Of a stretch of 64,000 nucleotides of DNA, positions 1 through 64,000 are shown piece after piece; positions within the stretch are counted from its first letter, which is position 1, and each line of letters begins with the position of its first letter. The stretch spans positions 52,018,001 to 52,082,000 of the forward strand of contig OZ024744.1 of NCBI GenBank assembly GCA_964016885.1, read 5' to 3'. Source of the DNA: Eledone cirrhosa (Eukaryota). Below the pieces are notes generated by a model. It was not told the DNA's origin. It was given only the letters and a program-made list of their open reading frames with translations, and ran no database searches. A program made the position numbers and the translations under genes.

Positions 1-895
1 CACACTACACCACACTACACCACACTACACCACACTACACCACACTACATCACACTACACTACACATTACTACACTACACCACACTACACTACACATTAC
101 TACACTACACTACACCACACTACACCACACTACACCACACTACACTACACCACACCACACTACACCACACTACACTACACTACACCACACCACACTACAC
201 CACACTACACTACACCACACTACACCACACTACACCACACTACACTACACCACACCACACTACACCATACTACACTACACCGCACTACACCACACTACAC
301 CACACTACACTACACTACACCACACCACACTACACCACACTACACTACACCACACTACACCACACTACACTACTCTATACTACATCACACTACACTACAC
401 ATTACTACACTACACCACACTACACTACACCACACTACACCACACTACACCACACTACACCACACTACACTACACTACACCACACTACACCACACTACAC
501 TACACCACACCACACTACACCACACTACACTACACTACACCACACCACACTACACCACACTACACTACACCACACTACACCACACTACACCACACTACAC
601 TACACCACACCACACTACACCACACTACACTACACTACACCACACCACACTACACCACACTACACCAGACCACACTACACCACACTACACTACACCACAC
701 CACACTACACCACACTACACTACACCACACTACACTACACCACACCACACTACACTACACCACACCACACTACACTACACCCCACCACACTACACCACAC
801 TACACTACTCTATACTACATCACACTACACTACACCACACTACACTATACCACACTACACCACACTACATCATACCCCACCACACTACACCACAC
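1..895. repeat. Pentamer satellite of mixed CACAC/TACAC units
   Basis: Continuous (C/T)ACAC units from the window edge to about 895. Confidence 0.95.
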
Positions 896-1149
896 CCTAC
901 ACACTGTTACCCTATACACCCCCATACACTCTACCTACACACCATCGCCTCTGCCTTCTCAACCACACTTCATCTTTTTACATCACAGTTGAGCCACTGC
1001 ACCTACTCTGCACTTCACACCTATTTCCAACCCCTTAACCCCACCCCCACCCCAGGAAACCACCTACCCCCACCCCCACCTTCGTCTCAGACTGCCACCT
1101 CCAAATCCATTTCCATTCCCTAAGCATCATCAACAGTATTTCACAAAAT

Positions 1150-1960
1150 CACCACACCACCACAACCACCACCACCACCACATCACCGCCACCACTACAT
1201 CATCACCTCATCACCACCAAAACATCATCACCACCACCACATTACCACCACCACCACATTCATCACCATCACCACATCCATCAACGCCCCCCACACACAC
1301 ACACACAGACACACCACCGCCACATCACCACCAACACATCATCACCACCACCACCACCACCACCACATCACTACCAACACACCACCACCACCACCACATT
1401 ACCACCACCACCATCACACTACATTCATCACCATCACCACATCCATCAACCCCCCCACACACACACACAGACACATCACCACCAACACATCATCACCACC
1501 ACCACCACCACCACCACATCACTACCAACACACCACCACCACCACCACATTACCACCACCACCATCACACTACATTCATCACCATCACCACATCCATCAA
1601 CCCCCCCACACACACACCACCGCCACATCACCACCAACACATCATCACCACCACCACCACCACCACCACATCACTACCAACACACCACCACCACCACCAC
1701 ATTACCACCACCACCATCACACTACATTCATCACCACATCCATAACCCCCCCCCCCCCCACACACACACACACACCACCGCCTCATCACCACCAACACAT
1801 CATCACCACCACCACCACCACCACCACATCACTACCAACACACCACCACCACTACCACATTACCACCACCACCATCACACTACATTCATCACCACATCCA
1901 TCACCCCCCCCCACACACACACACCACCGCCTCATCACCACCAACACATCATCACCAACA
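1150..1960. repeat. Higher-order minisatellite, about 5 units of 140-180 bp built from (CAC)n and (CA)n
   Basis: Block acatcaccaccaacacatcatcaccacc...cacatccatcaacccccc recurs near 1320, 1475, 1625, 1785 and 1930. Confidence 0.85.
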
Positions 1961-2294
1961 CGACATCGTCACTTCGTCACTTGTCCACCAGTTATAAGCA
2001 GTCACCAACCAACCAACCAAACACACACCCCAATCAGCCAACCAGCCACCCACCCAACCACCGAACCTACCACACTCCACTTCTCCGTATCCGTCCCCGG
2101 CCCCCCACTTTGATTGCTGGTCTTCCTTCCTATTCTACGTCAAGTAGCCATTGTTATCTGAGAGAAAAACGCACTCATTTGGAAAACCATTCATCAGCAA
2201 GGAGAAATGTCGTCCATACGGTAGACACAGCTATATAAAACTATAAAGATTAGTTAACTCACAGTATATGTTTGTCTGTAGCGTGTAGCGTGTA

Positions 2295-3097
<803 letters not shown>

Positions 3098-3145
3098 TAA
3101 TAAATGGAAACTATATTTATAAACCCATAATTATTTTATTATATA

Positions 3146-6100
3146 CTAGCAGTTTAGCCCGGCGTTGCTCGGGTTTGTTCATTTGCTATGAAAAGTTACA
3201 TACAGGTAAACATAGCGTGAAAGCGCATAAGCTTATCAATTAAGTGCATAAAGCAGTTGAACCGGTTATTAAAAGTTACGAACCAATTAGCATTTTGGAC
3301 AATCAATGATGGGCTAATAATCTTCCAATAGCGAATTTAGTAGACCAAAGTTGCAAGATGGTGGCCCTGATGCCGCTGGGTGTCAGATCTGTCCGCCATG
3401 GGATACCCTACCAGTTTTTCAGACGGCATATCCAACACCTCCAACACCTACACCCACATCTATAGCACCTCTTTGTAGACGATATTGCGTGTCATCCCTT
3501 GATGAGTGTAAGCAAAAAGTCCATTCCTGCTCCCTACGCGGGAACAGGCAACGTAAAGTTGGCCATGGGAGAAGCATGGCTCCCCCAAATGGATGCCCGC
3601 CACCGACAATGTTTGTCCTTGAGACTTGTTAATGGACATGGCAAAACATGGTTTCACCGGGAATTGGGATCGCCGGAAATCGAACTGGATATCTGAAGCC
3701 GAGGGGAAAAGGTTCATCCTTGGAATGAAAACATTCTCCCCTCTCCCGCACCCCGTTACAATGGTGGCCTCAATCAAGTGGGTGTCAGTGACTTGACGAC
3801 TATGCGAGTACCGTTGCACTGCTTTGGTGGACGCAAGTTCCTTATTAGCATAATGGGACAGCCAACCCTAAGCTTAAGAATGTGAGGTGGGAGCCCTGGG
3901 GGCTTAAGGGAATTTTATAATTCAACCGGATAATTAACGATATCATCGGGGTCTGACGTCCGGTCGATAGATTTGAAGATGGCTCTTTGCCGGGAAACTT
4001 CCCAATCAGCTGCTCGTTAATAAAATTAACCATGGTATTTTTCGGAGCAAGGATGGCTCTTTCGCTGAGCCAATCGAGGTTTTTAAAGTTAGATGAGACA
4101 TTAGGAAAAACTGCTTCCCAAAGGTCAGAAGGGCTGCTCACAATGTTGCACATGGAGTCGATTGCTATGCCGCCCTTGTCATTCGCAGGGACCTTGCCCT
4201 CACTAAGTGCTAAAATATTCTGAGCAAATGCTGCAGACATGTTGTCACCATGCAAATGAGCACGCTTATTTGTGCTCAGGTACAAACTCTTCACCTAGAG
4301 CCACAACATGGACGACTTAAGGCACGCACTTCATCAGCTCTTGTCCCTTTCGGGATGACAGGCAGCGTTTGCCGAATATCCCCTGATAGCAGAAGGGAAA
4401 CGCCACCCATAGGAGCCGTAGAATCCCTCAGATCTTTCAGGGTCCTGTCCAATGCCTCAAGGGCACCCTTGTGTGCGATTGAACACTCATCCCAAACAAT
4501 GGGGCAACATTTTTTGAGAACGGGAGCTTCGTGTGAACTCTTGCTGATATTTCATGTTGGTGTCTCAGTTTTTACTAAATCCAAGGGGTGTTTAAAGGTT
4601 GAATGTGCTGCCCTGTTTCCCGGCAGCAAAGTAGCAGCGATCCCGGACGATGCAACAGCCAACGCAATTTTTTTTCTCCTGACGAATCAATTTCGTTACA
4701 TAAGTTTTTCCGGTACCCCAGGAGCATCGAGAAAGTAAATACCCCCAGTCTGATTTTGAACCGCGTCAATGATAGTTAAATAGGCCAACCTTTGGACCGA
4801 CAGAAGTTTGGGCTCATTTTCCTCTAAGTATTGGGAAAGAGATTCGATGGCATATGCTGTTTCACGCAACAAATCCGGGGCCAACGTGTCAGCTTCCTCT
4901 CTGACGGTTGACGGCAAGCCATACGTCGCCAACTCACTCCCACCTATGTCGAGGAGGGCGTCCTCGATATAAATGAGTGCCCTGTTGTAGATAATGTCGC
5001 TGTAACCAACTTCCACTGAAGTATACTGCAGATGAGCCAGGCGCAGGAAGTCCTCAGACGAAGTCTCTGTACTTGACCCATAAAGATTTGGGATCACCCA
5101 ATTCACACTTTTGAAGCAAAATGGCAAAGAGTTGCCGTAGACCTTTAGGTGATTTCAACAAAGCACCCTCTGCTAAAGTGGAATCCCATTGCGAATCATC
5201 TTCCAAAAGACCTCGCTTACAGCAGGCTTCCCGGAACGTATCACATATTTCTCCATCAACAGTTTTGAGGTCCTGAAAACTTTGTGGGCCTACAACTTCA
5301 TGCAGAAGAAGGCGGGGATGAAAGCACTCATGCTGACTTGGGGGCACAGTGTAAACCCTTCCAAGACAGCTGTCAAATTTTACACCAGGATGTCTTTCAG
5401 CAGCCTGACCTAACTTTCTTCGCACCTAAGTGTTTTTCGACCATATAAAGTAGGATGGAACTTGGCAGTACACAATTGTTTGCGCAAATGTATCGAACTG
5501 GCAAAGTTTAAAGAAACCCGTCAGAGTGGTCTCTTTCGGATCGGCGGCCAACTTGGCGGCGGTTTGGTCCGTAAATTAAACCCTTAGCCGATTTTCCAAA
5601 TGTACCGCAAGCTGTACGATGGCGGGGTGACGTTGATGTAGGGGTAAACCAAATAGGCGCCAAAAAGCTTCATTGCTACTGATGTACCGCCCCGCCAGGT
5701 ATTCTGTGACCTCGTCCCTGCTATTTTCAGCTTGAAATGCGAACATTGCGGCATCAGAGCCCTTATTTACATATTTGCATATGTATTTTATCGACTTGAC
5801 GGAGATGCAAAACTCAACGTTGATGTGGGCGTAGAACATCTTCAAGAAAAGCGGGCAGTAAGGGATCACCCATCTATTGTCGACTTGATCTCCCTTTACT
5901 GTTGTGGTGAAGCTACCGTTCTCGGGCCGTCTCCGCCTGTACAGGGGGTGCCCGTCGCCACCAGTCTGAGTGTGGTCAACAAATGTTTTGGGGTATCCCT
6001 TACTGCACGACTCGCCTTTCAGACACGTGTGATGCTCATTAGGACCCGACGCACACGGACCATGTTAGCTTTGACGATGTCATGTAATTCCTGGTCAGTT

Positions 6101-7648
6101 GCTGGGTTAGGGATTTCAGCCGAAATGAAGCTGTCTATGGCATTTGAATTGATTTTATCAGCTAACCAAATCAAAATGTGAGCATGTGGCAGCCCTTGTT
6201 TTTGCCATTCGACGGTGAACATGTCACATTTTACAACCCCAAATACCTGACCTTTATGATTAAAGCCATGAGTTTAGCCAGTTTCAGTCTGAACACTCTA
6301 GCAATGAGGTCATGTCTGTTCGAAAAATCTTGCCGAGGAAAAGGTTCATGGATTACATTCCGATTCATATGTCTATAGCATTAATCTGTTATATGAAGTG
6401 TTATTTTGCGGGTTGTTATTTACAATAAGCCGATTGAAAATGCCCCAGATAAGCCGTATGTCAATACGGAACGCTCAATACGGAACGCTCCACTGCAGTG
6501 TTGTCATATAGGCAGTGAAGAGTGACAGAGAGTAAAGCAGTTAAATTATAGAGAGGGGAAATATGCGGAACGCTCCATTTGATCATATACATTGTTTCTC
6601 TCTCCAGTGTTGTCATATAGGGAGTGAAGAGCGACAGAGAGAGTAAAGCAGTTAAATTATAGAGAGGGGGAATGATCATGATCGAATTTTGCCCTTATTG
6701 TTGATTGATTTGAAATTTTTTTTTTCATGACCTTCTCCTGACCAAAAGCAATAATTGTCCCGACTTTGAATAGAATCCCGTGAAAAAAGTTTTCTCATTA
6801 ATTTTTTGTCTCATATTGAGAAAAACAAAGAAAGAAAATTACAAAAAGGACAACAATAAAATATAATGTCATTGCTGAGAATCATGTAAATAAATGCTTA
6901 AGCGACGTTATTGTTACGTTTGTTGTTTTATAAATTCATCTGTTGCTTTTGAATATTTGTTATTTGATGTAAAATGTAAGTGTGGAAAATGTAACGTTGA
7001 GAGAGCAGTATGTATTTAGTGTTATCGGCTTTTTAAATTTTGATATTTGATGTATGAGTGTCGTTATGACTGTTTTTTGCTTAGTTATCAAAGTCTTTTT
7101 CGCGTTCCCGAACGAAGAGGGGGAATGATCTATTATATATAGAGAGAAGAGCGACGGAGAGAGTGAAGCTAGTGTTAAACCTCGAAGCATGAAGAGAGTA
7201 AAGCAGTTAAATTATAGAGACTGGGGAATAATCTATTGTAGAGAGAGGGAAGAGCGACGGAGCGAGTAAAGCTATGGTTGTTGTATAAATCGATGTGTTG
7301 CTTAGGTTTCAAAGTTTGTGTCGCGTTCCTTCAAAAGAATTTTGTCGTTGTTCTAAATTGTAACCTTTTAAAGAGAGTTGCAACATGTATGTAGTTTCAT
7401 ATATTTTTGATGGTAAGAGTGAGAGGAATGAAGCGTGTAAGAGAGAGGGTTACAGCATGTATTTAGTTTTATCGATTTTTTTTCATAGAAGCAGGAAATT
7501 TTTGGCAAAAATAATTACGCGTTGACCTGCCCTGGTAAATTTGGAGCACATTGGAACAAAAATCATCAAAATCGGTAAAGAAATGTGGAAATGTATAAAA
7601 ATCATATACACACACAGACAAACATCTACCGTTTTATGTATAGAGAGA
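3146..7648 (-). mobile_element. Helitron, internally deleted, both termini intact
   Basis: Minus strand starts A|TCTCTCTATACATAAAA at 7648 and ends with hairpin CCCGAGCAACGCCGGG, then CTAAACTGCTAG|T at 3146. Joining the flanks restores the repeat seen uninterrupted at 10250-10340. Confidence 0.93.
3460..6330 (-). pseudogene. Helitron RepHel (HUH replicase plus PIF1-like helicase), frameshifted, N-terminus missing
   Basis: VEWQKQGLPHAHIL (HUH motif), KYICKYVNKG (catalytic Tyr motif), FLDAPG (start of Walker A), ERAILAPKN, QFPVKPCFAMSINKSQGQTL and FSHGQLYVACSRV spread over broken ORFs. Confidence 0.93.
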
Positions 7649-7699
7649 TATTTCAAGGGTAACCAAGGCAAATTATGGTGCGCTTTCATCAGATAAAAT
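7649..7699 (-). ncRNA. Hammerhead ribozyme 5' part; 3' part at 3133-3145, split by the Helitron; 5' part duplicated at 19603-19653
   Basis: ATTTTAT-CTGATGA-stem II-GAAA-TA|Helitron|TATA-TA-ATAAAAT; stem I is a perfect 7 bp once rejoined. Confidence 0.75.
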
Positions 7700-7781
7700 A
7701 CAGATTTGTTTTATAAAGTGGTTTATATTAGTTATAAAAAGTTTTAAGCTTGTTGAATCCCAACAAATTAAATATAACCTC

Positions 7782-7844
<63 letters not shown>

Positions 7845-7848
<4 letters not shown>

Positions 7849-8285
7849 TTCGATGAAAATCATAGGAAAACAGAGTCAAGATAATTTAATAAAACAATGA
7901 ATAAAAACAAAGAACAAGTTCCTTATATTAAAAAAAATCATCATTTTACGATCGTTTCTAGGATATATATGTGTGTTGGTATATATATCATATAGATTTA
8001 TGTAAAAATATTACAAACTATCAAAGGAAATATATATACTTTCCCATATATATGCTGTCTTCAGAAAAAATTATATATATATGTGAAGATATATATATTT
8101 CCTCTGATAGTTTGTAATATGTTTACATAGATCTATATGATATACATACCAACACACATATATATCCTAGAAACTATCGTAAAATGATGAATTTTTTAAT
8201 ATACGGAACTTGTTCTTTGTTTTTATTCATTGTTTTTATTAATTTATCTTGACTCAGTTTTCCTATGATTTTCATCGAAAATTGT
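7845..8285. repeat. Inverted repeat with ~195-bp arms carrying a hammerhead motif (Penelope-like/retrozyme-type relic)
   Basis: 7845-8040 is the reverse complement of 8088-8285; abuts (TA)n. Confidence 0.85.
7943..8070 (-). ncRNA. Type I hammerhead motif with ~100-nt stem II (copy at 19897-20024)
   Basis: TTT-CTGAAGA-c-AG.ATATATATG...CATATATAT.CT-a-GAAA-CGATCG-TA-AAA; stem I is short and appears truncated. Confidence 0.6.
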
Positions 8286-8429
8286 TGAATGCATCTTCTC
8301 TTTTCATGATATTTGGATTACATTGAGTTCTTCATACGGATTGGACACTACTGTATATTTTGGTAGATTTATCTACATATATATATATATTAAAGTTGCG
8401 ACGGTGAACAGAAAACAAATAAACGTGGA

Positions 8430-8612
8430 AGCGAAGAGGGTCGGACGCCATGCTTTGACGTATAGAGTTACGGCCCTTGCCATTCTGAGTTCAAATCTCG
8501 CCGAGGCTAACTTTGCCTTTCATGGCAAAAATAATTACGGAGTCGATAAAATAAAGTACCAGTAATGCACTGGATAATTGCTGGCCTTGTGCCAGACGTA
8601 GAAACAATTATT
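8430..8612 (+). mobile_element. tRNA-derived SINE, 5'-truncated (copy at 20384-20566)
   Basis: B box GAGTTCAAATC followed by ctttgcctttcat...gtcgataaaataaagtaccag; same family as 46577-46760. Confidence 0.8.
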
Positions 8613-8679
8613 AGTTTTTATATATATATATATATATACGTAACATGTATCTGTGTTTGAATGTATTTATGCATATAAG

Positions 8680-8750
<71 letters not shown>

Positions 8751-8804
8751 TTCAGAAATAGCCGTCGAAACGGCTTGAGCTCTGCCGTCGAGGTCATACC
8801 TTTT

Positions 8805-8845
<41 letters not shown>

Positions 8846-9014
8846 TTATATGCATATATATATACATACTTATATGCATAAATACATTCAAACATACATT
8901 GAAACACACATATATAATACGAATATGCATAATACTTATATACATACATGTATACCTGCATACATATGTATAAATGCATTGGCACACATAGATTGATATA
9001 TATATATGATCTAT

Positions 9015-9055
<41 letters not shown>

Positions 9056-9344
9056 ATGTGTGTGTTTCAGCTAATATATATATTTCACCTATATATATAT
9101 ATATATATTGAAAATCCTATTTAGGTGCAACACGTGTTCTTTAATATGGTTCGATAATTGTTATTGAATTGATGGAAACTGTATCGAACTCAGCCTTTTG
9201 ACTGTGTGCTGTACCAACTTTGGATATAAAGCTTATTTTTTACTATATTGCCCACTCTACTACCCCAAATATCGAGTACTCTGGTGGGTAATGATCAGAC
9301 TGGCTTTTACTGCCTCCGTTCTGATATATATATATATGTGTGTA

Positions 9345-9420
<76 letters not shown>

Positions 9421-9521
9421 GAAACACACAGATACATGCGGACACACACATATATACATGAATGCATCCGCACCCAACTGCGAGTTAAGGGTGCCATCTA
9501 AATGTTTCTTCTCTCTTCATA

Positions 9522-9606
<85 letters not shown>

Positions 9607-9967
9607 ATGATATTAAATAAATGGAAACTATATTTATAAAACCATATTTATTTTATTATATATATTTCATCAGATAAGTTTCAGATAGTTTCCATTTATT
9701 TAATATCATTGAATATTTACTCCAGTAACTTGTTGAGTGCGCTAAATCAGTTATAAACATTTATGTTTGTCGGACTTCCAACAAATTAAATACAACTGCT
9801 ACTTATATATATATATATATGAAAAGTTCCGATCTAGCTGTCGAAAAGGCCAGAGCTCAGCCGTTGGGGACCTGCAATTTTCATATTACCCACTCAACTA
9901 CCCCAAGTATCGAGTACTGTCGTGCATTATGGTATCTTACCTGGTATCTTACCACAATCTCTTTGTT

Positions 9968-9998
<31 letters not shown>

Positions 9999-10139
9999 AG
10001 CAGAAGGGATATTCAATGTGTTGGTAATTCAACAAATATAAATGTTTATAGCTGATTCAGAGCACTCGACAAGTTTTCTGGAGTATAATATTCAATGATA
10101 TTAAATAAATGGAAACTATATTTATAAAACCATATTTAT

Positions 10140-10195
10140 TCTATTATATATATTTCATAGGTACCAACCTTTTGGTACGCTTTCATCAGATAACT
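10140..10195 (-). ncRNA. Type I hammerhead ribozyme motif (copy at 22092-22147)
   Basis: TTAT-CTGATGA-aagc GTACCAA aagg TTGGTAC ctat-GAAA-TATATA-TA-ATAG. Confidence 0.72.
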
Positions 10196-10249
10196 TGAAC
10201 CGTTAAGGTATGTTCCTTGGCTATGTCAAATTTTATAAAACAAACTTTG

Positions 10250-10310
10250 TATTTTATCTGATGAAAGCGTACCAAAGTTTTGCTACCCTTGAAATATATA
10301 TAATAGAATA
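10250..10310 (+). ncRNA. Type I hammerhead ribozyme motif (copy at 22202-22262)
   Basis: TATTTTAT-CTGATGA-aagcgtaccaaagttttgctaccctt-GAAA-TATATA-TA-ATAGAATA; 8-bp stem I with one GU pair; predicted cleavage after 10302. Confidence 0.8.
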
Positions 10311-10348
10311 AATATGGTTTTATAAATATAGTTTCCATTATTTAATAT

Positions 10349-10421
<73 letters not shown>

Positions 10422-10632
10422 TGTATATATAGATGAATAGTGACAAATTGAAACAGAAATAGATTGATAGATAGGCAGAAATCGATCGAGAGCGAAAGAG
10501 GGAGAGGGAAAGAGAAAGAGAGAAAGAGAGAAGGTAGATAGAGAATAGACATAAAATATATCATTTGATTGATGGATGTATGGATGGATAGATTGACATA
10601 CAGATAGGTAGATATACAGCTAATTAGCTCAG

Positions 10633-10649
10633 TAGATAGACAGACAGGC

Positions 10650-10714
<65 letters not shown>
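10633..10714. repeat. (GATA)n microsatellite at the LINE 3' junction
   Basis: Seen directly; also at 22583-22664 and 28199-28225. Confidence 0.95.
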
Positions 10715-10954
10715 TGCTTCTTTATTAGCCACAGGGACACAAAAGAAGGGGACAAATACAAAGGGGGAAGTTTACATACAATAAAAACGTGTAAAATGTT
10801 ATCACAAATGGAATTTAAAAAGTTAGTCGATTTTCCCCAATAGGGGGAGACAGTTCATATGGGTAACACATACCCCGAAAAAAAATGTGCAACCCTCATC
10901 TCCATGAGTACGAAGAGTTTGTACTCCTTTCCTCTCCTCCTCCTTTTCCTCAAC

Positions 10955-13900
10955 CTACAGGCTGATATAGAGAGAAGGCCCATTCACTCGGGCCATTCTC
11001 GCCACTTTCACCCACCTTTCATAAAACTTGCTGGGGTACAGCACCTCTCTCTCCATCCTGATTCTTCTTCCAAAGTGGTATTTGAAAAAAGAATCAGTTG
11101 TTGGCCGGAGAGAAAGGTGTCTGACCTCAGCCCTTTCAACCTTGTCCACCATACAACCTCTTTCGCCATAGCTATCCCACAAAGGAAAACCGCCTCTCCT
11201 TCGTTTTTGAAGGAGGGTGGCGGTTTGATCATGAAAATGGACTCAGTGGTCAACTGGATTGGTCCCACCCGCGACAATAGTCGTTCTACATAGCCCCACG
11301 GGTCAGTGACGCCCGGGCAGTGTATGAATGCGTGCGCGACGGTTTCTTCGTCTCGCACGCACCTCGGACAGATCTTTTTTGCAGGGTCCCTGCCCGGGCG
11401 CCCATGTCTGTAGAGCTTGTCTCGAACTGGTAGAGCTCCTCGGTAGCACTGCCAGGCCAGGGACTTTTGGAAGTTGTCCATCGGTCCCGGGCGGAAGTTC
11501 CTACCGAACAGACTGGCCAGTTCCTCTTCCTCTACGCCTAGAGTTTCACCGAGCGCGTCGTCGCACTTGCTGCGGATCAACCCTCTATAGAATGACGAAG
11601 TGGAGTCTCCACTGATCGCCGGGTCCGCCTGCCAGAGGGCTGTGAGCGCCTGAGCACATTCGATGTGCCAGTCGCCCATTTTCCTCGGTCTTTGCTTGAC
11701 CCAGGACTGCAGCTCGGTCAGCGAGACAAGTTGTGGGAAGGCTCGCCTCACGAACGGGGCCCACACCGGTTGTCCGGTGAGGAATACGTAGAGATGCCGC
11801 AGCCTAAGCGTTAGAAGGGTGTTGGCAGCAGATGGATCTTCTCACCAAAGGAGCCCGCCTCTTCCAAAGGAATCGGAAGAGCGCGTGTTCCATTTTGGCG
11901 AGCGTTTTGGCTGGACAAGGCACGACGGTCAAGCGGTAGTAGATGGTGGACGCTATAAAAGTGTTCGCAACCTCCGCTCGACCTTTCAAGGATAGTTTGC
12001 ACTCGGCCCACTTCTGGGTGAGTGCAAACACCTTGGCCGTCACTTCGTTCCAGTTCTTTTCCACCTGGAGGTCCGGACCAAACCAGACCCCGAGCAGCTT
12101 TATCGGTCCTTCCATCCAGCGTCCGACGGCGCCAAACCGATGGACTTGTCCCGGTTCAGCTTCGCTCCTGTGAAACTTTCGTATTCCTTCAGTAAGGTGA
12201 CGACTTCCTCGACTTGCGAGGCGCTCGACACCATTACTGTCACGTCGTCGGCGCAGGCCGACGCCGCTTTCCGCAGTCCCGGTTCCAGGGGGATGCCCTG
12301 CAATAGCTCCAACTTCCGCAGTAGTGGCTCGAGAGTCAGTACGTACAGAAGGGAGGAGAGAGGGCATCCCTGTCGAATGGATCGCGTAATATGGTACGGC
12401 TCTGAGAGGTAGCCGTTCACCTTGACACTTGAGCAGATGTTGCTGTTGTGCATTGCAGCAATCCAGCCCCTGAACACGGGTCCGAAGCCTGCCGCTTCGA
12501 GCACCGCATCCAGGTAACGATGGTCAACCCTATCGAAAGCCTTAGACTGATCCAACTTGATCAGGGCCCCACCGAAGCCGGGTTTACACCCTACCCTCTC
12601 TATGATGTATCGCATGAGGTGGAGGTTGTCGTGTATGGACCTGGTGGGGATTGCGCATGTCTGCGCAATCCCGACCAGGTTCTCGACGACAAGCGCCAGC
12701 CTCTTTGCCATCACCTTGGCCAAAATCTGTAACTCTGTGTGTAGCAGAGTTATGGGCCGGAAGTTGCCTATGTCACCTCCCTTATTCTTGTCCTTCCTGA
12801 TTAGTGTGACCACGCCCCCGGTCACAGAACTGGGAATTATCCCGTTCTGCTGCCAGTTACAGTAGACCGCTTCCAGGAGACCGGAGAATAAGTCCGGCAT
12901 TGCTACGTAAAATTCGTAGGGTAGACCGTCGAGACCTGGAGATTTGCGTTTGCCGCACTGGCTCAGCGCGTCCCCTATCTCAGTGGTTGAAATCGGCTTT
13001 TCGCAGAACTTTGCCTCGCTTTCCGAGAGTCGCGGTAGGCCGTCGATGTATGGGCCGAAATCCATAGCCTCTCTCGGCGTCCCCCCCCCCCCCCCGAACA
13101 GCTGAGCAAAGTGCCGCTGAAAAGCCGCACACATCTGCTTCGGCACACGTATCACGCGTCCGCTTTGGTCCTTCAAAGACCGAATCGTGGACTTGTTGCC
13201 ACTTTTTGCCTCCGTCACTCGGGCCCAGCTAACAGCTTTGGCTCCCTAGTTTCCCAGAGCACGTATTTTGCTTCTGACAACGAAGCCCTCGTGCTTTGCG
13301 TCGAAGAACTGGTCCAAGGCCGTTCTCGTTGCTAGCACGCTGGCTACGTTGCCACTTCTAATTGCCTCTTCTACTTTGTATACCAGTTCCTTCTCGGTTC
13401 TATTTCTATCTAACGCTAATTCTTTACTAAAAACTATCGAGTCTAATCTAACTGCCCTCTTGAGAGAGTACCACCATCTGTTGTTGACAATGGCCCCTGT
13501 CAAGTGCTGTTTAACTAAAGTGCTAATCCGTCTACTGTAGGCTTAGCTTGTCGGTAACGACAAGTTCAGCTTCCAGTAGCCGGGTCCTTGTCTATGGGTT
13601 CTATCAAGGTTGGCCATGCAGGTCACTAGTTTGTGATCTGAATAGGCAACCATGAACATTTGTGGACAGCTTAACATGTCCCTATCCATCTTTCTAACTA
13701 GAACCCTATCTAGGTACGATCTAGATGTTCCGCTACGATTACTCCACGTCCACAGTGGCGCAGTCGGAAAATCTAGTCGATATCTATCGGCCAGGTCAAA
13801 TCGGTCGATTAACTGTTTGAGGCTGTTACACCCACCTTTATCGGGACATGCTCCCACATAGTCCCAATGTGCATCTAGGATTCCATTCCAGTCCCCCAAT

Positions 13901-14313
13901 AAAAGCAAGGAGCGGGACGTTCCCAGAAAACTCTCTAGACGTTTGAAGAAGTCTGGCTGCGGTGTCCCGGATGGGGCATATGCGGCCACCAGCCTGAAGG
14001 CTCCACCTTCACTACCGTCAACGTCTAGGACCACCAGTCGACCCTCCGGGTCCAGATGTACCGTCTGTGTTACGAGGCCCAGGTGTTTCCGCAGCAAAAC
14101 GGCAACTCCGCTCCCACCCCCCGGTTGACAGAGAGATGCGTAGATCTCAAAGTCATCGAAGATGGGGGCCAGCTGTCGCTCGCTGTGGATCCTGGACTCG
14201 CAAATGGCTACCCCATCCATAATGTGCGACCTGAGGTCGTTTAAGAGTTTGCCCTGTTTCCAGGGCATCCCCAGGCCGCGTACGTTCACACATCCAACTC
14301 TTATATTGGCCAT
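10955..14313 (-). pseudogene. ORF2 of A1 (APE endonuclease, RT, C-terminal zinc finger), disrupted
   Basis: MANIRVGCVNVRGL, GDWN, YLDR, SDH; KSPGLDG, FRPITLL, LDQSKAFDRV, RQGCPLS; YADD mutated to CADD; stops and deletions. Confidence 0.92.
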
Positions 14314-14346
14314 GTTGGTGCTGAAAAGTTAAAAGAGGAAAAGAGA

Positions 14347-16026
14347 TCACTCACCCTTCGTCTCCTGGGGACCAGGCCGCACGATTTCCATGGGGGTGTT
14401 GGAGGGGTTGTCTGGATGGGTGGTGGTTTCCGGCGGGGTGGGAACGAGATGTTTGGTGGGGTGGGGTCTGGTGGGATGGGGGTGTATGGGGTGGGGAGAC
14501 ATTTGAGAAGGACTCGGTTGAGTGGTTTCACGCAGGAATTCCCCACATCCTTTCGTTTTGTTGTAGGTATTTTGTTTTCAGGAGGTGGGGGTTTTGTTTG
14601 TGATGTTTTTGTTGTTTGTGTTGGTGGTTGTATGTTTGTGGTAGTGTTTGCTGGTTTTTTGCTTTTGTGATGTCTTTTCTTTCTTTTCGAGCGATGGGGT
14701 TCTCCCTCGTCTTCACTGGGTGATGGCGAGATAGCCTCATCTGTTGTATCGTCTGTGTGATTGGGGAGGGGTATGTCTTGGGGAGCTGTTGTGTCTGTAT
14801 GTGATTTTGCAGTGGTTTTAGGTGAAGTGGGGTTGGGTGGGACTGTGTTTGTTGTGGTTATTTTTGTGTGTTGGTGTTGTTGTTGTGGTGGTGTTGGCGG
14901 TTGTGTTGTTTTGATGGGTGTCGGCAGAAGAGCCTTTTTTGGTTCATTAATTTAGGACAGGAAGCCCCAAGGTGACCCCTGCTAAAGCAATGGTAACATG
15001 AAGGCCGCCTACCCTCAACCGAAAAGTTTATGTAGGTGAGTGCGCCCAGGAGTACACGCTGTGGGATCATAGCTATTCGCTCTGGGCTCATTTGCACCAG
15101 AACTTCAATGCTAGTCCCATTGAATACATCTCTGGGGGACTTGCCTACTGACAGTATTCTGTCTTCATCAAAATTGATGAAGCCGCACAGTATCCACCAT
15201 ATGTTCACCTTTGGTGTGACACTCGTGATTCTGATCTTTTGTGTCCTTTTTCCCATGTATGTAGGGAAAAAGGTGTACAGGTTGGATACAATTGGCGACA
15301 CAGAGTAATTTTGGGTCGTCAATTGATCCTTCATGAATACCGAAATACTCCCAAAAAGTTTGCTTCTTTGAATGAATGCAATATCATTCATTGAATTTTT
15401 GAAAACCAGTTAAATTTCTTTCTGTGACAATTGGCCTGGTTTTCGGGTAGAATTGGAAACTGTCCTAAAAACTATCGTTTTGAGAGTAGTTTCCTTGCGA
15501 ATTTCTACCGGAGAATTGATGCTGAAAGCACCATTTTTTTCGAAACTGACATATCTCCTAGCGTCCTTTAAAAGTTGTTCAGCATTTGTTATGTCGAGAT
15601 ATATCAATTCTTCCTTTTTTTGAACTTTCTCTGCAAAGGAGTTTTTGGTTTCTTTGTGGAATCCGTATTGGTGGTGTTGTCATTATTGTTGTTATTGTTG
15701 TTATTCTTGTTGTCACCGATGTTGGTATTATCCGTATTTTCCTTGGTTTTGTTGTTGTCTTTGATGCTGGTGTTATTGGTGTTGTCTTTATTTTTTTCTT
15801 TGTTGTTGTTACCATTGTTGCTTTTATCATCATTATTGGTGTTGCTGTTATTTTTGTTGTCATTGAATTGTTTGGTGTCATTTGTGTTGTTTGAATATGA
15901 ATTCGTTTTTATATTTTCATTTCGTCTTTCCATCTCTATAGTATCTAGTGAAGAAGACGTTGTTGACTGCGAGCTTGGTAGTCTTACCGCCTCTCCACCA
16001 CCATTATCGTTGGACGCAGCGTTCAT
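14347..16026 (-). pseudogene. ORF1 of A1 (Asn-rich N-terminus, gag-like CCHC knuckle), frameshifted
   Basis: CYHCFSRGHLGASC (CX2CX4HX4C); FFPTYMGK and NIWWIL blocks shared with ORF1 of copy C. Confidence 0.85.
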
Positions 16027-16254
16027 AACGTAATCAAAATTTTACAATATTTTTTTTCCAAGATTCGATGGAGAAAAAATTTTAAAATGGATATTCCGCC
16101 CCTGTAGGGGCAAAAATGAGTTGACCCACCACCTGAAGGTTCAGACGGGGAGGCAAATTACACAAGGATATAAAATTTAACTAAAAACTCACGTTTTTTT
16201 TCTTACATAAATTAACGGAAACTTCTCCGCGAAGTTACACACGTCTGATAGATA

Positions 16255-19200
16255 TATTTCTTTATTAGCCACAGGGGCACAAAAGAAGGGGACAAATACA
16301 AAGGGGGAAGTTTACATACAATAAAAACGTGTAAAATGTTATCACAGATGGAATTTAAAAGTTAGTCGATTTTCCCCAATAGAGGGAGACAGTTTATATG
16401 GGTAACACAGACCCCCGAAAAAAATGTGCAACCCTCATCTCCAGGAGTACGAAGAGCTTGTACTCCTTTCCTCTCCTCCTCCTTTTCCTCAACCTACAGG
16501 CTGATATAGAGAGAAGGCCCATTCACTCGGGCCATTCTCGCCACTTTCACCCACCTTTCATAAAACTTGCTGGGGTACAGCACCTCTCTCTCCATCCTGA
16601 TTCTTCTTCCAAAGTGGTATTTGAAAAAAAGAATCAGTTGTTGGCCGGAGAGAAAGGTGTCTGACCTCAGCCCTTTCAACCTTGTCCACCATACAACCTC
16701 TTTCGCCATAGCTATCACACAAAGGAAAACCGCCTCTCCTTCGTTTTTGAAGGAGGGTGGCGGTTTGATCATGACAATGGACTCGGTGGTCAACTGGATT
16801 GGTCCCACCCGCGACAATAGTCGTTCCACATAGCCCCACAGGTCAGTGACGCCCGGGCAGTGTATGAATGCGTGCGCGACGGTTTCTTCGTCTCGCACGC
16901 ACCTCGGGCAGATCTTTTTTGCAGGGTCCCTGCCCGGGCGCCCATGTCTGTAGAGCTTGTCTCGAACTGGTAGAGCTCCTCGGTAGCACTGCCAGGCCAG
17001 GGACTTTTGGAAGTTGTCCATCGGTCCCGGGCGGAAGGTCCTACCGAACAGACTGGCCAGTTCATCTTCCTCCACGCCTAGAGTTTCACCGAGCGCGTCG
17101 TCGCACTTGCTGCGGACCAACCCTCTATAGAATGACGAAGTGGAGTCTCCACTGATCGCCGGGTCCGCCTGCCAGAGGGCTGTGAGCGCCTGAGCACATT
17201 CGATGTGCCAGTCGCCCATTTTCCTCGGTCTCTGCTTGACCCAGGACTGCAGCTCGGTCAGCGAGACGAGTCGTGGGAAGGCTCGCCTCACGAACGGGGC
17301 CCACACCGGTTGTCCGGTGAGGAATACGTAGAGATGCCGCAGCCTGAGCGCGTGTTTGCGCATCGTCAACCACGGCATCCCCAGCCCTCCGTTAGAAGGG
17401 TGTTGGCAGCAGATGGATCTTCTTACCAAAGGAGCCCGCCTCTTCCAAAGGAATCGGAAGAGGGCGCGCTCCATTTTGGCGAGCGTTTTGGCTGGACAAG
17501 GCACGACGGTCAAGCGGTAGTAGATGGCGGACGCTATAAAAGTGTTCGCCACCTCCGCTCGACCTTTCAAGGATAGTTTGCACTCGGCCCACTTCTGGGT
17601 GAGTGCAAACACCTTGGCCGTCACTTCGTTCCAGTTCTTCTCCACCTGGAGGTCCGGACCAAACCAGACCCCGAGCAGCTTTACCGGTCCTTCCGTCCAG
17701 CGTCCGACGACGCCATCGGAAGGCATCGGTCTGCCTCTCCACGATCCGAGTTGCAAACCGATGGACTTGTCCCGGTTCAGCTTCGCTCCTGTGAGACTTT
17801 CGTATTCCTTTAGTAAGGTGCCGACTTCCTCGATTTGCGAGGCGCTCGACACCATTACTGTCACGTCGTCGGCGTAGGCCGACGCCGCTTTCCGCAGTCC
17901 CGGTTCCAGAGGGATGCCCTGCAATAGCTCCAGCTTCCGCAGTAGTGGCTCGAGAGTCAGTACGTACAGAAGGGAGGAGAGAGGGCATCCCTGTCGAATG
18001 GATCGCGTAATATGGAACGGCTCCGAGAGGTAACCGTTCACCTTGACCCTTGAGCAGATGTTGCTGTTGTGCATTGCAGCAATCCAGCCCCTGAACACGG
18101 GTCCGAAGCCTGCCGCCTCGAGCACCGCATCCAGGTAACGATGGTCAACCCTATCGAAAGCCTTAGACTGATCCAAGTTGATCAGGGCCCCACCGAAGCC
18201 GGGTTTACACCCTACCCTCTCTATGATGTATCGCATGAGGTGGAGGTTGTCGTGTATGGACCTGGTCGGGATCGCGCATGTCTGCGCTTCTCCCACCAGG
18301 TTCTCGACGACAAGCGCCAGCCTCTTTGCCAACACCTTGGCCAAAATCTGTAACTCTGTGTTTAGCAGAGTTATGGGCCGGAAGTTGCCTATGTCATCCC
18401 CCTTATTCTCGTCCTTCCTGATTAGTGTGACCACGCCCCCGGTTACAGAATTGGGAATTCTCCCGTTCTGTTGCCAGTTGCAGTAGACCGCTTCCAGGAG
18501 ACCGGAGAATAAGTCCGGCATTGCTACGTAAAATTCGTAGGGTAGACCGTCGAGACCTGGAGATTTGCGTTTGCCGCATTGGCTCAGCGCGTCCCCTATC
18601 TCAGTGGCTGAAATCGGCTTTTCGCAGAACTTCGCCTCGCCGTCCGAGAGTCGCGGTAGGCCGTCGAGGTATGGACCGAAATCCATAGCCTCTCCCGGCG
18701 CGCCGCTCCCCCCGAACAGCCGAGCAAAGTGCCGCTGAAAAGCCGCACACATCTGCTTCGGCTCACGTATCACGCGTCCGTTTTGGTCCTTCAAAGACCG
18801 AATCGTGGACTTGTTGCCACTTTTTGCCTCCGTCACTCGGGCCCAGCTAACAGCTTTGGCTCCCTCGTTTCCCAGAGCACGTATTTTGCTTCTGACAACG
18901 CAGCCCTCGTGCTTTGCGTCGAAGAACTGGTCCAAGGCCGTTCTCGTTGCTAGCACGCTGGCTACGTTGCCACTTCTAATAGCCTCTTCTACTTTATCTA
19001 CCAGTTCCTTCTCGGTTCTATTTCTATCTAACGCTAATTCTTTACTAAAAACTATCGAGTCTAATCTAACTGCCCTCTTGAGAGAGTACCACCATCTGTT
19101 GTTGACAATGGCCCCTGTCAAGTGCTGTTTAACTAAAGTGCTAATCCGTCTACTGTAGGCTTTGCTTGTCGGTAACGACAAGTTCAGCTTCCAGTAGCCG

Positions 19201-19521
19201 GGTCCTTGTCTATGGGTTCTATCAAGGTTGGCCATGCAGGTCACTAGTTTGTGATCTGAATAGGCAACCATGAACATTTGTGGACAGCTTAACATGTCCC
19301 TATCCTTATTTCTAACTAGAACCCTATCTAGGTACGATCTAGATGTTCCGCTACGATTACTCCACGTCCACAGTGGCGCAGTCGGAAAATCTAGTCGATA
19401 TCTATCGGCCAGGTCAAATCGGTCGATTAACTGTTTGAGGCTGTTACACCCACCTTTATCGGGACATGCTCCCACATAGTCCCAATGTGCATCTAGGATT
19501 CCATTCCAGTCCCCCAATAAA
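16255..19521 (-). mobile_element. Tx1-group LINE copy B, 5'-truncated within the endonuclease, remaining ORF2 intact
   Basis: Open frame from LLGDWN to the stop with YADD intact; 3' end AATAAAGAAATATATCTATC; 4-nt filler CGTC (19522-19525) at the 5' junction. Confidence 0.93.
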
Positions 19522-19643
19522 CGTCTCGGTAAAGAAATGTGGAAATGTATAAAAATCATATACACACACAGACAAACATCTACCGTTTTATGTATAGAGA
19601 GATATTTCAAGGGTAACCAAGGCAAATTATGGTGCGCTTTCAT
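16494..19643 (-). CDS. 1049-aa open frame: ~40 aa from flanking repeat/Helitron end fused to LINE ORF2 (partial APE, complete RT, zinc finger)
   Basis: ORF track; RT motifs intact (QGCPLS, YADD); CPRC-X8-HAFIHC. No evidence of expression. Confidence 0.55.
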   Translation of the reverse strand: MKAHHNLPWLPLKYLSIHKTVDVCLCVYMIFIHFHISLPRRLLGDWNGILDAHWDYVGACPDKGGCNSLKQLIDRFDLADRYRLDFPTAPLWTWSNRSGTSRSYLDRVLVRNKDRDMLSCPQMFMVAYSDHKLVTCMANLDRTHRQGPGYWKLNLSLPTSKAYSRRISTLVKQHLTGAIVNNRWWYSLKRAVRLDSIVFSKELALDRNRTEKELVDKVEEAIRSGNVASVLATRTALDQFFDAKHEGCVVRSKIRALGNEGAKAVSWARVTEAKSGNKSTIRSLKDQNGRVIREPKQMCAAFQRHFARLFGGSGAPGEAMDFGPYLDGLPRLSDGEAKFCEKPISATEIGDALSQCGKRKSPGLDGLPYEFYVAMPDLFSGLLEAVYCNWQQNGRIPNSVTGGVVTLIRKDENKGDDIGNFRPITLLNTELQILAKVLAKRLALVVENLVGEAQTCAIPTRSIHDNLHLMRYIIERVGCKPGFGGALINLDQSKAFDRVDHRYLDAVLEAAGFGPVFRGWIAAMHNSNICSRVKVNGYLSEPFHITRSIRQGCPLSSLLYVLTLEPLLRKLELLQGIPLEPGLRKAASAYADDVTVMVSSASQIEEVGTLLKEYESLTGAKLNRDKSIGLQLGSWRGRPMPSDGVVGRWTEGPVKLLGVWFGPDLQVEKNWNEVTAKVFALTQKWAECKLSLKGRAEVANTFIASAIYYRLTVVPCPAKTLAKMERALFRFLWKRRAPLVRRSICCQHPSNGGLGMPWLTMRKHALRLRHLYVFLTGQPVWAPFVRRAFPRLVSLTELQSWVKQRPRKMGDWHIECAQALTALWQADPAISGDSTSSFYRGLVRSKCDDALGETLGVEEDELASLFGRTFRPGPMDNFQKSLAWQCYRGALPVRDKLYRHGRPGRDPAKKICPRCVRDEETVAHAFIHCPGVTDLWGYVERLLSRVGPIQLTTESIVMIKPPPSFKNEGEAVFLCVIAMAKEVVWWTRLKGLRSDTFLSGQQLILFFKYHFGRRIRMEREVLYPSKFYERWVKVARMARVNGPSLYISL

Positions 19644-19735
19644 CAGATAAAATACAGATTTGTTTTATAAAGTGGTTTATATTAGTTATAAAAAGTTTTA
19701 AGCTTGTTGAATCCCAACAAATTAAATATAACCTC

Positions 19736-19802
<67 letters not shown>

Positions 19803-20633
19803 TTCGATGAAAATCATAGGAAAACAGAGTCAAGATAATTTAATAAAACAATGAATAAAAACAAAGAACAAGTTCCTTATATTAAAAAAAATCATCATTT
19901 TACGATCGTTTCTAGGATATATATGTGTGTTGGTATATATATCATATAGATTTATGTAAAAATATTACAAACTATCAAAGGAAATATATATACTTTCCCA
20001 TATATATGCTGTCTTCAGAAAAAATTATATATATATGTGAAGATATATATATTTCCTCTGATAGTTTGTAATATGTTTACATAGATCTATATGATATACA
20101 TACCAACACACATATATATCCTAGAAACTATCGTAAAATGATGAATTTTTTAATATACGGAACTTGTTCTTTGTTTTTATTCATTGTTTTTATTAATTTA
20201 TCTTGACTCAGTTTTCCTATGATTTTCATCGAAAATTGTTGAATGCATCTTCTCTTTTCATGATATTTGGATTACATTGAGTTCTTCATACGGATTGGAC
20301 ACTACTGTATATTTTGGTAGATTTATCTACATATATATATATATTAAAGTTGCGACGGTGAACAGAAAACAAATAAACGTGGAAGCGAAGAGGGTCGGAC
20401 GCCATGCTTTGACGTATAGAGTTACGGCCCTTGCCATTCTGAGTTCAAATCTCGCCGAGGCTAACTTTGCCTTTCATGGCAAAAATAATTACGGAGTCGA
20501 TAAAATAAAGTACCAGTAATGCACTGGATAATTGCTGGCCTTGTGCCAGACGTAGAAACAATTATTAGTTTTTATATATATATATATATATACGTAACAT
20601 GTATCTGTGTTTGAATGTATTTATGCATATAAG

Positions 20634-20702
<69 letters not shown>

Positions 20703-20756
20703 TTCAGAAATAGCCGTCGAAACGGCTTGAGCTCTGCCGTCGAGGTCATACCTTTT

Positions 20757-20797
<41 letters not shown>

Positions 20798-20966
20798 TTA
20801 TATGCATATATATATACATACTTATATGCATAAATACATTCAAACATACATTGAAACACACATATATAATACGAATATGCATAATACTTATATACATACA
20901 TGTATACCTGCATACATATGTATAAATGCATTGGCACACATAGATTGATATATATATATGATCTAT

Positions 20967-21007
<41 letters not shown>

Positions 21008-21296
21008 ATGTGTGTGTTTCAGCTAATATATATATTTCACCTATATATATATATATATATTGAAAATCCTATTTAGGTGCAACACGTGTTCTTTAATATG
21101 GTTCGATAATTGTTATTGAATTGATGGAAACTGTATCGAACTCAGCCTTTTGACTGTGTGCTGTACCAACTTTGGATATAAAGCTTATTTTTTACTATAT
21201 TGCCCACTCTACTACCCCAAATATCGAGTACTCTGGTGGGTAATGATCAGACTGGCTTTTACTGCCTCCGTTCTGATATATATATATATGTGTGTA

Positions 21297-21372
<76 letters not shown>

Positions 21373-21473
21373 GAAACACACAGATACATGCGGACACACA
21401 CATATATACATGAATGCATCCGCACCCAACTGCGAGTTAAGGGTGCCATCTAAATGTTTCTTCTCTCTTCATA

Positions 21474-21558
<85 letters not shown>

Positions 21559-21919
21559 ATGATATTAAATAAATGGAAACTATATTTATAAAACCATATT
21601 TATTTTATTATATATATTTCATCAGATAAGTTTCAGATAGTTTCCATTTATTTAATATCATTGAATATTTACTCCAGTAACTTGTTGAGTGCGCTAAATC
21701 AGTTATAAACATTTATGTTTGTCGGACTTCCAACAAATTAAATACAACTGCTACTTATATATATATATATATGAAAAGTTCCGATCTAGCTGTCGAAAAG
21801 GCCAGAGCTCAGCCGTTGGGGACCTGCAATTTTCATATTACCCACTCAACTACCCCAAGTATCGAGTACTGTCGTGCATTATGGTATCTTACCTGGTATC
21901 TTACCACAATCTCTTTGTT

Positions 21920-21950
<31 letters not shown>

Positions 21951-22300
21951 AGCAGAAGGGATATTCAATGTGTTGGTAATTCAACAAATATAAATGTTTA
22001 TAGCTGATTCAGAGCACTCGACAAGTTTTCTGGAGTATAATATTCAATGATATTAAATAAATGGAAACTATATTTATAAAACCATATTTATTCTATTATA
22101 TATATTTCATAGGTACCAACCTTTTGGTACGCTTTCATCAGATAACTTGAACCGTTAAGGTATGTTCCTTGGCTATGTCAAATTTTATAAAACAAACTTT
22201 GTATTTTATCTGATGAAAGCGTACCAAAGTTTTGCTACCCTTGAAATATATATAATAGAATAAATATGGTTTTATAAATATAGTTTCCATTATTTAATAT

Positions 22301-22371
<71 letters not shown>

Positions 22372-22599
22372 TGTATATATAGATGAATAGTGACAAATTG
22401 AAACAGAAATAGATTGATAGATAGGCAGAAATCGATCGAGAGCGAAAGAGGGAGAGGGAAAGAGAAAGAGAGAAAGAGAGAAGGTAGATAGAGAATAGAC
22501 ATAAAATATATCATTTGATTGATGGATGTATGGATGGATAGATTGACATACAGATAGGTAGATATACAGCTAATTAGCTCAGTAGATAGACAGACAGGC

Positions 22600-22664
<65 letters not shown>

Positions 22665-25600
22665 TGCTTCTTTATTAGCCACAGGGACACAAAAGAAGGG
22701 GACAAATACAAAGGGGGAAGTTTACATACAATAAAAACGTGTAAAATGTTATCACAAATGGAATTTAAAAAGTTAGTCGATTTTCCCCAATAGGGGGAGA
22801 CAGTTCATATGGGTAACACATACCCCGAAAAAAAATGTGCAACCCTCATCTCCATGAGTACGAAGAGTTTGTACTCCTTTCCTCTCCTCCTCCTTTTCCT
22901 CAACCTACAGGCTGATATAGAGAGAAGGCCCATTCACTCGGGCCATTCTCGCCACTTTCACCCACCTTTCATAAAACTTGCTGGGGTACAGCACCTCTCT
23001 CTCCATCCTGATTCTTCTTCCAAAGTGGTATTTGAAAAAAGAATCAGTTGTTGGCCGGAGAGAAAGGTGTCTGACCTCAGCCCTTTCAACCTTGTCCACC
23101 ATACAACCTCTTTCGCCATAGCTATCCCACAAAGGAAAACCGCCTCTCCTTCGTTTTTGAAGGAGGGTGGCGGTTTGATCATGAAAATGGACTCAGTGGT
23201 CAACTGGATTGGTCCCACCCGCGACAATAGTCGTTCTACATAGCCCCACGGGTCAGTGACGCCCGGGCAGTGTATGAATGCGTGCGCGACGGTTTCTTCG
23301 TCTCGCACGCACCTCGGACAGATCTTTTTTGCAGGGTCCCTGCCCGGGCGCCCATGTCTGTAGAGCTTGTCTCGAACTGGTAGAGCTCCTCGGTAGCACT
23401 GCCAGGCCAGGGACTTTTGGAAGTTGTCCATCGGTCCCGGGCGGAAGTTCCTACCGAACAGACTGGCCAGTTCCTCTTCCTCTACGCCTAGAGTTTCACC
23501 GAGCGCGTCGTCGCACTTGCTGCGGATCAACCCTCTATAGAATGACGAAGTGGAGTCTCCACTGATCGCCGGGTCCGCCTGCCAGAGGGCTGTGAGCGCC
23601 TGAGCACATTCGATGTGCCAGTCGCCCATTTTCCTCGGTCTTTGCTTGACCCAGGACTGCAGCTCGGTCAGCGAGACAAGTTGTGGGAAGGCTCGCCTCA
23701 CGAACGGGGCCCACACCGGTTGTCCGGTGAGGAATACGTAGAGATGCCGCAGCCTAAGCGTTAGAAGGGTGTTGGCAGCAGATGGATCTTCTCACCAAAG
23801 GAGCCCGCCTCTTCCAAAGGAATCGGAAGAGCGCGTGTTCCATTTTGGCGAGCGTTTTGGCTGGACAAGGCACGACGGTCAAGCGGTAGTAGATGGTGGA
23901 CGCTATAAAAGTGTTCGCAACCTCCGCTCGACCTTTCAAGGATAGTTTGCACTCGGCCCACTTCTGGGTGAGTGCAAACACCTTGGCCGTCACTTCGTTC
24001 CAGTTCTTTTCCACCTGGAGGTCCGGACCAAACCAGACCCCGAGCAGCTTTATCGGTCCTTCCATCCAGCGTCCGACGGCGCCAAACCGATGGACTTGTC
24101 CCGGTTCAGCTTCGCTCCTGTGAAACTTTCGTATTCCTTCAGTAAGGTGACGACTTCCTCGACTTGCGAGGCGCTCGACACCATTACTGTCACGTCGTCG
24201 GCGCAGGCCGACGCCGCTTTCCGCAGTCCCGGTTCCAGGGGGATGCCCTGCAATAGCTCCAACTTCCGCAGTAGTGGCTCGAGAGTCAGTACGTACAGAA
24301 GGGAGGAGAGAGGGCATCCCTGTCGAATGGATCGCGTAATATGGTACGGCTCTGAGAGGTAGCCGTTCACCTTGACACTTGAGCAGATGTTGCTGTTGTG
24401 CATTGCAGCAATCCAGCCCCTGAACACGGGTCCGAAGCCTGCCGCTTCGAGCACCGCATCCAGGTAACGATGGTCAACCCTATCGAAAGCCTTAGACTGA
24501 TCCAACTTGATCAGGGCCCCACCGAAGCCGGGTTTACACCCTACCCTCTCTATGATGTATCGCATGAGGTGGAGGTTGTCGTGTATGGACCTGGTGGGGA
24601 TTGCGCATGTCTGCGCAATCCCGACCAGGTTCTCGACGACAAGCGCCAGCCTCTTTGCCATCACCTTGGCCAAAATCTGTAACTCTGTGTGTAGCAGAGT
24701 TATGGGCCGGAAGTTGCCTATGTCACCTCCCTTATTCTTGTCCTTCCTGATTAGTGTGACCACGCCCCCGGTCACAGAACTGGGAATTATCCCGTTCTGC
24801 TGCCAGTTACAGTAGACCGCTTCCAGGAGACCGGAGAATAAGTCCGGCATTGCTACGTAAAATTCGTAGGGTAGACCGTCGAGACCTGGAGATTTGCGTT
24901 TGCCGCACTGGCTCAGCGCGTCCCCTATCTCAGTGGTTGAAATCGGCTTTTCGCAGAACTTTGCCTCGCTTTCCGAGAGTCGCGGTAGGCCGTCGATGTA
25001 TGGGCCGAAATCCATAGCCTCTCTCGGCGTCCCCCCCCCCCCCCCCCGAACAGCTGAGCAAAGTGCCGCTGAAAAGCCGCACACATCTGCTTCGGCACAC
25101 GTATCACGCGTCCGCTTTGGTCCTTCAAAGACCGAATCGTGGACTTGTTGCCACTTTTTGCCTCCGTCACTCGGGCCCAGCTAACAGCTTTGGCTCCCTA
25201 GTTTCCCAGAGCACGTATTTTGCTTCTGACAACGAAGCCCTCGTGCTTTGCGTCGAAGAACTGGTCCAAGGCCGTTCTCGTTGCTAGCACGCTGGCTACG
25301 TTGCCACTTCTAATTGCCTCTTCTACTTTGTATACCAGTTCCTTCTCGGTTCTATTTCTATCTAACGCTAATTCTTTACTAAAAACTATCGAGTCTAATC
25401 TAACTGCCCTCTTGAGAGAGTACCACCATCTGTTGTTGACAATGGCCCCTGTCAAGTGCTGTTTAACTAAAGTGCTAATCCGTCTACTGTAGGCTTAGCT
25501 TGTCGGTAACGACAAGTTCAGCTTCCAGTAGCCGGGTCCTTGTCTATGGGTTCTATCAAGGTTGGCCATGCAGGTCACTAGTTTGTGATCTGAATAGGCA

Positions 25601-28206
25601 ACCATGAACATTTGTGGACAGCTTAACATGTCCCTATCCATCTTTCTAACTAGAACCCTATCTAGGTACGATCTAGATGTTCCGCTACGATTACTCCACG
25701 TCCACAGTGGCGCAGTCGGAAAATCTAGTCGATATCTATCGGCCAGGTCAAATCGGTCGATTAACTGTTTGAGGCTGTTACACCCACCTTTATCGGGACA
25801 TGCTCCCACATAGTCCCAATGTGCATCTAGGATTCCATTCCAGTCCCCCAATAAAAGCAAGGAGCGGGACGTTCCCAGAAAACTCTCTAGACGTTTGAAG
25901 AAGTCTGGCTGCGGTGTCCCGGATGGGGCATATGCGGCCACCAGCCTGAAGGCTCCACCTTCACTACCGTCAACGTCTAGGACCACCAGTCGACCCTCCG
26001 GGTCCAGATGTACCGTCTGTGTTACGAGGCCCAGGTGTTTCCGCAGCAAAACGGCAACTCCGCTCCCACCCCCCGGTTGACAGAGAGATGCGTAGATCTC
26101 AAAGTCATCGAAGATGGGGGCCAGCTGTCGCTCGCTGTGGATCCTGGACTCGCAAATGGCTACCCCATCCATAATGTGCGACCTGAGGTCGTTTAAGAGT
26201 TTGCCCTGTTTCCAGGGCATCCCCAGGCCGCGTACGTTCACACATCCAACTCTTATATTGGCCATGTTGGTGCTGAAAAGTTAAAAGAGGAAAAGAGATC
26301 ACTCACCCTTCGTCTCCTGGGGACCAGGCCGCACGATTTCCATGGGGGTGTTGGAGGGGTTGTCTGGATGGGTGGTGGTTTCCGGCGGGGTGGGAACGAG
26401 ATGTTTGGTGGGGTGGGGTCTGGTGGGATGGGGGTGTATGGGGTGGGGAGACATTTGAGAAGGACTCGGTTGAGTGGTTTCACGCAGGAATTCCCCACAT
26501 CCTTTCGTTTTGTTGTAGGTATTTTGTTTTCAGGAGGTGGGGGTTTTGTTTGTGATGTTTTTGTTGTTTGTGTTGGTGGTTGTATGTTTGTGGTAGTGTT
26601 TGCTGGTTTTTTGCTTTTGTGATGTCTTTTCTTTCTTTTCGAGCGATGGGGTTCTCCCTCGTCTTCACTGGGTGATGGCGAGATAGCCTCATCTGTTGTA
26701 TCGTCTGTGTGATTGGGGAGGGGTATGTCTTGGGGAGCTGTTGTGTCTGTATGTGATTTTGCAGTGGTTTTAGGTGAAGTGGGGTTGGGTGGGACTGTGT
26801 TTGTTGTGGTTATTTTTGTGTGTTGGTGTTGTTGTTGTGGTGGTGTTGGCGGTTGTGTTGTTTTGATGGGTGTCGGCAGAAGAGCCTTTTTTGGTTCATT
26901 AATTTAGGACAGGAAGCCCCAAGGTGACCCCTGCTAAAGCAATGGTAACATGAAGGCCGCCTACCCTCAACCGAAAAGTTTATGTAGGTGAGTGCGCCCA
27001 GGAGTACACGCTGTGGGATCATAGCTATTCGCTCTGGGCTCATTTGCACCAGAACTTCAATGCTAGTCCCATTGAATACATCTCTGGGGGACTTGCCTAC
27101 TGACAGTATTCTGTCTTCATCAAAATTGATGAAGCCGCACAGTATCCACCATATGTTCACCTTTGGTGTGACACTCGTGATTCTGATCTTTTGTGTCCTT
27201 TTTCCCATGTATGTAGGGAAAAAGGTGTACAGGTTGGATACAATTGGCGACACAGAGTAATTTTGGGTCGTCAATTGATCCTTCATGAATACCGAAATAC
27301 TCCCAAAAAGTTTGCTTCTTTGAATGAATGCAATATCATTCATTGAATTTTTGAAAACCAGTTAAATTTCTTTCTGTGACAATTGGCCTGGTTTTCGGGT
27401 AGAATTGGAAACTGTCCTAAAAACTATCGTTTTGAGAGTAGTTTCCTTGCGAATTTCTACCGGAGAATTGATGCTGAAAGCACCATTTTTTTCGAAACTG
27501 ACATATCTCCTAGCGTCCTTTAAAAGTTGTTCAGCATTTGTTATGTCGAGATATATCAATTCTTCCTTTTTTTGAACTTTCTCTGCAAAGGAGTTTTTGG
27601 TTTCTTTGTGGAATCCGTATTGGTGGTGTTGTCATTATTGTTGTTATTGTTGTTATTCTTGTTGTCACCGATGTTGGTATTATCCGTATTTTCCTTGGTT
27701 TTGTTGTTGTCTTTGATGCTGGTGTTATTGGTGTTGTCTTTATTTTTTTCTTTGTTGTTGTTACCATTGTTGCTTTTATCATCATTATTGGTGTTGCTGT
27801 TATTTTTGTTGTCATTGAATTGTTTGGTGTCATTTGTGTTGTTTGAATATGAATTCGTTTTTATATTTTCATTTCGTCTTTCCATCTCTATAGTATCTAG
27901 TGAAGAAGACGTTGTTGACTGCGAGCTTGGTAGTCTTACCGCCTCTCCACCACCATTATCGTTGGACGCAGCGTTCATAACGTAATCAAAATTTTACAAT
28001 ATTTTTTTTCCAAGATTCGATGGAGAAAAAATTTTAAAATGGATATTCCGCCCCTGTAGGGGCAAAAATGAGTTGACCCACCACCTGAAGGTTCAGACGG
28101 GGAGGCAAATTACACAAGGATATAAAATTTAACTAAAAACTCACGTTTTTTTTCTTACATAAATTAACGGAAACTTCTCCGCGAAGTTACACACGTCTGA
28201 TAGATA
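19526..28206 (+). repeat. 8.68-kb direct duplication, copy 2
   Basis: Starts tcggtaaagaaatg (=7572) and ends acgtctgatagata (=16254). Confidence 0.97.
22665..28198 (-). mobile_element. Tx1-group LINE copy A2 (duplicate of A1)
   Basis: Shares A1's disabling mutations, plus a 2-nt longer poly-C near 25031. Confidence 0.93.
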
Positions 28207-28225
28207 GATAGATAGATAGATAGAT

Positions 28226-31200
28226 TTCTTTATTTGCCACAAGGGCGCACAAGAACAGGGGACAATACAAATATATGCCGGGGATTTTACATACAGTCGT
28301 GTAAAAAAATGTAAAACAAACAATTACAACAATCGAAATCCCCAATAGGGAGAGGGGGCGTCACAAATGGGTTGTTTAATACCCCGTCGATAGAACAACC
28401 CTCAACTCCAGGAGCTTGTTGTGCAAAGGCTCCTTTCTTCCTTTTCCTCTCTTCTTTAACATACAGGCTTATAAACAGAGAAGGCCCAGTCACTCGGGCC
28501 ATTTTTGCCACATTCACCCACCTTTCAGTAAATTTACTGGGGTGCAGTGCTTCTCTCTCCACTCTGATTCTCCTTCTAAAGTGATACTTAAAGAAGGGAA
28601 TCAATTGTTGTCCGGAGAGAAAGGCATCTGTCCTCAGTCCTCTCAATCTCGTCCACATATAACCTCTTTCACCATAGCCACTGTACAGAGGAAAACCGCC
28701 TCTCTTTAGTTTTTGAAAGAGGCTGGCGATTTGATCCTTACTATGGATTCGGCAGTCAACTGGATTTGACCCATACGCGAGAGCAGTTGTTCTGCATAGT
28801 TCCACAGGTCACTTACGCCCGGGCCGTGTACAATTGCGTGCAGGACGGTTTCAATGTCCTGCGCGAATCTTGGACACGTCCTCGTGGAAGGATCCTTGCC
28901 GGGGCGTCTGTGCCTGTAGACCTTGTCACGAACCGGTAGAGCTCCTCGGTAGCACTGCCAGGCCAGGGACCTCTGGAAGTTGTCCATAGGTCCCGGGCAG
29001 AAAGTCCTACCAAACAGACTGGTGAGCTCATCGTCTTCGACGCCCAGAGTCTCTCCGAGCACGTCGCCGCCCTTGTAACGTACACTCCCTCTATAGAATG
29101 TCGAAGTGGAGTCTCCACTGATTGCTGTGCCTGCTTGCCAGAGGACTGTGAGCGCCTGAGCGCATTCGATGTACCAGGCGCCCATCGTTTTCGGTCTTTT
29201 CTTGACACAGGACTGCAGCTCCGTCAGCAAGACGAGCTGTGGGAAAGTCTGTCTCACAAACGGTGCCCACACCGGTTGAGGGTCGGTGAGGTTTACCTGG
29301 AGATGCCGCAGCCTCAGCGCATGTTTGCGCATCATCAGCCACGGCATTCCCAGCCCTCCGTTGGAAGAGTGCTGACAGCAGACGGATCTCCTCACCAGCG
29401 GAGCCTGCTTTTTCCACAGAAACTGGAAAAGCATGCGTTCCATCTTGGCGAGGTGTTCACGGGGACAAGGCATGACAGTCAAGCGGTAGTAGATGACGGA
29501 CGCTATGAAAGTGTTCGCCACCTCCGCTCGACATTTCAAGGACAGTTTGCACTCTCCCCACTTCAAACACCTTGGCCGTGACCTCGTTCCAGTTTTTCTC
29601 CACCTGGAGGTCTGGACCGAACCAGACCCCGAGCAATTTCACCGGTCCGTCCGTCCAGCGTCCAACTACGATGTCGGACGTCATTGGGATGCCTCTCCAT
29701 GTACCGAGTTGCAAACCGACAGACTTGTCCGGGTTTAGTTTTACTCCCGTCAGCGTTTCATATTCTTTCAGTAAGTTACCGATCACCCCGATTTCCGAGG
29801 TGCTCGACACCGCTTTGCGCAGTCTCGGTTCTAGAGGGATGCCCTGCAACACCTCCAATTTCCGTAGTAGTGGCTCTAGAGTCAATATATACAGAATGGA
29901 GGAGAGAGGGCACCCCTGTGGAATGGAACGCGTGATTGCGAACGGTTCCGATAGGTAGCCGTTCACCTTGACCCTCGAGCAGATGCTGGTGTGCATCGCC
30001 TCGATCCAGCCTCTGAAAACGGGACCGAAACCGGCTGCCTTGAGAACCGTTTCCAAGTAGCGATGGTCAACCCTATCGAATGCCTTAGACTGCTCCAAAT
30101 TGATCAGAGCCCCACCGAAGCCGGGGTTAATACCCACCCTCTCTATGATGTATCGCATGAGGTGGAGGTTGTTGTGTATGAACCTGGTCGGGATTGCACA
30201 CGTTTGCACTTTCCCTACCAGGTTCTCGACGACACGCTCCAACCTCGTCGCTAGCACCTTGGCCAAAATCTTTAACTCTGTGTTGAGCAGAGTTATGGGC
30301 CTGAAGTTGTTAATTTCGTCCCCCTTTTTCTCGTCTTTCCTGATCAGCGTTACTACGGCCTTGCCTGCAGAACTGGGATTTCTCCCGTTCTGCTGCCAAT
30401 TACAGTAGACGGTTTCGAGGACGCCAGAGAACAAGTCCGGCATGCCTATGTAAAACTCATAGGGTAGACCATCTAGACCGGGTGACTTGCGTTTCCCGCA
30501 GCGGCCCAGAGCGTCCCGTATCTCAGTGTTCGTGATCGGTCTTTCGCAGAACTCGGCGTCCGTGTTCGAGAGACGCGGCAGGCCGTCTAGGTATGAACTG
30601 AAGTCCATTGCTCCGTTCGCCCAAACAGTCGCGCAAAGTGCCGTTGAAAAGCCGCGCACATTTGCTTGGGGTCAAGTAGCACGCGTCCGTTTTGGTCTTT
30701 CAAAGACCGAATCGTGGACTTGTTGCCACTTTTTTGCCTCCGCCACTCGGGCCCAGCTGACAGCTTTCGCTCCTTCGTTTCCTGGAACATGTGTTTTGCT
30801 TCTGACCACGCAGCCTTCGTGTTTCGTATCGAAGAACTGGTCCAGTGCCGTTCTCGACGCTAACACTCTAGCCGCGTTGCCACTTCTAAGTGCCTCCTCT
30901 ACCCTGGCTACTAGTTCTCTTTCTATTTTGTTTTTCTCTAAGGCTAACTCTCTGCTAAACCCTATCGATTCTACTCTAATTGCTTTCTTGAGAGAGTACC
31001 ACCATCTATTGTTGACGATGGCTCCCGTTAACTGCTGCTTGACTAGTCTACTTATTCGTTCACTGTAAACTTTACGTGCCGGCAACGACACGTTCAGCTT
31101 CCAGTATCCGGGTCCCTGTCTATGTATTCTATTACGGTTGATTAAGCAGACGATTAATTTGTGATCTGAGTAGGCAACCATGTGCATTCATGGAGCGCTT

Positions 31201-33925
31201 AACATCTCCTTGTCCCTTTCGCTAATGAAGAACCTATCTAAATATGATCTAGATGTCCCCCTGCGGTTTGCCCACGTCCACTGTGGTGCAGTCAGGAAAT
31301 CCAGTCGATACCTATCGGCCAGTTGGAATTGGCCGATTAAAGTTTTGAGGCTGTTGCACCCCCCTTTACTGGGACATGCTAGGGTACCATTCCAGTCCCC
31401 GACTAACAGTAAGGAGCGAGATGTTCTCAGAAAAGGCTCTAGACGCTTAAAGTAGTCTGGCCGTGATTGCAATTGCCCGGTCGGGGCATAAACGGCCACC
31501 AGTCTGAAGGCTCCACCTCCAATAGTGTTCATGTCTAGGACTACCAGTCTACTCTCCGGGTCCAAGTGTACTTGCTGTACTTCGACCTCCAGGTTCTTCC
31601 GACACATGACAGCCACTCCCCTCCATCCTCCTGGCTGACAGAGAGTGCGTAGATCTCAAAGTCGTCAAAGATGGGAGCTAGTTGCTGCCTGTTGTGTATC
31701 CTGGACTCGGTGATGGCTATCACATCCATACCGTGTGACCTAAGATCGTTTAAAAGTTGGCCCTGTTTCCAGGGCATCCCTAGGCCACGCACATTCACGC
31801 TTCCAACTCGTAAACTAGCCATGTTGGTGAAGAAGAGTTGGAGAAAAAGGAGGAAAAGGTGCACTTACCTTTTTGTTTCCTGGAGATTGGGTTGTTCAAT
31901 CTCCATTTGGGTGTTTGAGGGGTGTTGGGTGGGGTGGGGAAACATTTTAACAGGACGCGTTTGATGGGTTTCTGGCAGGGGTTGCCCACGTCCTGCGAAA
32001 ATTTATTTTTCAAGTTACTATAGGACTCCAGAAAGATCCTTATAAGTTTAAGGTGTGGATACGATTCTGCTTTGACCAAAGTTTTGTCCTCCGTCTCCAC
32101 CTTGGGGTTTTGGGAGATGACCTCCAACAAACTCTAGTTGTTTGTGTTGATGTATGCGTATTGTTGTTTGTGTTTTTGTTGTGTTGTTTTAGTTTGTTGT
32201 TCGCCCGGGGGTTTTCTTTTTATAGTGGGTGCTTTTGTTTTGGGTGGTGTTGGTGTTGGTTTTGCTGGTAGGGGGACGTTTAACTGTGTTGTTGTTTGTG
32301 TTGTTGTTTGTGTCTGAGGTTGTGTGTTGGTGTTGGTGATTGGAGTTTTGGGGGTTTGTGGTGTCTCTTTTTTTGTTTTTTAGATTTCCGAGGCTCTCCT
32401 TCTTCACTTAAAGAAGGAGAAGCAGCCTCATCTGTCGTGAATAATCATCGTCAGGAGTGTGAGGTAGGAAAATGTTGTGTGGTGGTGATGTTTCGCTGTG
32501 TGTGTTTGTGGTAGTGTTTGATGGAGTGGGATGAGGTGGGGCTGTGTTCTTCAGGGGTGTTGTCTGTGTTTTACCTGTTGTTGTTGGTTGAGTGGCTGTT
32601 TGTTTTGGTGTGTTTGCTCGTTTCGTCTGTTGTTGTACTTGTGGTGGTGGTTGTTTTGGTAATAGAGTTTTTTTAATGATATTGTTGTGGTGTGTTTGTG
32701 AAGGACACGAGGCCTTTAGGTGTGCTGTGATACCACAGCGAAAGCAATGAAGTTTTCGACCCACAACCGTAATGTTAAATTTGTTGTTGTCGTCGATGAC
32801 GACATTTTCGGGTATTTTGGAGATTCTCTCCGACCTCATTTGAATCAGAATCTCCAAAATCAGTACCCGCCCACCTTTTTCTAATAGACTTTCGTATCGA
32901 AAGAATCATATCAGTCTCTGGCTCTTCGAAGCAAGCCAAGATCCACCAGATGTTAATGTTTGGTGGCATATTTTTTATTTTTATTTTTGTGTTCTTTTTT
33001 CCCATGTACGTAGGGAAAAAGGTGAATGCTTTTGACACCATTGGTGTAACAGAATGTTTTGGGGCGCGTGCCTCGCTTTTAAACAGTACGGAAACACTTC
33101 CGTACTGTTTTCCTCGTTCGAGAAAGTCAATATTTGCTAGAGTCTCCTTGAAAGTGGCTTCTATGTCTCCTTGACTAACAAATATCGGCTTTCTCGTTGT
33201 GTTGGAGACAGTCCTAAAGGTCACTGTCCTTCGAACTGTCTCTTCTTTTATTTCGAGGGGTGAGTTAATTCTAAACTCACCCTTGTCTTCGAAAGTTACA
33301 CATTTTCTCCCTTGCTGGAGCATATCTTTTGCTTTGGAGATGTCAAAATCTTGTTTTTTGTTCATTGTTTCAGCGAAAGACATTTTTTTGTGTGGTGTTG
33401 TTGTTGTTATTATTATCGTTATTAGCCTCGATGTTGGAAATCTCAATTTCTTGATGAGGTGAAACTTTATGTGTAGATATATTTATGGATTTGTTGATGT
33501 TGTCTTTTTCATGTGTATATATGTTAATAGGTTTAATTCCTGTGTTTTCCTGTGTGTTATTTGTATTTTTCTCCGCTTCGACGGTAGAAATTTTAAAATC
33601 TTGAATTGGTAATATTTTTTTCTCTTTGTTGACAGTCGTATCTATAGTGACGTCCATAGGAGCAGAAGCAGATATAACGTTAATACCTGCCTCTCTACCT
33701 CTCTTCTCTCCATATTTTATAGTTGGCAAAATTTAATATTTTAAAACAATTTTTAAATTAAATTTTCGCCCCTAAAGGTGCGAAAAATGGGATTACCACC
33801 CAGCTGACGATTCAGCTTGGGGATTAATCTACAAAATGATATGTTTTTTCAAAAAATTAATTCAGTTTTTTTGTATAGAAATTTACAAAAAAGCTTACCG
33901 GCTATTTTCCACGCATCAGGCAGAT
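28226..33925 (-). mobile_element. Tx1-group LINE copy C, diverged subfamily, full-length and degenerate
   Basis: MASLRVGSVNVRGL ORF2 start, RT motifs, ORF1 knuckle CFRCGITAHLKASC; different UTRs; 3' AATAAAGAAA(TCTA)n. Confidence 0.9.
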
Positions 33926-33942
33926 GAAGAGATACATAGATA

Positions 33943-36900
33943 TGTTTCTTTATTAGCCACAGGGGCACAAAAGAAGAGGGCAAATACAAAGGGGGAAGTT
34001 TACATACAATAAAAACGTGTAAAATACTATCACAAACGTAATTTAAAAATTAGTCGAATTTCCGCAATAGGGGAGACATTACATATGGGTAACACATATC
34101 CCCGAAAAAAAAATGTGCAACCTTCATCTACAGGAGTACGAAGAGTTAGTACCCCATTCCTCTCTTCCTCTTTTTCCTCAACATACAGGCTGATTTAGAG
34201 AGAAGGCCCATTCACTCGGGCCATTCTCGCCACTTTTACCCACCTTTCATAAAACTTGTTGGGTATAGCACCTTTCTCTCCATCCTGACTCTTCTTCCAA
34301 AGTGGTATTTGAAAAAAAGAATCAGTTGTTGGCTGGAGAGAAAAGTATCTGACCTCAGCCCTTTTAACCTCGCCCACGTTACAACCTCTTTCGCCATAGC
34401 TATCCCACAAAGGAAAACCGCCTCTCCTTCGATTTTGAAGGAGGGTGGCGGTTTGATCATGACAATGGACTCGGTGGTCAACCGGATTGGTCCCACGCGC
34501 GACACTAGTCGTTCCACATAGCCCCACAGGTCGGTAACGCCCGAGCAGTGTGCGAATGCGTGCGCGACGGTTTCTTCGTCTCGCACGCATGTCGGACAGA
34601 CCTTTTTCGAAGGATCCCTGTCCGGGCGGCCATATCTGTAGAGCTGGTCTCGAACTGGTAGAGCTCATTGGTAGCACTGCCAGGCCAGAGACTTTTGGAA
34701 GTTGTCCATCGGTCCCGGGCGGAAGGTCCTACCGAACAGACTGGCCAAGTCGTCTTCCTCTACGCCTAGAGTTTCTCTGGGCACGTCGTCGCACTTGCTG
34801 CGGACCAACCATCTATAGAATGACGAAGTGGAGTCTCCACTGATCGCCAGGTCCGCCTGCCAGGGGGCTGTGAGTGCCTGAGCACATTCGATGCACCAGT
34901 CGCCCATTTTCCTCGGTCTTTGCTTGATCCCGGACTGCGAGACGAGTCGTGGGAAGGCCCGCCTCACGGTTGTCCGGTGAGGAATACGTGGAAATGCCGC
35001 AGCCTGGGCGCGTGTTTGCGCATCGTCAGCCACGGCCTCCCCAGCCCTCCATTTGAAGGGTGTTGGCAGCAGATGGATCTTCTCACCAAAGGAGCCCGTT
35101 TCTTCCAAAGGAATTGGAAGAGCGCGCGCTCCATTTTGGTCAGAGTTTTGGCTGGAAAAGTCACAACGGTCAAGTGGTAGTAGATGACGGACGCTATAAA
35201 AGTGTTCGCCACCTCCACTCGACCTTTCAAGGATTGTTAGCACTCGGGTCACTTCTGGGTGAGCGAAAACACCTTGGCCGTCACCTCATTCCAGTTCTTC
35301 TCCACCTGGAGGTCCGGACCAAACCAGACCCCGAGCAGCTTCACCGGTCCTACCGTCCAGTGTCCGACGACGCCATCGGAAGGCATCGGTTTACTTCTGC
35401 ACGATCCGAGTTGCAAACCGAGGGCTTGTCCATGTTTAGCTTCATTCCTGTGAACCTTGCGTATTCCTCCAGTAAGGTGCCAACTTCCTCGATTTGCAAG
35501 GTGCTCGACACCATTACTGCCACGTCGTCGGCGTAGGCCGACCCCGCTCTCCGCAGTCCCGGTTCCAGAAGGATGCCCTGCAATAGCTCCAACTTCCGCA
35601 GTAGTGGCTCGAGAGTCAGTACGTACAGAAGGGAGGGTAGAGGTCATCCCTGTCGGATGGATCGCGTGATATGGAACGTTCCGAGAGGTAGCCGTTCATC
35701 TTGACCCTTGAACAGTTGTTGCTGTTGTGCATTGCAGCAATCAGCCCCTGAACACGGATCCGAAGCCTGCCGCCTCGAGCACCGCATAGGTAACGATGGT
35801 CAACCCTATCGAAAGCCTTAGACTGATCCAACTTGATCAGGGCCCCACCGAATCCGGGTTTACACGCTACCCTATATATGAGTATCGCATGAGGTGGAGG
35901 TTGTCGTGTATGGACCTGGTCGGGATTGCGCATGTATGCGCTTCTCCCACCAGGTTTTCGACGACAAGCGCCAGCCTCTTTGCCAACACCTTGGCAAAAA
36001 TCTGTAACTCTGTGTTTAGCAGAGTTATGGGCCGGAAGTTGCCTATGTCATCCCCCTTATTCTCGTCCTTCCTGACTAATGTGACTACGCCCCTGGTCAC
36101 AGAACTGGGAATTATCCCGTTCTGCTGCCAGTTGCAGTAGACCGCTTCCAGAAGACCGGAGAACAAGTCCGGCGTTGCTACGTAAAATTCGTAGGGTAGA
36201 CCGTCGAGACTTGGAGATTTTCGTTTGCCGCATTGGCTCAGCGCGTCCCCTATCTCAGCGGCTGAAATCGGCTTTCCGCAGAACTTCGCCTCGTTGCTCG
36301 AGTGTCGCAGTAGGTCGTCGAGGTATGGACCGAAATCCATAGCCCCTCCCGGAGTGCCGCCCTGCCCGAACAGCTGAGCAAAGTGCCGCTGAAAGGCCGC
36401 GCACATCTTTTTCGGCTAACGTATTACGCGTCCGTCTTGGTCCTTCAAAGACCGAATCGTGGACTTGTTGCCACTTTTTGCCTCCGTCACCCGGGCCCAG
36501 CTAACAGCTTTGGCTCCCTCGTTACCCAGAGCACGTATTTTGCTTCTGACCAGGCAGTCGTCGTACTTTGCGTCGAAGAACTGGTCCAAGGCAGTTCTCT
36601 TTGCTAACACGCTGGCTACGTTGCCACTTCTAATTGCCTCTTCTACTTTGTATACCAGTTCCTTCTCGGTCGTATTTCTATTTAACGCTAATTCTTTACT
36701 AAAAACTAACGAGTCTAATCTAACTGCCCTCTCGAGAGAGTACCACCATCTGTTGTTGACAATGGCCCCTGTCAAGTGCTGTTTAACTAAAGTGCGAATC
36801 CGTTTACTGTAGGCTTTGCATGTCGGTAACGACAAGTTCAGCTTCCAGTAGCCGGGTCCTTGTCTATAGGTTCTATCAAGGTTGACCATGCAGGTCACTA

Positions 36901-38017
36901 GTTTGTGATCTTAATAGGCAACCATGAACATTTGTGGACAGCTTAAGATGCCCCTATACTTATTTCTAACTAGAACCCTATCTAGGTACGATCTAGATGT
37001 TCCGCTACGATTACTCCACGTCCACAGTGGCGGAGTCGGAAAATCTAGTCGATATCTATCGGCCAGGTCAAATCGGTCGATTAACTGTTTGAGGCTGTTA
37101 CACCCCCCTTTATCGGGACATGCTCCCACATAGTCCCAACGTGCATCTCGGATTCCATTCCAGTACCCCACTCAAAGCAAGGAGCGGGACGTTCCCAGAA
37201 AAGTCTCTAGACGTTTGAAGAAGTCTGGCCGCGATGTCCCGGATGGGGCATATGCGCCCACCAGCCTGAAGGCTCCACCTTCACTACCGTCAACGTCTAG
37301 GGCCACCAGTCGACCCTCCGGGTCCAGATGTACCGTCTGTGTTACGAGGCCCAGGTGTTTCCGCAGCAAAACGGCAACCCACCCCCACCTCCCGGCTGAC
37401 AGAGAGATGCGTAGATCTCAGTGGATCCTGGACTCGCAAATGGCTACTACATCCATACTGTGCGAGCTGGGGTCGTTTAAGTGTTTGCCCTGTTTCCAGG
37501 GCATCCCCAGGCCGCGTACATTCACACATCCAACTCTTATATTGGCCATGTTGGTGCTGAAAAGTTAAAAGAAGAGGAAAAGAAATCACTTGCCTTTTCG
37601 TCTCCTGGGGACCAGGCTGCACGATTTCCATGGGGGTGTTGGAGGGCTTTACTGGGTGGGTGGTGGTTTCCGGCGGGGTGGGAACGGAGATGTTTGGTGG
37701 TGGGAGGGAGTCTGAGGGGGGATGTCGGGGGGGGGGGGGGTGTATGTGGTGAGGGTGGGGAAACATTTTAAAAGGACGCGGTTGATGGGTTTAACACAAT
37801 GATTACCCACGTCCCGAGGAAAGTTTTCCGTTAAAGACTTCCGAAGGGACCCTAATCATCTTTAAATTAGGTTTGTCTACACAGTTCGAAAAAGTTTTCC
37901 CTTCGGTGATGACCTCCATTAAAGTTTTGTTTTCACTGTTTATGTATGTGTAATGTTCTTGTGTTGTGTTGGTTTTTGTCTGTTGTTCTTGTGTGAGCTT
38001 TCGTTTTGTTGTAGTAG
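33943..38017 (-). mobile_element. Tx1-group LINE copy D, A-like, truncated within ORF1, degenerate
   Basis: 3'UTR and ORF2 fragments close to A/B; 3' junction AATAAAGAAACATATCTATGTATC. Confidence 0.9.
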
Positions 38018-38738
38018 GGGGAGTGCAAACTCTCCTTGAAAGGTCGAGTGGAGGTGGCGAACACTTACATAGCGTCCATCATCTAATATCGCTTGACAGT
38101 CATGCCTTGCCTCCGCGAATACCTCACCAAATGGAACGCCTACTCTTCAAGTTCCTCTGGAAGAAACAGGCTCCATTGGTGAGGAGATCCATCTGCTGTC
38201 AACACTCTTCTAACGGAGGACTGGGCATGCCGTGGCTGATGATGCGCAACACGCGCTGAGGCTACACCATCTCCAGGTATTCCTGACTGGCGAACCGGTG
38301 TGGCTGTCGTTTGTGAGACGAGCTCTTCCACAACTCGTCTCACTAACAGAGCTGCAGTCCTAGATTCAAGCGAAGACCGAAAATAGGTGCTTGGCACCTC
38401 GAGTGCCTTCAGGCGCTCACAGCCCTCTACCAAGCGGAAACGGAAATCAGCGGAGACTCCACTTCGACATTCTATAGGGGATTAGTGGAGGATAAGTGCG
38501 ACGACGTTCTCGGGGAAACTCTAGGCATCAAGGAAGACGAACTGACCAGACTGTTCGGGAGGACTTTCTGTCCAGGGCCTATGAATAACTTCCGGAGGGG
38601 CTCTACCAGTTCGAGACAAAATCTACAGGCATTTTTATATAGTTTATTGTTATTTATCAATGTTAAAGATTTTATGTAAAACCCCCGCCGTCACGTCTTG
38701 TAATGTCCCATTTTTGCGTGCCCCTGTGGCAAATAAAG
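38018..38738 (+). mobile_element. Tx1-group LINE 3' fragment E, opposite orientation, internally deleted
   Basis: ERLLFKFLWKKQAPLVRRSICCQH and KCDDVLGETLG peptides; ends gtggcAAATAAAg. Confidence 0.85.
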
Positions 38739-38753
38739 ATAGATCTCTCTCTC

Positions 38754-38844
<91 letters not shown>

Positions 38845-38846
<2 letters not shown>

Positions 38847-39047
38847 CAACGGAATTGTGGTAAGGAACCAAATGGACCATAACGCACCAGATTACTCAAT
38901 ACTTAGGGTAGTAGAGTAGGAAATAGGAAAAAGTATGACTCCGACGGCAGAGCTCAAGACGTTTCGACGGCTATTTTTGGACTCCAGAAATAGTCCAGAA
39001 ATAGCCGTCAAAACGGCTTGAGCTCTGCCGTCGGGGTTATACTTTTT

Positions 39048-39050
<3 letters not shown>
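38845..39050. repeat. Fold-back copy of a short dispersed (TA)n-associated family (also 8750-8807, 9245-9322, 9825-9970, 39661-39845, 41810-41942, 47835-48062)
   Basis: Shared core tagccgtcgaaacggcttgagctctgccgtcgggg...acccactctactaccctaagtattgagtact. Confidence 0.8.
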
Positions 39051-39145
<95 letters not shown>

Positions 39146-39474
39146 AAGAAGAGAATGAGAGAGCGATAGAGTTTTTCTGACATTTCGTTTTTCTAATTGT
39201 TCTAAATTCGACTGCTATTTTTAACAATTCGATCCCCTGCGTTAAAGCTGCCATCTACTCCATAACGCTCGGTTGTCAATGAAAAGGTAAATGTCAATTC
39301 AGGTAAAGTATGGACAACCAAGAGACATAATAGAAAGATGTCATCCATTCAGCCATTGTATTGCCAACACAGGCGGAATAAATGTGAACGTTGATTAACT
39401 TGACAGAGGAGAAAAATAGACTCACAACAAGTGATATAGATAAGGACACACACACATACACATACACACACACA

Positions 39475-39508
<34 letters not shown>

Positions 39509-39626
39509 GGCATACATATACACATGCGTGTGCGTGTGCGTGTGTGTGTGTGTATGTGTATATACATGTGTATATAAATGTATGCACAAACAAATATATA
39601 TGTACATATATATAATATACATACAT

Positions 39627-39663
<37 letters not shown>

Positions 39664-39842
39664 GGAAAATGTTTGACCCCGACGGCAGAGCTCAAGCCGT
39701 TTTGACGGCTAGAAATAGCCGTCGAAACGGCTTTAGCTCTGCCATCGGGGTCAAACATTTTCCTATGACCCACTCTACTACCCTAACTATTGAGTACTGT
39801 GGTGCGTTATGGTCCATCTGGTTCCTTGCCACACTTCCTTCG

Positions 39843-39883
<41 letters not shown>

Positions 39884-40006
39884 AAATTAAGATAAATTAA
39901 ATGAATTTAATCTAAATCAAAATTATGGGTGTCATGCCAGAACGGCATGCGCCATATCACCCGGAAAAATAAGCTCAAAGATTCTATCGAGTAGGTCCGA
40001 GCATTT

Positions 40007-40113
40007 TATAATAACTAGAAATTGATTAACATATATATAAACATGAATAATCACAGGAGATAATTATCTCCTGTGATTATTCATGTTTATATATATGTTA
40101 ATCAATTTCTAGT

Positions 40114-40120
<7 letters not shown>
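40007..40120. repeat. Perfect 114-bp palindrome
   Basis: Axis between 40063 and 40064 (ggagataa|ttatctcc); arms checked by eye. Confidence 0.85.
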
Positions 40121-40156
<36 letters not shown>

Positions 40157-40213
40157 TGGATAGATAGATAGATAGATAGATAGATATAAGTCTAAAGTCT
40201 GTCTAAGCCAAAA

Positions 40214-40258
40214 GGCTCAAACGGCCTACCTCTTACGGACGCTTTAAGCATCCCACAC

Positions 40259-40344
<86 letters not shown>

Positions 40345-40388
40345 ATGTGGGATGCTTAAAGCGTCCGTAAGAGGTAGGCCGTTTGAGC
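40214..40388. repeat. ~48-bp inverted arms enclosing a (TA)n tract
   Basis: gctcaaacggcctacctcttacggacgctttaagcatcccaca and its reverse complement. Confidence 0.85.
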
Positions 40389-40468
40389 ACTCGATGCTCT
40401 TACAGAACAGAGTATGATATAAGATATGCATTTAACTGAAGATTTGGAAACTCTTCTTCGAAAGATTG

Positions 40469-40565
40469 AGACGTATCTGAGGATCTTGCGATTTCAGAGT
40501 CAGGTTCGATCATGGCATCGATCATGCTTTGAGCTGGTCGCCAGAGAAACGATTGTAATATGTCT
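40469..40565 (+). ncRNA. Type I hammerhead ribozyme motif with extended stem II
   Basis: AGACGTAT-CTGAGGA-TCTTGCGA...TCGCCAGA-GAAA-CGATTG-TA-ATATGTCT; 8-bp stem I; predicted cleavage after 40557. Confidence 0.8.
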
Positions 40566-40805
40566 AATAAATTTTATTTGTCGCAACACTGCGACTCATT
40601 GTATGCGGGTGTGTGTGTGGAGAAAGAGGGAGAAAAAACCCAAAGAATGTGGTGTACAGAAACAGAGAGAGAGAGAGCATCAGAACAATGACAAGTACTC
40701 CACGACAAAACAAGCGTATGAAGCAAAATTTTCTCTTTCTTTTTCTTCCTCTCTCTCTCTGTGTATTGATTATATATATATATATATGATATGATATAAT
40801 ATATG

Positions 40806-40835
<30 letters not shown>

Positions 40836-40841
<6 letters not shown>

Positions 40842-41658
40842 AATAAGGGCGCTGCGGAGTTGCAAATGGGTTACATATGAAAAAAGTTTGTCCTTCATCA
40901 GTGATCTTCCAACTATCATAGGCATTTCATCGCTTTAAAGACCATATACCTCCGGTTGGTGGGAGCAACAGCTAAAAAAAAGTCGTTGGGACATGTAAAT
41001 AAAGGGGACGTGAGGGTAAACAAACAAAATGGTGAAGCAACAGAAATTGAGGAAGAAGGAGACAAGTCCCAGATTTCTATGAATTTAAGTTCGGTGAAAT
41101 CGTGAACGAGAGAATAAAGACCATCAAACCTGGTTGAAATGTGAGCAAGGAAGGAATTTCGCACAGGTCTAACGGGAGGAAGAAGGGGTCTGGTCTGCGA
41201 ATTCGGTAAACATAAGTTCTGTGAAATCGTAGACGAGAGAAAAAAAAATTCCGACCAGCTTGGCCGAGAATGTGAGAGAAAAGAATTACTCACAGGTCAA
41301 ACGGGAAGAAAGAGGAGGAGAGGTAGTGACAGAGAATGAGAGAGTGAAGGGTGAGGAAGAGGCTAACAGAGAGAGAGACTGCTAGAAAGGGTAAAGATAC
41401 ATAGAACGAAAAAGACGGTGTAATAGCAGAGGAAAAAAATGTGTAAATATGATAATAAGGGCGCTGCGGAGTTGCAAATGGGTTACATATGAAAAAAGTT
41501 TGTCCTTCATCAGTGATCTTCCAACTATCATAGGCCTTTCATTGCTTTAAAGACCATATACCTCCGGTTGGTGCGAGCAACGGCTAAAAAAAGTCGTTGG
41601 GACACGTAAATAAAGGGGACGCGAGGGTAAACAAACAAAATGGTGAAGCAACAGAAAA
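40836..41658 (-). mobile_element. (TA)n-flanked element with ~210-bp direct repeats (period 612) carrying a permuted hammerhead-like core
   Basis: 40836-41047 is repeated at 41448-41658. Confidence 0.65.
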
Positions 41659-42412
41659 TATATATATATATATATATATATATTTAGTTTCTGAATTTGT
41701 TTAGCAAGATTCTTTATCTAAAAACGTGTGTTGAAACCGATATTGTTATACTTTGGGAGTGTCATGTTGCCAACAAGAAACACAACCTCCAGTTGCTTTC
41801 ACTTCAAGAGTCTAGAATTAACCGTCGAAACGGCTTGAGCTCTGCCGTCGGGGTTAAACATTTTCCTATTACCCACTCTACTACCCTAAGTATTGAGTAC
41901 TCTGGTGCGTTATGGACCATCTGGTTCCTTACCCCACACCTCCTATATATATATATATATATATACACGCATACATATATATTTATATATATACACGCAT
42001 ACATATATATTTACATATATATACATACCCCCCCCCCCCCATATATATATATATATATATATATGTATCTTATTGTTTATGTTTTTTTCATTTATATTTC
42101 TTTCGGTTTTGTATTTTACGTTATTATGTTTTGCTTTGTTTTCTGTTGTTTTATTTACAAGAGGCGACGATGCGTGTTTAACCGAGCGTGGAATATATCA
42201 AAAGTTGGAAGCTGAAGGCGTCCATATTATAATACACATACACATACATACATATCACCACATATTCACCCGTAAGGACACGTACATATACATACATATA
42301 TACATAAATACACAAATAGATATGTGTGTATATATGTATACATGTGATTACGTATGCTTCGATAAGTACATTATTTACAGACACAGTCAGTCACGCATGA
42401 ATATACACATAC

Positions 42413-42548
<136 letters not shown>

Positions 42549-42607
42549 TGAGTGTGTTGTGTTATTATTTCTGGCAATATTATAACAATATGACCCTCCC
42601 CAAGTAT

Positions 42608-42644
<37 letters not shown>

Positions 42645-42649
42645 CGTAC

Positions 42650-42725
<76 letters not shown>

Positions 42726-42758
42726 AAACACATATATAGATATACCTATATATGTATG

Positions 42759-42811
<53 letters not shown>

Positions 42812-42823
42812 GTATACATATAT

Positions 42824-42866
<43 letters not shown>

Positions 42867-43159
42867 ATGTGTGTATATATGTACATATATATACATATAT
42901 TCATATATACACACATACACACCTATATATATATGTGTGTGTGTCTGTGTGTGCGTACACACACATATGCACACGTACACACACATATCTATATGAAATT
43001 TTGTTGGCTCTATTATGGCTGATGTGGAATATAGAAGCTTTTCTTCGTCGCATCACATCTTTCTTTTTTTTCTTGTTTTATTTTGCTATCTATTATTATT
43101 TTTATTAATCAAATGTTCTCTCTCACTCCCTCTCTTTCTCTCTCTCTCTCCCTCTCTCC

Positions 43160-43226
<67 letters not shown>

Positions 43227-44049
43227 ATCCTTTGTTTCTTTTTGCATCACTCTCTTTCCCACTCCCTTTTAATTCATCCCTGTACCTGTTTGACGAAAGT
43301 CTACTTATATTTCCTTCGCTCTGGCGTTACCATTTACACAACATGCCTGCATCCAATGTTATCCTGTTTCCAGTTTTTAGACTTTTTATTGTTATTTGTT
43401 TACGTACTCGCTTTGCTATCCTAGTTGAGAGACATTCCCTAGGTATTCCCTGTCTCTTATGCTTTGTTGTTTCATATGCATCTTTCCGATGGCTTGCTCA
43501 AGCCGTCTTGCAGTAGGGGCTCAATATTATGCATTTCACCCTTATGCTCAAAATTGCCCAGGGGTGGCTGATATATATATTTAGGTTTGCTTACTTCTGA
43601 TCTCTTATTGCAGTCTCGGGCTTGGCAACCATTGTGCGTCCATTCCATGCCTCTCGGGACAGTTCGTAAGCTCTTTGATAGTCGTTTCGGTGTTAAATGG
43701 AGATAGCAGTATATTGTACGATCACGACCCATGTTACCCCAGCGATGTACGATGTGGTGTAATTGCATTTATTGGGAAATTGTTGGTGGTCTTATTCACA
43801 CCAGCCAGCAATTTCCTTTAGACCTGCGAAGACTAGGTTTTTTTTTTAGAGGCGGCCATTACTCCCCTCGTAGAAGTTTCATAACTGGGTTCTGAGAGGT
43901 TTCTTGAGAGTCAACAATGTCACTCATTTCTCTATCTCCTCTAGTAGCTTTTTGTCTACGGTATCTTATTCGTCCGACAGGAGCTCGCTTATATCTTAAC
44001 TAACGATCATATCTGGTGGCAGTATTGTTATCCCCCACCTACGTCTAAT

Positions 44050-44425
44050 ACAACAGCTCCACCCTTTCCAATGGACGTGAATCTTGGGTAATGACCGAAA
44101 GAATATGATCGCGAATACAAGCGGACGAAATGGGGTTCCTCCGAAGGGTCTTTCAAGTAACATTACTCGATATAGTGCGTAGCTCGGAGATCAGAGTGTT
44201 GCTACAAGTACTTATACTCCAAATTGAGAAATCACAGTTCCGATAATACGGACATGTGTTTAGAAATCTAAGGAAAGATTCACAGGATACATTTTAAGGG
44301 CAAAGACCACCGACAGGAGACCTGGAGGTAGACCATGTGCAAGATGGTTGGATAACATCCATAAGCACGGTTATTCTAGGTTGAAAATCAAGCCGGATCA
44401 TTGGGAGATGGTTCCTTCTGATAAG
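44050..44425 (+). mobile_element. RTE-clade LINE 3' fragment followed by (CATA)n
   Basis: Hand translation gives ESWVMTERI*SRIQADEMGFLRR, QFR*YGHVFR and RRPGGRPCARWLDNI. Confidence 0.8.
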
Positions 44426-44873
44426 ATACACATACATACGCACATACATACATACATACATATATACATACATACATACATACATACATACATACATACA
44501 TACATACATACATACATACATACATACATACATACATACATACATAGCCTCAATACAAATCTTGAGAAGCTAGGCTTCACAGGAACAGAAAGAATACAAC
44601 TAGTTAGGAAACTACAAGTATAATCCATTAACGGAACAGTATAAATATATAAAACATTCCAAAAATGTTGCATCTAATAACTGCATATACACATGTACAG
44701 ATACAAAGCATATATACATGCACACATACAACTCAAAACATCCACATCCACACATACAATAACATCCATATCTATACATGCATGCATGCAGACATACATA
44801 TCTACCTAGTTGATGTTGTGTAAATTCCAATGAGAGAGTCTTGTGTCTATGTTAGAAACCGACTCTCTCTCTA

Positions 44874-45432
44874 TTGGTAAAATTTTGTGAAATTATAAAA
44901 CCAGAAGAACATACATATTCAATACATACATATGAGCAGGAATATGTTGAGATAGATGGCACCAAAGAATACTGGTGGAACCTGAAAATAAAAACTGCCA
45001 CCAAATTAAAGCAAAACTGGCCTGATATTGTTGTTTGGGACCACACATTGAAAACGTGTTCTGTTGTAGAGATCAGTTGCCTACTTGTCAACGTTGTAAG
45101 ACAAATACAGGAGAAGGAGATATCTACGGACCATTGACGAGGAGTTTCCAGATCCAGTATCCAAGATACACCTTCAGCTTCATACCCATCCTTATTGGAG
45201 TTACAGTTTATATACGAACCCGCTTGGACCAAAGTATAACTGAACTGGGATTTGTGGACAAAGAACGCAGCTCCCTAATTCATAGACTACAAATGGCTGC
45301 GATAGCTGGCACCTTCAAAATTGGCAAAACATTCTTGCGATTCAAGGGATGACAATTTCTTTTCTTTTACAATCTTGTCATTAAGAAGGTGGTCGGTCAA
45401 AAATGTACTCGAAATAAAGAGAAAGATAATCG
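44874..45432 (+). mobile_element. RLE-type (R4/Dong-like) non-LTR retrotransposon 3' fragment; related pieces at 44546-44668 and 45611-45780
   Basis: EYWWNLKIKT...NWPDIVVWD...VVEISC (PD-(D/E)xK endonuclease) and IYGPL...FIPILIG...GTFKIGKTFL; AATAAA then (TACA)n. Confidence 0.78.
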
Positions 45433-45847
45433 TATATACATACATACATACAATACAATACAATACATAGAATACAATACAATACATAGAATACAATACA
45501 ATACATACATACATATATACATACATTGCATACATACGTACGTACATATATAAATACATATATACATCCATTACATACATACATTCATACATACAAACAA
45601 ACAAACATAGTAATACTGGTGGAAACTAAAAATAAAAACTGCCACCAAATTAAAGCACAACTGGTCTGATATTGTTGTTTGGGACCACACATTAAAAACA
45701 TGCTCAGTTCTTGAAGATAGCTGCCCACCTGATGTCAATGTGTCAATGAGACGACAACAATTTCCTTTTCTTTACAAGTGTCACTGGGATTTATATCTAG
45801 AAAGTTGTACACCATGGCACAAGTCCGGGTAAGGAATTTTTATAGAT

Positions 45848-46036
45848 AGCAGTCTCCCCTTGTCATGCCATGCATGTCCAAAAGAAAGGCAAAGACCGAT
45901 ACATTTTTGCACCAGTGACGTCGCAACTCGTTTCTACAGCTGCCCAAGGACACAACGCATCCCCCGGTCCGGAAGTCGAACTCATACCCTCACGATTGTG
46001 AATCTAACGCTTTAACCACCAAGCCACACGCCTTTA
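45848..46036 (-). mobile_element. tRNA-derived SINE, internally deleted
   Basis: Minus strand ggcgtgTGGCTTGGTGGttaaagcg...GAGTTCGACTTCC; related to the SINE at 51722. Confidence 0.7.
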
Positions 46037-46217
46037 CATACATACATCAATCCATCCATGCATACATATTTACATGCATATATACAAAAAACTGTATATA
46101 TGTATAAAGTGTTACAATTATAACAAGTGTCTATGGAATATTCAACAATTTTCCTCGCTAATGTAATGCGTAGGTAGTTGATTAAACAACTAGCCTGTTG
46201 TATGATACTTCCAGTCG

Positions 46218-46530
46218 GCTGTCTTGGTGGTTTAGTGGTTAAGGTGGTCAGCTCACTATCGAAAGTTCACGAGTTTGATTCACGGCTGGCGTTTCTTTTA
46301 TTGGGTAAGACATTTTCGCTCAGCAGGTAAAATTGAATTGTACCTGCAATTCAAAGAGATAACTTTGTCACACGCAGCGTTCATGCTGAATCTCACTGAC
46401 AACTACGTTAAGGCTACAGGAGTTTGTGGAATACTCAATTGCACGTTAATTTTATGAGCAAGCAGTTACGTTACTCGAACAACTGGAACACTCCTCGCCA
46501 GAGCTAACGGAAATCTAAGAAGAACAACAA
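46218..46530 (+). mobile_element. tRNA-derived SINE
   Basis: A box TGGTTTAGTGG, B-box-like GAGTTTGATTC, A-rich (aac)n tail. Confidence 0.65.
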
Positions 46531-46576
46531 CATGGAATCAGGCAAACAACCAAATGTAAATATTATAACTATAGTC

Positions 46577-46760
46577 GGTGGATTGGCAGTATTGTTAGAG
46601 GGTCGCACGCCATGCTTTGCAGCAAAGAGTTACGGCCCTTTATGATCTGAGTTCAAATCCCGCCGAGGTTAACTTTGCCTTTCATCCTTACGGGGTTGAT
46701 AAAATAAAGTACCAGTAATACACTGGATTAATTGCTGGCCTTGTGCCAAAAGTAGAAACA
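46577..46760 (+). mobile_element. tRNA-derived SINE with 15-bp target-site duplication
   Basis: TSD attataactatagtc at 46562-46576 and 46761-46775; B box GAGTTCAAATCC; core gcctttcatccttacggggttgataaaataaagtacc. Confidence 0.88.
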
Positions 46761-48532
46761 ATTATAACTATAGTCTCTTCAGTCGGCATCACACGTACAT
46801 TAAAGAAGAATTAAGAAAGGTGGAAAAGCTGGAAGAAATACCCTAAAACCATGTTTATATATGAGACAATTGTACTCAGGTTAACACACACAATTACATG
46901 CATTCAAACACAGACACATAGACACACATATTGTGTTCGTAATTTTAACGTGCAAATGACAGAGCATTCAACATAGCGATTTATCGTGACACATTGTGTG
47001 GCAATACTTGCCCTTTGAATGTACAAACGACATTTTTGCTATCTGAGAGAACAGGAACCAATTCAGAGCCTTTTCATTGTTGTTGGAGGACCCGCTCCCT
47101 GACTGACATCCCGTCCCTGATTGACCCCCATCCCTGATTGACCTCCCGTCCCTGATTGATCCCCCCTCCCCACTGCTTTTCATTTTGTTCTGGTATTCAG
47201 GGGTGCAGCCGTACTCACCACTCTTGACTAATTGCGGAGTGGTGAGGATATATAACCTATAGTTGGGGTGGATTGCCGTTTACTCTGAAAAGTTCATTCA
47301 AATATATCCTATCATCTTCCTCTCCAGACCAGAAGCCTGACCTGTCGTAAATGAACCACATGAAATAAAGTTTCAAGGACACAGATCCCTCCCCACTAAG
47401 CTATGCGCCTTTATAATCCCCTCCTCCAAAATGATGTAAGTGTTGTTAAAAGTCTTCACAGAACAGAAGATTCAATATAAGTAAAATATTTGATATTAGT
47501 CGGTTGTGAATTCCTTCGATGTTTCATCAAAGGCTGGCTCATAGTTTTGGGCTATTCTTAGCATTTGGTGAATATAGTTTGGTCGTTCATCAAAGGTTTC
47601 TCGACATTATCCAATTGCCGACACTTGCTGAAATTGCCGGAACTTGCCGATAATTAGCAAAATTTGCCGAACTCGAACTTTCGCAGCATATTATAAAATA
47701 TCATGGTTTTCTGGGCACTAGGAAATATGTGGCATATATTTTCAATTATATATTTATTTATTTATATGCTGGTTTAAGTCATTGGAGTGTGGCCATGCTG
47801 GGGCACCATCTACTTTCAGTCGTTCTGTCTATATATAGGAAAAGAGTCAGGACGCCGATGCTGAGCTCCGGCCGTTTCGACAGCTAGATTCGAACTAAGC
47901 CGGGACGGGGCTTAGCCGTCGGGATCCTGATTATTTTCCTATTACCCACTCTACTACCCTGAGTATTGAGTACTCTGGTGCGTTATGGTTCACTGGTATC
48001 TTACCATACCTTTTTGTTATATATATATCGAGTACTCGATACTTAGGGTAGTAGGGTGGGATGGCTCCTATGGTTTAAAATATTAGAATACTCCAGTGAC
48101 ACAGCATTGTTTAAGCAACAGAAGCTACAGAGGGTGATATTTGCCAAAGGTGCTGCGAAGTCGGACTGAATCATGACCCTTAACCCACAATTATTAAATA
48201 ATATAAATTAGCTTTAATGATGTACAACTGATTATTAATACTAAATTAAATAACTGAGAAATATATTTTCCTGGGAAAGGTTAATGAAAATTAATAAAAA
48301 TCCTTTTTAATGCGTATCATTGCGTAATTATTTGTCATATATTGTGTCATATTATATATATATATATACACATATATATTCATGTATGCATATATATATA
48401 TATGTATATATGTATATGTATGTTTACACACACACATATATCCATATACGTATATACAAGAGCACACACAGACAGGCACGTACATTGATGCAGACAGAAG
48501 CACACACATATATATTCACACACACGCACGCG

Positions 48533-48622
<90 letters not shown>

Positions 48623-48918
48623 ATGCATGTGATCCAAAACATTTCCTCTCATAATTATGTGATTGAAATATATATATATCGATCTAGAAGCTAAGTGGTT
48701 TTCATGCTGATGGAGATAATTTCAATTTATGGTCGTTGAAGGTGTTATAAGGTTTTACATGTTATTTCTACTTGATTTATGTTTAAATTATAATTTTCTT
48801 ACGGGAAAAAAAGAAAGAAAAACATGTCACCAAATGATTGATTATCAGGATGATACTAATTGATTGGTTCTGTTAAAATCTATTTCATTAAAGAGTAGTA
48901 ATATATTCCTCGTCTTTG

Positions 48919-48996
<78 letters not shown>

Positions 48997-49020
48997 ATAT
49001 ATCTATATCTATATATATAC

Positions 49021-49053
<33 letters not shown>

Positions 49054-49116
49054 CATACAATGTATATATCTATATGTATATACACACACACATATATATA
49101 TACACACACACATATG

Positions 49117-49339
<223 letters not shown>

Positions 49340-49585
49340 GTATATATATGTATACATATGTCTACGTGAAATTTATAAATAAAAAAATTGAAAACACTAA
49401 TTTAAATGAAATGAGTATTTATGAAAATAATAGTAATTTTCATGTTTTAATGTATATTCGGTAATTTCTCAAAGGATGTGTATTTAACAGAATTAGGCTA
49501 TGAAGGCGTAAATTATGTCAAAGAGAGAGAAAAATGCAAGTTTCAAATAACGTATATCATATAATATATATATATATATATATAT

Positions 49586-49655
<70 letters not shown>

Positions 49656-49859
49656 GCATACATACATACATATATATATACATACTTACATATATTTATA
49701 TATCTATTTAAATTATATATATGTACACATACATATATCTATATATATATTATATATATGTATTTGCATATATATATATGTATGTTTGCATATATTTATC
49801 TATACATACACACATGTGTAGATACATATATATGCATATATGCATAAATGCATATACCC

Positions 49860-49925
<66 letters not shown>

Positions 49926-50174
49926 GTATATGCATATATGTATATACACTATGCATATGTATATACAAGTAGTTACACTCATATACATAATATGGGTTAT
50001 ATCAATTTAATGAAGTTCATTATAGAATTTATGAATTAATAAATATATTAAACTATTAAGTAAAATAATTTAATAAAACGTATTATTAATTATCTTAACT
50101 GTTAATGTTAATTGAATTCTCTTTGCCTTATTTAATATATATTAAAAAATAATTATATCTATATGTATATATAA

Positions 50175-50322
<148 letters not shown>

Positions 50323-50325
50323 TAT

Positions 50326-50391
<66 letters not shown>

Positions 50392-50605
50392 TGGAGAGAA
50401 GAGGGAGGGAGGGAGTGAGGGAGAGAGGGAGAGGTAGAGAGTGATTTAGAAAGGGATATGTTTGATATATTCATGTAACTTGCATAATCAGGGATGATTA
50501 TATAGCTAATTTAAAGTTTGAAAATTAACACTGATTTGAGAGGTAAATCGAATTAGCAAAAGTAATTTTATTTAAATACCTAAAATATAGAACTTCATTA
50601 ACCGA

Positions 50606-51470
50606 GACACAGACACACACACACACGCACACATACACACATACACACATACATATACACCCACGCACACACAAGGATACAGACACACACACACACACAC
50701 ACACGCATACACACACACATACACACACACAGACAGACAGACACACACACATACACACACACATACAGACACACAAACACACTCAGACACACACACGCAC
50801 ACACATGCACACGCACACATGCACACACACACACACGCACACACACATACAGACACACACACACACACAGACACAGGCACACGCACATACACACAGACAC
50901 AGACACAGACACAGACACACGCACACACACATACATACATCCACACACACACACACACAAACACAGACACACACACACAGAGACAGACACACACACACAT
51001 ACATACACACACACGCAGACAGACACACACACACAGACACACACACACATACACACACACACACACTCTCACTCTCTCACACACCCACACACAGACACTC
51101 GCGCACACACACACATAAACTCGCACCCCCCACATACACATACACACATACACTCATACATACACACGTATAGGTACATGCTGCCACTCGCATGCACACA
51201 CACATTTACACATATTAAAGTAAAGCAATTGGCGCATGCACACACGCACACACACACACACACACACACATACACTCACACACACACACACACACACATA
51301 TGCACCCACACAGACGCACATGCCTGTATGTAGGTATGTATGTACGTTTGTGTATATGTGTGTGTGTGTGTGTGTATGTACATGTGTGTATGTGTATATG
51401 TATGTGTCTGTATGCACATGTGTGTATGTGTGTATGTGTGTATGCGTGTATGTGTTAATGTGTGTATGCA
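50606..51470. repeat. Compound (CA)n/(TG)n microsatellite
   Basis: Seen directly. Confidence 0.95.
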
Positions 51471-51721
51471 TGCACAGAAAACCGAAATCTGAAATATTTG
51501 CCATTGATGATACTAAGAATAGAAGACATAAAATAGCTCGACGTCCAGAGACGTTCCTCATTACTTCTCTATACAGACATTTCAAGAGAAACCAGAGTTC
51601 CTTGTTACTCAATCAATCATGGATGACTTAACGATCCTTTGTCAGTGAAATGTGCTGAAAGCTGTCCACCGCTTTCAGTTACTAACACACTCACTTCAGC
51701 TTCTGGTCCCTACACGTGTGT

Positions 51722-51868
51722 GAAGGCGCATGGCTTAGTTGTTAGAGCATTGCCCTTGCAATCGAAAGGCTGTGAGTTCAATTCTCGGACCGTGTGATGT
51801 GTTGTTACCTTGAGCAAGAAACTTTATTTCACATTGCTCCAGTTTACTCAGCTGTAGAAATGAGATGA
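51722..51868 (+). mobile_element. tRNA-derived SINE 5' part
   Basis: ggcgcaTGGCTTAGTTG...GAGTTCAATTC...cttgagcaagaactttatttcacattgctccag. Confidence 0.72.
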
Positions 51869-51961
51869 TAGGACTGGGGTCCTTATCATTAAATTACCCA
51901 AGACACTCCAACGAGATATACCTTGGAGGAGGCCAGCTAAACCTGCATAGGTGTGAGCTGT

Positions 51962-51994
<33 letters not shown>

Positions 51995-52229
51995 ATTGTC
52001 TCCTCACTCGCTGGTATTTTGTTTCTACCACCTAGACAATGGCCGCGGCTCCTCGGACTCCATGGATCTCGCCCCATCTTCAATCAGGAGCTCTCGCCAC
52101 GCCTCACTCGTCTCTCCTCTAATCAATCGCACTTTGTTCAACTCCTCTGGCATTACTATAGTGACTACATCAAGCATTTAGTCGCTCGAATGTCGTCCCT
52201 CGGGAATTTCCTTCTGCACATATCATTCC

Positions 52230-52712
52230 TGCATGTCTTCCCCACATGTCTTTTCTCCATGTCTTTCCCACATGTCTTTCCTCTATATCTTTCCCACATG
52301 TCTTTCCTCCATGTCTTTCCTCCATGCCTTTCCCACATGTCTTTCCTCCATGTCTTTCATGCATGTCTTTCATCCATGTCTCTCCTCCATGTATTTCCTG
52401 CACGTTTTTCCTCCATATCTTTCCCACATGTCTTTCCTGCATATCTTTCCTCCACATCTTTCCCCCATGTCTTTCCCACTTATCTTTCCTACATGTCTTT
52501 CCCACTTGTCTTTCCCGCATGTCTTTCTTTCATGTCTTTCCTGCATGTCTTTCCAACATGTCTTTCCCACACCTCTTTCCCACATGTCTTTCCCACACGT
52601 CTTTCCCAAATGTCTTTCCCACACGTCTTTCCCGCATGTCTTTCCCACATGTCTTTCCCACACGTCTTTTCCACACGTCTTTCCCACATGTCTTTCCTGC
52701 ATATTTTTCCCG
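52230..52712. repeat. 13-14-bp minisatellite (catgtctttccca)n
   Basis: Tandem units seen directly. Confidence 0.93.
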
Positions 52713-54738
52713 CTTGTCCTTCCTGAACATCAACTGCACCATTCACGTTAGTTTCAAAACAGCCTGCAAAGTTTGTGGTGGCGATCCATTCCTCTAGACC
52801 TAACAAAATAAATAAGAAAGTAGATAAATAGATAAATAAATAAATGATGGTTTAAAACGCCTAGAAGATATCTTGGAGATATGGGTTCAATTCCGTATTG
52901 CGGCCGACGACAACTTCTTTGCTCGTCTTTAAGAGTCTTCACCCTATTTTATAAGCTATTTTATAGCATCTCCCCACACGTGGAAAGCATTCTTTATACT
53001 TACTGTATCCCCTCAGCGCTTCGTAAAACTCCGATTGGTCGGCTACGTATACAAAATAGGAAAGCACCTATCAGCACCATCACATAATTTGGATGATGAC
53101 CAGAGAGATCTGTTGGTGTATTGTTCTTACAAATGGCGCACTCAATCGCTCTCCCTACATCATGTCGATCAACATTGACATCAAAACATTAGAGCTAGGT
53201 ATTATCTTATGAAGATATTAGGAGGATTCCTCTAGCCTCATCTATGGCTCAACAAATGCCGAACACCTTGACACGTTCTGTTGTGGAATATGGCAGTGAT
53301 ATCTTCGTCACTTGTCGCAGGATATGGAGACCTTTGATGGAGTTTGTATAGGATATTGCTCTACGTTTTTTTTTTCGACACTGTATATTCTTATAAACCG
53401 AGTCGGTATTCCAGTATATAACACTCTAGTCTGTCTCTAAAATGTGCCTCCTTCTTGTAATATACACTCACCGTTCTTCTAATTCCATCTTACAGTTTGG
53501 CATACAGACAAACCTTGTTTGACCGCATTACGAAGCCTGCATTCCTAAAGCACAGTCCACTGTCAGTCTCACAAATCATGTGACAAATTGTAAAACCATA
53601 TAACCCCACCACGGCTTTGGATATTTTCACAAAGGTGTTCCGCTGTAGAAATATTTTGTGATTTATTCATTGATTGTAGGCACTTATTGTATACATTTGT
53701 ATGAAAGTGAGGTCTTTTTAACTTTAGTAATGCACCTGTTTGAGATCTGTACCTTAAAAAAGGTTGCCTAATAAGCTTTAATGGTTGGAAAAGCCCTATC
53801 CATGTGAGTCATGTAATATAATTTGGTGGTCTGTCGGCTGCGATGATCATTTGTTACGACTGTAATTAATGGTACAAGAATACATTTAAGTTAACAGACG
53901 TTTAAGCTGTTTCCATTAAAACATTCTACTCTGGTATATGACATTCTAAATTGTTCGCCCTAATATGACATGATTCATTATAAAAAGCTAAATTACTATC
54001 ATCATTTTAATAGCTGATAACAAATAATATAATTTAAAATACGTTATCTGATTGTGTATCCGGTTTAGAATAGGCACACCATATTCCTGTCTGTCGTAAG
54101 AGGTGACTAAACCAGTTGGCACCAGAAAAAAGATTCCATGCTGTAAAACCTAGCCTTAAAAAGTATGCTACATCATGGAGCATGCAAGATTAACCCTTTC
54201 AGTAATGATGGAAATGGCCTTAAAACGATTGTTTTAAGCAAGAAAATTAGAGTCCGAACGAGGATGGCGGAAAGTAAGGTGTGTGTGTGTGTGTGTGTAG
54301 ATGTAAGTGTGAGAGTCTGGAAGGAAGCGAGTGTATGTGAATGTGGGTTTTGAAAAACCATTGTGTGTGTGTTGGGGTGGAGTGTATATCTGTGTGTGTA
54401 TAGTCCCTGTATGTGTGTGTGTGTGTGTGTGGATGGAGAAGAACGGATGGGATGAGATGAGATCATGTCAAATCCGGAGGTGGTGTGCGGTAACGTATGG
54501 GTGTATGTGTAGATGTGCATGTGTGTGTGTGTATGTGTGTGTTTTTGTGTGGTTAAAAGCAGGGATGCATGGTGTGTATGTAGGTGATGTGGGTTCGGGT
54601 AAGGTGCGTTTTGGGTGTGTGCGGAAATGGTACAATTGTCTGTGTGTGTCTAAGTTTCCAAATGGATATTGGTGTGTGTGTGTGTGGATGGTAAAGATCC
54701 GAACGTATACGAGGTGGATTTTTAAGTGGGGTAAATTC

Positions 54739-54884
<146 letters not shown>

Positions 54885-54894
54885 TAGATATATA

Positions 54895-55777
54895 AAATAT
54901 GAGAAACGTAAAATAAGAAAATTAAAAATTAACTTACTTACTAAAATATCACTTCCAACTAATTAGTTTCTGGAATGGAGTAAATATATTTTCCGAAGAA
55001 GATATTGAAAAGCATTCCGTCGTCAGGGAAGTCTTTTTTCATCCAAGTTACCAGGCAAGGCGAGGACTTCGGAAACTTAATAAAAAATAATTCAGTGGAT
55101 AGGAAATAGCAAAGCGTGGACTGAATTCCTAGCCATTGAGAAAATCACTGCCTCTACGTCTGTGGCAAATTCAAAAAGAATAAATCACGTGACATCGAGG
55201 TCAATCAGTGGAAAGTGGTTTGCTAATAAGACAGCGGCCTGCCTACTACTATAGCAGCAGTCATGGCCAATATTGCTCGACAAATAATTTGGAGATAATT
55301 ATAAAGGATTTATATCTAGTAACATATATATACATACAGATGCATATCAATACTAGCAAATATATAGGTTTTGTCTTAGTAAAATTGTGGTTCAATGCAT
55401 GGGGTTGCAGAACAATAATATGAGAAACGTAAAATAAGAAAATTATAAAATTAACTTACTTACTAAAATATCACTTCCAACTAATTAGTTTCTGGAATGG
55501 AGTAAATATATTTTCCTATCCACTGAATTATTTTTTAATAAGTTTCCGGAGTCCTCGCCTTGCCTGGTAACTTGGATGAAAATAGACTTCCCTGACGACG
55601 GAATGCTTTTCTATATCTTCTTCGGAAAATATATTTACCAAGTTTCTTATTTTACGTTTCTCATATTATTGTTCTGCAACCCCATGCATTGAACCACAAT
55701 GTTACTAAGACAAAACCTATATATTTGCTAGCATTGATATGCATCTGTATGTATAAATATGTTACTAGATATAAATC

Positions 55778-55790
<13 letters not shown>
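54895..55790 (-). mobile_element. (TA)n-flanked retrozyme/Penelope-like non-coding element; 522-bp period plus inverted segments
   Basis: 54896-54994 recurs at 55417-55515; 55516-55640 and 55645-55790 are reverse complements of internal parts. Confidence 0.72.
54951..55032 (-). ncRNA. Type I hammerhead ribozyme motif
   Basis: ACTTCC-CTGACGA-c GGAATG...CATTCC a-GAAA-CTAATTAG-TT-GGAAGT; perfect 6-bp stems I and II; palindromic stem III. Confidence 0.85.
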
Positions 55791-55810
<20 letters not shown>

Positions 55811-55811
<1 letters not shown>

Positions 55812-56725
55812 GAGGTGTGTCAGAAAAGTTCCAGGACTGACGTCACACAAGATTTATCTCAAACTCAAACTTCACACTAAGAGTTTTCTCTTCAAAGTAA
55901 TCCCCCTGGAAACTAATGCACTTTTCTATCCTTTTCTGCCACGCTTGCATGCACTCCTGGAAGGATTCTTCCGGGATCCTCCGCAGTTCCGTCGCCACGG
56001 CCTTTTTGATGTCGTCCACGTCTTCAAAACGGGTCCCCTCCGGGGCGTACTCGAAGATCCATGACTCGTCACCGGTGATGACTGTCTATAGCAAGTCTGG
56101 TTCGGTTCCAAGACGCTCGAGGATGTCCTGGCACACATGCATGCGTCGACCCTTCTGGTCATCGTTCAGCAGTTTTGGCACAATCTTCGCGCAAACTTTC
56201 CGCATGTCCAAATCTTCAGTGAGAATCTTCCAGACGCTGTCCCGATTCATGCCCAGCTCATTTGCCATCAGCTGAACAGTCAGCCGACGATCGCTACGCA
56301 CCATCTGCCTGACGCGCTCAACGTTGACCTCAGTCCTGGTTGTTAAGGGACTTCTGCTCCTGGGGTCATCTTCCACGTCCTCGCGTCCTTCTTTAAACCT
56401 CTTGCACCACTCAAAATCACGTGAGCGTGACATCGTCTCATCTCCATACACTTACTGCAGCAATAACAGTGCTTCTGACGGAGTTTTCCCCAAACGTACC
56501 AGAAACTTCAAGTTTGTTCGTTGCTCTGTGCTCATTGCTTGACGACCTGAAACAGGTGACATGTATATAACATTATGAAGAAAAAGTTTGATCGCTGCAG
56601 AGAGCTAAGATTACAGTTACATGCTCCAGGGGGATTACTTTGAAGGAGAAAACTCTTAGTGTGAAGTTTGGGTTTGAAATAAATATTTTGTGACATCAGT
56701 CCTGGAACGTTTCTGACACATCTCG
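55811..56725 (-). mobile_element. mariner transposon, internally deleted, ~100-bp TIRs, TA target
   Basis: TIRs cgaggtgtgtcagaaaagttccaggactga / tcagtcctggaacgtttctgacacatctcg; EWCKRFKEGR, RKVCAKIVP, TGDESWIFEY joined to the C-terminal GDYFE. Confidence 0.93.
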
Positions 56726-56756
56726 TATATATATATATATACGGGATGTATATATA

Positions 56757-57393
56757 TATACGGGATGTTTGTTTACAAACACACCGAGCATTATAATAAA
56801 TGTTCGGTGAATCCATACGTACATATATATATGTGTGCATGTATGTATATATATATATATACATACTACTGTACGTCGGTATGCCTATATCTATGTACGT
56901 GTACATACTTATATTTAAGTAACAGCCGTACTAAGAGTGGGAAATGAAATATCGTTTCATTTTTTCCGTTTATCGTTTTCGGTGCACCCGGCCGATTAAC
57001 CCACTCGATATGCAAATTGGGCTACTCAGCCGTTAATATGCATAAGGTAAGTATATACGTTCAACAATCTGGCAGGAAGGTATACGTTGCTGACGATAGC
57101 TAACAAGCTTGAAACTAGTACAGCGTTCCTTTGTCAGTGTTGAACAAACGAGCAACGGTGGTTGCTAGACACTACGGCTTAATACGGGATGTTTGTTTAC
57201 AAACACACCGAGCATTATAATAAATGTTCGGTGAATCCATACGTACATATATATATGTGTGCATGTATGTATATATATATATACATACTACTGTACGTCG
57301 GTATGCATATATGTATGTACGTGTACATACTTATATTTAAGTAACAGCCGTACTAAGAGTGGGAAATGAAATATCGTTTCATTTTTTCCGTTT
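56757..57393 (+). mobile_element. Retrozyme-like element: 1.5 tandem copies of a 424-bp unit with one hammerhead
   Basis: 56757-56972 is repeated at 57181-57393; (TA)n on both sides. Confidence 0.75.
57084..57126 (+). ncRNA. Minimal type I hammerhead ribozyme
   Basis: ACGTTG-CTGACGA-t AGCT aaca AGCT t-GAAA-CTAG-TA-CAGCGT; predicted cleavage after 57120. Confidence 0.88.
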
Positions 57394-57446
57394 ATATATA
57401 TATATATATATATATAGTTATGTAATAAACAACATAAAATATTTAT

Positions 57447-57508
57447 TTCATTTACTAGTCGTTTCTTGAAGACAGATACTTATGTCTGTCTTCATTCATC
57501 AGAATAAA
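57447..57508 (-). ncRNA. Type I hammerhead motif, left member of a divergent pair
   Basis: TTTATT-CTGATGA-a TGAAGACAGA cataagta TCTGTCTTCA a-GAAA-CGACTAG-TA-AATGAA. Confidence 0.82.
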
Positions 57509-57540
57509 TATTTATTAAATAGTAATATGGATTTGAAAAT

Positions 57541-57605
57541 ATTTCTTCTGATGAGTGAAGATAGAAATAAGTATCTGTCTTCAAGAAACTACTAGTAAAT
57601 GAAAT
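57541..57605 (+). ncRNA. Type I hammerhead motif, right member of a divergent pair
   Basis: ATTTCTT-CTGATGA-g TGAAGATAGA aataagta TCTGTCTTCA a-GAAA-CTACTAG-TA-AATGAAAT. Confidence 0.8.
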
Positions 57606-57752
57606 AATTATCTTATGTTGTTTATTACATAACTAAAAAGCTCTGTAGCCTACATAGAGCACTCTCTTTTCCTTTACCTTTCCTACGGAAATACTTCATA
57701 TATATATATATTAAGAGGGTGTTAAAGTTTGCTTGAAGCATTGTGAAATGTG

Positions 57753-58205
57753 TAAAATATGTAGTTTAGAAAGCCACAACAATGCAGATGGGAAATCTCG
57801 AGGTAGGAAGTGAGTGAGAAATAGGAGAAAAGTGAAAATTGAGAGAAACGAAAATGAAAACAAACAAAGGTAGAAGGGTTACCGTAGTAGAGATTTAATC
57901 CCAATATTTAGGGCTCACGCCCATCAACGGGGGAAAGTTCCAAAAGGGGGGAACAGGCTAAGCCGGAGAAAGTTGTATTGTCGTTAAAACCGGCTTAGCC
58001 TGTTCCCCCCCTTTTGGAACTTTCCCCCGTTGATGGGCGTGAGCCCGAAATATTGGGATTAAATCTCCACTACGGTAACCCTTCTACCTTTGTTTTGTTT
58101 TCATTTTCGTTTCTCTCAATTTTCACTTTTCTCCTATTTCTCACTCACTTCCTACCTCGAGATTTCCCATCTGCATTGTTGTGGCTTTCTAAACTACATA
58201 TTTTA
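57753..58205. repeat. Inverted repeat with ~215-bp near-identical arms and ~23-bp spacer
   Basis: 57753-57966 is the reverse complement of 57990-58205. Confidence 0.9.
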
Positions 58206-58279
58206 TATATATATTAATATAAGAAAGTATTGCACCAAGAAAAATAAAACATCGGTGTGAAAAGATTATGAATTTATTT

Positions 58280-58387
58280 GCCTTAACATGTGTTTCTTTA
58301 TTATAAATTGTCTACATATGCTGACTACAATATATATTGTTCAATCATATGCAATACTTAATTATTTATTACACTTCATCAGAAAGC
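58280..58387 (-). ncRNA. Type I hammerhead motif with long AT-rich stem II
   Basis: GCTTT-CTGATGA-agtgtaATAAAT...ATTTATaataaa-GAAA-CACATG-TT-AAGGC; inner hairpin catatg...acaatatatattgt...catatg. Confidence 0.62.
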
Positions 58388-58814
58388 CTATAGTATTGTA
58401 ATTAAACTATTCATCACGAAGTAGAATTCAGTAATGAGATGTTCGTTTAAGAAAATATAAATAAGTTAAAAATAGCCTCAAATACACACATATATAAATT
58501 ATATATCTTAAATTGACAAACCATTAGTATTATGTCCACATATATAGAACAAATAATTTATATACCTACTTCAAGCCTAAATCATTTAGACACATCTGTT
58601 TCGTAAAATCGCAGGGAAGATACATACCATCGATATTTTTTTTAACTATATCGTTTTAACTGGTATACTTGATGTATGGGGTCATTGAGGGCTGGTGTGT
58701 GTGTGTGTGTGTGTTTGTGTGTGTGACCAAACCAATGGAGGTATCTTTTGCACTCGTTGGTTTGACAGGGGCTTATAATATTGGAGGAAAAGGGCGGATA
58801 ATTAGTTACATTAA

Positions 58815-59001
58815 CCCTTTAGAATCTACCTTACTCTATATTTACTATTGTATGTTCTTGGGAAAAGGCTTTATCTCCAGGATATTGAATCTATGAGATT
58901 TTGATATTATTTATTTTGAGAACAAATACCTTAACAGCCGGTTTGAATAGAAAGAGGTGAGGCAATTCTGGCCGGATATGGCCGGTTTAAATGTTAAAGG
59001 G
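58815..59001. mobile_element. piggyBac-like MITE
   Basis: TTAA|CCCTTTA ... TAAAGGG|TTAA. Confidence 0.65.
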
Positions 59002-59004
59002 TTA

Positions 59005-59152
59005 ATAGAGCGTCGGAGATGTTTTGCGGCGTATAGTTACGTCCCTTTACGTTCTGAGTTCAAATCCCACCGAGGTTAGCTTAGCCTTTTATCCTTACGG
59101 GTTCAATAATGTAAAGCTCCAGTAACACACTGGCGTAAATTTAACCGACTTC
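59005..59152 (+). mobile_element. tRNA-derived SINE, same family as 46577
   Basis: ttctgagttcaaatcccaccgaggttagcttagccttttatccttacggg. Confidence 0.75.
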
Positions 59153-59228
59153 CACTTCCCTTCAAACGTCGTGTGTGAAGCTAAAAAAAGCGAACTGACG
59201 AAGCGCGGAGGAAATAATTTATAAAATA

Positions 59229-60145
59229 CTAGCAGTGGTACCCAGCGTTGCACGGGATAAGGTATTTTGGAACGCGGGCCGCCAACAGACCTAATCGTGG
59301 AAAAACCGCATGCGTGGACAATATGTAAAGAAAATAAACCGAATACTCTGATGGCTTGATAATCTTTAAGATTTTCCTCGATGAAACAGGAAAAATGCAG
59401 GTTTTCACCTAATGCGGCCCCTAGGGATCAAGAAAACGAATTTTTTCATGTGCATAATATGCCTTGAATTTCGGGAAAATCGGCTAGACATAACGCCCCA
59501 AAAAGCCCTAAAAAGTTGAATTTAGGCCATAAAAAATGGATTTTCTTTGCTCACGATATGAAGAAGAGACTGACTAATACATAATTACAATTTCAAGGAA
59601 ATCAGTCTGACGTAACGACTCAAAAAACCCCTAAAAACCTGAAAAAACGCGGTTTTTCAACTAATGCAGGCCCTAGGGGATCAAAAAGTTGAATTTATAT
59701 GTGCATAACACTCCCTGAAACATAAGTAATACACATGTAAAGTTTGAAGAAGGTCGGTTGGGTACTTCTCAAGTTTTAGGGATTAAAACTTACAGACACA
59801 CACACACTCACACACACACACAGAGACACACACAGACAGACATCCTCAGGGAAGTGACGTAATGCAGGCAGTCAGACATACAAACAGATATTATAAGGGC
59901 GCGACGTTATATGTATGTATATCTAAAAAGCGAAAGACTAAGAATTATAGAGAGAGATCGCTAAATCGCCTAATGCGGTCCCTAGGGCATTGAAACTTTG
60001 AAATTTTATTTTTGCTCAGAACACTCCCAGAAACATAAGTATTACATGTGTAAAGTTTGAAAACAGTCGGGTGGGTGGTTCTCGAGTTTTAGGGATTCAA
60101 ACTCACACACACACATACAGACATCATCAGTTTTATATATACAGA
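59229..60145 (-). mobile_element. Non-autonomous Helitron (917 bp)
   Basis: 5' A|TCTGTATATATAAAA; 3' CCCGTGCAACGCTGGG-taccactgCTAG|T; internal duplications; termini resemble the 3146-7648 element. Confidence 0.85.
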
Positions 60146-60538
60146 TAGCGATCTTTACCCAATTTTCATAAGCTTTTTTTATAGCAACTGTCTGTAATCG
60201 TAGCCATGTTCTGCGCTTGAGTATCCTACATCTTATATAAATAAATACATATATGCTTATACATACGTACATATATATATATATACACACACACACACGC
60301 GCACACACACACACACACATACATATATATATGTATGTGTGTATGTAGGTACATGTGAAAAATAAAATTTTACATGCAAATAAGTTTATATTATTCCTGA
60401 GGTAAAATACAATGAAACGTTATTAACAATTTGTGAATAACAATGAGTAGAAATAATTTTGTTTGTTTCTCCCCCCCCCTCCCTTTCTCCCTCTCTCTCC
60501 CCCACTATCTCCCCCCTCTCTCTCTCTCACTCTCTCTG

Positions 60539-60595
<57 letters not shown>

Positions 60596-60678
60596 GTATA
60601 TATATATATGTATATATATAAACATACACTGCATAGATAGATAGATATCAATATGTATTTATGTTTATATTTATATAC

Positions 60679-60940
<262 letters not shown>

Positions 60941-60942
60941 TA

Positions 60943-60975
<33 letters not shown>

Positions 60976-61517
60976 CATAAAACTTTCCCTGCTCTGCCAT
61001 CTCGCCATCCCTTCTCTTCATCTCATAACCAATTACATATACCCACACGTAACCACCACATCACATCATCTCGTCTTTCCCTGTCCCTCTTCCTCTCCCT
61101 GTCTCCCACTTCCTCTCCCTCTCCTCTTCCTCTCCTTCACCCACCATTCCTCTCCTTGTCTCCCTGCCCCTCCTACCCCCCCCCCCCTCTTCATATTTCT
61201 CCCTTCCTATCCCTCTTCTATTATATTACGTAGTCTCATAGCTTACTGTCTTGCTGTTATCACCCTTTAATAAAAACTTAACGAGAAAACCTATTCACTG
61301 ATCCCCCTCCCTGCTCTCTCTCTCACCCCCCCCTCTCTCTATGATATTGGACTTCTGCTCCGCCGCGAACGAGACAATAAATAGCTGCTATATATTACAC
61401 TATAATGTTTAATTGCTTTTTCGTTATGGATTTCACGTGATATATGACGAGTTGTGGTTACCTCTCCTAACGCGCCCATCACCTATAAATTAATAAAGCC
61501 TAACAGCTCTCTCTCTC

Positions 61518-61562
<45 letters not shown>

Positions 61563-61739
61563 CTCTCTCTCTCTCTCCCTCTCTTTCTGTGTGTGTGTCT
61601 CTCTCCTTTTCTCCACTTACAGATCGAATTCTACACTTTTATAGGCTGCATTAGATTCTTTGTTGTTTGTGTTTATATATATATATATATATATAACGCA
61701 TGCTGACATACATGCATGCATGCATACATACATATTGCA

Positions 61740-61898
61740 TGTACACATGTACAGATACAAAACACATGCACATGCACACATACAATAACATCCATACCTG
61801 CACACACATACATGCAGACATGCAGACATAATCTACCCAGTTGATGTTGTGTAAATTCCAATGAGAGAGTCTATGTTAAAAACCGACTCTCTCTCTCT
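61740..61898 (+). repeat. Dispersed repeat also present at 44688-44872
   Basis: Shared acacatgtacagataca...agttgatgttgtgtaaattccaatgagagagtc...aaccgactctctctct. Confidence 0.75.
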
Positions 61899-62159
61899 CA
61901 GTGTTTGTGCAAGGCTCTTCCATTGGCATTAAGCAGGGTGTGTTGATCGAAAAACTGCAACTCTCATTGTCAAAGCCGACGGAGTTCCAACAGCAACAAC
62001 TGAAAGTATTGCAATTTAAACAAAATTCTGCTCTATTTTTATCCCGTTGAAGATAAGTCTAGTTACCCCTCCCGTTTCAAACAGTAATTACTCACTTCAT
62101 CATTGCTGCATATTGTTATACTGGATGCTTAATAAAATTTAATATCGGAAGTGCTGGTG

Positions 62160-62549
62160 ATAAAGACATTGCGTTCATGATGAAGACATGGATACTACAC
62201 GTTCATCTCAGCTGACACCTTGCCAGACATTTTCTCAGGGTCTATTTGTAAAGGACTGGTCTATATCCAAGGTCCATCCCCACTTTTCTTGCAAACCTAG
62301 AAGAACTCAAGAAGAGAATGACTGTAGTATTGGACACTGTTAGTCAAAACATGCTGCAGTATGTTTGGTGGAAGTTGGGTTACAGACATGACGTTGCTGT
62401 ATCTCAGGTGGTGAGCATCTTGAACATTTGTGAAATCCGTCATGGAAACCACATACACCTGAAATTCTCATTCAAATTTTGAGGAATAAATCATTGTCCT
62501 AGGCTTTATAGTTTCTAAAATTATTTCAAATTCTTTGAAACATCTTGTA
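62160..62549 (+). mobile_element. Decayed Tc1/mariner-superfamily transposase C-terminus with right end
   Basis: Hand translation RSSQLTP...FVKDW.Y...NLEELKKRM...GGEHLEHL*; end tttgaaacatcttgTA. Confidence 0.65.
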
Positions 62550-62607
62550 TTTGTAAAGGCGTATTGTTTAGTGGTTAGTGTATTCGTTTCCTGGTTGTAA
62601 AGTCGGA

Positions 62608-63142
62608 ATTTCCACCCCACCCTCCTGCAGATTTAATTTCCACCACACCTAATCGTAAGTTAAATTTCCACCCCACCTTCTCCTAAGTTTAATTTCTACC
62701 ACACCCTCTCCCAGTTTAATTACCACACCACCCTCTCCTAAGTTTAATTTCCACCCCACCCTCTTCTATGTTTAATTTCTACCCCAACCTCTCCTATGTT
62801 TAATTTCTACCCCACCCTCTCCTAGGTTTAATTTCTACCCCACCCTCTCCTAGGTTTCATTTCCTCCCCACTCTCTCCTAGGTTTAATTCCTACCCCACC
62901 TTCTCCCAAGTTTAATTACCACACCACACTTTCCTAAGTTTAATTTCTACCCCACCCTCTTCTATGTTTAATTTCTACCCCACCCCCTCCTAGGTTTATT
63001 TCCACCCCACCCTCTCCTAGATTTAATTACCACACCACCCTCTCCTAGGTTTAATTTCTACCCCAACCTCTCCTATGTTTAATTCCCACCCACCACAATC
63101 TCCTAGGTTTAATTTCCACATCATCAATATCTCTAAGGTTTA
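62608..63142. repeat. ~28-bp minisatellite (cctaggtttaatttctaccccaccctct)n
   Basis: Tandem units seen directly. Confidence 0.9.
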
Positions 63143-63245
63143 AGTCTAGCTTTTCAAAGTTTTATTTAAAATGTTAATCTGGATCCTAAAACTCCAATGA
63201 TAATTAACAAAATCTTAACATTGTCAGCGTCTTTATGCTACAAAC

Positions 63246-63260
63246 ACCTCCACCACTACC

Positions 63261-63340
<80 letters not shown>

Positions 63341-63372
63341 TACTACTACTACTACTACTATTGCTGCTACTG

Positions 63373-63455
<83 letters not shown>

Positions 63456-63474
63456 ACTGCTACTTCTGCTGCTG

Positions 63475-63546
<72 letters not shown>
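63246..63546. repeat. (TAC)n/(TGC)n trinucleotide repeat
   Basis: Seen directly. Confidence 0.95.
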
Positions 63547-64000
63547 ACAAGAACACAACCAAGGGAGAAAAAGAGAGAAAGAAAATGAAGGAGACTCGTG
63601 GTGAAAACCATACCTCACATCCATTTCAGCTTCAAAAAATGTTTCTTGTTAGACGTGGGAGCTTTCAAGAAATCCTAAACGAAGAGAACAAAAGAATAAC
63701 TGGAGACCTGAGTGATTCTGAGAAAATGATTCATTCCCACCTCTTTATTTATCTTCCATCGTCTCCTCCGCATTTTCCTTCACCTCATCTTCCTTGTCTT
63801 CCTCCTACTATTCCTCTACACACACTATCACCTCTCTATTTATACCTCTCACTCCTCCTCGAACAACACTACTGAGAATAAAAATGCATGTGCTTTGGGT
63901 CAGCATGAACGTAGGAATATCTTCTCAAAGCTGCGATGTCAAAACATTTAAATGTAGTAACTACCAACGAAACCAGACTTCCATTACACGGACAACTGTT

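Follow-up and report, generated by a model that had tools for sequence, protein, structure and literature searches.

A LINE copy between 8.7-kb direct repeats in Eledone cirrhosa is a chimera of young-family sequence and its older neighbour

Introduction

How does a LINE come to lie between two copies of the same 8.7 kb of DNA? The question is raised by a locus of Eledone cirrhosa (assembly GCA_964016885.1, contig OZ024744.1, positions 52,018,001 to 52,082,000; the window is this whole stretch of 64,000 nucleotides). A sequence-only reading had proposed a recent retrotransposition-mediated duplication, in which the element nicked a GATA target and its cDNA was captured at a second break 8.7 kb away.

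Large LINE-associated duplications have so far been described mainly in tumours and in cultured cells or reporter assays. The available text of two tumour studies describes L1-bridged tandem duplications and transfer of the cDNA to nearby DNA (bioRxiv 10.1101/2024.08.27.596794; PMC7058536), and in the former 14 of 152 retrotransposon-bridged rearrangements are tandem duplications. For the fish LINE ZfL2-2 in chicken DT40 cells, a kilobase-scale target-site duplication (TSD) is given as rare, with one of 1228 bp among 25 in wild-type cells, in the part of that paper at hand (PMC2666801). The joining of the far end of LINE cDNA and the origin of LINE-bridged duplications are still called unknown in a 2023 review, as far as its available text goes (PMC10760644).

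The duplicated block

Self-BLAST and pairwise alignment place the direct repeats at 7572-16254 (8683 bp) and 19526-28206 (8681 bp). The copies are near-identical, as had been read from the sequence: over 8.68 kb there are 0 substitutions and three indels, all within simple repeats (a TA unit at 8684, a TA unit at 10354 and two extra C in the poly-C after 13080). They diverge immediately upstream of 7572/19526 and downstream of 16254/28206. The features of the locus are as follows.

6019..7651, minus strand: Helitron-like repeat that includes a piece of Rep (Pfam Helitron_like_N, E 6e-8) and the terminal region, its end near 7651
7572..16254, no strand: left repeat copy, comprising a Helitron-like end, AT-rich flank with microsatellites, a GATA tract, LINE copy A and two GATA units
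10715..16246, minus strand: LINE copy A, full-length and older, with disrupted ORFs and about 95-96% similarity to the young family
16247..16254, plus strand: GATA target at the 3' end of B, putative site of the first-strand nick
16255..19521, minus strand: LINE copy B, 3267 bp, 5'-truncated in the endonuclease domain, with RT and zf-RVT domains
19522..19525, plus strand: filler CGTC, 4 nt
19526..28206, no strand: right repeat copy, with 0 substitutions and three slippage indels relative to the left copy
22665..28198, minus strand: copy A', duplicate of A
28199..28225, plus strand: GATA tract between A' and divergent LINE copy C, putative pre-insertion target

In the assembly the interval between the repeats holds B and the filler and nothing more, and the ends of B are the ends of the duplication, both as the sequence-only reading had it; the right repeat end is placed only to within a few GATA units because the tract doubles as the target of the family. 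That an older LINE was copied along with the block is borne out by A', which duplicates A in self-BLAST and alignment. A 219-bp unique piece of the block has two matches at 100% in the assembly, both inside the window, and the junction 19-mer occurs once with up to one mismatch permitted. No second haplotype, either without B or without the duplication, was found in the assembly. The block is made of repeats, eight long (TA)n tracts among them, and no host gene was found in it, so that no direct effect on the animal is implied.

A rolling-circle origin of the repeat from the Helitron is unsupported, the breakpoint at 7572 lying about 80 bp inside the end of the Helitron-like repeat and not at that end. 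A 3' transduction was rejected: the block runs into its native context on both sides and there is no third copy.

The block had also been said to carry three ribozyme motifs. Hammerhead-core strings (CTGATGA...GAAA) are indeed present at 7692 (minus), 10189 (minus) and 10258 (plus), but their reading as ribozymes found no support. Within the window Rfam matched nothing at gathering score, its 52 weak matches included no ribozyme family, and the three strings fold no better than shuffles (z -0.15, -1.64 and -0.30). A fourth match to the core string, at 8064, lies in an AT repeat.

The LINE family and copy B

All 37 young-family copies surveyed end at a GATA-type motif, the 3' ends of this LINE thus lying at one repeat motif. 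The 3' end of B also lies at GATA, and the geometry fits the earlier suggestion that the first nick fell in a GATA target. Surveyed relatives mostly have both ends in GATA or short repeats, and 20 junctions with one short pattern mark head-to-tail insertions at the 5' end of an earlier copy. Canonical target-primed reverse transcription leaves a TSD of about 20 bp or less; that of B would be 8.68 kb.

The family has the ORF2 (AP endonuclease of the Exo_endo_phos type, RT of the RVT_1 type and a C-terminal zinc-binding domain) and separate ORF1 of L1/Tx1-type LINEs. In the natural copy L164 ORF2 has 1145 aa and ORF1 has 638 aa, the latter with a CX2CX4HX4C string that we take to be a CCHC knuckle. 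The best match among solved structures is human L1 ORF2p (E 1e-45), with R2 proteins at 1e-22 or weaker. The nearest named relative is a hypothetical protein of Argonauta hians (63%), and no named Tx1 reference was among the matches; the label Tx1 is our assumption from anatomy and target specificity.

A domain search finds RT and zf-RVT in B and the endonuclease in A and C. B cannot be autonomous, since ORF1 is missing from it, as are about 137 of the 1145 codons of ORF2 at the start of that frame. The 1008 codons of ORF2 that it retains are uninterrupted, as had been noted; it is not, however, the only copy with an undisrupted ORF2, as intact full-length copies occur elsewhere (three of the four natural full-length copies translated).

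B differs from its nearest copies at five sites. Apart from the A-type sites described below, it has two differences from its 29 nearest copies, and one of these is found again in a sister copy on contig C5, otherwise identical, so that at most one difference is its own. B is as young as the repeats with their 0 substitutions. No source element carrying both variants was found (8 and 14 exact matches, coinciding only in B). The rare variant, that shared with the C5 sister, has six further carriers; these are old, with 95-97% similarity to B where they align, and the six have no long repeats. The second variant has 13 other carriers.

B as a chimera

B is a chimera of young-family sequence and its neighbour A, a feature beyond the sequence-only account. 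At 86 diagnostic sites, where the young family found across the genome differs from the older copy A beside B, the first 83 in B are young-type and the last three A-type, with no interleaving. Its parts are as follows.

16255..19308, minus strand: young-family-type part of B, 83 of 83 diagnostic sites
19309..19451, minus strand: 143-bp stretch that is the same in the young family and A, within which the template changes
19452..19521, minus strand: terminal A-type patch of B, with A alleles at 19452, 19486 and 19517

The first 2137 bp of the young-type part are identical to the sister copy at C5:58039433-58041566. Each of the two A-type allele pairs has three exact matches in 3.0 Gb, namely A, B and A'. 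The 5' end of the insert was thus copied from local DNA, the donor lying at 13834-13903 in A, 2.4 kb from the nick, or at the equivalent place in A'; this template is a LINE copy and not non-LINE DNA within about 15 bp of the site. As the last 70-213 nt of B derive from A, at least two template changes are recorded.

At 19521/19526 the LINE is joined to Helitron-like DNA through the filler with at most 1 nt of overlap. The duplication breakpoint does not lie in shared homology, as that of a single unequal crossover would, whereas that at the C5 sister does. Together with its flanking bases the filler matches 13937-13944 over 8 nt in inverted orientation and 16241-16246 over 6 nt in direct orientation. 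Either match may be due to chance: alternative fillers did as well in 5 of 144 cases within 50 nt and 12 of 144 within 100 nt. A templated origin of the filler, with two candidate templates and neither above chance, was not retained.

Other loci of the family

A switch from young to neighbour sequence occurs at three of the 37 other young loci (L108, L124 and L172), which are three of the nine adjacent pairs with at least seven diagnostic sites among 16 pairs compared. At each the switch runs through to the end of the neighbour, and the borrowed part differs from the neighbour by 0 substitutions in 83, 0 in 419 and 1 in 3787, respectively. No young copy was found upstream of these three. Long duplication of unique flank was seen at none of the 37 surveyed young loci, which leaves the homology-free joining at 7572 without a second example, and of the four surveyed copies whose 5' junction is not GATA, none has its upstream flank duplicated within 60 kb downstream.

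The sister of B on contig C5 is also flanked by long repeats, of 8518 bp. We considered it as a second true long TSD, but six substitutions separate the repeats and the left unit is mosaic, combining parts of two other array units. These two features argue against it; judged from these sequences, later unequal exchange is the more likely origin. Near 212.96 Mb on C1 a chimera has a matching young copy upstream, in the order young-chimera-old. These two loci show that arrays of this LINE family recombine after insertion, and such exchange can make a look-alike repeat-LINE-repeat structure.

A model for the duplication

On balance, and with some reserve, we favour a single retrotransposition event as the source of both the repeat and the chimeric B, the new strand having changed template twice. 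The element endonuclease would nick the GATA tract at the 5' end of A and reverse transcription would copy about 3.05-3.2 kb of young-family RNA. The free cDNA end would then pair with the matching place in A, which is 95% alike and has a run of 143 identical bp at this point. With A on either the same molecule or the sister chromatid as template, it would be extended by 70-213 nt. Thereafter the strand would detach, gain four bases and join at 7572 without homology. Host DNA synthesis, or a captured broken sister arm, would supply the flank and A again, and the new stretch would rejoin the GATA tract before copy C. These steps would have taken place in this order within a single cell cycle, and the product would have been inherited.

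The two ends of B coincide with the two ends of the repeat, a single LINE spanning the duplication junction and having its 3' end in the target, and the ages of B and the repeat agree. The young-3'/neighbour-5' pattern recurs at L108, L124 and L172, where the second step ran to completion, and in B the 83 young-type sites precede three A-type sites whose allele pairs are confined to A, B and A'. These points support the one-event reading. It is weakened by sequence alone giving no order of events, by neither junction being spanned in the short-read contigs, by the 0 of 37 loci with a long flank duplication, by filler matches no better than chance and by the recombining arrays on C1 and C5. What endures of the earlier proposal is its geometry (3' end at GATA, 5' end at the breakpoint, equal youth); direct capture of the cDNA at a second break does not, because the A-derived patch and the filler intervene.

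More tentatively, it is possible that cDNA of this LINE, whose target is the GATA tract ahead of its own older copies, routinely finishes by invading a neighbouring copy and does not await a second cut, giving young/old chimeras and duplications of 0.1-4 kb. This might apply to about one in ten insertions and to one in three beside a diverged relative, and a collapsed invasion might give multi-kilobase duplications of unique DNA.

Alternative explanations

The long repeats might instead be a pseudo-TSD, B having inserted normally. A later break or stalled fork in B would then have been repaired from a B-less sister or homologue, going onto A and from there to 7572; alternatively, B would have crossed over with a partner haplotype that already had a 6.3-kb tandem duplication (junction 13903 to 7572). 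The available text of a study on HERV-K published this idea (PMC5488345), with long direct repeats possibly arising by recombination and not integration. It suits the C5 sister, whose 8518-bp repeats and mosaic left unit are as expected if an allele with the insertion crossed over unequally with one lacking it, while the order on C1 is that expected of unequal exchange; in B the switch falls inside the fourth-longest B/A identical stretch (143 bp). HERV-K is, however, an LTR element with repeats of about 100 bp in that text (PMC5488345), and the duplication breakpoint of B is homology-free. Two or three separate events on near-identical haplotypes would be needed with 0 substitutions between the repeat copies, the joint without homology would need to lie in the last 7% of B, 70-213 nt away from the crossover, and the assembly has no B-less or duplication-less haplotig. 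We regard this as unlikely but as a serious rival. Creation of the repeat during assembly, from a chimeric molecule or by joining two haplotypes, is quite improbable. Consensus errors also produce slippage indels, the only differences between the copies, and contigs of three runs from one sample have zero depth at junction bases 19520-19525. Those runs seem to come from another individual, given that they hold 0.56-0.59 of the words of the stretch and other letters beside the breakpoint; a gap in their cover is no sign that the junction is absent. Simply joining two haplotypes would not give a homology-free junction with filler and a three-site local patch, the rare variant of B recurs in the sister on another contig and related chimeras occur at other loci. 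In the short-read contigs of four runs 15900-19735 is swamped by family copies and neither junction is spanned; over 19430-19590 the RAD run gave no contigs. An unbroken flank in two runs may be another copy of the Helitron-like repeat.

Capture of the cDNA directly at the second break, with the A-type patch added by later gene conversion from A or A', we hold to be very improbable. Its geometry is that of the tumour model (PMC7058536, Fig. 7b, in the available text), and the patch is 5.6 kb away from A and 6.3 kb from A'. Against this, the patch reaches within 4 nt of the end of homology with 0 A-type alleles among the other 83 sites, and at three other loci the borrowed part is at the same (5') end. 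A remote prospect is that the whole structure was copied from RNA, the reverse transcriptase leaving the young RNA for a transcript that reads through A and 3 kb of flank, and copying this to the 5' end of A, the true target duplication being a few GATA units. The product sequence would be identical, and the end of the repeat falls exactly two GATA units beyond the 5' end of A. The GATA target alone predicts that same end point, though. Also required would be two jumps, the presence at this locus of its own transcript, and 8.7 kb copied through eight long (TA)n tracts without any substitution.

Comparison with known systems

Local DNA of less than 250 bp copied onto the cDNA end during integration, as in B, is a feature of templated (SDSA-like) chimeric L1 insertions, reportedly described by Gilbert et al. 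in 2005. Their templates are non-L1 sequences within 15 bp of the site; that of B is a homologous LINE 2.4 kb from the nick, and B has a second, homology-free jump that duplicates 8.7 kb.

As in the human tumour L1 duplications (Rodriguez-Martin et al. 2020, PMC7058536), one truncated LINE bridges a direct duplication with its 3' end at the endonuclease target. According to the available text, those duplications span megabases and come from tumours, compared with 8.7 kb in a natural invertebrate assembly, and they differ from B, with its GATA-targeting element and its 5' end carrying an older-neighbour patch and filler. ZfL2-2 shares the kilobase-scale duplication around a LINE insertion, seven times shorter and in an engineered cultured-cell assay, and the available text describes no neighbour-derived patch (PMC2666801). 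In Drosophila R1, too, new copies insert into the target repeat adjoining the 5' end of a previous copy, and head-to-tail arrays are formed; R1 differs in its rDNA target, 14-bp TSDs and 16-27 nt rearrangements, with no kilobase-scale copying of a neighbour described in the accessible part of the paper (PMC2718515). The literature searched, most subscription journals excepted, gave no kilobase-scale LINE duplication in a natural invertebrate genome and, within the same limits, no microsatellite-targeting LINE with 5' ends taken from a neighbour.

Provided that they are inherited, events of this kind copy adjoining DNA and rebuild old elements with young 3' ends. Should invasion of neighbours prove routine, this family would preserve, naturally, heritably and in high copy number, a record of 5' joining directed by homology, and would give rise to segmental duplications in a cephalopod-type genome. 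Diverged neighbour copies act as natural markers of the point of template change in an ordinary animal assembly and, the family being large (723-7123 first-look candidates), template switching can be counted genome-wide.

The duplicated block and its junctions

The sequence-only reading described near-identical direct repeats with only LINE copy B and a 4 nt filler between them. Self-comparison of the window and base-by-base alignment bear this out, and the filler is CGTC.

7572–16254: left direct repeat, composed of 80 bp from the end of a Helitron-like repeat, AT-rich flank (3 kb), a GATA tract and LINE copy A
10715–16246, minus strand: A, an older full-length LINE copy
16255–19521, minus strand: B, a young 5′-truncated LINE copy
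19526–28206: right direct repeat
22665–28198, minus strand: A′, the duplicate of A

The two repeats differ by no substitutions and three slippage indels; zero substitutions over 2 × 8.68 kb place the upper 95% limit of divergence at 1.7e-4 per site. A search with a unique 219 bp piece of the block gave two matches at 100% across the 3.0 Gb genome, both inside the window, and the repeat–B junction sequence is unique in that genome. The duplication is real in the assembly, and from this presence the event may be taken as inherited.

The LINE family

B belongs to a large and young family, whose natural full-length copies are 5841 bp long with ORFs of 638 and 1145 amino acids. ORF2 carries AP endonuclease, RT and zf-RVT domains; human L1 ORF2p is the best match among solved structures, and among named proteins one from Argonauta hians comes nearest (63%), which makes a cephalopod the likely host. 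The undisrupted ORF2 first ascribed to B is confined to the part retained, with ORF1 and about 137 ORF2 codons missing. A GATA-type motif is found at the 3′ end in all 37 loci of a 3′-end survey (20 kb each, covering all 40 matches listed for the family 3′ end), and in most of these the 5′ junction, too, lies at GATA or a short repeat. The 30 loci retrieved with the 5′ end all run on into GATA, and therefore head-to-tail arrays form, as with R1 of Drosophila (PMC2718515).

B as a chimera

Compared with its 29 nearest copies, B differs at five sites, the same five against each, three of them within its last 70 bp. The young copy L062 and the neighbour A can be told apart at 86 positions. B has the young allele in the first 83 of these, up to 19308, and the A allele in the remaining three, at 19452, 19486 and 19517. 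Two exact patterns of the A-type alleles have three matches each in the genome, namely A, B and A′. The order at the junction is therefore young RNA copy, A, filler, 7572. The template change onto A falls within a 143 bp identical stretch, with 70–213 nt of A following, up to 13903, and then the four filler bases and 7572. This chimerism of B is a new fact. The filler has an 8 nt inverted match in A, 34 nt further on, and a 6 nt match at the 5′ end of A; five of 144 alternative fillers match equally well, so these candidate templates may reflect chance.

Of the two remaining differing sites, one is common to a sister copy on contig C5, which equals B across its entire 2137 bp; the other lies outside the span of the sister. 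Since no copy in the genome other than B has both variants, the source of B is absent from the assembly, and B is as young as the duplication.

G000:C5:58030919-58050082: sister locus (L239, L230, L231) in the searched genome, an array of internally deleted 2.6 kb LINE units

This sole identical sister, which matches the 3′ part of B, likewise sits inside a repeat–LINE–repeat structure, between 8518 bp direct repeats. Six substitutions and one GATA unit distinguish these repeats, and both breakpoints fall in GATA tracts. The unit to the left of the insert is of mixed type, one in its 3′ part and another in its 5′ part, and from the unit alleles an unequal crossover is suspected, between an array with the insert and one without it. 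As the pattern is just what such a crossover yields, we leave the locus out as a second long target-site duplication (TSD). Recombination, during or after insertion, can thus give rise to a look-alike.

Recurrence in the family

Sixteen adjacent LINE pairs from the 3′-end survey were compared, nine of them with at least seven diagnostic sites. A clean young-to-neighbour change, stopping exactly at the neighbour's end, is present in three of the nine (L108, L124 and L172) and absent in six. The borrowed parts differ from the neighbour at 0/83, 0/419 and 1/3787 positions, respectively, and no young copy was found upstream of these three loci, which are duplications of the neighbour's 5′ part of up to 3.8 kb. 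Another 20 tandem junctions (one the window itself, one counted before), which the young-versus-neighbour yardstick fits less well because many copies there are older, gave one further clean switch, on contig C1 near 212.96 Mb. A young copy upstream of this switch matches the 3′ part of the chimera with two substitutions in 2.7 kb, and the copy order is that expected from later unequal exchange. Stop-over on a neighbouring copy recurs in the family. Long duplication of unique flank occurs in none of the 37 surveyed loci, and four loci with a non-GATA 5′ junction had no flank match within 60 kb.

Other arrangements were seen in these surveys. L130–L131, L142–L143 and L156–L157 are two or three adjacent short copies sharing a 5′ truncation point (556, 612 and 527 bp), each L130 copy then carrying the same 40 nt piece, which derives from another part of a related LINE; they are local unit duplications of one insertion. 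Seven tandem junctions cluster in about 1 Mb on C1 (211.9–213.0 Mb; L204–L213, L237, L238). Six of them share the short junction of B, and there are internally deleted units in common; these related arrays seem to be products of block duplication. At L206–L207 (C1 near 212.057 Mb) a 355 bp LINE 5′ end stands head-to-head with an inverted full-length 5′ half, 99% young.

Mechanism and alternatives

We lean towards a single event that accounts for both the duplication and the chimeric B. A nick within the GATA tract would have primed about 3.1 kb of cDNA, the end of which would pair with A and be extended briefly. This intermediate would then collapse, gain the filler and be joined at 7572 without homology, the flank and A being copied or captured back to the target. 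Extension would have carried through to the neighbour's end at L108, L124 and L172; in B it would have failed, with a restart 6.3 kb away. Either the same molecule or, as modelled in the legend to Fig. 7b of PMC7058536, a broken sister chromatid may have served as template. The retrotransposition-mediated duplication originally proposed, with cDNA captured at a second break, thus keeps its LINE-bridged 8.7 kb repeat and becomes more complex, with a stop-over on A and a filler before 7572.

That later recombination made the structure is less likely but a real rival, with the C5 look-alike from unequal exchange and the exchange-like order of the C1 chimera in its favour. We give less credence to an assembly artefact. 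Three public runs from one sample gave zero cover of the B–repeat junction bases, these being short-read contigs with at most 0.59 of the window's words. In two runs the Helitron-like end continues unbroken with a few letters different, and may come from another individual or another copy of the Helitron-like repeat. Direct capture followed by later gene conversion is slightly more doubtful still, and jumps between RNAs are the least probable course.

The single event can be set beside published cases. L1 TSDs are below 20 bp (PMC10760644), with a median of 13 bp (PMC12016303); a longer LINE TSD in cells reached 1228 bp, one of 25 (PMC2666801). In tumours, an L1-linked duplication of 22.6 Mb is described (PMC7058536), and duplications made up 14 of 152 bridged rearrangements, with 22 templated insertions (bioRxiv 10.1101/2024.08.27.596794). 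Searches of part of the literature yielded no report of a comparable event in a natural invertebrate genome, and bioRxiv 10.1101/522623 had nothing to add. Gilbert et al. in 2005 are said to be the source of the strand-annealing model and, in cultured cells, reportedly also saw chimeras formed with endogenous L1 copies. The event is of a known kind; what is new is the marked stop-over on a neighbouring copy within a LINE-bridged 8.7 kb duplication.

Other features of the window

28226–33900: C, a GATA-associated LINE copy with about 79% similarity to the young family
33940–38700: D, a GATA-associated LINE copy with about 89% similarity to the young family
38013–38720: inverted LINE piece following D, resembling a twin-priming product
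7692 (minus), 10189 (minus), 10258 (plus): hammerhead-core strings, two forming an inverted pair; the AT-rich repeat that carries them is small, and there is no Rfam support for the three
7845–8283: palindromic (inverted-repeat) AT-rich element of about 440 bp within the duplicated flank
3400–7651: broken Helitron-like element with a Rep motif near 6200 and a weak helicase match near 3500; a first look across the genome gives 3095 candidates for its non-coding end
56758–56973 and 57182–57395: 216 bp direct repeat, 98% identity
1–1960, 52217–52723, 62607–63119, 63255–63546: long C/A-rich minisatellites, 13 bp and 28 bp tandem arrays and an (ACT)97 tract
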